In this document: one piece after another, positions 1 through 64,000 of the stretch
Layout: every line of letters begins with the position of its first letter
Position numbering within the stretch: position 1 is the stretch's first letter
Origin: Mobula birostris
Lineage: Eukaryota
NCBI RefSeq assembly: GCF_030028105.1
Contig: NC_092378.1
Span: forward strand, 107,497,731-107,561,730
Length of the DNA stretch: 64,000 nt
Reading direction: 5' to 3'
Notes under the pieces: generated by a model
The model's input: only the letters and a program-made list of their open reading frames with translations
Told to the model about the DNA's origin: nothing
Databases searched by the model: none
Program-made: the position numbers and the translations under genes

Positions 1-500
1 GCGGTACCCCACTAGTCACTGCCTGCCATTCTGAAAAGGTCCCGTTTATTCCCACTGTTTGCTTCCTGTCTGCCAACCAATTCCCTATCCACATCAATAC
101 CTTACCCCCAATACCATGTGCTTTAAGTTTGCCACTAATCTCCTGTGTGGGACCTTGTCAAAAACCTTTTGAAAATCCAAATATACCACATCCACTGGTT
201 CTCCCCTATCCACTCTACTAGTTACATCCTCAAAAATTCTATGAGATTCGTCAGACATAATTTTCCTTTCACAAATTATGTTGACTTTGTCCGACGATTT
301 CACCGCTTTCCAAATGTGCTGTTATCACATCTTTGATAACTGACTCTAGCAGTTTCCCCACCACCGATGTTAGGCTAACCAGTCTATAATTCCCTGGTTT
401 CTCTCTCCCTCCTTTTTAAAAAAGTGAGGTTACATTAGCCACCCTCCAATCCTCAGGAACTAGTCCAGAATCTAAAGAGTTTTGAAAAATTATCACTAAT
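1..500 (-). mobile_element. CR1-type LINE ORF2 (RT) fragment
   Basis: ORF 94..303 encodes VDVVYLDFQKVFDKVPHRRLV, the CR1 RT motif; degraded; runs off the window edge. Confidence 0.85.
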
Positions 501-504
501 GCAA

Positions 505-1650
505 GGACAATTTGCAGGTGAGTCAATAGTAAAGAAGTGAATTAGCATTCATTTTGGAAGGATTAGAATATAAAAACAAATATATAATGCTGTGGTTTAA
601 GTCATAGGTCAGACTGCATTTGGAATATTGTGAGCAATTTTGGATCCTGTCGCTAAAGAAGAGAGCTTAGTAGGGTCCGGACACTCACAAGAATGATCAC
701 AGGAATGAAAGGCTTAACACATGAGGACACAATTTCTATGTATATTAAGAGAAAAATGGGTAAAAGATTAGAGTATTTTCCCTTTAGTAATATATATATA
801 TACAGCTACAAGTAAAGAGTACAGTCTTAAATGTGTATTTCTCATCTGTCTTTACTGTGGCAAAGGATATGAAACCTGGTGAGTTCAGGGAGAATTTCAA
901 TGATATCCTGAAGCATATTGACATACTAAAGACGAGGCATTTGCAGTCAAAGCTCATAATACATAGTGTATATATCTCCAAGATACTGATATCAAGTTGC
1001 TCTAATCACAGAAGGAAAATTTGCTTCTTCGAGTGGACTTTCAGGAAATATATTGCAGGAAATTTTGGCATTGCATAAACCAATTGAATGTTCCAACTTC
1101 AGTGTTCCAGATGGGAAAAAGCAAATTCCTCTATCCACAATGATATTGAAAGAGATAATAATGATGATTTTGTCTCCCGGATGTTGAATTTTTAGGATTA
1201 TGTGATCGCATATTTAAAGCTGCATTGGTAATTCTGTTTTAGAAAACAAAATGCTTTTTCAGGATTAAGTTTTATGGAGAGCCAGAATTACTTTTCACAT
1301 TTTCTCTGGAGTGTAGACAGCTGAGGGGTGACCTGACAGAGGTGTATAAATCAAGAAGGGAATCAATTGGTGGTCATAGTGTTTATCTGAGTGTAGGACA
1401 GTCTATACTCAGGCACCAGAAGAGAAACTTTTTCACACAGAGTGGAGGGTATATGAAATGAGCTGGGAGAGCAAGCTGTAGAGACATGTATAATTACACT
1501 GTGGAAGAGACATTTAAACAGTTCCACTGTTCGAGATGGTTTAGATGGATATGAGCCAAATGTCAGCAAACGTGAGTGACTAGGTCAGATAGACATTAGT
1601 TGGTATGAATGAGTTTGGCTAAGTGGACTGTTCCCTTGTGGTATAAATCT
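505..1650 (+). mobile_element. Mosaic of old CR1 LINE fragments, present in both duplication units (paralogous pieces approx. 37620-37740 and 38690-39930)
   Basis: YFSSVFTVAKDM...ILKHIDI (833..) and a CR1-like 3' region (ctgaggggtgacctgacagaggtgtataa). Confidence 0.6.
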
Positions 1651-2007
1651 ATATTTTAAATGTAAAGCTTGCTTTGAGTAGTGAGTCATGATATGTTGTT
1701 GAAGTATTAAAGCCATACGGAAATATTTCGATCTCCTCTTTCAAATATTTTGCTGTTCAGAATCTGAAATTGATTCATTTACAATGGATTGAAAAGTAAC
1801 TTCCATGCAAACAAACATTTGTTGGCTCAATGCTTTTATGTCCAAGTTCTTTCTCCACTTTGTTGTTATCTAGTGATAGAGGTAAACAGACCCTGCAGTA
1901 TTGTTTGTGTTCTTGTAAGAGGACATATCTGACAGATATATTTCTGAAATTGTGTATACTTAATAAATCAGCCACAGCAAATGATAAAACATTAATAAAA
2001 ATGAATG

Positions 2008-2013
2008 TTTATT
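2008..2013 (-). promoter_or_regulatory. Polyadenylation signal (AATAAA) of alpha-globin copy 1
   Basis: AATAAA on minus strand ~100 nt after the stop; conserved in the paralogue at 40316-40321. Confidence 0.7.
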
Positions 2014-2112
2014 TAGTTTAGTTTACCAATTATGCCAAAATTTAATCAATGACAAAATGTGGAATTAAATGTTGATCTCGCTGTTGTTCACCGTAATTTG
2101 TTGATTGCATCT

Positions 2113-3067
2113 TCAACGGTACTTGGAGCTCAATTCATGTGCGAGCAACTCAAGGAATTTGTCGACAGCACAGTGAGTTGCAGGGGTGAACGCAGGCAAG
2201 TGAATGGCCAGGGTAACTGTGATACAATCAGCCAACAGCTGTAAAAGAGAAAAATTATAAAAATGAGGCAGTGTTAGCATTTGCAACTCATGATTTTACC
2301 CATCAAATGAATGTTGGTTGTTTGTACTTTGACTGCTTTGCTGTGTATCGTGTAGAAGGAAAAAGTATTCCCTGCAAAGCTGAACAAGACTACACTTCCA
2401 GATAGCTGAAGTTGCAACTAAATAAAGTTGAAAGTTCAGAGTTGCTGATCTAATCACAATATCATAGTTTGTGTAATGACAATGAGGAAGAATCTGTAAA
2501 ATTGTTACATACCTGAAAGTTGTGAGGATCCACAAGAAGTTCTTCACCATGTCTCTTGGCAAGCTTTTCCAGGTGTTTACTCAGGTTGTCCACGTTATGG
2601 GCTGCATCCGCCACAGCTTCCATGACAATGCGACCATGTCTTCTGACAGGCTGGTCAGAGGCTTTGTAGCCATTGAATTTCGGGAAGTACGTCTTAGCTT
2701 GAGGGTGGATCTCAAACAACCTTCAGAAACATGGAAAGTGAAAGCAGAAATTATGTTCCAACACAATATACACTACATCTCACTTAGGATTAAATTCCAT
2801 TATTCTCCAGACCAGCAATCACATTATTTTGGAAAAACTTCAATCCTATGCAGAGAATATATTCGTACACTTATTAATGGTCTCAATGTGCAAGGGAAAT
2901 GCAAAGAAATATTAACAATTACAAATAATAGCTGAAAATGCAATAATTATACTGTGAATCTAAGAAAATTACCTGGCTAAAGCATCGGCACCCAAAGCTT
3001 CAGCATTTGCCTTGATGTGGTGGCCCAGTTCCTCTATAACGTGTTTGTTGGGGCCAGAGAGTACCAT
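2113..3067 (-). CDS. hba: Haemoglobin alpha chain, copy 1; complement(join(2113..2238,2513..2720,2973..3067)), 142 aa
   Basis: Spliced translation MVLSGPNKHVIEELGHHIKANAEALGADALAR/LFEIHPQAKTYFPKFNGYKASDQPVRRHGRIVMEAVADAAHNVDNLSKHLEKLAKRHGEELLVDPHNFQ/LLADCITVTLAIHLPAFTPATHCAVDKFLELLAHELSSKYR*. GT-AG introns at canonical globin positions (phase 2 and 0); CD1 Phe, distal His60, proximal His89; C-terminal KYR. Confidence 0.97.
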
Positions 3068-3134
3068 TGTTGCTGAGTTTTCACTTTTTCAGATCTCTCA
3101 ATAACCAGGAGATGCCTCTGGCTTGATGAGTCCA

Positions 3135-3340
3135 TATTTATTGTAATTCACACTGAGCCACACCCTCTCCACCCCACTTTTCTCATTGGTTGACAATAGT
3201 GAATAAAGAACCAATCGTCTGTTTCACATACAACTGTTAGCAAAGATATCCTGTCCAGAAGAGCTAAACACTACCTGCACATATTTCACTTGATGCACAC
3301 GTGTAAAGGTTTAGTTTATTGCCATATAAGTTATCAGTAA
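3135..3340 (-). promoter_or_regulatory. Alpha-globin copy 1 promoter: TATA-like AATAAATA, CACCC boxes, CCAAT box, GATA site
   Basis: AATAAATA ~3135-3142; CCACACCCT 3158-3166; CCACCCC ~3169-3175; CCAAT (attgg) 3185-3189; TTATCA 3331-3336. This is the motif set typical of vertebrate globin promoters. Confidence 0.75.
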
Positions 3341-3397
3341 ATGCACATTAATAGTCATTAATCAATATGTGTTTCCAAACTAACCCTGTTATAATAA

Positions 3398-3520
3398 TCC
3401 CTTACTCACTCTTCCTTCAGTTAGTCCTGACGAAGGGTCTCGGCCTGAAACGTCGACTGCACCTCTTCCTAGAGATGCTGCCTGGCCTGCTGCGTTCACC
3501 AGCAACTTTTATGTGTGTTG
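3398..3520 (+). mobile_element. Short retroelement terminus (Penelope-like/SINE-like) with 13-bp TSD
   Basis: TSD cctgttataataa at 3385-3397 and 3521-3533; absent at the paralogous site ~41725-41745; the same terminal motif (gaagggtctcgg...agatgctgcctggcctgctg) recurs in the window. Confidence 0.8.
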
Positions 3521-4708
3521 CCTGTTATAATAAGTTTAATTTGTTTTATCGTTATTTTGATCTGGGTCTTACATTGAATTCACCCATTCAAATTCATCCT
3601 CTTCCCCCTCAGTCTTTTTATTTCACAACTTGCGCAGGGGGACATGGTTTTCCAAAATCACAAGACACCTACTGTGTACACTGCACAGAAACCGATTGGG
3701 CAAAACAAGTTATAATGTAACCATAATGGACCAGGAAGTGTGTAGGTCTGGAATCACATGTATGTTATGCATTAGCATTTGGCTGAAGTACTTGGTTACT
3801 TCCAAGTCTATGAAAGGTGTCAGAATGTGAAGACCTGAGGGTGGCCAGGACAACTTTGGAATACTGGTCTGGAATTTCATAGACATGGGTGAACTGAGCT
3901 GATGTTACAGGCAGATTTGGAGAAGGGAACTCTACTGTGAGCTCAGCTCGGGTTTAAGGTTACAGGTCTGACCAAACAGTGGAAGGCAGACTGATGAAGT
4001 CAGTGGTCTGATATCAGAGATGTGCAGCCAAAGATTTTCAGTTCTTCCCGAAGCTCAGTTGGAGCAAAGTTCTATTCACTCATTGCCAGACATCAAATAG
4101 CTAGTGTGACTGAACAAAAGCAGTGGAAGAATCAATGGAGCTACAAAGAAATATAATATTGTGTGTTATTGTACCTATTCTGCATTTAAATTTTCCATGT
4201 TTTCTGAAGGTAGGCTGATAGGTAAATTCCAGTCCCAGTGTGGTTGAGTTTGAAGGCGGTTTTATTGATCACCAACATCTCACAGTGCGGAAGGAGCTGT
4301 GTAAAAAGACAGTACCTCTCAGTGTTCTCATGAAAGATGGATTCAAATGTTGATTAAAATTCCTTCAACTTGTAAAAGTGCTTCTGACAAATGAATGAAT
4401 AAATATACAAGCAATTATATAAAGACCTACCATATGTTGAAGATTAATTGCGTAACAACACAATAATAAGTAAACAGTAAGTAAGTACTGAGATCTCATA
4501 GCTAGAAATAAAGTGGTAAACCTAATCAGGTGGGACATAACAGAACCTAATGCGTTTTTGAAGTCACTGAGAAATATTTAGAACAGGTTATTTGAAGAAA
4601 TCTATTTTTTTTAAATCTTTTCATATTTAATTGAAATATTTTTGTGATTGGCCTGAATTAAATCTGAAATTGTGTGTAATAGTGATCTAACAATATCTAC
4701 TGAATATA

Positions 4709-4893
4709 CAGTGCTTATAAAAAGTATTCACACCCCCCCCCACCCCCAGAATTCTTCATGTTTCATTGTTTTACAATATTGAATCACAGTGGATTTAATC
4801 TGGCTTTTTTTGACACTGATCAACAGAAAATGACTCTTCCATGTCAAAATGAAAGAAGATCATGACAAAGTGATCTAAATTAATTACAAACAC
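4709..4893 (+). mobile_element. Tc1/mariner transposon left-end fragment
   Basis: TA|CAGTGCTTATAAAAAGTATTCAC, a typical Tc1 TIR start. Confidence 0.65.
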
Positions 4894-5470
4894 AAAGGCT
4901 TTAGACATTGGTGAGAGGGCGCTAGGAGTATTGTGAGCAGTTTTGAGCCCCTTATCTAAGAAATGATATGCTGGCATTGGAGAGGGTCCAGAGGAGTTTC
5001 ATGAGAATGATTCCAGGAATGAAAGAGTTAATGTATGGGGAGCGTGTGATGGCTCTAGGCCTGTACTCACTGGAGTTTAAAAGAATGGGGGGGTATATCA
5101 TTGAAAACCTATTCAATATTGAAAGGTCTATGTAGAGTGAATGTAGAAAGTATGTATCTTATAGTGGGTGAGTCACAATCCAGGGGTCACAGACTGTGCA
5201 TATACAAACATCCATTAAGAACAGAAATGAAGAGGAATTTCTTTAGTCAGAAGGTGCTGAATTTATGGAATTCACCGCTAGAAATGGTTGTGGAGGCCAA
5301 GTCATTCAGTACATTTAAAACAGTGGTTGATGGGCTCATCGTTAGTCATGGCATCAAAGGTTATGGGGAGAGGTCATGATAATGGGGTTGAGGAGGATAA
5401 TAGATCAGCCACGGTGGAATGGCAGAGTAGTGTCTTTGATCCGAATGGCCTAATTCTCCTCCTAGAATAA
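4894..5470 (+). mobile_element. CR1 LINE 3' end fragment
   Basis: ORF 5101 RTEMKRNFFSQKVLNLWNS = CR1 ORF2 C-terminus, followed by 3' UTR. Confidence 0.8.
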
Positions 5471-5870
5471 TGGACCATTCAGAAATCTGATGGTGAAGGA
5501 CAAGAAGCTATTTCTGAATCATTCAGTGTGGTCTTCAGGCTCTTGTACATCCTCCCTGGTGACTGTACTGATATGAGTGCATGTCCCAGTTGGTGAGAGT
5601 CCTCAGTGATGGATGCCATCTTCTTGAGGCATTGCTTCTTGACGATGTCCATGATGGTGAGGACTATTGTGGCAGTAATGAGGCTGTCAGAGTCAGTGAC
5701 ACTCTGCAGCCTTTTGCATTTTTCCACATTGGAGCCACTGTACCAAGCTATGATACAACCAGTCAGAAAGCTCTCCACCATCCAACTGTAGAAGTTCGTA
5801 AGAATATTTAGTGGCATTCCAAATCTCTTCAAACTCCAAAGTACAACTGTTGGTGTTCCCTCTTCATGAC
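5471..5870 (-). mobile_element. Rex1/Babar LINE 3' fragment
   Basis: ORF 5479..5832 ILTNFYSWMVESFLTGCIIAWYSG, the Rex1/Babar C-terminal motif. Confidence 0.75.
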
Positions 5871-5879
5871 TCTTTGTGG

Positions 5880-6260
5880 CCTTCTTTTTATTCTTAATTT
5901 CTCCCTGCTCCCTCTTCTATTCCCCATTATGGCCTCTTCCCTCTAATCCTCACCTGCCTATCACCTCCCTCTGGTGCTGTCTTTCTTCCCTTTCTCTCTT
6001 CTCACTTATCTGATTCCTTCCTCTTCAGCCCTTTATATTTTCCACCCAGCTGACTCCACCAATCACCTTCTAGCTTGTCCTCCTTCCCACCCCCTACCTT
6101 TCATTCTGGCATCTTCTCCCTTCCTTTCCAGTCTTGCTGAAGGCTCTTGGCCCAAATTGTTGACTGTTTATTCATTTCCATAGATGCTGCCTGATCTGCT
6201 AAGTTCCTGCAGCATTTTGTGTGTGTTGCTCTGGATTTCCTGCATCTGCGGAATCTCTTA
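5880..6260 (+). mobile_element. Penelope-like element 3' terminal fragment
   Basis: Pyrimidine-rich tract plus agatgctgcctga...agcattttgtgtgtgttgc terminus; tract resembles 11380-11600. Confidence 0.6.
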
Positions 6261-6914
6261 TGCTTATATATTATTTAGCTGTCTATCTAAACAACCATCT
6301 ATCTATCTATATATCTGCAGTTTTTACAATCAGAAGTAGAGCAGTTGTCAAACTAAGCCATGGTGCATCCAAATAGGATTGATAAAAATTGATCAGGACA
6401 AGTCCATTTTTTAACCCCTGAGGAAGTAGTGGTGAGCTTTCTCGGCCATGATGGACGAGGACAAGATATAAGAAAGACAAAAAAAAAACTATTCAACATT
6501 TACTTTATTAGTCTGATGCATCACAGCTTGGTTTGCAACTGGTCTGACCAAGACCGCTAAAAATTACTGAGAACTGAGATGGCAGCCCAGTCCTTCATGG
6601 AAACCAGCCTCCTCTCTGTGGACTCTGTTCACACTGCTCCCGAAGTCTTAGGAAAGCAGTCAACATCATCAAAAACCCCACTCCACCTCAGTCATTCAAT
6701 CGTTCAGAATGATTTATTTGGATGGCATGCAAAAGAAAGTTCTCTGTTACCTCAGTATATGTCACAATAATAAATCAATTACAAACTACACATTAAATGC
6801 TGATGCAAAAAAAAACTTACTGGAGGAAAAATATAATCCACAATGTAGGTAACTTCAGAAATAATGTCCATAAAGGAAATATTGCAACTGGAAAAGAATC
6901 TTAAATACAATAAC

Positions 6915-7520
6915 TCAGCTGGTAGAGCTGCAGCACAACAGCTTCAATGACCCAGGTTCAATCCTGACCTCTAGTCCTGGTGCGTGGCCAAGTGGTTAAT
7001 GCGCCCATCTAGTGATCTGAAGGTGGCTAGTTCGAGCCTTGGCTGAGGCAGCGTGTGTGTCCTTGAACAAGGCACTTAACCACACATTGCTCTGCGACGA
7101 CACTGGTTCCAAACTGTATGGGTCCTAATGCCCTTCCCTTGGACAACATCGGTGTCGTGGAGAGGGAAGACTTGCAGCATGGGTAACTGCCGGCCTTCCA
7201 TACAACCTTGCCCAGGCCTGCGCCCTGGGAACCTTCCAAGGTGCAAATCCATGGTCTCATGAGACTAACGGATGCCTAAAAAGTACTGACTCTGTGGAGT
7301 ATAGACACTTTCCCTGTGACCACATGGGGTTCTTCCAGGTGCCATAGTTTCTTCCCACATTCCAAAGGCATGCAGGTAGGTTAATGGGCTACTGTAAATT
7401 GCCCTTAGTTCAGCTCTGTGGTAGACTTGATGGAAATGTGGAGAGAATAGGGTTAATCATAAAATTAAACTAGTTTGGAATACATTGATGGGAAAATTAA
7501 TCTAGATGGGAACTAGCATG
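6915..7520 (+). mobile_element. HE1/V-SINE-like tRNA SINE interrupted by a second SINE
   Basis: ggtagagctg...ccaggttcaatcctgacc head; body resumes at ~7282 (tgtggag...ttccctgtgacc...ttcttcccacattccaaag...tgtaaattgccc). Confidence 0.6.
6979..7281 (+). mobile_element. tRNA-derived SINE (MetaSINE-like core) nested in the V-SINE
   Basis: A box tggccaagtgg, B box agttcgagcc, core gtgtccttgaacaaggcacttaac, short A tail; imperfect TSD agt(c/a)ctg at 6973-6979 / 7282-7288. Confidence 0.7.
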
Positions 7521-8805
7521 GATTTGAAGGGGAAACTGTTGCTTTTCTGTGTCTTAAGGAAATATGGAATATACTTACATACTTTAAAGGATCGCTGTTT
7601 CTAGACATTTCTTTATAGCAATACAGCAAAAGGGTGGGTGAAAATAGTTATTGAAAAGAAGTTTGAAACAAATGAATTCTTGTGAAATTTTCAAAGGACC
7701 ATAATTGAAGACTCCAAAAGGGCAGAAGAAGGAAAAGTGAGGGAAAGTGGAGACTGATCTGTGGACGTTATGTTTATTTAACAATTATGTCTTACAGTGC
7801 CAGGAAGAATGTGGCCAGTTGGATTTACTGTGGATCAAGATTGAAAGTGAATTTTGAAATGATCACAAGTTACAGAGGGACAGAGATTTTCAAGTAGAAG
7901 TCACAAATAAATTTACAATTTTATATCAAAAGACTAGTTCTTTCTTTTCTACTTTCAAACATAAAGGTATTAAACCAGTGCATCAGAGTGAAGAAGACTT
8001 GTGTGTCCTCTGCACTAACGATTTAAACACAAACAAGAGAAAATCCACAGATGTTGAAAATCCAAGCAACACACACAAAATGCTGGGGGAAGTTAGGCAG
8101 CATCTATGGAAAAGAGTACAGGCAACATTTCAGGCTAAGACCCCTCAATTTAAATATTTAGCAAACATTTAGGATTTTTCAATGTATAGTCCACAACATA
8201 TGACTTTTCACCCTCTTACTGCCCTCCTTATCTGAGCATAAAGTCATTCTGCTAAGACCAGTAGGTAAACATGTGTCCAGTGATCATTATGTTAGGAGGT
8301 TTATGTTCATTCATGGAATCACAGAGTAATGCAAAACTGGAAAATGCAGTTTACAGCACAAACCCTGTAACATGGAACAGTACTGCACTGGATCAAGCCC
8401 CTGGTCCATGATGCTGTGCTGAATTAATTAATATAATGACTCTAATTAAAATAAACGCGCTGTCCTCACATTGTCCACATACATTGATTCCCTGCAGCTT
8501 GTCCCAAAGTAACTGTACCAAGGGAAAGCAAAATATTGCAGTCACTGTTAGTCTGAAATAAAAAAAAACAAAGTGTTGGAGTTACTCAACAGAGTAGGCA
8601 GGCAGCACATGAGCAGAGAAAATATATCAACAACCTCTCATTAAAACTGGAAAAGTGGGAAAACAAGCATGTTTCAAGTTTCAGACAGTGGAGAGACCAG
8701 AGGGAAAATCTGAGCAAGGGTAGAGATGATTTCTCTCCAGTATTCACAAATGTTGAGTTTCCTGGAGGAATATAGGCAGGGAGATGAATGAAGATAATAG
8801 AGAGA

Positions 8806-9054
8806 CAAATACTTCCTTTGAATTACCTATAGTTTTCACACACCTCCATCTCCGCACCTACACTCTAGACACCCAAAATGAACGTTCATCGACATTGTCT
8901 GGTTTCCAATCAACTCCAGTCTACAGCCACTGGAAAAATATTGTTTAGGCTGCATTTAAGATATTCAATCTATCATCCACGTTCATGTGTGAAGATACTT
9001 AGCTGGTGAAATTAATATTTGTGCTGCATCTTAACTCCAGAATACACACTAACA
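8806..9054 (-). mobile_element. Partial copy of the solo LTR at 11744-12181
   Basis: Aligns to ~11940-12181 and ends at the same atacactaaca|gtatat junction. Confidence 0.6.
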
Positions 9055-10280
9055 GTATATAATAAGGCAAAGACAACCATAAGTTAACATAAACTTACAT
9101 TTACATGAATTATGGATAACTTATAATGTACAAAAATAAGCAATACTAGTGCAAGATTGAGAGGGAAAAACAACAGATCATTGTACCAATGATATCTCTT
9201 CCCTAATCTCAAATGTATAATTACAGCAGTCCTCTTTGACTTCCTTTTCAAATATATGTTGTACCATTGTACAATAAATAGGTGGGACTGAATTGTCAGC
9301 TGCTCTGTATTTCTCTTAAATATTTCCATTTTTTTCACAGTAACTCATTTTATTCTGCGGTAAAAATGCAGAAATACACAATTATGCAACTCACTCTCTT
9401 TGTACAATTTCTTTAATATTGAAGCCGTATCTATTATTTCACTTAGTGAAGAATATAATTATATAATATGTAACTTCAACTGTTAAATTATTTTAAATTA
9501 ATCAAAGTTAAAGTCTTGAAAAAAATTGGTTTAACAATGCAAAACTATGAAAACCTAAAGTGATATGATAGCTGATTTAGATGCCTGATGTTATTAATGC
9601 GTACAGTTATTTGGGCTACAGCTTGTTAAAACATTTGGAAAAGCTGTTTTGGATCATCAGAAGTTCAGAGATGGGGGGTGTAGGTTATCTAAAGACATCA
9701 GCTTCTTGGTGTGCCTAGATATCTGCAGGTTTGAAAAGTGTGGGACAAAGGATAATTACACTTATTTTTCTGAGAACAACCTTTCCAAGATAAAGAACTT
9801 AGCTTAAGATCACAGACAACAACTTTCTCTCCATATAGGGCTACCTTCCAATATTTGGTACAATGATTCAGCGAGTTGCAGCTGAACATTTGTTGATGAG
9901 TCATTGGAACTTTATCAGCTTTGTAGTGATGAATATACACAATAGAGCATTTCCAGAACATCCAAGTGCACGAGTCTTGCAGATGTATGATTGCGTACAA
10001 CTCAGTTATCAACCGTTGGTCCAGCCTTAAGCAAGTTGAACACCGTGTTTCAATATTTACAAACTGATTATTTCAGCAGACTTCAATGGTAGAACTCAGG
10101 ACATTTACTGTGCATATATTTTTACCAGTATATATCTAGCTTAAAGTGAAGCTAGAGAGAATAAAGCAAATATAACTGAATTTGATGCTAGATTATTTCT
10201 TAAAGTTGCAGGTGTTGGAGTATTCTTCAGTCTCCCATGTTTCCTCACGTGGACAGGTGAGAGATCCAAAGAACAGACAC
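9055..10280. promoter_or_regulatory. Conserved non-coding block, copy A (candidate erythroid enhancer)
   Basis: Also at ~15135-16150 and ~46010-47190. Motifs: TTATCT 9685, AGATAA 9788, CAGCTG 9879, TGAGTCA 9897-9903, TTATCA 9912 and 10006. Confidence 0.5.
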
Positions 10281-10284
10281 TAAA

Positions 10285-11600
10285 CCCATCAACTCTAGAG
10301 AACTCATAGTTCCCTTACCCTACTCTACTATTTCTACATCCTACCCAACTACGCCTGCCTTTTTGTTGGCTATTTAGAACATGTTCTAAGCCTTGACTGG
10401 TAATGCATCCCAATGCTTCCTGCACTACATTGATGACCGCATGGCTGTGTCATCCACCCATGATGGGCTTATCAATTTAATCGACTTTGCCTCCAATATC
10501 CACCCCACTATAGGTCCATTTCTGACACCTCCCTCCCCTTTCTCAATCTTTCTCTCTCTCCATCTCTGGAGACAAGTTGTCTACCAACATCTTCTATAAA
10601 CCTGCTTATTCCCTCTTCCCAACCTCTCAGCTATAAAAATGCTATCCCATTTTCACAGTTCCATTGCCTCCACTGCATCTGTTCCCAGGATGAGGCTTTC
10701 CTTTCCAGAACATTAGAGGCATCCTTCTTGTTCAAAGAACGGGGTTTCCTTTCCTCCAGCATTGATGCTGCCCTAACCCACACCTCCTCCATTTCCCAGA
10801 TCATCTGGGCTCACCTCATCTTCCTGCTGCCTTAACAAGAATAGAGTTCCTCTTGCCGACACCTGCACCCCATGAGCCTCTGAATCCCGCACATCATTTT
10901 CTGCAACCTTCGCCATCTTCAATGGAATCCTCTGTGATTCCCAGAGGAACATCTGCTTTTCACAGGGGTTGTTCCCCCTGTGATTCCCCTGTCTATTTGT
11001 CCCTGTGCACTATCTTCCCTCCTGGCACATATCCCTGCAAGCAACATACATGCTACACTTGCCCATTTGCCTCCTTGCTTGCCCAACACTTCATCGGTGA
11101 ATCTGTTGCGGTTATCTATCTTATCTGGTTCTCCCAGTATGGCCTCATCTATATTGGTGGGATCTGATGTAAATTAGGGGACCACATTGTTGGCACCACT
11201 GTCCCAACCACCAAAAGCAAAATTTCCCCGTGTCCAACCATTTTAATTGCCATTCTCATTCATATTCCAACATGTTAGTCCACGGCCTCCTCTTCTGCAA
11301 CAATGAGGCCACTCTGAGGGTGGAGGAGCAACATCTCGGAATGAACATTGATTTCTCATTCCGGAAAAATAAATATTTGCCCCTCCCTTTTCTTCTACGC
11401 CCCACTCTGTCCCTTTACGTCTTATCCTCACCTACCTATCACATCCTCCTGCTGCCCTCCTTTTTCCCTTTCTCTCATGGCCCACTGTCTTCCCTTATCC
11501 GATTCCTTCTTCTCCAGCCCTTTACCTTTCCCACCCACCTGATTTCAGCCAATCCTCCTTCCCCTCCCACCACTTTTATTCTGGCATCTTCCCCCTTTGC
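10285..11600 (+). mobile_element. Degraded Penelope-like retroelement (RT + GIY-YIG remnants)
   Basis: FLHYIDD RT motif (ORF 10393), GLIYIG (ORF 10853), TLRVEEQHL (ORF 11230), pyrimidine-rich tail. Confidence 0.75.
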
Positions 11601-11743
11601 AGAAGGGATCACATTGCAAGGACTGAAAGGATTGGAAAAAGTGCAAGTAAACCTGGAAAGAGAAATTAAAGATCAAGGTCAAATGCAAGTTACACAGGGT
11701 GTAAATACCTTGAAAATTAGTTTCTTGTTACAACTGTGTACCT

Positions 11744-12181
11744 TGTAGCCTGAACAAAGTCACTGGAGACACACTGAAATTAGTGGAGATAAAAGTGTTT
11801 TATTCAAGGAAAATGAACAGCAGGCATCATATTGAGATATTCTTGGATGGAGGTCTCGTGGCCCAATATCACATGACATTTTTACATACTAAAAGTCAAA
11901 GGTAACAACAGGACAATTCTACAGTTACAATGTATCTACAATACTTCATTGAATTACATGCAGTTTTCACACATCTCCTTCAACCCAACACTCCAGACAC
12001 CCAAAATGAATGTTCATCAGCATTGTATGGTTTGCAATCAACTTCAGTCCACAGCTAGAAGAAAACTATTGTTTTGGCTGCATTTTAAACATTAATCTAT
12101 ATTCTGCCGTCATGTCTGATGATAGGTTGCTGATGAAGTTAATATTTGCTCTATAACTTAACTCCCAAATATACACTAACA
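11744..12181 (-). mobile_element. Solo LTR (~438 bp, TG...CA)
   Basis: TG/CA termini; AATAAA on minus strand near 11800; flanks gtacct / gtatat each differ by one base from the empty site gtacat at 46005-46010 (6-bp TSD). Confidence 0.6.
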
Positions 12182-12272
12182 GTATATAACAGGGCAAAGA
12201 CAAACATAAGTTAATACAAACACAAATTGTACATAACTTACATGTGCAAAATATAGAACAAAATAAGTAATA

Positions 12273-13183
12273 TCTTATACCTTATACTTTATTGTTGCCA
12301 AACAATTGATACTAGAATGTACAATCATCATAGCGATATTTGATTCTGTGCTTCCCGCTCCCTGGATTACAAATATTAAACATTAAAATATTTAAAATTA
12401 GTAAATATTAAAAATTTAAATTATAAATCATAAATAGAAAATAGAAAAATGGAAAGTAAGGTAGTGCAAAATAACTGAGAGGCAGGTCCGGATATTTGGA
12501 GGGTACGGTCCAGATCCGGGTCAGGATCCGTTCAGCAGTCTTATCACAGTTGGAAAGAAGCTGTTCCCAAAACTGGCCGTACGAGTCTTCAAGCTCCTGA
12601 GCCTTCTCCCAGAGGGAAGAGGGACGAAAAGTGTGTTGGCTGGGTGGGTCGTGTCCTTGATTATCCTGGCAGCACTGCTCCGACAGCATGCGGTGTAAAG
12701 TGAGTCCAAGGACGGAAGATTGGTTTGTGTGATGTGCTGCACCGTGTTCACGATCTTCTGCAGCTTCTTTCAGTCTTTGACAGGACAACTTCCATACCAG
12801 GTTGTGATGCACCCTAGAAGAATACTTTCTACGGTGTATCTATAAAAATTAGTGAGGGTTTTAGGGGACAGGCCAAATTTCTTTAGTTTTCTCAGGAAGT
12901 AAAGGCGCTGGTGGGACTTCTTGGCAGTGAACTCTGCTTGGTTGGACCAAGTCAGGTCATTTGTGATATTGACCCCGAGTAACTTAAAACTTTTGACCTG
13001 TTACATTTGTGCACCACCAATGTAAATTGGGTCGTGCAGTCCGCTACTCCTTCTGAAGTCAACAACCAATTCCTTCGTCTTGCTGACGTTGAGGGATAGG
13101 TTATTGTCTTCGCACCATGCCACCAGGCTCTTAATTTCCTCTCTGTACTCAAACTCATCATTACCTGAGATGCAGCCTACAAT
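12273..13183 (-). mobile_element. Young 5'-truncated Rex1/Babar LINE
   Basis: ORFs 12521 (FGNSFFPTVIRLLNGS) and 13001 (NLSLNVSKTKELVVDFRR); (TATAAG)n tail. Confidence 0.85.
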
Positions 13184-13292
13184 ACTAGTGCAAGATTGAG
13201 ACAAGAAAGATTAGTTCACTGTACCAATGCTATCTCTTTCCTAATCTTAAATATATAATTACAACAGTCCTTTTTGACTTTCTTTTCAAATA

Positions 13293-15133
13293 CCAGTCGC
13301 TACATGGAATCCAGGTATGAACTCCGGAAAGCCATTAAGGGCATCAAGAGGCAATATTGAGCCAAGTTAGAAGCCCAGACTAACCAGAGGGATGCCAGTA
13401 GACTATGGCAGGGTCTAAATGAGATCACTGGGCACAATGAAAAGGCTGGGAATATCAATAACTATGGCGCTTCTCTTCCTGACGAATTTAACGTATTCTA
13501 CGCAAGATTCGAACAGAAGAGGAGTGTCCTGCTCCTGGTGGCATCGAGATTCATCGTCACCGAGGAGGACGTTAGAGGGCCTTCCTGAAGATAAATCCAA
13601 GGAAGGTGACGGGCCCAGATGGCAACCCGGGAGGGGTTCTCTGGGCCTGTGCAAGCGAGCTAGCTGGATTGTTTGCTGACATCTTCAACTGCTCCTTGTT
13701 TCAGTCTAAGATCCCCTCGTGTTTTAAGAAGGCAATGATAATCCCAGTGCTGAAGAAGAGCGAGGTGGCATGCCTGAATGACTATCGACCTGTGGCTCTG
13801 ACATCAATTGCTATGAGGTGCTTCGAGCGATTGGTTATGGCACACATCAACCACAGCCTCGACAATTTGCAATTCGCCTATCGGAGCAACAGGTCAATGG
13901 CAGGTGCCATTTCTCTGGCCCTACGTTCCTCCTTAGAACACCTGGAGAATAAAGACGCATACGTAAGGCTCCTTTTCATTGACTACAGCTCTGCCTTTAA
14001 TACCATCATTCCAAATAAACTGATTTCTAAGCTCCGGAACCTGGGCACTCAAATCTGCAGCTGGATCTTCAACTTCCTCACAGACTGTAAAAATAGGGGA
14101 CAAGCTCTCCTCTACAATCACTCTGAGCACCGGTGCCCCACAAGGCTGTGTACTCAGCCCCCTGCTGTACTCACTGTACACCCATGATTGTGTAGCCAAG
14201 TTTCCATCAAACTCAATATGCAAGTTTGCTGATGACACAAAAATTGTAGGCCGTATCTCAGGTAATGATGAATTTAAGTACAGAGAGGAAATTAAGAACC
14301 TGATGGCATGGTGCAAAGACAATAACCTATCCCTCAACGTCAGCAAGACGAAGGAATTGGTTGTTGATTTCAGAAGGAGTAGCGGACCGCATGACCCAAT
14401 TTACATCAGCAAGTGCGCAAGTGGAACAGGTCCAAAGCTTTAAGTTCCTCGGGGTCAATATCACAAATGACCTGACTTGGTCCAATGAAGCAGAGTCCAC
14501 TGCCAAGAAGGCCCACCAGCGCCTTTACTTCCTGAGAAAACTAAAGAAACTTGGCCTGTCCCCTAAAACCCTCACTAATTTTTATAGATGCACCGTAGAA
14601 AGTATTCTTCTAGAGTGCATCACAATCTGGTATAGAAGTTGTCCTGTCTAAAACCAGAAGAAGCTGCAGAAGATTGTGAACACAGCCCAGCACATCACAC
14701 AAACCAATCTTCTGTCCTTGGACTCACTTTACACCACACGCTTTTGGAGCAGTGCTGCCAGGATAATCAAGGACACGACCCACTCAGCCAACACACTTTT
14801 CATCCCTCTTCCCTCCGGGAGAAGGCTCAGGAACTTGAAGACTCATACGGCCAGATTTTGGAACAGGTTCTTTCCAACTGTGATAAGACTGCTGAACGGA
14901 TCCTGACCCGGATCTGGGCCGTACCCTCCAAATATCCGGACCTGCCTCTTGGTTTTTTTTTGCACTACCTTACTTTGCATTTTTCTATTTATGATTTATA
15001 ATTAAAATTTTTAATATTTACTATCGATTTGTAATCCAGGGAGTGGGAAGTGCAGAATCAAATATCGCTGTGATGATTGTACGTTCTAGTATCAATTGTT
15101 TGGTGACAATAAAGTATAAAGTAGAAAGTATAA
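13293..15133 (+). mobile_element. Young Rex1/Babar LINE, RT and C-terminus, frameshifted
   Basis: ORF 13606 [11 protein letters not shown]...QFAYR...[13 protein letters not shown]; KFADD at ~14222; ORFs 14361 and 14676; TAAAG-type repeat tail. Confidence 0.9.
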
Positions 15134-15134
15134 A

Positions 15135-16150
15135 TATATAATCATACCATTATACAGTAAATAGGTGGGACTGAATTGTCAACTACTCTGTATTTCTCTC
15201 AAATATTTCCATTCTTTTCACTGTAACTCATTTTATTCTGCAGCAGAAATACAGAATTACACACACCCACTCTCTTTGTACAATTTCTTTAACATTGAAA
15301 CAGCATTTATTATTTCACTAAGAGATGAATATAATTATATAATATCTAACTTCATCTGTTAAATTATTTTTAAATCAATCAAAGTTAAAGTCTTGAAAAA
15401 ACTGGTTTAATGATGTAAAACTATGAAAACCTAATGTGATATGAAAGCTGATTTAGATACCTGTTATTTAGGCTTCTGTTTGTAAAAACATTTGGAAAAG
15501 CTTTTTTGGATCATCTGAAGTTCAGAGATGTGAAGTGTAGACTATCTAAAGACATCAGCTTTTTGGTGTGCCTGGATATCTGCAGGTTTGAAAAGTGTGG
15601 GACAAAGGATAATTGCAATCATTTTTCTAAAAGCAACCTTTTTTCAAGATAAAGAACTTGGCTTAAGATCACAGGCAACAACATTTTCTCCATATAGGGC
15701 TACCGTCTAATACTTGGTGCAATGATACAGCGAGGTGCAGCTGAACATTTGTTGATGAGTCATTGGAACTTTATCAACTTCGAAGTGATGAATATACACA
15801 ATAAACTACTTCCAGAACACCCAAGTGCACGAGTTTTGCAAATGCATGATTAGGTGCATCTCAGTTATCAACCAGGTTCAAATTGGTCCAGCCATGAGCC
15901 AGTTGAACACCATGTTTCAATATCTACAAACTGATTATTATAACAGCAGACTTTAATGGTAGAACTCAGGACATTTACTGTGACTGTTTGTTACCAAAAT
16001 ATTTTTATTTTAAAGTGAGGCTATATGAAGAGAGTAAAGCAAATGTAATTGAATTTGATGCTTGAATATTTCTTAAAGTTGAACGGTTTTGGAGTATTAT
16101 TCAGTCTCCCATGTTTCCTCACCTGGACAGGTGAGAGATCCGAAGCACAG
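15135..16150. promoter_or_regulatory. Conserved non-coding block, copy B (candidate erythroid enhancer)
   Basis: CAGCTG 15738, TGAGTCA 15756-15762, TTATCA 15771; high identity to copies A and C. Confidence 0.5.
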
Positions 16151-17204
16151 AAAAGAACAGTGGTATAGTTATGGTTGGGGTAGGGCAGGAAGATGTTAAT
16201 GGTGGATAGAGTCAAGTAAGGAGCATGATTGAGCAGAAATGGCTTGGATATTCTCATGTTTATAGAGCATGGACAGTGGAGGCTAGGAGGCATACATCAG
16301 ATCTGTGGGTAAACACAAACTCAGCAGCTGACTGACTGAGACTGGGATGGTGTTGTTTGGGAATGAGCACCTAATGGTCACAGGATGCATGAGAAGGTGA
16401 CCTCAAAACTAAATCTGACACCAAGGATGTTGAGTTTTAGACAGCTGCCAGCAGAAGGGATGGAGTGAGATACTGGAGAATACAGTGACAAAGGCCAAAG
16501 AAATATCTTCAATCTTCTTAATGATTCAACTTGTCAGGATGTGCCTTTTGTATTAAAGTATATGTCAACAAAAGTGCATTTCACCCAGACTAACACAGTG
16601 AGCAAAAAATGTAATTGAGTCCATTAACAAACTGATCAACTGATAATATAGTGGTCCTAAATTTAGTTATTATTTAGGGGAGCCAGGTTGCTCTTGCCTT
16701 GAATATATAACCTCATTGATTAATCTGCTGCCAAGCAAGGCTAATTTTCTGTACTCCTGATATTAAAATCAATAAAAAGCAAAACAAATTCCTAAGATTG
16801 GATGACAATGTTATCTGTTCAAAATATAAAAACAAAGAAATTCAAATTGTACCAAACTACCAATAAATGTTTGAAGCAAATTTTTATTCATTTGATAATA
16901 GAAATTAGGCAAGACATCTCACAACTGGGAGGCAATGGAGGATTCCTGAGAAATGGCGGTGAGGTGTGGGGTCAGTGTTGCTGGGGGAACTGACAGTATG
17001 TTCTAGAAAAGGCTGAATGCTGGGTTATCCAGTGAGTGTGTTTAGCAGGACTTCCCTGTACCAGTAAAGTATAAAGTGGCATCAGATAAAACTACATTTA
17101 CATTCAATTTTCTTTGTTTTTATATCTTAGCTTTGACCTAACTCTGTCACCTGTTAGAGGACAGGTAGAGCTAATTTGAGGAAAATATTTCCATGAATTA
17201 CCAT

Positions 17205-19360
17205 TCCTTCTGACCTTGCCATCTCTGAGGCAGAATATTCTGTCCATAGCAAGGGCCTTAACTTTGTCCCCCTTTGCCCAGACCTCAGTCAGTTTCGCAC
17301 TCGCCATGACACTGAGCGCTTCTCCTGTTGCCTCTGTCTCTGGGCCCACTTCTTTGGAATCCCACACCATCCCACACCAATGACTCCTTCTCCCACCCTC
17401 AAACGTCTTCTTCTTGAACACCCCACTCTGGTCCTCTGCCTGCTCTGGATCTTTTCTTCTCTAATTGCCGACGAGACCACAAGCAGGTCAACTTCAGCAC
17501 TCCTTTCTCCTCCTTCCTCCTTGAAACTTACTGCCTCTGAACGCACTACCCCCCGCTGTCCACAATTCCAAACTTACCATCAAGCCAGCAGACATAAGGG
17601 GGCTGTTGTAGTGTTGCAGACTGACCTCTACTGTGTTTCTTCTTAACCTGCCCACGGACAGTCTATACATGGCCCAGACAGAACTGGACACACTTTTGCA
17701 CCTTGTTGTTGAATTCGGCAAGATCTGCAACAGTACAGGGTTCCTCCAGCGATGGGCATTGCAGGAGATGTTGCATAGTTTGTGGCTCAGCTCCACATTC
17801 ACAAGTTGTTGGGCTGGTTGTATATCCCCATTTGCTTAGTGGCACCTTTGAATAACCTACGCCAGTCCTAAGTCTGTTAAGGCACTTCCAGGTTGCCCTG
17901 GGAGAAGGCTTTCATCCGGTGGAATTTCCATTGTTGGGGGTTGTTTGAGACTGGCGAGCTGGTCTTTCCACAAGGTGATGCGGGCTTCAGATGGGGTTGA
18001 TTGTAATGGAACAACACTGTTCATGAAGCTCTTCCTTGACTTTAGGCGGCTGGGTGTAAGTGTATGACCATGTAAAGGGTGCCTCTCATCTGATGTTTGA
18101 CAGAGTCGGTTTTTCCTGCTGGCTACCATTCTTCTTATATCGGGGGGGGGGCGCGATACCCGCCAGGATATATAGGCTGTTGGTGTTTGTTGGTTTTAAA
18201 CAACCTGTGATAAGTTGGCAGTTTGCATTCAGAGCGGCATCCATCTTCTTAGCATGAGTAGATCTTTCCCATGCAGGGCAGGTGTATTCGGCAGTGGAAT
18301 AGCAAAGAGCAAGTTGCACTAGCTCGCAATGTTTTCAAGCTTGCTCTGCCATGCTGAGATCAAGCGGCAGCTCTCAGATGCCTCCTCTTACCTATCCCTT
18401 GAAAAAGGACCCCACACAGAACCATCAGGTCATTGTCTCTGGCATCATCACTAAACTCATCAACTCTAGAGAACTCATAATTTCCTCACCACACTGTGCT
18501 CATTTCTACCGAACAATGCCTGCCTTTTCATTGGCTACATAGAACAGTGCATGTTCTAAGCCTTCACTGGTAATGTTTCCCAACTCTTCCTGCACTACAT
18601 TGACAACTGCATGGCTGTCATTCACCCATGATAAGCTCGTCAATTTAATCAACTTTGCCTCCGACATCCACTCTGCCCTTAAATTCACTTGGTCCATTTC
18701 TGACACCTCCCTCCCCTTTCTTGGTCTCTCTGTCGCCATCTCTGGAGACCAGTTATCTAATGCCATTTTTATAAACCTGCTGATTCCCTCTTCCTACCCT
18801 GTCTCCTGTAAAAATACTATTCCCTTTTCTCAGTCCCTTTGTCTCCACCGCATCTGTCCCCAGGATGAGGCTATCCTTTCCAGAACATCAGAGATGTTCT
18901 CCTTCTTCAAAGAGCAGGGTTTCCCTTCCTCCACAATTGATGCTACTCTCAGACATATCTCCTCCATTTCCTGGACATCTGCATTCACCTCATTTTCCTA
19001 CCTCCTTAGCAGGAATGGAGTTCTTTCTCTCGTCAACCACACCATATGAGCCTATGAATCCCACACATCATTCTCCGCAACCTCCACCATCTTAAGCAGG
19101 ATCCTATCACCTAACACATCGTTACTGCACCTCCACTCTGCTTTCCACAAGAATTATTCCCTCTGTGATTCCCTTGACTATTTGCCCTTCCCCACTAATC
19201 TCCCTCCTCGCACATATCCCTTCAAGTAACAGATATGCTATACTTGCCCATTTATCACCTCCCCTACCCATACAGTCCTTGGAGATGAGGCAACACTTCA
19301 GCTATGCCTGTTGAGGTTATCAATTGTATCCGATGATCCCAATGCGACCTCCTCTATATT
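17205..19360 (+). mobile_element. Degraded Penelope-like element (paralogue at 47870-52630), interrupted by a Vingi-like insert
   Basis: LINFASDIHSALKFTWSISDTSLPFL...IPFSQ in ORF 18573; same insertion point as 47870. Confidence 0.75.
17636..18343 (-). mobile_element. Ingi/Vingi-like LINE 3' fragment with CCHC zinc knuckle
   Basis: LALCYSTAEYTCPAW...ITGCLKPT...LAGIAPP and CECGAEPQTMQHLLQCP; short (GAA)n tail; degenerate TSD ctctactgtg / ctctgccatg. Confidence 0.6.
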
Positions 19361-21665
19361 TCAAAAAGAACTGACAAGGACGCAAAAGAGGTTGGGGTGT
19401 GGCATTGCTAATTAGGGATAGTGCCATGGCTGCAGAAAAGGAGGAATTCATGGAGGGATGGTCTACTGAGTCAGTTTGGGTGGAAGTCAGAAACAAGAAA
19501 GGGGCAATAACTCTACTGGATGTTTTTATAGACCCCCCAACAGTAACAGGGATATCGACGAGCAGATAGGGAGGCAGATTCTGGAAATGTGCAATAATAA
19601 TAGGGTTGTTGTGATGAGAGATTTTAACTTTCCTATGTGTTCAGTAAGGTTTCCTGATGCAGTATGTAGATAAGCCAACTGGAAGGGAGGCTGTACTTGA
19701 CCTGATATTGGGAAATGAACTTGGTCAAGTGTCAGGTCTGTCAGTGGGAGAGCATTTTGGAGATAGTGATCACAGTTCTATCTCCTTTCCATAGCATTGA
19801 AGAGGGATAGGAACAAACAAATTATGAAAATGTTTAATTCCAGTAAGGGGAAATATAAAGGCAGGAACTTGGAAGCATAGGTTGCAAGCAGATGTTCTCA
19901 GGGAAATGCACGGCAGAAATGTGGCAAATGTTCAGGGAACATTTTCATGGAGTTCTGCGTAGGCATGTTCCATTGAGGTAGGGAAAGAATGGTAGGGTTA
20001 AAGAACCATGGTATACAAAATATGTAGAAAATCTAGTTAAGAAAAAAAGAAAAACTTACAATATGTTCAAGAAACTAGGTGCAGTTAGAGCTTTAGGAAA
20101 TTATAGAATTTTTAGGAAGGAGCTTAAGAATGGAATTAGGAGATCCAGAAGGGGCCATGAGAAGCAGGCAGAATGGTTAGCAGGATTAAAGAAAACCCCA
20201 AGGCATTCTACAAGTATGTGAAGAGCAAGAGGATGAGCTGTTTGAAAAAAGAACCAATCAGGTGCAATAGTGGAAATTTCTGCATGGAGTTGGAGGAGGT
20301 AGAGGAGGTACCTAATGAATACTTTGCTTCAGTATTCATCAGGGAAAAAGACTGGGCCAATTTGGGGATAACTTTCAGCAGACTGAAATGCTTGAGCATA
20401 TAGACATTAAGAAAGAGGATGTGCTGGAGCTTTTGAAAAGCATTAAGTTAGCTAAGGCACTGGGACTGGATGAGAAATACCCCAGGCGAGGGAGGAGATT
20501 GCTGAGCCTCTTGCGATGATCTTTGCATCAACAATAAGGACAAGAGAAGTACCGGAGGATTGGAAGGTTGCAAATGTGGCTCCCTTGTTCAAGAAAGGGA
20601 GTAGAGATAACCCAGGAAATTATAGACCAGTGAGTTTGACTTCAGTGTTGGGCAAGTTGCTGGAGAAGATCCTGAGAGGCAGGATTTATGAGCATTTGGA
20701 AGATATAATCTGATTAGGGATAGTCAATATGACTTTGTCAAGGGCAGGTCATGCCTTTTGAGCTGGATTGAATTGTTTGAGACTGTAACAAAACACATTG
20801 ATGAAGGTAGAGCAGTAGATGAAGTGTATATGGATTTCAGTAAGGCATTTGATAAGGTTCCCCATACAAGGCTCCTTCAGAAAGTAAGAAGGCATGGGAT
20901 CCAAGGAGACATTGCTATGTGGATCCAGAATTAGCTTGCTAACAGAAGGCAAAGGGTGGTTGTAGATGGTTTGTATTCTGCATGGAGATCAGTGACCAAT
21001 GGTGTTCCGCAGGAATCTGTTCTGGGACCCCTCTTCTTTGTGACTTTTATAAATGACCTGGATGAGGAAGTAGAAGGGTGGGTTAGTAAGTTTGCTGATG
21101 ACACAAAACTTGGGGGTGTTGTGGATAGTCTGGAAGGTTGTCAAAGGTTACACCGAGACATTGCTAGGATGCAGAACTGGGCTGAGAAGTGACAGATGGA
21201 CCAACCCAGATAAGTGTGAAATAGTTCATTTTGGTAGGTCCAATTTGAATACAGAATATAATATAAATGGTAAGACTCTTGACAATGTGGCGGATTGGAG
21301 AGATCTTTGGATCTGTGTCGAAAGGTCACACAAAGATGCTGCACAGTTTGACAGTGTTGTTAAGAAGGTATCTGGTGTGTTGGCATTCATCAACCATGAG
21401 TTTGAGTGGGGAGATAATGTTACAGCTATACAAGACCTTGGTCAAACCACACTTGGAGTACTGTGTTCAGTTCTGTTCACCTCACTACAGGAAGAATGTA
21501 GATACTATAGAGAGAGGGAAAGGAGATTTACAAGGATGTTGCCTGGATTGGAGGGCGTACCTATGGGAATAGGTTGAGTGTACTTGGCCATTTTTCCTTG
21601 GAGCAACAGAGGATGAGAGGTAGCCTGATAGAGGTGTATAAGATGATGAGGAGCATTGATCGTGA
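19360..21665 (+). mobile_element. CR1 LINE ORF2 (endonuclease + RT), degraded
   Basis: FYRPPNS, DFNFP, KENPKAFYKYVK, PGNYRPVSLTS, GVPQESVLGP, SKFADD, VKPHLEYCVQF. Confidence 0.9.
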
Positions 21666-21903
21666 AATAACCTCTCTACATTTGCTAGTCAGTAATAGAC
21701 CCCTCTACTGTAGGTAGGCAGTAATAAACCTCTCTACTATCACTGGACATTAATAGACCTCTCTACTGTTGCAAGGCAGTTATAGACCTCTCTACTATTG
21801 CTAGGCAGTACTAAACCCCTCTACTATAGCTGGACAGTAATAGATATCTCTACTGTAGGTAGGCTGTAATAGATCTCTCTGTTATAGCTAGATACTAATA
21901 GAC
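21666..21903. repeat. 29-bp minisatellite, ~8 degenerate copies
   Basis: Unit approx. aatagacctctctactgtaggtaggcagt. Confidence 0.8.
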
Positions 21904-22180
21904 AAAGAAAGAAACTGACCAAAAACCACCTTAACCTTTGTCTCTTCTCACCGAAGCCTCTAGAGCCAAAGCCACAAGCTCCACACTCTAATACCAGCCC
22001 ACTCACAGAACTTTCTCTCCAACAATGACTGCTCAATTAAACCTCACACTTTTTTATGGGCCTTTGTCAAGTGACTAATACACAGCGGCATCACAAGCCT
22101 GCCAAAATGTTTCAAAAGCCCCACTCACATTTTAATCCTCACACTCAGCTCACTCACTTCCAAACAAGAGACTACTTGTG
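21904..22180 (-). mobile_element. Probable CR1 5' UTR fragment
   Basis: Minus strand gagcagtcattgttggag...gtgtggagcttgtggctttggctctagaggcttcggtgag resembles recalled CR1 5' ends. Confidence 0.45.
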
Positions 22181-22189
22181 ATATGTACC

Positions 22190-23030
22190 ATGAGCTAGTA
22201 TAAATACGATGATCCAAATGGCCTCCTCTTATGCTGGATGGATATATGAAAAAATGGTAAATATGAGGAACATTGTTTTTGTGCTAACTTGCAGAAAATA
22301 CAGGGAAAGTCAATGGTTGATATCAGTTCTTATGGAATCCTGATTTACAAGCAGCCCTGGTTGTACATTGGACCACCTGGATACAAATATTGTATAAACC
22401 ACTCACTTTAGCCCAGTTCTTATCATCAGCCAGAATGTCCACCAAACCCCACTTCCCAGTTTATTGCTCCACCGCCTTTGACATCCTTTGTAAAGGGTTA
22501 AATGGTTTACAGTTTGCGAGGTTTGATTGTAAGACGGGTAATTTTTCTGCACTCTTTATTTAATATTTTCCTTACATTTCCTATGGTAACTTATAGTGCA
22601 TTTTAGGTATTGCTCAGTAATCCTGCTACATAACAACAAATTTCATGACATACGCTGCAACAATAAACCTAATGCTGATTCTGATTCTGAAATTCTAAAG
22701 CCCTAATGCACTACAAATGGGAGAAGTGGCTGATATTTGCTGCAGCTGCACTGAATGAGTTGGAGGCAAATAAATTAAGGGCCACTACAAAAGTGAAAAT
22801 CAAAGCGATGAACTTAAACCTGTGAGGCTGCAACCCTACTTGCTGTGAATCTCAGATGGAAACTCATGGGAAAACATTACTCTTTGAGTGTATTGTACCT
22901 GTTGCAACTGTGATCCAAGTCACCGGAGAGGCACTCAAGCTGATGATATGAAAGTCTTTACTCAGCCCAATAAACAAGCGTTCTCCTGGAGAAACACACA
23001 CAAAATTCAGGAGGAGCTCAGCAGATCAGG
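22190..23030. other. Conserved non-coding block duplicated at ~60420-61320
   Basis: 60 bp identical (gaaattctaaagccctaatgcac...gctgcagctg) at 22690 and 60970; contains CTTATCA and CAGCTG. Confidence 0.5.
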
Positions 23031-23949
23031 CAGCATCTCTGGAAAAGACTGATGACAGAGTCCTGATGAAGGGTCTCGACCCAAAATGTCGACTGCTTAC
23101 TCTTTTCCACAGATGCTGCCTGGCCTGCTGAGTGTTGTGTGTTGCTTTGGAATTCTGGAGATCTGGAGATTTTCTTGTGTTTGTGATTCTTCTGGAGACA
23201 CTCTTGCAAGAATCTCACAAAAACGTAAGTATGTACATCACATTTAAACAGTTGGGTGAGTATGTACAATAAGCTATGACACATGGCTTCAGAATTAGAG
23301 TATATGTAAGGGTGTAGCAATACTTAAGTTACCTAGAAACCATAATATGTAGAGCTTGCTGGCAAGGTGTAATGGCATTTGCATAACATAGAGCAGAGTG
23401 TAAGAGTAGTGGTGAGGCAGCCAGAAAATAACTTAAAACATTTTCTTAGCATTGTCCTTGTGCCTTTTGGTGCTGCTTTTGAGTTAACATTTATCCCACC
23501 AGTGTTCACAATGAACTTTACAATTTCCTGGATCCTTATTCTTTTAGGACCTTTCTCTATCTCTCCACACCATCCTTTGTTATCTGCAGCTGTTATGTTA
23601 CACCATGGGCCCTACCAACCTTCCTACAAATTTGAAATGACTGCTGATAATAATTAGAGGCCATAACCACTTCCCCAAAAAGATGAATCATCATGACCTT
23701 AATCTGAGCCAATGATGTCCACCCAGTGGTATTGCACCCTATGGATATGATCCAATGCAGCGAACAATAGAGTCATTGACTAGACACTTCCATCACAGAA
23801 GTGAGGTGGATCACAAATCTGAGACTCAAGAGACTACAGATGCTAGAATCTGCACAAAAGAACTGAGCTGCAGGTGAAACACAATGGGTTAAGCAGTGTT
23901 TGAAGACGGAAATAAACAGTCAACATTTTTGTCAAGACCATCATAAAGA

Positions 23950-24440
23950 ATTGAATTGAATTGACTTTATTGCTTACATCCTTCATGTACATGAGGAATA
24001 AATATCTTTACGTTACGTCTCCATCTAAATGTGCAATTTATAGTAATTTATAATATATAATATGTACAAAAGACAGTCAATATAACATAAAAATACAATT
24101 GCATCAGCAGGAATTAATCAGTCCGATATCCTGGTGGAGAAAGCTGTCCTGGTGCCTGTTGGTCCAGGCTTTTGTATTGCGGTATCATTTCCCAGATGGC
24201 AGCAGCTGCAGCAGTTTGTGGTTGGGGTGGCTTGGGTCCCCAATGATCCTTTGGACCTGTTTTACACACTTGTCTCACTTGTCTTTGTAAATGTCCTGAA
24301 TAGTGGGAACTTCACATTAATAGATGTGCTGGGATGTCCGCACCACTCTCTGCAGAGTCCTGCATTTGAGGGAGGTACAGTTCCCATACCAGACAGTGAT
24401 GCAGCCAGTCAGGGTACTCTCATTTGTGCCCCTGTAGAAG
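23950..24440 (-). mobile_element. Rex1/Babar LINE 3' fragment
   Basis: (aattg)n tail and Rex-type body; absent at the paralogous site ~62335. Confidence 0.7.
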
Positions 24441-24499
24441 GCTTTGGCCAAAGGTTTTGGGTTCAGAAAGGTTTGGTTTATGAGAGACAGGGTGTCAGC

Positions 24500-27260
24500 T
24501 GCATCAGAGTGTTAAGATAAAGCCAGATGTATGAGTATTACATAGAACATAGAACATAGAATAGTACAGCACATTACAGGCCCTTTAGCCCACAATGTTG
24601 TGCCAACCCTCAAACCCTGCCTCTCATATAACTCCCCACCTTAAGTTCCTCCATATACCTGTCCAGTAGTCTCTTAAACTTCACGAGTGTATCTACCTCC
24701 ACCATTGACTCAGGCAGTGCATTCCATGCACCAACCACTCTCTGAGTAAAAAACCTTCCTCTAAAATCCCCCTTGAACTTCCCACCCCTTACCTTAAAGC
24801 CATGTCCTCTTGTATTGAGCCGGGGTGCCCTGGGGAAGAGGCGCTGGCTATCCAATCTATCTATTCCTCTTATTATCTTGTACACCTCTATCATGCCTCC
24901 TCTCATCCTCCTTCTCTCCAAAGAGTAAAGCCCTAGCTCCCTTAATCTCTGACCATAATGCATACTCTCTAAACCAGGCAGCATCCTGGTAGATCTCCTC
25001 TGTACACTTTCCAGTGCTTCCACATCCTTCCTATAGTGAGGCGACCAGAACTGGACACAGTACTCTAAGTGTGGCCTAACCAAAGTTTTATAGAGCTGCA
25101 TCATTACATCACGACTCTTAAACTCTATCCCTCGACTTATGAAAGCTAACACCCCATAAGCTTTCTTAACTACCCTATCTACCTGTGAGGCAACTTTTAG
25201 GGACCTGTGGACATGTACCCCTAAATCCCTCTGCTCCTCCACACTACCAAGTATCCTGCCATTTACTTTGTACTCTGCCTTGGAGTTTGTCCTTCCAAAG
25301 TGTACAACCTCACACTTCTCCGGGTTGAACTCCATCTGCCACTTCTCAGCCCACTTCTGCATCCTATCAATGTCTCTCCGCAATCTTTGACAATCCTCTA
25401 CACTATCTACACCACCAACCTTTGTGTTGTCTGCAAACTTGCCAACCCACCCTTCTACCCCCACATCCAGGTCGTTAATAAAAATCACGAAAAGTAGAGG
25501 TCCCAGAACCGATCCTTGTGGGACACCACTAGTCACAATCCTCCAATCTGAATGTACTCCCTTCACCATGATCCTCTGCCTTCAGCAGGCAAGCCAAATC
25601 TGAATCCACCTGGCCAAACTTCCCTGGATCCCATGCCTTCTGACTTTCTGAATAAGCCTACCATGTGGAACCTTGTCAAATGCCTTACTAAAATCCATAT
25701 AGATCACATCCACTGCACTACCCTCATCTATAATTACAGTAGAGTAAAGGAAATTACAGAGACATGAGAGAGGAGCTGGCCAAAGTAGGACACTAGTAGG
25801 GATGATCGCAGAACAGCAATGGCTAGAGATTGGTGGTGGCAACTCAAAAGGTACAGGATAGGTACATCCCAAAGACGAAGAGTATTCTAAAGGGAGGATG
25901 ATGCCGTCGTGACTGACAACAGGAGTCAAACTCATCTTGAGGAATAGAGAGAACAAATAATATTTCAAAAATTAATGGGAAGTTAGAGAATTGGGAAGCT
26001 TTTTAAAACCAATGGAAGGCAGCTAAAAAAGCCATCAGTAGAGAAAAGATGAAATATGAAGGTAAGCTAGCCAATAATACAAAAAGGGTTACCAAAAGTT
26101 TTTTTCAGATATGTGAAGAGTAAAAGAGAGGTGAAAGCAGATATCAGATTGCTGGAAAATTATGCTGAAGAGGTGGTAATAGGGGGCAGAAGAACTGAGT
26201 AAGAATTTAGCACCATTCTTAACTGTGGAAGATATTATTAGTATGTCAGAAATGTGTGTGTCAGAGGGAGAGTGAGTGTAGTTGCTATTACTCAGGAGAA
26301 GGTGCTTGGGAATCTGAAACTCCTGAAGGTAAGTAAGTCACCCAGGCCAGATGGACTCTCCTCAGGTTCTCAGTGAGGTAGCTGAAGAGATTGTGGAGTC
26401 ATTAGTAATGATCTTTCATGAATCAATAGATTCTGGAATGGTTCTGGAGGACAGGAATATTGTCAGTGATACTCCACTCTTTTAAAGTGAGGGGGCAGAA
26501 GAAAGCAAATTATAAGCCAATTAGCCTGACCTCAGTGGTTGGGAAGATGTAGGAGTCCATAATTAAGACTGAGGTTTCGTGGTACTTGGAGGTACGTCGT
26601 AAAATAAGCCAAAGTCAGTATAGTTTCCTTCAAGGGAAATCTTGCCTGGTAAATTTGTTGGAATTCCTTGAGGGCAAGATGGATAAAGGTGAGTCAGTTG
26701 ATGTTGTTTATTTGGATTTTCAGAAGGCCTTTGACAAGGTGCCACACATGAGGCTGATTTAGAGCATAAGAGCCCATGGTACTACAGATAAAAATACTAG
26801 CATTGATGGAAGATTGACTGACTAGCAGGAGGCAAAGAGTGGGAATAAAGAGGGCCTTTTTTGGGCTGGCTGCCTGTGACTACAGGAAAGATATTGGTAT
26901 CAATAGAAGATTGATTGACAAGCAGGAGAAAAAGAGTAGGAATAAAGAGGACCTGTTTTGGTTGGCAGCTAGTTTCTAGTGATGTTCTGTAGGGGTCGGG
27001 GTGGGGAAGGCTTCTTTTCATGTTGCAGATGATATAAAGATAGGTGAAGAGGTAGGTGGCGTGACAACTTATATATATTGGGAAAATGGATAAAGAAGTG
27101 GCAGATGGAATATAGTGTCGGGAGATGATTGGCCATGCACCTTGGTAGAAAGAATAAAAGTGTAGACTATTTTCCATACAGGGCAATAATTCAGATTTGC
27201 AGAATGTGCAGAGGGACATGATAGTGCAAGGGAGGACAATGTCAGAATTACAAAGGAAGT
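24500..27260 (+). mobile_element. Old CR1 LINE (host of the younger CR1 insert); paralogue 62400-64000
   Basis: Degraded ORF2 (gatgttgtttatttggattttcagaaggcctttgacaagg); aligns to 62400-64000. Confidence 0.7.
24543..25732 (-). mobile_element. Young 5'-truncated CR1 LINE with 6-bp TSD
   Basis: 319-aa RT/C-terminal ORF 24610..25569; (ttctatg)n tail; TSD attaca 24537-24542 / 25733-25738; empty site at ~62435. Confidence 0.92.
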
Positions 27261-27349
27261 GCTCTGCAGATGGACAATAAGCTTCAAGTCTATAATGAGG
27301 TAGTTTGTGAGGTTGACCATTAACTGCATGATACAAGTGGACTATTTCA

Positions 27350-27880
27350 TAGTTCAAAGTTCAAAGTAAATTTATTATGAAAGTACAAATATGTCACCAG
27401 AAATAATCCTGAGATTCATTTTCTTGCGGCACGCTCAACAAATCCAAGAATCATAATAGAATCAGTGAATCACCACACTCAACAGGGAGGACAAACAACA
27501 CATGAGTAAAAGACAATGAGCTGTGCCAATACAAAGGAGAAAAAAACAATAAGTACTGAGTACAGGAGATGAAGATTCCTTGAAAGTGAGTCCAAAGCTT
27601 GTGGAAAAAGTTTAGTGATGGGGCAAGGCAAGTTGGATGAAATTATTTCCATTAGTTCAAGAGACTGATGGTTGAAATAATAACTGTTCCTGAACCTGGA
27701 GGAGTGAGTCCTGAGACTCTGTACCTTCTTCCTGAAAGCAGCAGTGAGAAGAGAGCATGATTTGGGTGGAGTGGAGTCTCTGATGATGGATGTAACTTTC
27801 CTGCAACAGTGTTCCATGTAGATGTGTTGAATGGAAGGAAGGACTTTCCCCATGATGGACTGGGCCGCATTCATCATTGT
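27350..27880 (-). mobile_element. Rex1/Babar LINE 3' fragment
   Basis: MNAAQSIMGKVLPSI...RFRNSY; (tttgaac)n tail. Confidence 0.7.
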
Positions 27881-28725
27881 TCTTATAGTCTTTTATATTC
27901 TTATAACAAATGGAATAGTAACTATCCTTGATCCTAATGGTACCTGCTTTCAGGCTTTTGATTCTCCTGTTTGACAGGAGAGGAGATAAGAGAGAACGTT
28001 AAGGCAAAAGCAGTTGAAGATTTTTTTTAAAATCACATTTAGTGTAAACCCAGACTTCATTCAATGTTGAAATACTTAATTCTATCAATTCCTGGCTATG
28101 GCTGGAACATTTATTTACAAAGTGCAAATGTTCATCGCCAGCTCCCACAAAACACATCACATCCATCCTTCACATTCAACTCTAAGTTCTGGGAATAGAG
28201 AGGTTGTAATTGTGGTTCTTTCTCCATGGGTCACCCTTTCCTGATTTACTCACAATTCTGAGGCAGTGCAGGGTCTTTTGCTGGCTACAGTCTGATTTAC
28301 ATCATGCTCACAGGCAGTGTGTCCAGATGACCCACTATCAGTACTTGCCCTCTGTTCCCACCCAGCAGTCATTTCTGGCACCAGAGAACAAGCAAGTGCA
28401 TCCTTTCCTGGTTCTGAAATCAATTTTAAAAAGCTTAGCTTTATTTGTCACATACACATTGAAACATTCAGTGAAATGCCTCATTCACGTCAAGTCAAAT
28501 CAAATCAGCAAGGATTATGCTGAGCGGCCCACAAGGATCACCAAGGTTCTGGTACCAACATCGCATGCCCACAATTGACTAGCCCTAATGCATAGGTTTG
28601 GAATGAGGGAGGAAGTTAGAACTCCAGGAGGAAATGCACACAGACTGGAGGAGAATGCACAAGCATCTTGCAGACAGCGAGGGGGAATCAAATCCAAATC
28701 TTACAGCCGGGCATGTAAAGTGATG

Positions 28726-29668
28726 GGATTTGTGAGGGGATCCTGCAGTGCCCCTATTAACTGTTTGAAGAGAGACAGAGAGAGACATTCATCACTGATG
28801 GTTAGTTTGGAAAGGAGAGAGAGACGAAGATTAACAGTGGACTGTCACTTTAAGGCATTAGAAGTAAGTTTGGATTTCTACTGAATTTGGAGATGGAGAC
28901 AGCACCGAGCAGCTCGAAGGTTGCTATGGTGACCAAAGGCAGATTGTTGATGTTACTTTCAAGGACTTGTTACCTGCTTGCACTCCTTTACAGACAAAGG
29001 AGGGAGGGACTCTTTGAATGACGGGTGATGCTCAGCCTGGTGAGATAAATGGGAAGTCGGATGATACAGACCTCAGGCACATGATCTGGGCACTGAATGA
29101 GGATTGTTGTGCCCGCAGAGAAAGTGGGTTTTGGAGGATCGATCAGGCGGATCAATCCAAATTGCTATTCCAGCACTGAAGAAGGGGTTGACTGGTGGGG
29201 AGTTGTCTATGTGTCCACCCTCGCCTGGGTGATAGTTCCACCACAGAAGACCGGTCCCCCTGGTTAATGTCACAGTTGGTGACTTGTAAAGGATTTCGGA
29301 GGAAGACGAGAAGATCAATGGCATCAGCTCACCTGAAGACTCAACTCTCCCTCTCTCTCTCTCTCTCTCTCCATCACTACTCAACTCAAAACCACAAACT
29401 GAACTGAACTGAACTTTACTCAACATCGTAAGACTGTATCTTTTTACCCCTAGACATAAAGAAGCTTGGTTTTTTCATACATATGTATATTCCACACTTA
29501 CTGATTTACTTACTTATATATAATCATTGCTAACCTGTTTGATTTATTTACATTTATATTACTGTATTGTGTAGTCACTAATAAATATTATTAGTTTATA
29601 GCAATACGAGACTCCAAAGTGTTTTCCATCTCTGCTGGTTCTTTATCCCCGTCACGGGGTACGTGACA
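28726..29668 (+). mobile_element. LTR-like element (5' end unclear) inserted in a minus-strand SINE relic (~28430-29695)
   Basis: AATAAA ~29580; ends ...ccccgtcacggggtacgtgaCA; internal (CT)n and (AACTG)n; SINE-like sequence resumes after 29668. Confidence 0.55.
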
Positions 29669-30965
29669 CATTAAATGCTAAGCCTCTGTGCCATTACATT
29701 TCTATAGTATATTAAAAATTGTCTTAAAACCAAAGCGCATCTTTCAGCATATGAACCACTGGCTTAATCACATGGAACTCTGAAATCAGGAGCTTGTGAG
29801 CTGTGACAATGTGCAGTGATATCCATTAATGTAGATGTTGGTGGTTTCTGTGACAGAGTGCATCTTTGCTTTGCTACAGCTGGTGATCTGGAAATAAACA
29901 CTTAATTTGTTTTCACTTTATATCCGATGAGGCCACAGTGAATGGCAATGTTCATAAGATAGGTTTCATCTCTCTGTAGATTAGAAAATCAGATTGTGAA
30001 GGGTGACCAGTGGAGGAAAGAACCACAAATGCATCTCCTCCATTCCTAGAACTTACAGCTGAATTTAATGGATGGATGTGTTAAATGGAAGCTAGAGCTG
30101 AACTCCCACATTTTGAACATAAGTGTACCAGCTTTGCTCCACCTCCACATCACACCCTGTTGCAGCAACAGATGAACATTTCTAATTTTGATGAAATATT
30201 TTTGATAATTCAGACAGCCCTCTGTTCACTTTCAACATAAGTGACGTTTCCAGCAATGAAACTTGACAGTGTTTTACAATGATCTGCAAATATCTGGTCT
30301 GAGTGTGAAAGACCACAACCAAAGCTATTGTGGACACTTTCCTTATTTTAAAGTAGACAGTTGTTGGATTTTCATTCTCTGCACCTGTTGTTTTAAACTA
30401 AAAATTGTATTAATTTATTCTATTCTGTATGCTATAATATATTTTCTAAACAAAAGTGTGGGTACTATCCCGGTCATCAAATCTCTTTTAAAAATGGCCC
30501 ACTGATGAATAATTAAATCATTGCTCTGTATAGAGAATCTTTTTATAATTCATCCCAAATATGTGGTACTTTGGTACAAAAATGGTCTAAGATGTGATGG
30601 TGATGGGAGAATGGGGAGGTGTTAATGGATTGTGTGGGAGGATGACTACAGAAAATCTAAGAGCTTTGGAATTACTCTGAGGACTGACAGTGTGTCATTG
30701 GGCTGATAACTTGTTATGAAACGTGAGATAAAAGTGAGAATTTGGCTGCTACTTTTCCCCAAAGTACATCAGTTAGTTTATTTCTAAATTAGTTCAGCAG
30801 ATGAGAAATGTTTTGACCTGTCCTGGGACAGTGAAAGGTCGAACAGCACAATGTCTGCTTTTTAACAACAAACCATTGTTCATCTCAACATTGACCAAGT
30901 CAAAGATCTTTTAATTTTATTCCCTAGAGATGAAGAATTTACTTCTGTGAGAGAAATGTTGTTTC

Positions 30966-30971
30966 TTTATT
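30966..30971 (-). promoter_or_regulatory. Candidate polyA signal of beta-globin (second candidate 30916-30921)
   Basis: AATAAA on minus strand ~210 nt after the stop codon. Confidence 0.55.
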
Positions 30972-31177
30972 GTAGCAAAGAGAATGCTTACAGATATTTT
31001 TTCAACTTTTGAATAAAATGACCATACAAGGAGGAGTATTGTGCCACCTTTACATTAACATGACTTGAACCTGATGTTACACAATTTCTTTAAGCAAACA
31101 ATGCATTGTAGATGCTGATAATACAGGTTTTCATTGCATTTCTGAAGGTGGTTATAACCCTAATGCAGGTTATAGAT

Positions 31178-32437
31178 TTAATGGTAGTTGCTGGAGAGAG
31201 CTTCTGTCACCAGTTTAAAAAACTTGTAGACAGCTTCATGTTCCTCTGGTCTGAATGCCTTTTTATCATGAAGAGCGAGTTCAACAATGAAGGCCTGGCT
31301 GAGAAGCTGTGAAGAAAAACAATAATTATACAACACTGAAACAAACCTGGAAAGCAAAACTCAAGCCTCCAAAGACTTCATACAGAATTGCCCAGAAGGA
31401 GTCCATTTTGAACTCTGGGTCGATGTCAGTTCCCAGTGTTGCAAATACGTTGGGCCCCACCTTTTTCCTTGTACCCCGACATCATATCCCTATTTCATGT
31501 GCCCATCAAAGCCTTTTTGACTCTTTTTGACAAACAGTAGCTAATTAACTAGAAGCACAGCAAACTGGAGCAAACTCTCTACAGACAACACCCAATGTCA
31601 GGATAATTTCAGAGTCCCTGGAGCAGTGAAGTCAAAAACAATCCTTCATCTGTTAGATGTTGAATAAAGGGAAATTGAAATCAACTTCTCAGGAAAATTT
31701 CAAAAGGTCTGCCTCTTGCACAGTGAGCAGATGTGCTCTTTTTGCCTGCAGTTTAGTCCATGATGCTTGGTTGTCATGTTTGTTATGACTCTGTAAATGA
31801 GAAATATCTATAGCACTCCATTTATGAAAATTTGCACATCCTAGAAAGATTGGTGTTTACCTTGAAATTTTGAGTGTCTACTCCGATTGTTTGATGTTTA
31901 CTGCTGAGATCATGGAAATTGGTTTCAATACTCTTCAAATCCTCAATTGCAGTGTTCAGAGCCTTTAGCACTTTGTCTGCATGAGCCTGAACACCAGGGT
32001 CACCGACTGCAAAACGGCCATTGAAACTCTTAAACAGTCTGGTCGTCCAGGGATAGACCGCGAATACCCTAGTAAGAAAAAAACAAATTGCCTAGTTTCT
32101 GTTGTGATAACTTGGAATTAATTAATTGCTCAAAGTTCATGATTTAGGACCTTTTTATCAAATAAAGAGTTGATTTTCTGTGGGTTTAACTAGAACCTCA
32201 GTGCAGTGTTGAATACTAATTCCCTCACCCAATGACAACATCTAGGCAAGCATAGCAAATTAAAGAGCCTTCACTGGAACCATAGTTGAAAATACAGTGC
32301 ATGATTTAAACATAAAACAGAAAATACATTTTCAACATACAGTACCTTGCCAAGGCTTGGGCAGTTATTGCTTTCTTATCCAAATGGTCCCATTTGTTCA
32401 TGATGTATTGTTCCTGAGCCTTTGTTAATTTCACCAT
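31178..32437 (-). CDS. hbb: Haemoglobin beta chain; complement(join(31178..31306,31861..32068,32346..32437)), 142 aa
   Basis: Spliced translation [147 protein letters not shown] motif, C-terminal YH, exons 92/208/129 nt, GT-AG introns. Confidence 0.97.
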
Positions 32438-32507
32438 TTTGGCTGTTGAGCTCTCACTGTCACTGCTCACGCAAGAAAGCTGTGTTGATCTGGAGTTTTG
32501 CCTTCAC

Positions 32508-32514
32508 TTTTATA
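32508..32514 (-). promoter_or_regulatory. Beta-globin TATA box
   Basis: TATAAAA on minus strand ~70 nt upstream of the ATG. Confidence 0.75.
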
Positions 32515-33209
32515 GGCTCTGAAATGGCTCATCTCAGGCTAAATCGTTACTGTAACAGGCTGATTACTTGATGGGTTGGGCACACTTTCCAAACGTGGGC
32601 TGCAACCCTTCTGTGTTTGTGTGTTAACACTTGCTGAACAATTGCTTGTCTGAGCCTCACTTCTGCCCATCCAACACGAAGAATAATTCTCCAATTTTGT
32701 CAAATATTAATTCAATACATTCATTTTCAAACTGTAGAACTCTCTCCTTGTTAATTGAAGTTCAGCTTTTACACTTTTTCATTAAATAATACTATTTTTC
32801 AAAAATTAATACATTTCTGATGTTGAAATTAAATCCATGACTATTATAATATAGCTTCACTAATGTTCTCATCTGTAAAGATATGGGATTGTAGCAATGG
32901 AAAACTTATGACAAACTTACATCAGTAAATTGAGACAAGACTATTTTGAAATACTGAGCTACAGCAATAATGTGCACTTCATGGTCCCTGGGGTCTTTCT
33001 GACTGATGACTCTGCTATCAAAGTTCACTGGGTAACTAATAGCAATTTGCATCGTCTGTGGGTAGTTTTATGAATTTGGTAAATGGACACATATGGACAA
33101 AGCTCTATTTCTGTTTTGCGTGTCTATTGAATAGAGAACCAGCCATGAGCATTCACAAATTGCTGTAGGTGAAGTGTAAACATGAAAAGACCAATGAGGG
33201 AAAATGTGG

Positions 33210-34095
33210 GTTCACTACGAACAAAGATCGGAGACTTTATAATAGGAAATAATAAAATGGCAGAGGAACTAAACCAATATCTCCTGTCTGCTTGTGTATT
33301 GGATTTTCAATAGGCTTTCAATAAGGTTGTGTTCAGAAGATAAACAAGGACAGCTCACATAGAATTTGGGGGTCACTGTGTCCATTGAGAGTTGTTTAAC
33401 AAATGGAAAGCAGAGTAGAGAAACAGACCCCTCATGGATAGTCAGGCTGCAGCTAATGGGGTCCATCAGGAATCAGTGCTTGGACCCCAAACATTTACAA
33501 TGTCTGTTAACAGTTTATCTGAGAAGACCTGCTGTAACATTTCCAGATTTGCTGATGATAGAGAACTAATTGGGAATTTTCTGTTCAGACAGAACTAGAG
33601 TATGATATTCAATTCTGGTCACTCATCATTGGAAGGATGTGGAGGCCATGGGGAATGTTCAGAAGAGGTTTACCAGTGTGCTGGCTGGATTGGAGGGAAT
33701 GTGGTATAAGGACAGTGGACAGATGAGAGATGTTTTCACTGGAATGGAAGAGGGGTAACCTGACAGAACTTTATAAAGTTATGAGAGGTTTCGATCGACT
33801 GGACAGCCAGTGTCTTATTGCCCAGGGTTCAAATGTCTACCACTGGAGGGCTGCATTTATCGTAAGACGGGGAAGTTCAATAGGTTTTTTTTAACGGAGC
33901 GGTGAGTGTCGTTGCTGTGTTACCATGAGTGGTAGAAGAGGTAGATACGATAGAAGTGTTGAAGAGGCTCCCTGAAAGACACATAAAGTGTACAGGGAAT
34001 GAGGGATATGGATCACATGCAGGTAGAATGGATTAGATGTTGCTAGCTTAATTAGTTTGACTGAAGGGCCTTTTCCTGTCCTGTGTTGTTCTAGG
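33210..34095 (+). mobile_element. Highly degraded CR1 LINE
   Basis: gtgtattggattttcaataggctttcaataagg; aggaatcagtgcttggacc; gatttgctgatga; CR1-type 3' end. Confidence 0.6.
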
Positions 34096-34959
34096 TTCCA
34101 AAACCTTGGCGAAATAACAGAAATGCTATTGTACAAAATTTGATCTTTGCTTTCTAAAAAAGACATACTAGATCTTAAGGTGAGCGCAAAGTTTCAAAGG
34201 ACGGGTCAGAATATCAGATGTGGATGAAAAGCGCAGGTATAGATATAGCCACAAGTACAGCCTGAGCTGTTGAGTAATTCCAGCATTCTGTTTATGAGGT
34301 TTCCAGCATTTGCAAGTGGTTTTGATTGTCAGATGTGAGGGTGCTCACCACTGATAGCACAATGTTCAAATACATTTTCTACTCAGTAAATGAAGTAGCC
34401 CATGCCTTGATACAACAATCCTCATAAAACATTCTACTGTAAGTAGCCGGTATTATTCACATCAGGAAAGTACCAGGTAACAACGATCTCCAACAAGATG
34501 TCATGCAGACATTGGTCCTTGTGTTCAAGAGCATTCTTATCATTGAGTCCCACCATCAACATCCTGGGCATCTCCACTGACCAGGTTCCAAATTTGATCA
34601 GATACAGAACTACTCTGGGTGCGTGAACGGGGCAGACACTGGCTATGCAATAGCAAGAGACTCACTAATACCATGGTAAAAACTTTCCGACTTTCACCAA
34701 AGGTACAATTCTGCGTATGATAGAATACACCCCACTTGTCTGAATGAGGACGGCCCCATCAGCACAGAAGAAGCTGCTCACCACCATCCACACTTACACA
34801 CCAGCTTGCTTGAATGTTCCTCCATCAGCCATCCATGCACCCTGTCCTCTCCAGCCACTGCAGCAGTCGTTGCACAAATCTGTCCACAACCCCAGCTTCA
34901 GCTGCTCTGCTTCTGTATTGTCCCTTTAAGAGACAAAACACAAGGGATCTATTGCTAAA

Positions 34960-35930
34960 TTGATAAATCAGTTTGCTATTGTCACATGTACTAAGATAGT
35001 CTGAAGCAATAACAGAATGCAGAATGAAGTGTTACTTTTACCAAGAAGATGCAGCGCAAGTTGACAATAAGTTTCAAGGCCACAATGAGGTAGATTGTGC
35101 AGTCGAGAGATCATCTCACTATGGTAATATTCAATACCCTTAGAACTGTGGGGTAGAAGCTGTCCTTGAGCCTACTTGTATGTGCTTACAAGCATTTGTA
35201 TTGTCTACTCTGTGGGAGGATGAAGAAGAGAGCATGTCTGGGGTGAGTGGGGTCCTTAATTATGTTGATTTCTTTAGCAAGGTGGCAAAAAATGTCGGTA
35301 GACTCCATGGAGAGGACACTGGTTTTTGTTCTGTGCTAAATTTTGGTCACAACTCTGTATTTTCTGTTGATTATTGGGAGAATAGTTGCCACACCAACCT
35401 GTGATGCATCTGGATAGGATGCATTCTATGTTCTATCAATAAAAACTAGTGACAGTCGGATGGGACATGCCAGATTTCTGTAGCCTCGAAAAGAAACTGA
35501 GATTTCTTGGCCATGATGGAACTAGGAGCCTGTTGGTGATATTCACTCCTGGGAACTTGAAGCTCTCAACCTACTTGATCTCAACACTGTTGATGTAATC
35601 AGGTGTGTGTGCACCACCCACCCTCGTGAAGTCAATCACCAGCTCTTTTGTTTCACTGACACTGAGGGAAAGAGTGTTGTCATGACAGAATGTTATTAGA
35701 CTCGTACTTTACTCAGCTTATTGTTACTTGAGATTCGGCTCACTGTGGTGATATCATTTGTAATGATGGAGTTCGAGCAGAGCCTGACCACACAGTTGTG
35801 AGCGTACAGAGAGTAGAGTAGGGTATTGCTGATGAAGCCTTGTGGGGCACCAGTGTTGAGAATAAGGATGATGGAGGTAATGCTACCTACCCTTACTGAG
35901 TGTGCTCTGTTGGTTAGGAAGCCAGGTTGT
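34960..35930 (-). mobile_element. Degraded Rex1/Babar LINE
   Basis: ILNTGAPQGFIS..LLYSLYAHNCV in ORF 35696. Confidence 0.7.
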
Positions 35931-36257
35931 GAGCTGAAGACAGAGTAGTACTGTGAGATTGATGGACCTCTGTTCATGTGCTCATTCTGAAGCTGAAACA
36001 GCATGTTACAACTCTAGAGAGTCACCAGCACGATTTACAGTGGGACACATTACATACTGAGTCTATGACTACTTGATTTAAATAACACTAGAGAGATATA
36101 GATTACTAGTTTTGCACATGAAAATGCAGGAAAGAAATTTCTCAGAGTTGTTTCATTGTAAGTCTGAGGCTTTGCTTGGAGACACTTCAGTGAGGAAGTT
36201 GAACAAGGGTCAGGTAAGATGGAAGTGAGATCTTTTCCATCCCTCCATAATCTTAGT

Positions 36258-36477
36258 AGCTGGCTGGTGGCATAGTGGTATCAGCGTCGGACTTCGGAGC
36301 AAAGGCTCCCGAGTTCGAACCCAGCCAGCTCCCCAGAAGCGCTTTCCATCCGTGCTGGGTTGAGCGTCGTTAGCAACTCATAAAAAGGAAATTGCCTGCT
36401 ACAGAAACATCAACAGCAAAAGGCTGATGACCTATGCTCTCTTGTGAGTTTAAAAGACAATTTCCTTTTCCTTCTAG
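36258..36477 (+). mobile_element. tRNA-derived SINE with 7-bp TSD
   Basis: A box TGGCATAGTGG, B box GAGTTCGAACC; TSD tcttagt at 36251-36257 and 36478-36484; tttcct-repeat tail. Confidence 0.75.
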
Positions 36478-36489
36478 TCTTAGTGATTC

Positions 36490-37740
36490 AGGGATGACTG
36501 TCAGGACAGTTGTGCGTACATCCTGCAGAACATGGGAAGGTCAGGGAAGCTTCCATGGTTCCTGGTGATTATACCTGTGGGAGGTGTGTTCAGTTGCAGT
36601 TCCTGACTGACTGCATAGAGTGATTGGGGCTGTAGATGAAACAAAAAGATGAGATACTGCAGAGGGAATTGAGAGAGATGGGTAGAAAGTTAAAAAGTAG
36701 GAGCAGTAGGGTTATAATCCCTGGGTAACTCCATGTGCTGTGTTGTAATGAAATAGCAGGATAGGGCTGACGAATGTGTAGCTGATGAACTGGTGCAGGG
36801 AGACACACACCTCGAGATGGTGGGATATCTTCCAGGACCGAGATCACTTATACAAGAGGGACACATTGCAATAGGCTTCCTGATTGAGACAATTGCTAGA
36901 ATTACTTGAATGGGTTTGAACAAGTTGAGCAGGATATGGATCCCAAAGTAGTTACGCAATCAATGAAAAAGCTGGAGTAAATATAGAGGTTAAAGTGAAA
37001 AACTCCAGCCGGCAGGAGCAGGACAAGGAGCGAGGAAGGTCCGACCACCTAAACTGCAAGCAGTCTGACAGGCTGATGATCTCAGAGCACCTTTGGCATG
37101 TGGGATTGTGATATTATATCTCTTACAGAAACATGATACATTGAGTGGATATCATTTGTTTGGATTTTCAAAAAGCCTTTAACAAGGTCTGGCACACAAT
37201 GCTGCTACTCTGGATAAGAGATAAAGTACAAGTATAGATAGAAATGTGGTTGATTGCCAGAAGTCAAAGATTGGGGATAAGATGGTGCTTTTCACAATGG
37301 CTGCTCATAAATTTTGGAATTCCACAAGGGTCAGTGTTAGATTTCTAGCATTTCACCTTATACAATAATGATCTGCATGAAGAAAATTATGATGTTATGG
37401 CTACATTTGATAAGTTGAAGAACAGGCAATATCCCAGAGACAGGAAGCCTGCAAAATGACCTGGAGAGGTTGGGAGGTTGGGCAAAGAATAAGCAGATGG
37501 AATGTAGAATAGGAAGTGTGGGGTTATACACATTGGTAGGAAGAACAAAAGACTATTTTGTAAATGAGGAGAAAATTCAGAAAGCAGAGGTGTAAAGTTA
37601 CTTGCGATTCCTAATCCTGAATTCCCTCAAGGTTAATTTACAGGTTGAGTCAATAGCAAACAAGACAAGTGCAATATTAACATTCATTTTGGGAGGATTA
37701 GAATATAAAAACAGATACGTAATGCTGAGGCTTTACAGTC
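36490..37740 (+). mobile_element. Degraded CR1 LINE (ORF1 zinc finger/esterase and ORF2 remnants)
   Basis: gattatacctgtgggaggtgtgttcagttgcag (ORF1 CxxC); gtttggattttcaaaaagcctttaacaagg (RT). Confidence 0.6.
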
Positions 37741-37861
37741 ATGCAGAATGATGCAAGAACCTCAGGCACATATATGTATAGCTAGGGTGTCAAAGACTTT
37801 TGCAAAGGACTGTATTTCTCAATAAGGAGCAGAGAGCAAGTTTGTGGATCTCGAGGAACTA

Positions 37862-38688
37862 ATATCAGAATTAGAATCAGGTTTATTGTCACCAGCATGA
37901 GAAGTGAAATTTGTTAACTCAGCAGCAGCAGTTCAATGCAATACATAATCTAGCAGGGGAAAAAAGAATAATAATAAATAAAATTTTAAAAAATAAACAA
38001 GTAAACAATTACGTATATTAAATTCATTTTTAAAAAACATGCAAGAACAGAAATACTGTGTACTTTTTTAAAAAGTGAGGTAGTGTCCAAAGATTCAATG
38101 TCCATTTAGGAATCGGATGGCAGAGGGGAAAAAGCTGTTCCTGAATTGCTGAGTGTGTGCCTTCAGGCTTCTGTACCTCCTACCTGATGGTAACAGTGAG
38201 AAAAGGGCATGCCCTGGGTGCTGGAGGTCCTTAATAATGGACACTACCTTTCTGAGACACCGCTCCCTCAAGATGTCCTGGGTACTTTGTAGGCTAGTAC
38301 CCAAGATGGAGCTGACTAGATTTACAACCTTCTGCAGCTTCTTTTGGTCCTGTGCAGTAGCCCTTCCATACCAGACAGTGATGTAGCCCGTCAGAATGCT
38401 CTCCACAGTACAACTGTAGAAGCTTTTGTGTGTCTTTGTTGACATTCCAAATCTCTTCAAACTCCTAATAAAGTATAGCCACTGTCTTGCCTTCTTCATA
38501 ACTACATCAATATGTTGGGACCAGGTTAGATCCTCAGAGATCTTGACACCCAGGAACTTGAAACAGCTCACTCTCTCCACTTCTGATCCCTCTATGAGGA
38601 TTGGTATGTGTTCCTTCGTCTTACCCTTCCTGAAGTCCACAATCGGATCTTTCATCTTACTGACGTTGAATGACAGGTTGTTGCTGCA
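37862..38688 (-). mobile_element. Young Rex1/Babar LINE 3' part
   Basis: 186-aa ORF 38095..38655 FKFLGVKISEDLTWSQH...FRNSFFPSAIRFLN. Confidence 0.88.
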
Positions 38689-40315
38689 ATTTTGGGTCCT
38701 TTCTCCAAGGAAGGTTGTAGTAGATTGGAAGGGATCCAGAAACTCACAAGAAAGGTCATAGGAATAAATGGCTTGACATTTGAGAAGTGCTTGATGTCTC
38801 TGGGCCTGTACTCAATGGTGTTCAGAAGAATAAGGAGCTAACTCAATGAAAACTATCAGAGACTGAAAGGCCTGGACAGAGTGGATGTGGAGAGAGTGTT
38901 TCCATTAGGAGGAGATACTTGGATCCAAGGGCATGCCTTCAGAATTTAGGCTTGTCCCTTTAAAAGAGCTGAGGAGGAATTTCTTCAACCAAAGGGTAAA
39001 AAGAGGACATGGGATATCCTTGGCAGATAAGGTGGAGATGATTCTTCACCGTTTCTGTGCATATTAATGGAAAAAAAAGGAAAAGGTAGTGAGTATTTCC
39101 CCTTTAGGATCAGTGCGGCAAAGTATGCGGGGGTTACAAATGAAGGGTAAAGTTATAAATGTGTATTCTCATCTGTATTTACTGTGGCAAAGGATATGAA
39201 ACCGGGTAAGTTTAGGGAAATTTTCAATGATATTCTGAAGCATTTTGACGTACAAAAGAGGAGGCAATTGCAGATGAAACTCAAAATAGTCTATATATCC
39301 CCAAGATACTGATATCAAGCTGCCCTCATCACAAAAAGATAATTTGCATCTTAGAGTGGACTTCCAGCAATTGCATTGCAGGAAATTTTGGAGTTACTTA
39401 AACCAATTGAATGGTCCATTTCGGTGTTCCAGATAGGAAAAATGAATTCCTCTATTCATAATGAGTTTGAAAAAGACAATAATGATGATTATATCTCTTT
39501 TAAAATTGGATGTTGAATTTTTATAACTATGTGATTGAATATATTAATATAAAAACATAACAAAATACTTTTTCAGTATGAAGTTTTAAGGAGAGCCTGA
39601 ATTACTTTTCACATTTTCCCTGGACTGTAGGAGACTGAGGGGCGAGCTGACAAGGGTTGTTTAAGATCATGAGGGCATAAATGGATGATTATAGTCTTTA
39701 TCCAAGTGTAGGGGAGTCTAAAACTGAACAATGTGGTTATCTGGTGAAAGGGAAAAGATTTAAAAGACATCTGGCAGGAAAACTTCTTCTCACAGAGTGG
39801 TGGGTGTATGAAATGTGGTGGGAGAACAGGCTGTAGAAACAGGAACAAAGTGAGGAAAAGGGACTAGGTCAGACAGACATTGGTAGGCATGGATGAGCTG
39901 GGCTCAATGGCCTGTTTCCATATTGTACAACTCTACAACTATATTTATCTATATTTTACGTGTAAAGCTTGCTTTATACAGTAAGTCATGATATGTTGCT
40001 GAAAGTATAAATGCGATTCAGAGAGATTTTGATCTCCTATTTCAGTTATTTGCTTCTCAGAAATCTCTGCTGTGAACTTGATTCATTTACAATGGGGCAA
40101 TAAGTAATTGCCATACAAACAGACAATTGTTGGCTCAATGTTTTTATGTCCAAGTTCTTTCTCCACTTTATTGTTATCAAGTGATGTGGTAAACACACCC
40201 TGCAGTATTCTTTGTTTTCTTGCTAACAGACAAATTGACAGATATTTTTTCTGAAATTAAGTATATTTAATACATTCAGCCAAAACAAATGATAAAGTAT
40301 TGATTGAAGTGAAAT

Positions 40316-40321
40316 TTTATT
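40316..40321 (-). promoter_or_regulatory. Polyadenylation signal of alpha-globin copy 2
   Basis: AATAAA ~100 nt after the stop, paralogous to 2008-2013. Confidence 0.7.
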
Positions 40322-40417
40322 TAACTCAGTTTTTCAATTATGACAAATAATCAAAGACAAACTGTGGAATTAAATGATGATCTTGTGGTCGTTCACCATA
40401 ATTTGCTGGTTGTGTCT

Positions 40418-41370
40418 TTAGCGGTACTTGGAGCTCAATTCATGTGCGAGCAACTCAAGGAACTTGTCGACAGCACAGTGGGTTGCTGGGGAGAATGCAG
40501 GCAAGTGAATGGCCAGAGTGACCGTGATACAATCAGCCAACAGCTGTAAAAGTGAAAAATAAATAACATAAGGCAGTGTTGATATTGTCAATAGATGATT
40601 TTACCCATTGAACAACTGTTGCTTCTTTGTACTTTGACTGCTTTCCTATGTATCGTGTAGCAGGAAAAAGTATTCTCAGCTAAACTGAACAAGACTACAC
40701 TTCAAGACCACTGAAATTTCAACTAAGTAAAGTTGAAAGTTCAGGATTGCTGATCTAATTACAATAACATAGTTTGTGTCATGACAATGAGGATGAATCT
40801 GTAAAATTGTTACATACCTGAAAGTTATGAGGATCCACAAGAAGTTCTTCACCATGTCTCTTGGCAAGCTTTTCCAGGTGTTTACTCAGGTTGTCCACGT
40901 TATGGGCTGCATCCGCCACAGCTTCCATGACAATGCGACCATGTTTTCTGACAGGCTGGTCAGAGGCTTTGTAGCCATTGAATTTCGGGAAGTACGTCTT
41001 AGCTTGAGGGTGGATCTCAAACAACCTTCACAAACACGGAAAATGAAAACAGAAATTATTTGCAGACACAATATACACTACATCTCACAGGATTAAATTC
41101 TGTTATTCTTCAGACCAGCAATCATGTTATTTTGGAAAAACTTCAATTCTATGCAGAGAATGTCTTTGTAGATTTATTAGTGGTCTCACTGTTCAAGTGA
41201 AATGCAAAGAAATGTTAACGATTACAAATAATAGCTGAAAATGCATTAATTATACTATGAACCTAAAAAGGTTACCTGGCTAAAGCATCCGCACCCCAAG
41301 CTTCAGCATTTGCCTTGATGTGGTGGCCCAGCTCCTCTATAACCTGTTTGTTGGGGCCAGAGAGTACCAT
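40418..41370 (-). CDS. hba: Haemoglobin alpha chain, copy 2; complement(join(40418..40543,40818..41025,41276..41370)), 142 aa
   Basis: MVLSGPNKQVIEELGHHIKANAEAWGADALAR/LFEIHPQAKTYF...VRKHG...VDPHNFQ/LLADCITVTLAIHLPAFSPATHCAVDKFLELLAHELSSKYR*. Same 95/208/126 exon structure; 4 aa differences from copy 1 (H9Q, L25W, R59K, T119S). Confidence 0.97.
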
Positions 41371-41437
41371 TATTGCAGAGTTTTCACTTTTTCAGATCTC
41401 TCATTAACCAGAAGATGCCTCTGGCTTGATGTGTCCA

Positions 41438-41685
41438 TATTTATTGTAATTCACACTGAGCTACAACCTCTCCACCCCACTTTTCCCATTGGTTGTGGGT
41501 CCTGATTCATGGACTACGTAATCTAATGATAAGAGACAATAGTGAACAGAGAACCAGTTGTCTGTTTCACATACAACTGTTAGCAAAGATATCCTGTTTC
41601 AGAACAGCTAAACACTACCTGCACACGTTTCACTTGACGCACAATTGTAAAGGTTTAGTTTATTGCCATATAAGTTATCAGTAAA
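41438..41685 (-). promoter_or_regulatory. Alpha-globin copy 2 promoter
   Basis: AATAAATA ~41438-41445; CCACCCC ~41472-41478; CCAAT ~41488-41492; TGATAA 41527-41532; TTATCA 41675-41680. Confidence 0.75.
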
Positions 41686-42344
41686 TGAACAGTAATATTC
41701 ATCAATCAATGTGCATTTCCAAACTAATTCTGATATAATAAGTTTAAATCATTTTGTTGTTACTTTGGGCTGTATCACTTATTGAAATTCATCCTCCTCA
41801 CCCTCGGTCTTTTTATTTCACAACTGTTTAACCTCAGTGTGTGGGGAGACATGGTTTTCCAATAGTCACAAAACACCTGCTGTGTACATTGTGCAGAACT
41901 GACTGGACAGAATGAATGATAATGTAGCCACATTGCACCAGGAAGTGTGTAGGTCTAAAATCACGTAAATGAAGTGTATTAGCATGCGGCTGAAGGATTT
42001 ATTTATGCACAGGTGATGGAAGGTGTAGGGTATCAGGACGACCAGGGCAACTTTGGAAAATTGGTCTGGAATTTCATAGACATGGGTGATCTGAGCTGAT
42101 GTTGCAGGGACATCTAGAGAAGAAAAGTCAGCCACAAGCTCAGCTCAGTAGAAGGTTACAGGCCTGACCAAACAGAGACTGATGAAGTCAGTGGTCTGAT
42201 ATTAGAGTTGAGCAGGCATAGTCAATGTTTTTGTTCTTCACAAATCTTAGGTAGCGCAAAATTCCACTCCATCATTGCCAGACATCAAGTAACCAGCGTG
42301 ACTGAGCAGAAGCATTAGAAGAGTCAATAGAGTTGCAAAAAATC

Positions 42345-43420
42345 AGCATTAAGGAGTTGGAGCTCGAACTGCATGAACTCCAGATCATTCGGGATGCTGA
42401 AGGGGTGATAGATAGGACATAAAGAGAAATAGTTACACCCAAGGTTCAGGACACAGGAAACTGAGGGACAGTCAGGAAGGGGAACGAGGTTACGGAGTCA
42501 GTGTCGAGTACTCTGTGGCCATCCCCCTCAACGATCGCTTTGGATATTCTTGGGGGTGGGGGTTGACCTAACAGAAGAAAGTCACAGTGGTCAGGTCTCT
42601 AGCACTGAGTCCAGAGGCACTGAGGAATGGATAGGAAGTTCTGTGGGTAAGAACAAGATTCTTGGATGGTATGTTGCCTCCCAGGTGCCAGGGCCCGGGA
42701 TATCTCAGACTGAGTCCTCTGCATACTTAAGTGGGAGGGTGAACTTAACTGGTTGTGGTCCATGTAGCTACCAATGACATGGGTGGAATGTGTAATGAGG
42801 TTCAGCATAGCGAGCACAGGGAGTTAGGTGTTAAGTTAAAGGGCAGGACCTCTAGGGTTGTGATCTCAGGACTGCTACCCATGCCGCATGTTCGTGAGGC
42901 CAGAACTGGGGAGATTATACAGTTTAAAACATGGCTACAGAGTTGGTGTAGGAGGGAGGGCATAAGATTTTTGGAACATTGGACTCTCTTTCAGGGAAGG
43001 TGGGACCTGTACAGAAGGGATAGTTTGCGCCTCAACTGGAGGGAGACTAATGTTCCAGCAGGAAAGTTTGTTAATGTGGGGTTTAAACTGGAGTTGCAGG
43101 GGGTTGGGAACCAGAGCGTCAGAACAGTTAGCGGAGAGATCATGGAGGCAGATGTCGGTAAGATCTCAAAGTATGTCAGCATGATGCGACAAGTGTCTCG
43201 AGCTGTGTATTGTTTAATGCAAGAAGTATCATAGGAAAGTCAGATGATTGTGCAGGAGATGAGGTAGATGGTTTACAAAGAGAGGCACTGTGTAGTGAGG
43301 AGAGGCAAAATTGCAGTGAACAACATGAGTTGCAACGTAAAAGGTGGACAAAATCGAAAACGTTGAATACAGGACTGAAGGTGTTATAATTGAATATGCT
43401 CTGTATACAGAATAAGGTAG
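42345..43420 (+). mobile_element. CR1 LINE ORF1 fragment (SGNH esterase domain)
   Basis: VHVATNDM...LKGRTSRVVISGLLP...WCRREGIRFLEHW...RDSLRLN in ORF 42755. Confidence 0.8.
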
Positions 43421-43422
43421 AT

Positions 43423-45080
43423 CAGTGTTTCCCACCCTTTTTTAGCCAAACGTCCCCCCTAAAGCACCTTCATAACTGTCAACACCCCTCTTAAGCAAAA
43501 TATACTTTCTGATGCCCCCATAGTGTAAGAACATGTCTACCATGTGCTAACATGAGGAAAATGATTCCACTTTAAATTTTTATTTATCTTTATAGCCTGC
43601 TTACACATTACCTGTGCACTGTACAGCAGCTTCAATATTAATGTGATCCTTGAGTTTGATGGTTTTTAGTAAGAGTTGAAACAACTGGTTCAAGTTGTGA
43701 CAACAAAAGCCTTAAGACCCCATGTGTAACAATGTCCAAGTGCTTTCTGTTTTTTGTGAGTATGTGGTTCACTGCACTGAAGCCTCTTTCAACAAGGTAA
43801 GAGGATGGAAATCCAAGGAAGAGCAGTTTGGCTCTTCTCCAAAGACCAGAAAATTTCATATGACTGTGTAGCCACATACCACAAAAGCTGATATTTTTGA
43901 AAAGCATTTTTGTCTCTTCATCATTCTGAATTTCTATAATTTCTTCTTGCAAGCTCTCTTCCTGTTCTTCCATCTTGCAAAGGAATGGGTTAATTACTCA
44001 ATCAGGAAATTCCAGATTGTTCAAATCCTTGAATCCACTCTGAAAATCCTTCTTCAGTGATTGAAGTCGTAAGCAATACTCTTGTAAAGAGGAGGAGGCG
44101 GAGAAGATGACGGCACGACTCAGCATGCGCACCCACTCTGGTGAATGATATCTGTAATCTGTCAAGTAGGGTGCCATGCACAATCCTGATTTGATGGAAA
44201 CAGATGTGAGAGAATGGAGGAACATCTGGAGAAACTTCTGAAATGCCTGCTTTGCTGCCGCTGTTACTGTGTGATCCAGAATCTCCGGAGGGGAAGGTCC
44301 CGAGTCCTCGGCTTTGCTTGTTGCTCGGCGGCCGGGACGGAGTCGAAGCACTCGGCAGAGATGGTGTTTGGTGCTTGGTGTCAAAGGGCTGGTCAGAGGC
44401 TCAAAGTTTTTGGACGGACTCAGAGTCGGCTGTGGTCGGGTGCTTCCAAGGCATCGACAGTTGTCAGTGCCTGGAGGTTTACGGCAGAGAGAGTTTATCC
44501 CTTCTGCCACCTGCTATCGGGGACTATCGGGAGTCGGTCGGAACTGAGACTTTTTCTTTTACCCTTCTCATGGTCTGCTCTTTATCAAATTATGGTATTG
44601 CTTTGCAGTGCTGTAACTATATGTTATAATTATGTGGTCTTGTCAGTGTTAGTCTTTGGTTTTTCTTGTTTTTTGGTGATATCACTCTGGAGGAACATTG
44701 TATCATTTCTTAATGCATGCATGCATTTCTAAATGACAATAAATGAGGACTGAGTGTCCTCATAGTCTAATCTAAATCACAGTCTGGGAAAGAGAGTGCC
44801 GTACTTCCTCTGCTGAGAAACTGTGAGAACTTCTCCCAATGTTTTGCTTATATATTTCCAGTTTTTCAATACAAGTAGACACAGCACTTTTTGCCTGGAT
44901 TAAGTTGAAATTCTCACCCTACAGTTTCATATTCAGAATGTTAATTTCATCATACAGATTGGCTAGGTATGCCACATCTCCATGTAGAAGATCGATCTCG
45001 TGTCCCAAGTTAGGGTTCCGCTTACCACCTCCCCAAGAATCTTGAATGTCTCCCGGTGATTTCTATTTCCTCTAACACCC
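43423..45080 (-). mobile_element. hAT (Buster/Charlie-like) DNA transposon relic, transposase C-terminal part
   Basis: FPSSYLVERGFSAV..LTKNR..LDI..LRLLLSQLEP (hAT dimerisation domain); end CAGTGTTTCCCA at 43423; upstream frame LQEYCLRLQSLKKDFQSGFKDL. Confidence 0.8.
44089..44778 (+). mobile_element. ~690-bp GC-rich non-autonomous retroelement inserted in the hAT transposase
   Basis: CpG-rich head gaggcggagaagatgacggc; 3' caataaa followed by (aatct)n tail; transposase sequence continues on both sides. Confidence 0.6.
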
Positions 45081-46009
45081 CCTTAGAACACATAACTGCC
45101 TGTGCTGAGTTAATTAAGATAATCATGCCTCATTAAACTAATCCCTTCTGCCTTCACATTGTCGATATTTCTCCTATTCTGCAGTTTATCCCAAAATAAC
45201 TCTATCAAGGGAAAGTAAAATATCGTACATGCTGAAAGACTGAAATAGAAAAAAAGAGCATTAGAGGTTCTCAACAGGCCAGGCAGCACTTGAGGAGAGA
45301 AAAACATACCAGTGACTTTCATTAAAACAGGAAAAATGTGAAAACAAGCTTTCAGTCTGAGGAGAGAACGAAGGGAGTATCTTAGCTAGGGTAGAGACGA
45401 TTCCTCCCCAGTATTCACAAATAATGAGCATCTAGGTAGGAAGAGGAATGAAGAAAATAGAGAGACAAATAAAGTGGTGGAACTCTGAGATGTAGGGGAC
45501 TCCAGTTGTTGGAAAACTGAAATTAAAGAGAATTTTTGGAAATACTTGGAAGATCAGGGAGATCCACGGAGAGAGAAAATCTGAGTGAATGTTGTCAAGC
45601 ATCAGACTGAGCAGTTCTAACATAAACAAGGAAGGCTAGTTATCAGAATCTCTTGTATCTTGGAACTACAAGTTGTCCGCAGGGAAGATGAGGGATTGTT
45701 TCTTGAGCTTCTTTTGGGTTTGGTGAAACAGTATTCATGGCCGCAGAATGAGAAACCATAGTGGGAGTGAGATGAAGAAATAAAATGAAAGGCAACTTAA
45801 AGGTCAGGGTCACCCATTAGGATTGAATAGTGATAGTCTGCAAAATCATCATCGATCTGCTATTGGTTTCTCCAGTGTAGAAGAGACCGTGTTGTAAACA
45901 CTGAATGCAGCACACTGGATTGGAAGATTGGAAAAAGAAATTAAAGCTCAAGTTCACACAGGGCATAAAAGCCATGAAAGTTACTCTTGTGTAGCATGAC
46001 AGCAGTACA

Positions 46010-47190
46010 TAGGAGGACAAAGACAAACTGCAGTTAATATAAACTTAAATTTACATAAATTATACTTAATTTCAATGTGAAAAATAAACAATATTAGTGC
46101 AAGATTGAGAGAAAAAGAACAGTTCATTGTACCAATGTTACTTCTTTCCTAAACTCAAATATATAATTATAACAGTCCTTTTTGACTTTCTTTTCAAATA
46201 TATATTGTATAAATGTGCAATAATTAAGTGGGACTGAATTGTCAACTGCTCTGAAGTTCTCGCAAATATTTCTGTTCACTTCACTATACCTCATTTTTTA
46301 TTCTGCTGCAGCAACGCAGAAATACACAATTACACAACCCACTCTCTTTGTACAATTTTTTTAATATTGAAGCAACATCTATTATTTAACTTAGTGAAGG
46401 ATATAATTTTATAATATTTAACTTCAAATGTTTTAGAATTAATTAATGTATTGAGAAAGCTAATTTTGTGATGAAAACCTAATGTAATGTGAAAGCTGAT
46501 TTAGATACCTGATGTTATGAAAGCTTACAGTTATTTGGGTTCAGCTTGTTGAAACATTTGTGAAAGCTGTTTTGGATCATCAGAGTATGGAGATGGGGAG
46601 TATAGTCTATCTCAGGACACCAGCTTTTTGGTGTGCCTGTACATCTGCAGGTTTGAAAAGTGTGGGACAAAGGATAATTACACTTTTTTTGTAAAGCAAC
46701 CATTTTCTAGGTAAAGAACTAGGCTTAAGATCTCAGGCAACAACATTTTCTCCATATCGGGCTACCTTCTAATATTTGGTACAATGATACAGCGAGTTGC
46801 CGCTGAACATTTGTTGATGAGTCATTGGAACTTTATCAGCTTTGAAGTGATGAATATACACAATAGAGCATTTCCAGAACACCCAAGTGCACGAGTCTTG
46901 CAAATGCATGATTGGGTACATCTCAGTTATCACCCAGGTTCACATTAGTCCGGCCTTGAGCCAGTTGAGAACCATGTTTCTATATTTGCAAACCTATGTT
47001 AACAGCAGACTTTAATGATAAAACTGGGGAAATTTTATTGTGCATATTTGTTACCAATATATATTTAGTTTAGATTGAGGCCCTCTATGGAGAATAAAGC
47101 AAATGTAATTGAATTTGATGCTTGATTATTTCTTGATGTTGTAGGTTATTTAGTCTCCCATGTTTCCTCACCTGGACAGTTCAGAGATCC
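46010..47190. promoter_or_regulatory. Conserved non-coding block, copy C (candidate erythroid enhancer)
   Basis: TGAGTCA 46818-46824 and TTATCA 46833-46838 with the same spacing as copies A and B; E-box mutated to CCGCTG. Confidence 0.5.
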
Positions 47191-47869
47191 AAAGTACAGA
47201 GAAGAACAATGCTGTGGTTATGGTTGGTGGTGGGCAGGATGATGCTAATGATGGGGAAGAGCATAATTAAGCAGAAATGGTTTGGTTGTTCTCATATTTA
47301 CAGAGCATGAACGACGGAGAGCTAGAAGACATGCATCAAATCTCCAGGTAAATACGATGCAGAAGATACGATGCCTTGAATATATAATCCCATTGATTAA
47401 TCTGCAGCCCCAGCAGAGCTAATTTTATGTACTGCTGGTATAAAAATCAATAAAAACCAAAACAAATGCCGAAGGGAGAATGACTAAGTCATCTGTCAGA
47501 TATATGAAAGACGATAAAAATCGAATTGTACCAAACCTACCAATTGAAGGAAATTTCTACTCATTTGATAGTAGAAATTAGACAAGACATCTTATAACTG
47601 AGAAGGAATGGAGGATTTCTGAGAAATGGCAGTGAAGTGTGGGGTCAGTGCTGCTGTGGAAACTGACAGTGTGTTTTAGAAAAAGCTGAATGTTGGGTTA
47701 TCCAGTGAGTGTGTTTGGCAGGAGTTTCCTCTACCAGCTGATAGGAGGCAATAGAGTATATAAAGGCTTCAGACAAAGTTAGACTTTCTTTGTATATGAT
47801 CTTTGACCTAACTCTCTGTCACCTGTTGTAGGATAGGTAGTACTAACTTGTAGAAGATATTTCCATGAA

Positions 47870-50800
47870 TTGACATTCCTTCTGACCTTCCGCATTCTGT
47901 TGAGGTGGAGTGTTCCGTCCTCGGCAAGACTTTAACTTTATCCTCCTCCTCCCACACCTCAGTCTGTTCCATAGTGGCCACAATGCCGAGCTCTTCTTCT
48001 GTTGTCTCTGACTCTGAGCTCACTTCTTTGGCAAGAATTCCACGGGCTACTGCAAAGGATCAAAATAAGCTCCAGAGAGTTGTAAACTTAGTCAGCTCCA
48101 TTATGGGCACTGCCCGCCCCCCCGTAGTATCTAGGACATCTTCAAGGAGGATGCCTCACCAAGGTGGCATCCATCATTTAGGACCCCATCACCCAGGTCA
48201 TAGAACATAGAATAGTACAGCACAGTACAGGCCCTTCGGCCCACAATGTTGTGCTGACCCTCAAACCCTGCCTTCCATATAAACCCCCAGCTTAAATTCC
48301 TCCACATACCTGTCTAGTAGCCTCTTAAACTTCACTAGTGTATTTGCCTCCAACACTGACTCAGGCAGTGGAATGCACCAACCACTCTCTGAGTAAAATA
48401 AACCCCTCTAATATCCCCCTTGAACTTCCCACACCTTCACTTAAAGCCATGTCCTATTGTACTGAGCAGTGGTGCCCTGGGGAAGTGGTGCTGGTTGTCC
48501 ACTCTATCTATTCCTCTTAATATCTTGTATACCTCTATCACGTCTCCTCTCATCCTCCTTCTCTCCAAAGAGTAAAGCCCTAGCTCTCTTAATCTCTGAT
48601 CATAATGCATACTGTCTAAACCAGGCAGCATATTGGTAAATCTCCTCTGTACCCTTTCCAATGCTTCCACACCTTTCCTACAGTGAGGCGACCAGAACTA
48701 GACACAGTACTCCAAGTGTGGCCTAACCAGAGTTTTATAGAGCTGTATCATTACCCCACGACTTTTAAACTCTATCCCTCGACTTATGAAAGCTAACGCT
48801 CCATAAGCTTTCTTAACTACCCTATCTACCTGTGAGGCAACTTTCAGGGATCTATGGACATGTACCCCCAGATCCCTCTGCTCCTCTGCACTTCCAAGTA
48901 TCCTGCCATTTACTTTGTACTCTGCCTTGGAGTTTGTCCTTCCAAAGTGTACCACCTCACACTTCTCTGGGTTGAACTCCATCTGCCACTTCTCATCCCA
49001 CGTCTGCATCCTATCAATGTCTCTCTGCAATCTTCGACAATCTTCTACACTACCCACAACACCACCAACCTTTGTGTCGTCTGCAAACTTGCCAACCCAC
49101 CCTTCTACACCCACAACCAGGTCGTTAATAAAATTCACAAAAAGTAGAGGTCCCAGAACCGATCCTTGTGGGACACCACTAGTCACAACCCTCCAATCTG
49201 AATGTACTCCTTCCACCACAACCCTCTGCCTTCTGCAGGCAAGCCAATTCTGAATCCACCTGGCCAAACTTCCCTGGATCCCATGCCTTTTGACTTTCTG
49301 AATAAGCCTACCGTGTGGAACCTTGTCAAATGCCTTAGTAAAATCCATGTAGATCACATCCATTCTACTACCCTCATCTATATGCCTGGTCACCTCCTCA
49401 AGAAACTGCATCAGGCTTGTTAGACATGATCTGGCCTTCACAAAGCCATGCTGACTGTTCCTGATCACACCATGATTCTCTAAATGCTCATAGATCCTAT
49501 CTAAGAATCTTTTCCAACAGCTTTCCCACCACAGACGTAAGGTTCACTGGTCTATAATTACCCGGACTATCCTTACTATCTTTTTTGAACAAGGGGATAA
49601 CATTCACCCCCTTCCAATCCTCCGGTACCATTCCCGTGGACAACAGGGACATGAAGATCCCAGCCAGAGGCTCAGCAACCTCTTCTCTCACCTCGTGGAG
49701 CAGCCTGGGGAATATTCCCTCAGGCCCCGGGGACTTATCCATCCTAATGTATTTTAACAACTCCAACACCTCCTCTCCCTTAATATCAACATGCTCCAGA
49801 ACATCAACTTCACTCATATCGTCCTCACCTTGGTAAATACCAAAGAGAAGTATTCATTGAGGACCTCATTCACTTCCACAGCTTACAGGCACATCTCCCC
49901 ACCTTTATCTCTAATTGGTCCTACCTTCACTCCTGTCATCATTTTGTTCTTCACATAATTGAGGAATGCCTTGGGGTTTTCCTTTACCCTACTCGCCAAG
50001 GCCTTCTCATGCCCCCTTCTTACTCTCCTCAGCCCCTTCTTAAGCTCCTTTCTTGCTACCCTATATTCCTCAATAGACTCATCTGATCCTTGCTTCCTAT
50101 ACCTCATGTATGCTGCCTTCTTCCACCTGACTAGATTTTCCACCTCACTAGTCACCCATGGTTCCTTCACCCTACCATTCTTTATCTTCCTCACCACGAC
50201 AAATTTATCCCGAACATCCAGCAAGAGACCACATGTCCATAGTACATTTCCCTGCAAAAACATCATCCCAATTCACACCCGCAAGTTCTAGCCTTATAGC
50301 CTCATAATTTGCTCTTCCCCAATTAAAAATTTTCCTGTCCTCTCTAATTCTATACTTTTCCATGATAATGCTAAAGGCCAGGGAGCGGTGGTTACTGTCT
50401 CCCAGAAGCTCACCCACTGAGCGATCTGTGACCTGACCCGGTTCGTTACCTAATACTAGATCTAGTATGGCATTCCCCAAGTCGGCCTGTCAACATATTG
50501 TGACAGGAATCTGTCCTGGACACACTTAACAAACTTTGTCCCATCTAAACCATTGGAACTAATCAGGTGCCAATCAATATTAGGGAAGTTAAAGTCACCC
50601 ATGATAACAACCCTGTTATTTTTGCACCTTTCCAAAAACTGCCTCCAAATCTGCTCCTTGATATCTCTGCTGCTACCAGGGGGCCTATAGAATACTCCCA
50701 ATAGAGTAACTGCTCCTTTCCTGTTCCTGACTTCTACCCATACTGACTCAAAAGAGGATCCTGCCACATTACCCACTCTTTCTGCAGCTGTAACAGCTTC

Positions 50801-52630
50801 CCTGACCAGTAATGCTACCCTCCTCCCCTTTCTCCCCCCTCTCTATCCCATTTAAAGCACTAAAATCCAGGAATATTGAGAATCAATGCCTGTCCTGGTG
50901 CCAGCCAAGACTCTGTAATAGCCACTACATCATAATTTCATGTATGTGTCCAAGCTCTCCTTTGTTCCTGATGCTTCTTGCATTGAAGTACATGAACTTT
51001 AGCCCTTCTACCTTACCACCTTTACAACCTTTATTCTGCTTCTCTTTCCTCAAAGCTTCTTTATATGTTAGATCTGGCTTTACTCCATGCACTATACTTG
51101 CAGTTCTTGAGTGACCTTTATCCTCCTCCACCTCACTATCTGCTCTAGCACTCTGGTTTCCCCTCCCCCTGCAAATCTGGTTTAAACCTTCCGGAGCAGC
51201 AGTAGCAAACCTTCCCACAGGGATATTAGTCTCCCTTCAGTTCAGGGGCAACCATGCTTGTTCAGGTTCAGGTCATGCTTGTTCTCATTGCTACGATCAG
51301 TAGGGAGGTACAGAAGCCTGAAGGTACACACTCAGTGATTCAGGAACAGCTTCTTCCCCTCTGCCATCTGATTTCTGAGTGGCCATTGAACGCATGAACA
51401 CTATTTTTTATTTCTATTTTTGCACTACTTATTTAATTTAACTACTTAATATATATACTTACTGTAATTCACATTTGTTCTAGTATTTTGCATTGAATTG
51501 TACTGCTGCCACAAAGACAACAAATCTCACGACATATGTGGGTGATATTAAAATTGATTCTGATTCTGTTCCTGCAACAATGACCCCTCCTCCTGTATCC
51601 AGCCCTCCTGCTTATCTTGGATACCCCGCTCTGGTTTTCTGCCTGCTCTGAATCTTTTCACTCCTCAATGCTCCTTGAACTGTGCCCCTATGAACACACT
51701 GCCCTCTACTCTCTCCTCACTAATCCTAACCTTACCATTAAACCTGCAGTAAAATAGGGTGCTATTGTGGTGTGGCACACTGACCCCCACCTGGCTGAGG
51801 CTAGGCGGCAACTATCAGATATTTCCTCTTACTTACCCCTTGGAAAGGACCTACTCAGGCTCACCAGGACATTGTCTCTGGCACCATCGCTAACCTCATC
51901 AACTCTAGATGACTCATGGTTCACTTATGCCGCTCTGCACATTTCTACCTCCAACCCAAGATCCACAAACCTGACTGTTTGGGTAGGCCCATTGTCTCTG
52001 CCTTCCTGTCCCACTGAACTCATGTCCACGTACCTCAACTCCATTCTCTCCCCGTTGGTTCAGTCCCTTCCTTCCTACATCCGAGACTCTTCATATGCTC
52101 TCAACCTCTTCAACAACATTCAATTCTCTGGCCTTGACCACCTCATTCTCACCATGGATGTCCAGTCCCTTTTGTAACTCTATCCCCCATCAAGAAGGCC
52201 TTAAAACTCTCTGCTTCTTTCTCAGCAAAAGACCCAACTAGTTCTGCTCCACCGCCACCCTCCTTCGCCTGGCAGAACGGATCATCATGATCAACAATTT
52301 CTCCTTTGGCTCTTCCAATTTCTCAAGACTCAGTGGCACCTTCATGGGCCTCATCCTTGTCTGCCTTTTTGTTAGCTATGTAGAACAGTCCATGTTCCAA
52401 GCCTTCCCTGGTAATGCTGTCCCACTCATCCTGCGCTATATTGACGATTATATTGGTGCTGTGTCATATACCCAATCTGAGCTCATAAATTTTGCCTTCA
52501 ACTTACTCTCCACCCTTAAATTCACTTGGTCCATTTCTAACACCCTTTCTGGATCTTTCTGACACCATCTCTAGAGACAAACTGTTTATTGACATCTTTT
52601 TGTAAACATACTCATTCCCATGACGACCTT
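47870..52630 (+). mobile_element. Penelope-like element (pieces 47870-48040 and 51570-52630) hosting a Rex1 fragment (48045-48200, 51270-51570) and a CR1
   Basis: ILTMDVQSL and LILRYIDDYIG RT motifs in ORFs 51767 and 52287. Confidence 0.75.
48202..51255 (-). mobile_element. Young CR1 LINE (ORF1 3' end + near-complete ORF2 with a few stops/frameshifts)
   Basis: ORFs 50925 (YFNARSIRNK), 50462 (FYRPP, GDFNFP), 49883, 49497, 48698 (KFADD); (ttctatg)n tail; TSD caggtcat 48194-48201 / 51269-51276; same family as 24543-25732. Confidence 0.92.
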
Positions 52631-52634
52631 GATT

Positions 52635-53060
52635 GTATGTATGCAGTCCTCCAAGAGGTCCACAAACTTGTCATAGGATTTGGAGGCTTGCATGTCCCAA
52701 TGACCCAGAGAGTTATGTTGGCTGGAGTCAGTGCTTTATGTTTTGACCGATGCTAGAGTCACCCATGCCAAACAGGTCAAAGGGCAGAAGCCAGACTAAG
52801 AGTGGTCCACGGGTCTCCAGGTTCGGGGGTTCAACTCAGGGCTAACAACTCTGACTGGTAAAATAAAACTGTTATGGAAACAGCAATGAAAAGTCCTTCT
52901 ACATCTGAATACAATGGTATTCCTGAGACTTCACCTGGAACTTGCATGAGTGACAGTAGTAAAAACCGAGCTACTGACACGATGAAGGATGCCCTGAACA
53001 CCGCTAGAGATGGAGGACCTTCATTACTGCCATAAACGCCAGTAGTGTAACAGGCTATGC
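52635..53060 (+). mobile_element. RTE-related non-autonomous element
   Basis: RTE-type 5' region (catgccaaacaggtcaaaggg...ccagactaagag) joined to an RTE-like 3' end (agatggaggaccttcattactgcc) that recurs at ~59356. Confidence 0.5.
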
Positions 53061-53107
53061 TATGTATACTCTCCATGATACTTTTTAAGGTAGCTACTGT
53101 ATCTAAT

Positions 53108-53481
53108 ATAGTGGCCACTTGGCATATTTTTGTGGTCTCCGCTGCTTTTGCCTAACCACCTCAAGGTTCCACAAGTAGTGCACTCAAAAATGGTCTTCTG
53201 CCGATCAATCTTGTAGCATGTGGTTATTTGAATTACTGTCGCCTTCCTGTCAGCTTGAGACAGTCTGGCCATTCTCCACTGACCTCTCCCATTAAGAAGG
53301 TGTTTTTGCCAACAGAACTACTGCTTAGTGGACGTTTTTGTTTCGTGCACCACGCTCACACTCGTGACCAGCGTCGAAACTCTTGACCATATCTGCATGT
53401 TTTTATGCATTGAGTTGCTGAAACATGACTGGCTGATTAGCAGGTGTACAGGTGTGCCTAATCAAGTGGGCACTGAGAGTA
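53108..53481 (-). mobile_element. Tc1-like non-autonomous transposon
   Basis: ARLSQADRKATVIQIT (Tc1 HTH remnant); ends agtggccact ... aagtgggcactgagagTA. Confidence 0.65.
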
Positions 53482-54152
53482 GGCCACTGTTAACTACCTG
53501 TACAGTGACATTCATTTTCTTACTGGCATTCATAGTAGAACAAATAAATGCAATCAAATCAATGAAAAACCACCCACAAACAAAGTCTGACAACCAAAGG
53601 GCAAAAGAAGACAAACTGAGCAAATACAATAAATGAATAAATAGTATTGAGAATTTGAGTCCTTGAAAGTGAGTACACAGGTTGTGGAATCGGTTCAGTG
53701 TTGAGATGAGTAAAGTTATCCAAATTGATTCAGGAGTCTGATGGATCAAGAATAATAACTGTTCATGAACTTGGTGATGTGTGACTTGAGGATCCTGTAC
53801 ATCCTTCCTGGTAACAGTGAGAAGCCAGCATGGCCTACTGATATGAAATTCCATTATCATATTTAGTGGGTTACTGTCAATACTGAATGAAATAGCTCAG
53901 TAAAGAATTCAGTTGACCACAGTTGCTACAACACATTGGTTACCGAACACAATTATCACACCATCTCCCTAAAGACAAGGTTTTCCTGACACTTTCATCC
54001 AGATCAATAATGAGAATAATAAAGGAACATCAATTTCCATCTCAGGGCCGAAACACTGAGAGATAGTGATTCAAACTGATTCATCCACAAACATTTTGAC
54101 TTCTGAACACATTTCATCAGTTTAATAACTTTTAGCTTTAGACATTATTCTT

Positions 54153-54829
54153 TTATATATATATATATATATATATAATTTTTATTGTTTTCGAAGTGAA
54201 TACATGGGAAAATAATATCTACCCTCCCCCCTCCCCTTAACCCTCCCCCCCCGCAATATATACTCCTGCCTAAAGAGAAAAGAAAAAAAAGAACCACCTG
54301 AATATTGGAAGGTTTGCACATGCTCCATGGGATTAAAAATAAATTTTATATATATTTGTTACTTTCCCCAAGGAACCAAGATCTTTACCATCGGAGCTGT
54401 AAATAAGGGCTCCAGATATTCAAAAATGTTTCATGTTTATCTCTTAAAATCTAAAACATTACTTAGCTTCTCAACTCTCATAGTTCCCTGGGGAATCTCT
54501 TTGAACCTCACCATGTTGCTATGTGTTTCCCTCCCAATCATCCAGGCAAAAAGAAAAAAAGATAGATAAGATACAAAAAAAGAAAAAACAAAATACGCCC
54601 CCACTAATGTTGTGAATGAAAAGATGCACAACACTACTCCCCCTCCATTTTGCAGGTCGTGGCTATTACCACGCTTGCACACATGAATAACATAGCGATT
54701 GGTCAGTATTTCTTTCAGCTCCCCCGCAACAAAAAATTGTATATATATAAAAAAATATAATGTCATTATTCCCAGCTAGTATTCCTCAAATTTTAACCTT
54801 TCTTCCCCTCCCTCATATAATTAATAATG

Positions 54830-54862
<33 letters not shown>

Positions 54863-56163
54863 GTATTTATATTTTTATCCACCTAAAAATCCAACAGGCC
54901 TAATCCTTGATCCAGTCTTCATCTTCAACCCATCTCGCTCCCCTGGGTTTGTTCTTGTATCTGGTGAATATTCAAAGAATCTTGCACAAGCCCCTCCGCT
55001 TTCCGGTAATCATCAAAAAATCTTTTTTCTCCACCAGCCAAAAAAATCTTCAAGGTTGCAGGATAACACAATGTAAATTGATAACCATGATCCCATAGGG
55101 CTTTTTTCACTGGATTAAATTTCTTCCTTCTTTTCAAAAGTTCATAACTTATGTCAGGGTAGAAAAGAATTTTCTTCCCTTCTACCATCAGTGGCCCTTT
55201 TCTCTTCTTGGCAGCTTGGGCAGCCGCCTGTAGAATCCTTTCTTTGTCTTGAAATCTTAAGAAATTTATTAAAATTGATCATGGATATTGGTCATCTTGT
55301 GGTTTTGGTCTTACAGCTCTATGTACCCGTTCAATTTCAATTGATTGGTCTTCCTCTTTCATTTGCAAGGTTTTCGGGATCCATCTTTGAAAAATTTCTA
55401 TTGGATTATCTCCCACTATACCTTCTTTAAGACCAACAATTTTAATATTATTACGTCTACTAAAATTTTCCAACACGTCCACTTTCTCCAAGAGTCGATT
55501 TCTTTCCGTGTTCCAGACAAGCACATCATTTTCTGTTTTTTTCACTCTATCGTTAATATGCTCCATTGTTCTTTCCATCTTCTGAAGTTTCTTATCCATT
55601 TTATCTCGTTTTTTCATAGCTTTATCATAGCACATCTTCATGTCTCTAAGCTCTGTTAATTTTCTTAGTTCAGCCGTTAATTGCAATAAAGCCTCTCTTA
55701 TGTCTCTGTCGTCTCCTTTACTTCCAGTCACTTCCAGTTCTTCCTCCTCTTCTTCATCTGTATTCTCTGCGGTATCCAATTCTGACTCTGAGTCACTTTC
55801 AGTTGCAGTGGTCATCGGTTCTTGTAGTTTAAGTTGTGTCAATTTGCGCATGCGCATTTCCGGCATCTTCTTCCAAGAGACCGCTACCGCCGCCTTTGCT
55901 CGCTGTTCTTCTACGCCAGAGATAAAATGCGTCCCCTCTGAAGGAGATCCAACCTGAATCCGAGGCTCCATCGCTGCAGTAGGCCCTTTTTTCTTCCCAT
56001 CTCACGGCGACTTCACAAAAACAGACTTCTTCTGTTGCGGTTTACGAGACATATCGTAGAGTAGTCTTACGAAGTTTATAAGTAGTTTTCGGAACTTGGC
56101 TGATTTTTTACGGGAGAGCTGGATTTACACGTCTCAATCCCACGTCATCACGTGACGCTCCCC
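54153..56163 (-). mobile_element. L1-clade ORF1-only (HAL1-like / internally deleted) retroelement with 14-bp TSD
   Basis: TSD tagacattattctt 54139-54152 / 56164-56177; single ORF1 frame 56052..54925 (LENFSRRNNIKIVGLKE, EIERVHR, ILFYPDIS) with two in-frame TGA; AATAAA + (TA)n tail. Confidence 0.88.
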
Positions 56164-56959
56164 TAGACATTATTCTTAAAATGTTTTATGCATTATAAAG
56201 TTAGAACACAATCTTGATAAGCAAGTACTAAGCATTCCTTCAAAGCTGATAGTTTGTAGTAACCTGCATTAATTTTTCTGAGCAGATAATTGTGATACAA
56301 GAGTCTGCAGATGCTGGAATCTGGAAGAACAAAAAATCTGCTGGAGGAACTCAAGAGAACAAGCAGCATCTGTGGGGGAGGGAACTATTAATGTTTCAGT
56401 TGAAAACCCTGCACCAGGATTATAGTATTTTGGATACTCATTGCTTTATTTTCTGATCATATTGAGCCCTTCGAATGACATCTCCTGCTGTTAGGATTCT
56501 CCAAGGTTTGGCATTGAACTTGACCATCAACCAATAATAAGCAATACCTTTTTTCTGTCCTTCTTGAAAGCACTTTCTGAGGTAAATCAACTTGCTTGTC
56601 TGGATTGACTTCTGTCAGTGGCACATTCATCAAACATTGCATGGGGGCATGCTATTGAGAGAGGGAGACTTCTTGAATACTCTTGGGATAATTGAATTTT
56701 ACTCCCCAGTGCTGTACTGTGCTCATTCCTTCAGATCTTGTCCCATTCTCCACATGTGGCACCAAACCTCTCACCAAAAAATAGATGACAGAAACACCCT
56801 GCAGTCAAGCAGTATCTGTGCAAAAAGAAACAGAGTTAACTTTCCATGTCAAAGACCCATCATCAGAACTGGGAAAGACAGAAATGAGTGAGTCGAGGTA
56901 GTGGAGAAGGTGGAAGAAGATGATGTCTGGAACAAGGGGAATTTCTCTGATGGGGTGAA

Positions 56960-59900
56960 ATAGAACATAGAACACTGAACATCGTACAGTTCAGCACAGT
57001 AAAGGCTCTTTTACTAATGATGTTGTGTCGACCCTTTATCCGACTCTATCCTTTCCCTCCCAGACAACCCTCCATTTTTCCTTCCTTCATGTGCATATCT
57101 AACAGTTTCTGGCTCTACCACTACTCTGGCAGTGGATTTTGTGCATTTAATATTCTCTGTGTATAAACATCTGCCTCTGACTTCCCCTTAGACAGCAGGG
57201 TTCAAACACCCATCAACCTCTGTGTAAAAACACCAGCCTCTGACATCCCCTTAGACAGAAGGGTTCAAACACCCATCACTCTCTGTGTAAAAAACACCAG
57301 CCTCTGACATCCCCTTAGACAACAGGGTTCAAACACCCACCACTCTCTGTGTAAAAACACTGGCCTCTGACATCCTCTTAGACTTTCCTCTCAACACCTT
57401 AAAATTATGTCTCCTTGTAAAAGAGACGAAGAAAAAACTGTCCATGCACTCAATCTATGCCTCTTATCATCTTGTATGTCTTTATCTAGTCACCTCTCAT
57501 TCTCTTTCTTTACAAAGAGAAAGGCCATAGCTCACTCAACCTATCCTTTTAATGCTTATACTGCAAATGTGAAGGATCTACGGATGTGAACCAAAAGATC
57601 CCTCTGTTCCACTTCACTATTAAGAATCCTGCACCAACCTTGTATTCTGCCTTCAAGTTTGACATTCCAAAGTAAATTACTTCACACTTTCCCAGATTGA
57701 ACTCCATTAACCATTTCTCAGGTCAGCTCTGCATCCTATCAATGTCCTACTGTAACCTATGACAACCTTCTTCTCTATCCACAACACTGCCAAACTTCCT
57801 GTTGTGTGGAAACTTACTAACCACCCTTCTACTGACTCATCCATCATTATAAAATTCATAAAGAGAAGGGATCCTAGAAGAAATCCCTATGGGATACCAC
57901 TGGCCACTAACCTCCAGGCAGGATATGTTCCATCTACTACCAACCTCTGCTTTCTGTGGACAAGTTAATTCTGGATCCACCCAGTTAAATTTTCCTGATC
58001 CTTGACTCCTTTCTAAATGTGCCTACCATGGTGAACATTGTCAAATACCTTACCAAAGTCTATATACACCAAATCCACTTCTCTGTTCTCATAGATTTGT
58101 TTTGTAATATCCTCAAAGAATCCAATCAGAACTGTGAGGCAAGACCTATCCCTTACAAAGTCATATTGCTTATTCCTAATCAGACTATGCTTCTCTACAT
58201 GGTTGTCGATTGTGTCTCTAAGAATGCTTTCCAATATTTTACCCACCACTGATGTAAAGCTCACTGGTGTATAACTCCCAGCATTATCCCTATTACATTT
58301 GCCACCCTCTGGTACTATTCCTGTGGCGAATGAGGATGTAAACATCATTGTCAGATGTGTAACAATCTCTTCCCTCATTTCTCATAATAACTTGGGGTAT
58401 ATCCTGTCCAAGCCTGGGGACTTACCTATCCTAAAGTTTTCCAAAAGTTCTAGTGGATCCTCTTTCTTAATGTCAACATGTTTTAGTTTATCAGCTTGTC
58501 CTAAGCTGACCTCTCTTTGCTCAAGTTTTTCTTCTCGCTTGTGATTACTGAAGCAAAAGATTCGTTAAGTAGCTCCACTACCTCCTCCAACTCGGGACAT
58601 GTTTCCTCTTTTGTCCCTGATCAGTCCAGTCTTCATGTTTGTGCCTAATAGCATCATAACTCCCCCTTCACAATTTTACAATTTCATCTAAAGTCCACTC
58701 CGATCCATGTCAGAGGTTATGGTAAAGGTCAGGGAGTTGTGGTCACTGTCTTCACAATGTTCACCTGCCAAGAGATCTGTCTCCTCTCCTGGTTTAACGT
58801 CTTGTACCAGATCCAATTTTCAGATCAAGGAGCATCATATGGGGATCAACCAAGTTCACACCAAGGTGTTGTAATCTAATCATAATCAAGAGAAAATCTG
58901 CAGATGCTGGAAATCCTGCTGAAGGGTCTCAGCCCAAAACATTGATTGTAAATTTTTCCATAGAGGCTGCCTTGCCTGCTGAGTTCCTCCAGCATTTTGT
59001 GTGTGTTCCAAGAGCTGTGTTCTGTCCACACTCTAGTATGGATCAGAGTGACCTTGTCAAGCTGTTGTCATTCCACACTAGGAGCCTCAGGAAGACTCTC
59101 TGTATTTTTTGGCAAAGAAAGATCTCCAACCAAGCCCAACTCCTGCAGTGTCATCATGAAGAAACACTGGTGATGGACTGGGCATGTGATGAGAAGAAAG
59201 GCCATCTCCATCATCAAGATGGCATGTTATTGGACCCCTGAAGAGTGGAGGAAATACGGGAGACCAAAGATAAATTGGTGCTGTGATGTAGAGGCTGAAA
59301 TGAGGCCCTGAATCACACCTGGAGCTCAACAGAGAAGTTGGCCAAAGATAGACAGAGATGGAGGATCTTCATTACTGCCCCCTAAATGCCAGCAACGTAA
59401 TGAGCAGTAAGTTAAGTACCTGATCCAGTAAGGGCTTTCCTCTAGTTGACCTTACTCCATACCGAGTCAGGAATCCTTCCTGAGCATACCTAACAAATTC
59501 TGCCTCATCTAAACGTTTTGCTCTACGGAGATGTCAATCAATATAAGGGACGCTGAAGCCACTGATGACAACAAAGATGCTGTACTTACATTTTTTCAAA
59601 ATCTGCCACCTGATCTGATCCACAGTGTCTCTGTTGCTATGAGGGGAGTCCATAGAATACCACCAATAGTGTAGTTGTTTCCTTACTGTTTTCACTTCCA
59701 ACCACAGACTCAGAAGTTGATTTCTTCAGGAGATCTGCATTGTTATACTATCCCTGATTAGCAATGCCATTCCTCCCTCCCTGTCTCTTTTGAAACATCT
59801 AAACCCCAGAACATCCTCCAACCATTCCTGCTCTTGTGACAGCCAATTGTCATGCTATAAGTGAAGCACAACCATATCCAGTGAGGATCCATGTAATGGA

Positions 59901-60110
59901 ACTGTATCCAGTTAGGATCAGTGATGTAACCACTATAAGTTCATCACCCTTGTTCCTGTTAATATCATTACAACAGATACCTTTCAACCCATCCAACAAT
60001 CCTGCAAATATGCCCATTCCACCACCTATCCTGCCTCGCAGTCTCTCTACAGGCTGCATTTACCTTTACAACAATGGCCCCATTCTCTGACCTATCACTC
60101 TGGTTCCCAT
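56960..60110 (-). mobile_element. Degraded CR1 LINE with nested RTE/Penelope fragments (~58810-59415)
   Basis: ORF 58013 VSFTSVVGKILESILRD...VDLVYIDFGKVFDNV; atagaac tail at ~56960. Confidence 0.75.
57153..57384. repeat. ~63-bp tandem repeat, ~3.5 copies, inside the CR1 3' region
   Basis: cctctgacatccccttagac...gggttcaaacaccc...ctctgtgtaaaaacaccag starting at 57174, 57237, 57301, 57364. Confidence 0.85.
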
Positions 60111-60410
60111 CTGAATCAGAATCAGGTTTAATATCGCTGACATATGTCGTGAAATTTGTTGTTTTGTGGCAGTAATAATAACAAAAAATATAATTAAAAG
60201 AGGCATACATAAAACATAAATTAAGTTATTAGTGAAAAAAGAAGGAAAAATTGTGAGGTAGTGTTCATGTTTGTGAGTCATTGTCCATTCAGAAATCAGA
60301 AGGGGCGGTGGGGAAGAAATTGTTCCTGAAAACTTGAGTGTGTGTCTTCAGGCTCCTGTACCTTCTCCTTGATGGCAGCAAAGAGAAGAGGGCATGTCCT
60401 AGGTAATGGA
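60110..60410 (-). mobile_element. Rex1/Babar 3' end
   Basis: (gattct)n tail; gggaagaaattgttcctg...cttcaggctcctgtaccttctcc. Confidence 0.7.
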
Positions 60411-61720
60411 GGTATATATTATGAGACAGTATAAATATGATGAACTAAAATGGCTTCCTATTTCCTCCTGGAAGTATTTATGATAAAAAAAGGTGTAAGG
60501 GGATTTCGATTTTTATGTTACTGCTGAGGGCTACAAAGGTAAATATGAGGAACATGTTTTTGAGCTTGCCTGCAGGAAATACAGAGAAAGTCAATGGTTG
60601 ATATCAGTTTTTATGGAATCCTGATATACAACCAGCCTTGGTTGTACATGGTCCACTTGGATCCAAATATTGTATAAGCCTCTCACTTTAGCCCAGTCCT
60701 TATCATCAGCCAGAATGTCCACCAAACCCCACTTTCCAGATTATTGCCCCACCGTCTTTGCCATCTCTGTGAAGAGTTACCAAATGGTTTGCAGGTTTGT
60801 GAGGTTTGATTATAAGACAGGTAATATTTTGCAATACTAATTTAATCTTTATATATACTTCTTATAGTAATTTATAGTACATTTTATGTATTGCACTGTA
60901 CTGCTGCTACGTAACAACAAATTTCACGACATGTGCAGTGATAATAAACTTAATTCTGATTCTGATTCTGAAATTCTAAAGCCCTAATGCACTACAAATG
61001 GGAGAAGTGGCTGATATTTGCTGCAGCTGAACAGAATGATTTGCAGGCGAAAATATTAAAAACCACTATAAAAGTGAAAATCAAAGTGATGAACTTAAAC
61101 CTGTGAGGCTGCAGCCCTACTTGCTGTGAATCTCAGACAGAAACTCATGGGAAAACATTACTCTTTGAGTGTATTGTACCTGCTGTGACTGTGATCCAAG
61201 TCACCGGAGAGGCACTCAAGCTGATGATATCAAAGTCATTACTCAGTCCAATAAACAGCATTCTCCTGGAGAAACACACACAAAATTCTGGAGGAGCTCA
61301 GCAGGTCAGGCAGCATCTTTGGAAAATAATAAACAGTCAACATTTTGGGTCCAGAATATTCAGCACAAACATGAAGCAAGTAAATGGTCATTATTGATCA
61401 GCAATCTGCAGAGGCAGCTGATGATAATGCTGCCCATCGTGATTCACTTTCTTCTCCTCTGCAAATGAGAGGAAGATGTGCTTGTGAACATACTAGCTGG
61501 GTAATTTGTTAACATCTTGGTGGGTATATACAAAAAGCTGTGAAATATGGGTTTAGAACTAGGGTCAGAGTAAAAATAAAGTAAGGGTATCATGATGCAA
61601 AAGTTAAATAATAACCATTATAGGTAGAGATTACTGGCCAAGTGTAATTGTAGAAGCATAACATAGAGCAGTGTGCAAGAGATGAAGTGACTGGAAAATG
61701 ACTTAAAACACTTTCTTAGT

Positions 61721-61863
61721 ACTAATCCGACTACCTGTAATCTGGTTCCTTCGATAATCAGGCACTGATTATGCTTAATGTGATCCTTCTGTAATTCAGC
61801 ATTTTTACTAATCTGGCACTCCTCGGGTCCCAATGGTACCGGATTAGTGAAGGTCGACCTGTA
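61721..61863. mobile_element. MITE-like relic (Tc1/pogo type)
   Basis: actaatccg ... cggattagtgaaggtcgacctg|TA inverted ends; absent at the paralogous site ~23450. Confidence 0.5.
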
Positions 61864-62399
61864 TTGCCCTTGTGTCTTTGGTATTGATTTTGATTTAAAA
61901 TTTATCCTACCAGTGCTTCACAATGAACTCTACAATTTTCAAATACCTCTCCTCCTCTCCACACCATCCATTATTATCTCCAGAACTGCCCGTTGTGATA
62001 CACCATGACCCCACCAACCTTCCTACAAGTTTGAAATGACAGCTGATAATGATGAGAGGCCATGACAACTTCTCCTATAAGATGAATCATCATGAACTTA
62101 ATCTAAACCTCTGATGCCCAACCAGTGGTAGTGCAACCTGTGAGTGTACTTCAATGACACAGACAGCACAGACATTGACTAGACACTTCCATCACAATAA
62201 TGAGGTAGGTCTCAAGAGATTACAGATGCTAGAATCTGCAGGCAAAGAACTGAGCTGGAGGTGGAACTCAGTGTGTCAAGCAGTGTTTGAAGAAGGAAAC
62301 GGACAGTATGCATTTCTATCAAGACCATTATAAAGAAGTTTTTAGCCTAGCGTCTTGGTCTCAGAAATGTTTTGTTTATGAGATGCAGGATATCAGCTC

Positions 62400-64000
62400 C
62401 ATCAGTGGGTTAAGATAAAGTCAGATGTGTAAGTGTTACAGTGGAGTAAAGGGAATTACAGAGACATGAGAGAGAAGCTGACCAAAGTAGATTACAAGGG
62501 GACACTAACAGGGATGATGGCTGGAGATTCTGTGGGCAATTTAGAAGGCACAGGACAGATATATCCCAAATATGCAGAGTATTCTAAAAGGAGGATGAGG
62601 CAGCCACGTTCAACAAGAGAAGTCAAAGTCCAAATGAAAGGAATAGAGAGAGCACGTAATATAACAAGTTGTATTAAGTTGGAGAATTGGGAAACTTAAA
62701 AACTAACAGAAGGGAAGTGCAAAAAAAATATAAATAGTGAAAAACAGAAATATGAAGGTAAGTAGTTACTAATATAACAGAGGATACCACAGATTTTTAA
62801 GATATATAATAAGTAAAAGAGAGTGGATATTGGACTGCTGGAGAAGAATGCTGGAGAGTTTGTAATTGGGGCTAAGAAATGGCTGAAGAACTTAATAAGA
62901 TTTTTATGTCAGTCTTAAGCGTGGATTGAAACTAGTGAAAAAGAATCTCGGGGTTGTATGTAGTGACATGTATGTACTCTGATAATAAATTTTACTTTGA
63001 ACTTTGAACTTTTTCATTGTATGCCAGAAATATGAGTGCTGAGGGGAGAAGTGAGTGTAGTTCCTATTACTAAGGAGAAGGTGCTTGGGAATTTGAAAGA
63101 TCTGAAGGTAGATATGCCACCTGGACCAGATGAGCTTCCCCCAGTTCTGTAAGAGATAGATGAAGAGGTTATGGAGGCATTAGTAATTATCTTTCAAAAT
63201 TCTATCAGTCCCTCGAGTTGAACTCTGCTTTTTGTGTGTTTCCTCCTAGCTGTCAGCCTATGGTTTTGTATTGCCATGTGCTCCTGTCTCTGCTCCTGCT
63301 CTACTCCGGTCCCTGTATTACTGAGTACTTTGTGTCTCATCTGTTTCTCATTATTACCTGTATTGCTGCCACCTGTGTCCCATTGTGCTTCACCTATCAT
63401 CTGCCTTTGTTTATTGCTCAGTGTATTTCAGTCCTGTGTTTTCATCTGTTTGTTGTGAGATTGTGCCAGTGAATTTTCCTGATCCTTTCCAGCATTCGCA
63501 TCTGTCTGTCTGAATATTGAGTCTGCCTGTTTCCTGATTCCGGTTTTTGGATTTCTCTGGATGTTTTGATCTCTTCCTGAACTTTGATGCTGACTTTGTT
63601 TGAACCTTGGGATTTGTTACTCAATTAATACCACTGTGTGCACAGTACTGGATTGTGGTTAGATCCCTACTCCAGTGTCCTGGGAGATTTACTATATTCT
63701 GGAATTGTTCTAGAGAATTTGAAATACAAATTTCACTCCACACTTTAAGAAGGGAAGCAGAAGAAAGGAGATTATAGTCCAGTTATTCTGACCTCAGTAA
63801 TTGGAAAGCTGTTGGAGTACATTAATAAGGTTAAGGTCCCAGGGTACTTGAAGGTGAATGATAAAATTCACCAGAGTCATCATAGTTTTCTTAAGGTGAA
63901 ATCTTGCCAGACAAATCCGTTGGAATACTTTATGGAAATAATTGGCAACATGGATAAAGGACAGTCAGTAGATGTTGTTTATTTAGTTTTTCAGAAGGCC
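62400..64000 (+). mobile_element. Old CR1 LINE (paralogue of 24500-26730)
   Basis: LQWSKGNYRDMREKL; ends in gatgttgtttatttagtttttcagaaggcc. Confidence 0.75.
63205..63686 (+). mobile_element. Probable Gypsy-type solo LTR inserted in CR1
   Basis: T/C-rich ~480-bp insert absent from the paralogous site ~26425; termini degenerate. Confidence 0.45.

What the first reader, a model, noticed from the sequence alone, without database searches (positions are those of the whole stretch)
500..64000. ~37-38 kb tandem duplication of a whole [beta+alpha] globin unit
Seen: approx. 500-26730 recurs colinearly at approx. 37620-64000. Offsets are 38,303 at the alpha ATGs, 38,282 at 22259/60541 and ~37,270 at the terminal CR1. 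Shared old TE relics mark the unit; many younger TEs are unit-specific. Inference: the cluster grew by duplicating a same-strand beta-alpha cassette with its flanking DNA, which predicts another beta gene ~4-6 kb past the right edge and possibly one just left of the window.
Basis: partly seen in the sequence, partly recalled or inferred. Interest (0 to 1): 0.7.

Follow-up and report, generated by a model that had tools for sequence, protein, structure and literature searches.

The report
Repeated alpha-beta globin cassettes in rays
This stretch of a ray genome holds two old copies of a 33-43 kb block that carries one alpha and one beta haemoglobin gene, part of an eight-block array that likely grew by uneven chromosome crossovers; this way of growing is already described for sharks and rays, so the finding is real but mostly ordinary.

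Summary
Confirmed, with corrections. The ~38-kb diagonal is real (18 colinear blocks, 70-89% identity, a third of each copy). Both predicted flanking beta genes exist, 5.8-7.1 kb left and 2.6-3.9 kb right of the window. The window is part of a ray haemoglobin cluster with eight alpha->beta units of 33-43 kb, four per strand. The two window copies are not sisters (14-21% apart). Unit 2 is closest to unit 3 (1-7%), then to unit 7 on the opposite strand. The newest unit has its junction inside beta intron 2: beta3 is beta2-like in front (243:17 sites) and beta4-like behind (7:148), an anti-Lepore-type crossover. The scan noted that hybrid before, on the DNA next door. Walt et al. 2026 already call the colinear alpha-beta pair the duplicating unit in cartilaginous fishes, so the kind is known. 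The side lead is more surprising: ten 99%-identical orphan alpha genes on contig C17, derived from this cluster. They carry tyrosine at the proximal-histidine site, are spliced in one RNA run, and have a Mobula hypostoma homologue with the same tyrosine at only 74% identity.

The parts
2113..3067 (-). alpha-globin gene of unit 1 (exons 3067-2973, 2720-2513, 2238-2113), intact, 142 aa
   Evidence: GT-AG, open frame; PF00042; CCAAT -122, AATAAAT -75, AATAAA downstream
31178..32437 (-). beta-globin gene of unit 2 (exons 32437-32346, 32068-31861, 31306-31178), intact, 142 aa
   Evidence: best hit 1cg5_B, E 1e-25; TATAA -77
40418..41370 (-). alpha-globin gene of unit 2 (exons 41370-41276, 41025-40818, 40543-40418), intact, 142 aa
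   Evidence: best hit 1cg5_A, E 1e-26; His E7, His F8
1..31177 (-). window part of unit 1 (beta-to-alpha spacer, alpha1, start of the alpha-to-beta spacer); the unit runs on past the left edge to beta1, the predicted left-hand beta (intact, 5.8-7.1 kb beyond the edge, G000:C11 about 107,490,594-107,491,943); 38.3 kb in all
31178..64000 (-). window part of unit 2 (beta2, alpha-to-beta spacer, alpha2, most of the beta-to-alpha spacer); runs on 2.6 kb past the right edge, 35.4 kb in all; next comes beta3, the predicted right-hand beta (L021:2625-3859), a beta2/beta4 hybrid with the switch late in intron 2
502..26729 (.). first copy of the colinear chain (18 blocks, 8.6 kb aligned)
37628..64000 (.). 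second copy of the colinear chain (18 blocks, 8.5 kb aligned)
26241..26729 (+). shared old LINE reverse-transcriptase relic; partner at 63,019-64,000
24543..25733 (-). young LINE insertion in a gap of the chain, unit 1 only (94% like outside copies)
48032..51793 (-). young repeat-rich insertion including a LINE in a gap of the chain, absent at this place from unit 1

Best explanation
The window shows two old, non-sister copies of a 33-43 kb alpha->beta haemoglobin cassette in an eight-unit array, which likely grew step by step by misaligned recombination between neighbouring units. Shown: eight units with colinear spacers, four on each strand; the newest pair (units 2 and 3) is 1-7% apart along its whole length and joins inside beta intron 2, which leaves a hybrid beta gene. 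Inferred: that event was an unequal crossover between two beta genes, which must copy the alpha gene between them and so keeps alpha and beta numbers equal. Also inferred: an older inverted copying or flipping of a multi-unit block made the two arms, and later exchange between the arms made unit 1 a mosaic. After copying, the spacers drifted and took up new transposons, while purifying selection kept the proteins nearly the same.
For: Flanking betas found where predicted. The six beta-to-alpha spacers chain with each other over 7.4-16 kb, against 0.4-3.0 kb for those six versus four control stretches. Units 2/3 are 89-96% identical in 11 blocks through spacer, alpha, spacer and beta. Beta3 informative sites are 243:17 beta2-like before +910 and 7:148 after (Fisher p about 1e-82). 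The trees switch accordingly: (b2,b3) 100/99 for the 5' part; (b3,b4) 100/100 and (b2,b7) 100/99 for the 3' part; (a2,a3) and (a1,a6) 100/100. Cross-arm closeness: unit 2 to unit 7 is 6-17% by segment; the unit-1 spacer to the unit-8 spacer is 8-15%, against 15-21% to unit 2. alpha1/alpha2: pS 11.6%, introns 12% and 15%, pN 1.2%. LUC7-family and iRhom genes flank the cluster, as published (PMC13023373).
Against: No junction could be mapped for the event that separated units 1 and 2, so its mechanism is by analogy only. Most deeper branches of the unit trees are unresolved. Divergence between units 2 and 3 is uneven (0/420 differences in the beta promoter, 7% in the distal spacer), so conversion has overwritten part of the record and could also mislead the older relationships. 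No record laid bridges the beta3 junction. Distances rest on BLAST chains projected on one reference unit.
Confidence: 0.85

Rival explanations
1. Units 1 and 2 are direct sisters from one tandem duplication of about 38 kb, and their closer matches to other units come from later gene conversion.
For: Adjacent, same strand, colinear over the whole unit including beta; conversion-like tracts do occur in this array (beta2/beta7 promoter 13 of 417 differences against 52 of 364 just upstream).
Against: Units 1 and 2 are 14-21% apart in every non-coding segment, as far as most unit pairs; each has a closer partner over many kilobases, including shared insertions; neither the alpha nor the beta trees pair them.
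Confidence: 0.08
2. The repeats are an assembly artefact: two haplotypes joined head to tail.
For: A haplotype mis-join would also leave a hybrid gene at the seam, so it cannot be fully excluded for the young pair 2/3; no contig bridges the beta3 junction.
Against: For the window pair: 14-21% divergence and kilobase insertions private to each copy. For pair 2/3: 3-7% spacer divergence and insertions of 3-5.5 kb, more than alleles usually differ (my knowledge; heterozygosity was not measured here). Run X1 holds pieces that match beta2, beta3's flank, beta4 and beta7 separately, but it may be the source sample.
Confidence: 0.04
3. Alpha and beta genes were duplicated singly, and the colinear flanks are chance chains of abundant transposon relics.
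For: About 80% of the aligned bases also match repeats elsewhere (inflated because the comparison set held other globin genes).
Against: Control chains of equal length give 0.3-2.3 kb among the four controls, against 8.8 kb for the window pair; order and orientation are kept across eight units; strict alpha/beta alternation.
Confidence: 0.02

Closest known systems
Haemoglobin clusters of cartilaginous fishes (Walt et al. 2026, PMC13023373; parts 1-4 of 8 of the main text read, plus a term search of the whole text; supplements not read)
   Same: Colinear alpha-beta pair as the basic unit; growth by duplicating the unit; anti-parallel arms; Luc7l on one side and Rhbdf1 on the other; large alpha/beta counts in Mobula (20 alpha, 9 beta in giant manta, with a 10-gene alpha expansion).
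   Different: The paper stresses anti-parallel duplication and argues from gene order and trees. Here same-strand tandem copies, spacer-level homology, a mapped junction and mosaic units are shown. 'unequal', 'tyrosine' and 'proximal' occur 0 times in its main text, and 'chimeric' only in two reference titles.
Anti-Lepore HBB/HBD fusion genes of laurasiatherian mammals (Gaudry et al. 2014, PMC4041002; abstract and outline read)
   Same: Unequal crossover between neighbouring beta-type genes gives a duplication with a hybrid gene at the seam.
   Different: Here an alpha gene and about 33 kb of spacer lie between the recombining betas, so a whole alpha+beta cassette is gained; both parent genes stay intact.
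Stingray haemoglobin, PDB 1CG5/1CG8
   Same: Best solved-structure match for exon 2 of both chains (E 1e-26 and 1e-25).
   Different: Another species (that this entry is a stingray, Dasyatis akajei, is recalled, not from a call); only exon 2 was compared.
Human Hb M Iwate, alpha87(F8) His->Tyr (PMC4109735; passages read)
   Same: Same substitution as in the ten orphan alpha genes on C17 (side lead).
   Different: A rare human disease allele, whereas here it is in all 10 of 10 copies and in a second species' homologue.

Membership tests
Gnathostome alpha/beta haemoglobin genes | Globin domain with three exons and two GT-AG introns | tested here: met
Gnathostome alpha/beta haemoglobin genes | Phe CD1, distal His E7, proximal His F8 | tested here: met
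   alpha2 by position; alpha1 and beta2 read from the translations and the alignments to 1cg5
Gnathostome alpha/beta haemoglobin genes | Expression of these particular paralogues in red cells | tested here: inconclusive
   RNA-run contigs skip beta intron 2 at about the predicted place but do not tell paralogues or tissue
Cartilaginous-fish Hb cluster (Walt 2026) | Colinear alpha-beta pair as repeated unit, with anti-parallel arms | tested here: met
Cartilaginous-fish Hb cluster (Walt 2026) | Flanked by Luc7l and Rhbdf1/Aanat2 | tested here: met
   LUC7 family at C11:106.998 Mb and iRhom at 108.34 Mb; which LUC7 or iRhom paralogue was not tested; Aanat2, GbY and Nprl3 were not searched
Anti-Lepore-type fusion duplication | Hybrid gene with one parent's 5' part and the other's 3' part, both parents present on either side | tested here: met
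   (beta3 between beta4 and beta2)
Anti-Lepore-type fusion duplication | DNA between the parents present twice | tested here: met
   (units 2 and 3, 26.3 kb aligned at 89-96%)
Anti-Lepore-type fusion duplication | Junction confirmed by independent long reads | not testable with these tools
   only short contigs were on offer; none bridged the junction
Single tandem duplication of units 1 and 2 | The two copies are each other's nearest relatives | tested here: not met
   RT relic shown through a PF00078-bearing frame; no transposon library to assign the clade
Oxygen-carrying alpha chain (C17 orphan genes) | Proximal His F8 | tested here: not met
   Tyr89 in 10 of 10 copies and in P0002

The most novel reading that the evidence does not exclude
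The alpha half of this cassette escaped to another chromosome and became a new kind of globin in devil rays: a tyrosine-ligated, non-oxygen-carrying alpha chain, amplified to ten near-identical copies in palindrome arms of about 50 kb, transcribed, and evolving several times faster in its exons than in its introns and flanks. It would be a natural, selected Hb M Iwate-like protein, for example a haem scavenger or redox protein.
Probability: 0.3. Interest if true: 0.7.

Novelty: already known. Interest (0 to 1): 0.35.

Why it matters
The cassette itself is published in kind. What this adds is a mechanism at base level: because alpha and beta alternate on one strand, a crossover between two betas must copy an alpha too. 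That would keep chain numbers balanced and may explain why ray clusters grow in pairs. The array also gives a graded series of copies for studying conversion between inverted arms. The C17 orphan alphas would matter more: if the Tyr-F8 protein is functional, it accounts for a ten-gene alpha surplus like the one reported for giant manta without any extra oxygen carrier, and it is directly testable by expression and spectroscopy.

Tried and rejected
(75-kb windows centred on alpha genes) was spoiled by overlap between neighbours and was replaced by non-overlapping spacers. Gene conversion as the reason alpha1 and alpha2 proteins are alike: not needed, since pS and introns (12-15%) are near the flank level. 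A repeat-mediated unit end at the LINE near 26.7 kb: rejected, homology continues. Read check of the beta3 junction: inconclusive, contigs too short. Contig depths in run X1 (42-53, 70-78 and 139 for pieces shared by one, two and three assembled copies; 371 for the ten C17 copies) fit equal depth per assembled copy but also fit a haplotype reading, and the tool says they are no copy number, so they are not used as evidence. No RNA holder was listed by the run search; no inference drawn. A mobile-element engine for the C17 palindromes: no intact transposase or virus-like frame was recognised among frames of 150-200 aa or more, judged by eye from their first 70-80 residues; only the 581-aa frame was scanned (LINE RT). 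Literature searches for natural proximal-tyrosine globins (1 unrelated paper), Mobula globins and skate gene orientation gave listings only, with nothing on this beyond PMC13023373; they cover open-access papers only. The scan's notes held nothing for the C17 protein.
Full report
Observation. A self-BLAST of the window gives a colinear + strand chain from 502/37,628 to 26,729/64,000 at 70-89% identity. The 18 blocks that I picked cover 33% and 32% of the two copies. The chain is not chance: the two beta-to-alpha spacers chain over 8.8 kb in 19 blocks, against 0.5-2.3 kb for the unit-1 spacer versus four control stretches of 30 kb. Sequence at least 88% like an outside copy is 161 of 8,574 and 63 of 8,510 aligned bases, but 2,255 of 17,657 and 2,532 of 17,871 gap bases, so younger repeats are mostly unit-specific. 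The block near 26.5/63.8 kb is a LINE reverse-transcriptase relic. Its CR1 label was not tested, and it is not an end of the unit.

Genes. The window has three intact minus-strand globin genes with GT-AG introns: alpha1 (3067-2113), beta2 (32437-31178) and alpha2 (41370-40418). The exon-2 peptides of alpha2 and beta2 match 1cg5 A and B best among solved structures. A related protein in this genome is identical to one that NCBI names Mobula birostris alpha-like, so the animal is most likely a manta or devil ray.

Context. The window is G000:C11:107,497,731-107,561,730. In 664 kb around it, both predicted betas are present: beta1 at -5,787 to -7,136 and beta3 at 67,859-66,625 in extended window coordinates. 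The core array has four alpha->beta units on the minus strand (units 1-4) and four on the plus strand (units 5-8), diverging from a 33-kb centre. More distant genes lie at both ends (aL0, bL0, bL1, aL1 on the left; aR, bR on the right). Broken genes: alpha5 (ACG start, AA acceptor), bL1 (stop in exon 1) and bR (TG acceptor, stop near the end); alpha8 (only exon 1 found) and beta8 (exon-2 match breaks off at residue 45). Alpha-to-alpha spacings are 38.3, 39.8 and 34.7 kb on the minus arm; units cut at beta stops are 33-43 kb, apart from units 4 and 5, which include the centre. A LUC7-family gene lies about 0.3 Mb to the left and an iRhom gene about 0.42 Mb to the right, as Walt et al. describe.

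History. All six beta-to-alpha spacers chain with each other (7.4-16 kb); the alpha-to-beta spacers of units 1-7 chain over 4.5-7.9 kb and that of unit 8 over 1.8-2.6 kb, against 0.1-0.4 kb for the rightmost pair. Units 2 and 3 are the youngest pair: 26.3 kb aligned at 89-96%, and 1-7% apart by segment. Their seam is in beta3. Of the sites that tell beta2 from beta4, beta3 sides with beta2 at 243 of 260 up to +910 and with beta4 at 148 of 155 after it. Trees of the 5' and 3' parts switch partners with full support. This is what an unequal crossover in intron 2 between beta2 and beta4 would leave, with the alpha gene and both spacers between them copied (inference). The window pair is older: 14-21% apart in spacers and 9% over the alpha gene. 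Unit 2 is next closest to unit 7 on the other strand. Unit 1's distal spacer is closest to unit 8's (7-17% by 800-bp window), and its alpha gene pairs with alpha6. The centre, read towards alpha5, is itself a beta-to-alpha spacer lacking its first 4 kb, and a further spacer remnant follows beta8. These point to an inverted copying or flipping of a multi-unit block and later exchange between arms (inference). Beta2 and beta7 differ at 13 of 417 promoter sites against 52 of 364 just upstream, while betas 1, 4, 5 and 6 differ from beta2 at 65-94 of about 420, which looks like conversion between arms. alpha1 versus alpha2 has pS 11.6%, introns 12% and 15%, pN 1.2%: purifying selection is enough to explain the protein likeness.

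Against this reading. The junction of the event that split units 1 and 2 was not found. Deeper branches are unresolved. No contig bridges the beta3 seam, and run X1, whose pieces match separate paralogues of this genome, may be the source sample. A haplotype mis-join is ruled out for the window pair by divergence but only made unlikely for pair 2/3.

Known biology. Walt et al. [quoted passage not shown] Fusion duplications by unequal crossover are known from mammalian beta-globins (PMC4041002, abstract). The finding is therefore known in kind. The same-strand copies, the mapped seam and the mosaic units are details I did not find in the parts of that paper I read.

Side lead. The alpha search also hit ten places on C17. 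All ten genes have open frames and GT-AG introns, and two copies compared against the rest are 99.2-99.95% alike over 9-10 kb. Eight of the ten sit as convergent pairs 51-59 kb apart. The one pair read in full is a palindrome with arms of about 49 kb at 97.5-99.4%, and upstream stretches of the three other pairs sampled match it at 93-99.9% over 11-30 kb. The flanks are 84-85% like the cluster's leftmost alpha over about 13 kb of cluster DNA, ending some 15 kb short of its beta; no beta-type gene was matched on C17. The protein keeps Phe CD1 and His E7 but has Tyr at F8, Asn at C7 and Tyr-Ile at G4-G5 (helix labels by position, from my knowledge). His F8->Tyr in alpha is the Hb M Iwate change (PMC4109735, passage). 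A homologue named Mobula hypostoma alpha-like also has Tyr F8 and is full length at 105 of 142 identity (only 16 candidates were scored). One contig of RNA-labelled run X21 joins across both introns, and its five exon-2 differences are those of the commoner copy type; X22 showed no such contig. In run X5 (another organism) at least 18 of 208 exon-2 bases differ against 9 of 453 in the 5' flank (Fisher p 1.6e-4; the table was cut, so 18 is a floor). Among the ten copies, 9 variable sites fall in 429 exon bases, 0 in 502 intron bases and 61 in 6,469 flank bases (p 0.019). This fits selection on a changed protein, but relaxed constraint with conversion is not excluded: pN is about equal to pS against aL0 (24% and 23%). 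Walt et al. report a 10-gene alpha expansion in giant manta; 'tyrosine' and 'proximal' do not occur in their main text, and the listings showed nothing on it.

Verdict. Observation confirmed; interpretation partly supported; already known in kind; interest 0.35, lifted a little by the mapped seam and the C17 lead.

Noticed in passing
G000:C17:269,188-29,958,670 (L061-L070): Ten intact orphan alpha-globin genes, about 99% identical, with Tyr at the proximal His site; spliced in one RNA-labelled run; a Mobula hypostoma homologue shares the Tyr; exons diverge faster than introns and flanks.
   Followed up: partly
G000:C17:236,981-353,272: Palindrome with arms of about 49 kb at 97.5-99.4% identity, each arm holding one orphan alpha; like stretches at 1.8, 7.7 and 29.9 Mb. 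Resembles ampliconic palindromes of sex chromosomes (recalled); whether C17 is one was not tested.
   Followed up: partly
L021:2625-3859: Hybrid beta gene just past the right edge, beta2-like front and beta4-like tail, switch late in intron 2.
   Followed up: yes
window 32,437-32,857 and 31,307-31,590: Beta2 shares near-identical promoter and late intron 2 tracts with beta7 on the opposite strand, about 215 kb away; looks like conversion between inverted arms.
   Followed up: partly
G000:C11:107,301,720-107,302,633 (aL0): Leftmost alpha gene has pN about 18-22% against the core alphas while its introns differ by 9-17%: accelerated protein change; it keeps His F8.
   Followed up: partly
G000:C11:107,646,793 (alpha5); 107,773,443 and 107,778,514 (alpha8, beta8); 107,386,911 (bL1); 107,913,049 (bR): Likely pseudogenes: lost start and acceptor, lone exon 1, broken exon 2, in-frame stops.
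   Followed up: partly
window 12,275-15,126: Unit-1-specific element bounded by 912-bp inverted arms at 89% identity.
   Followed up: no
window 9,250-11,068 and 15,132-19,253: Internal direct repeat within unit 1 (1,048 bp at 85% and 818 bp at 77%); may be two copies of one transposon.
   Followed up: no
window 21,666-21,903 and 57,154-57,383: Minisatellites with periods 29 and 63, each in a gap of the chain.
   Followed up: no
G000:C11:107,613,603-107,646,792 and 107,780,921 onward: The centre between the two arms is a truncated beta-to-alpha spacer, and another spacer remnant follows beta8, suggesting a lost ninth unit.
   Followed up: partly
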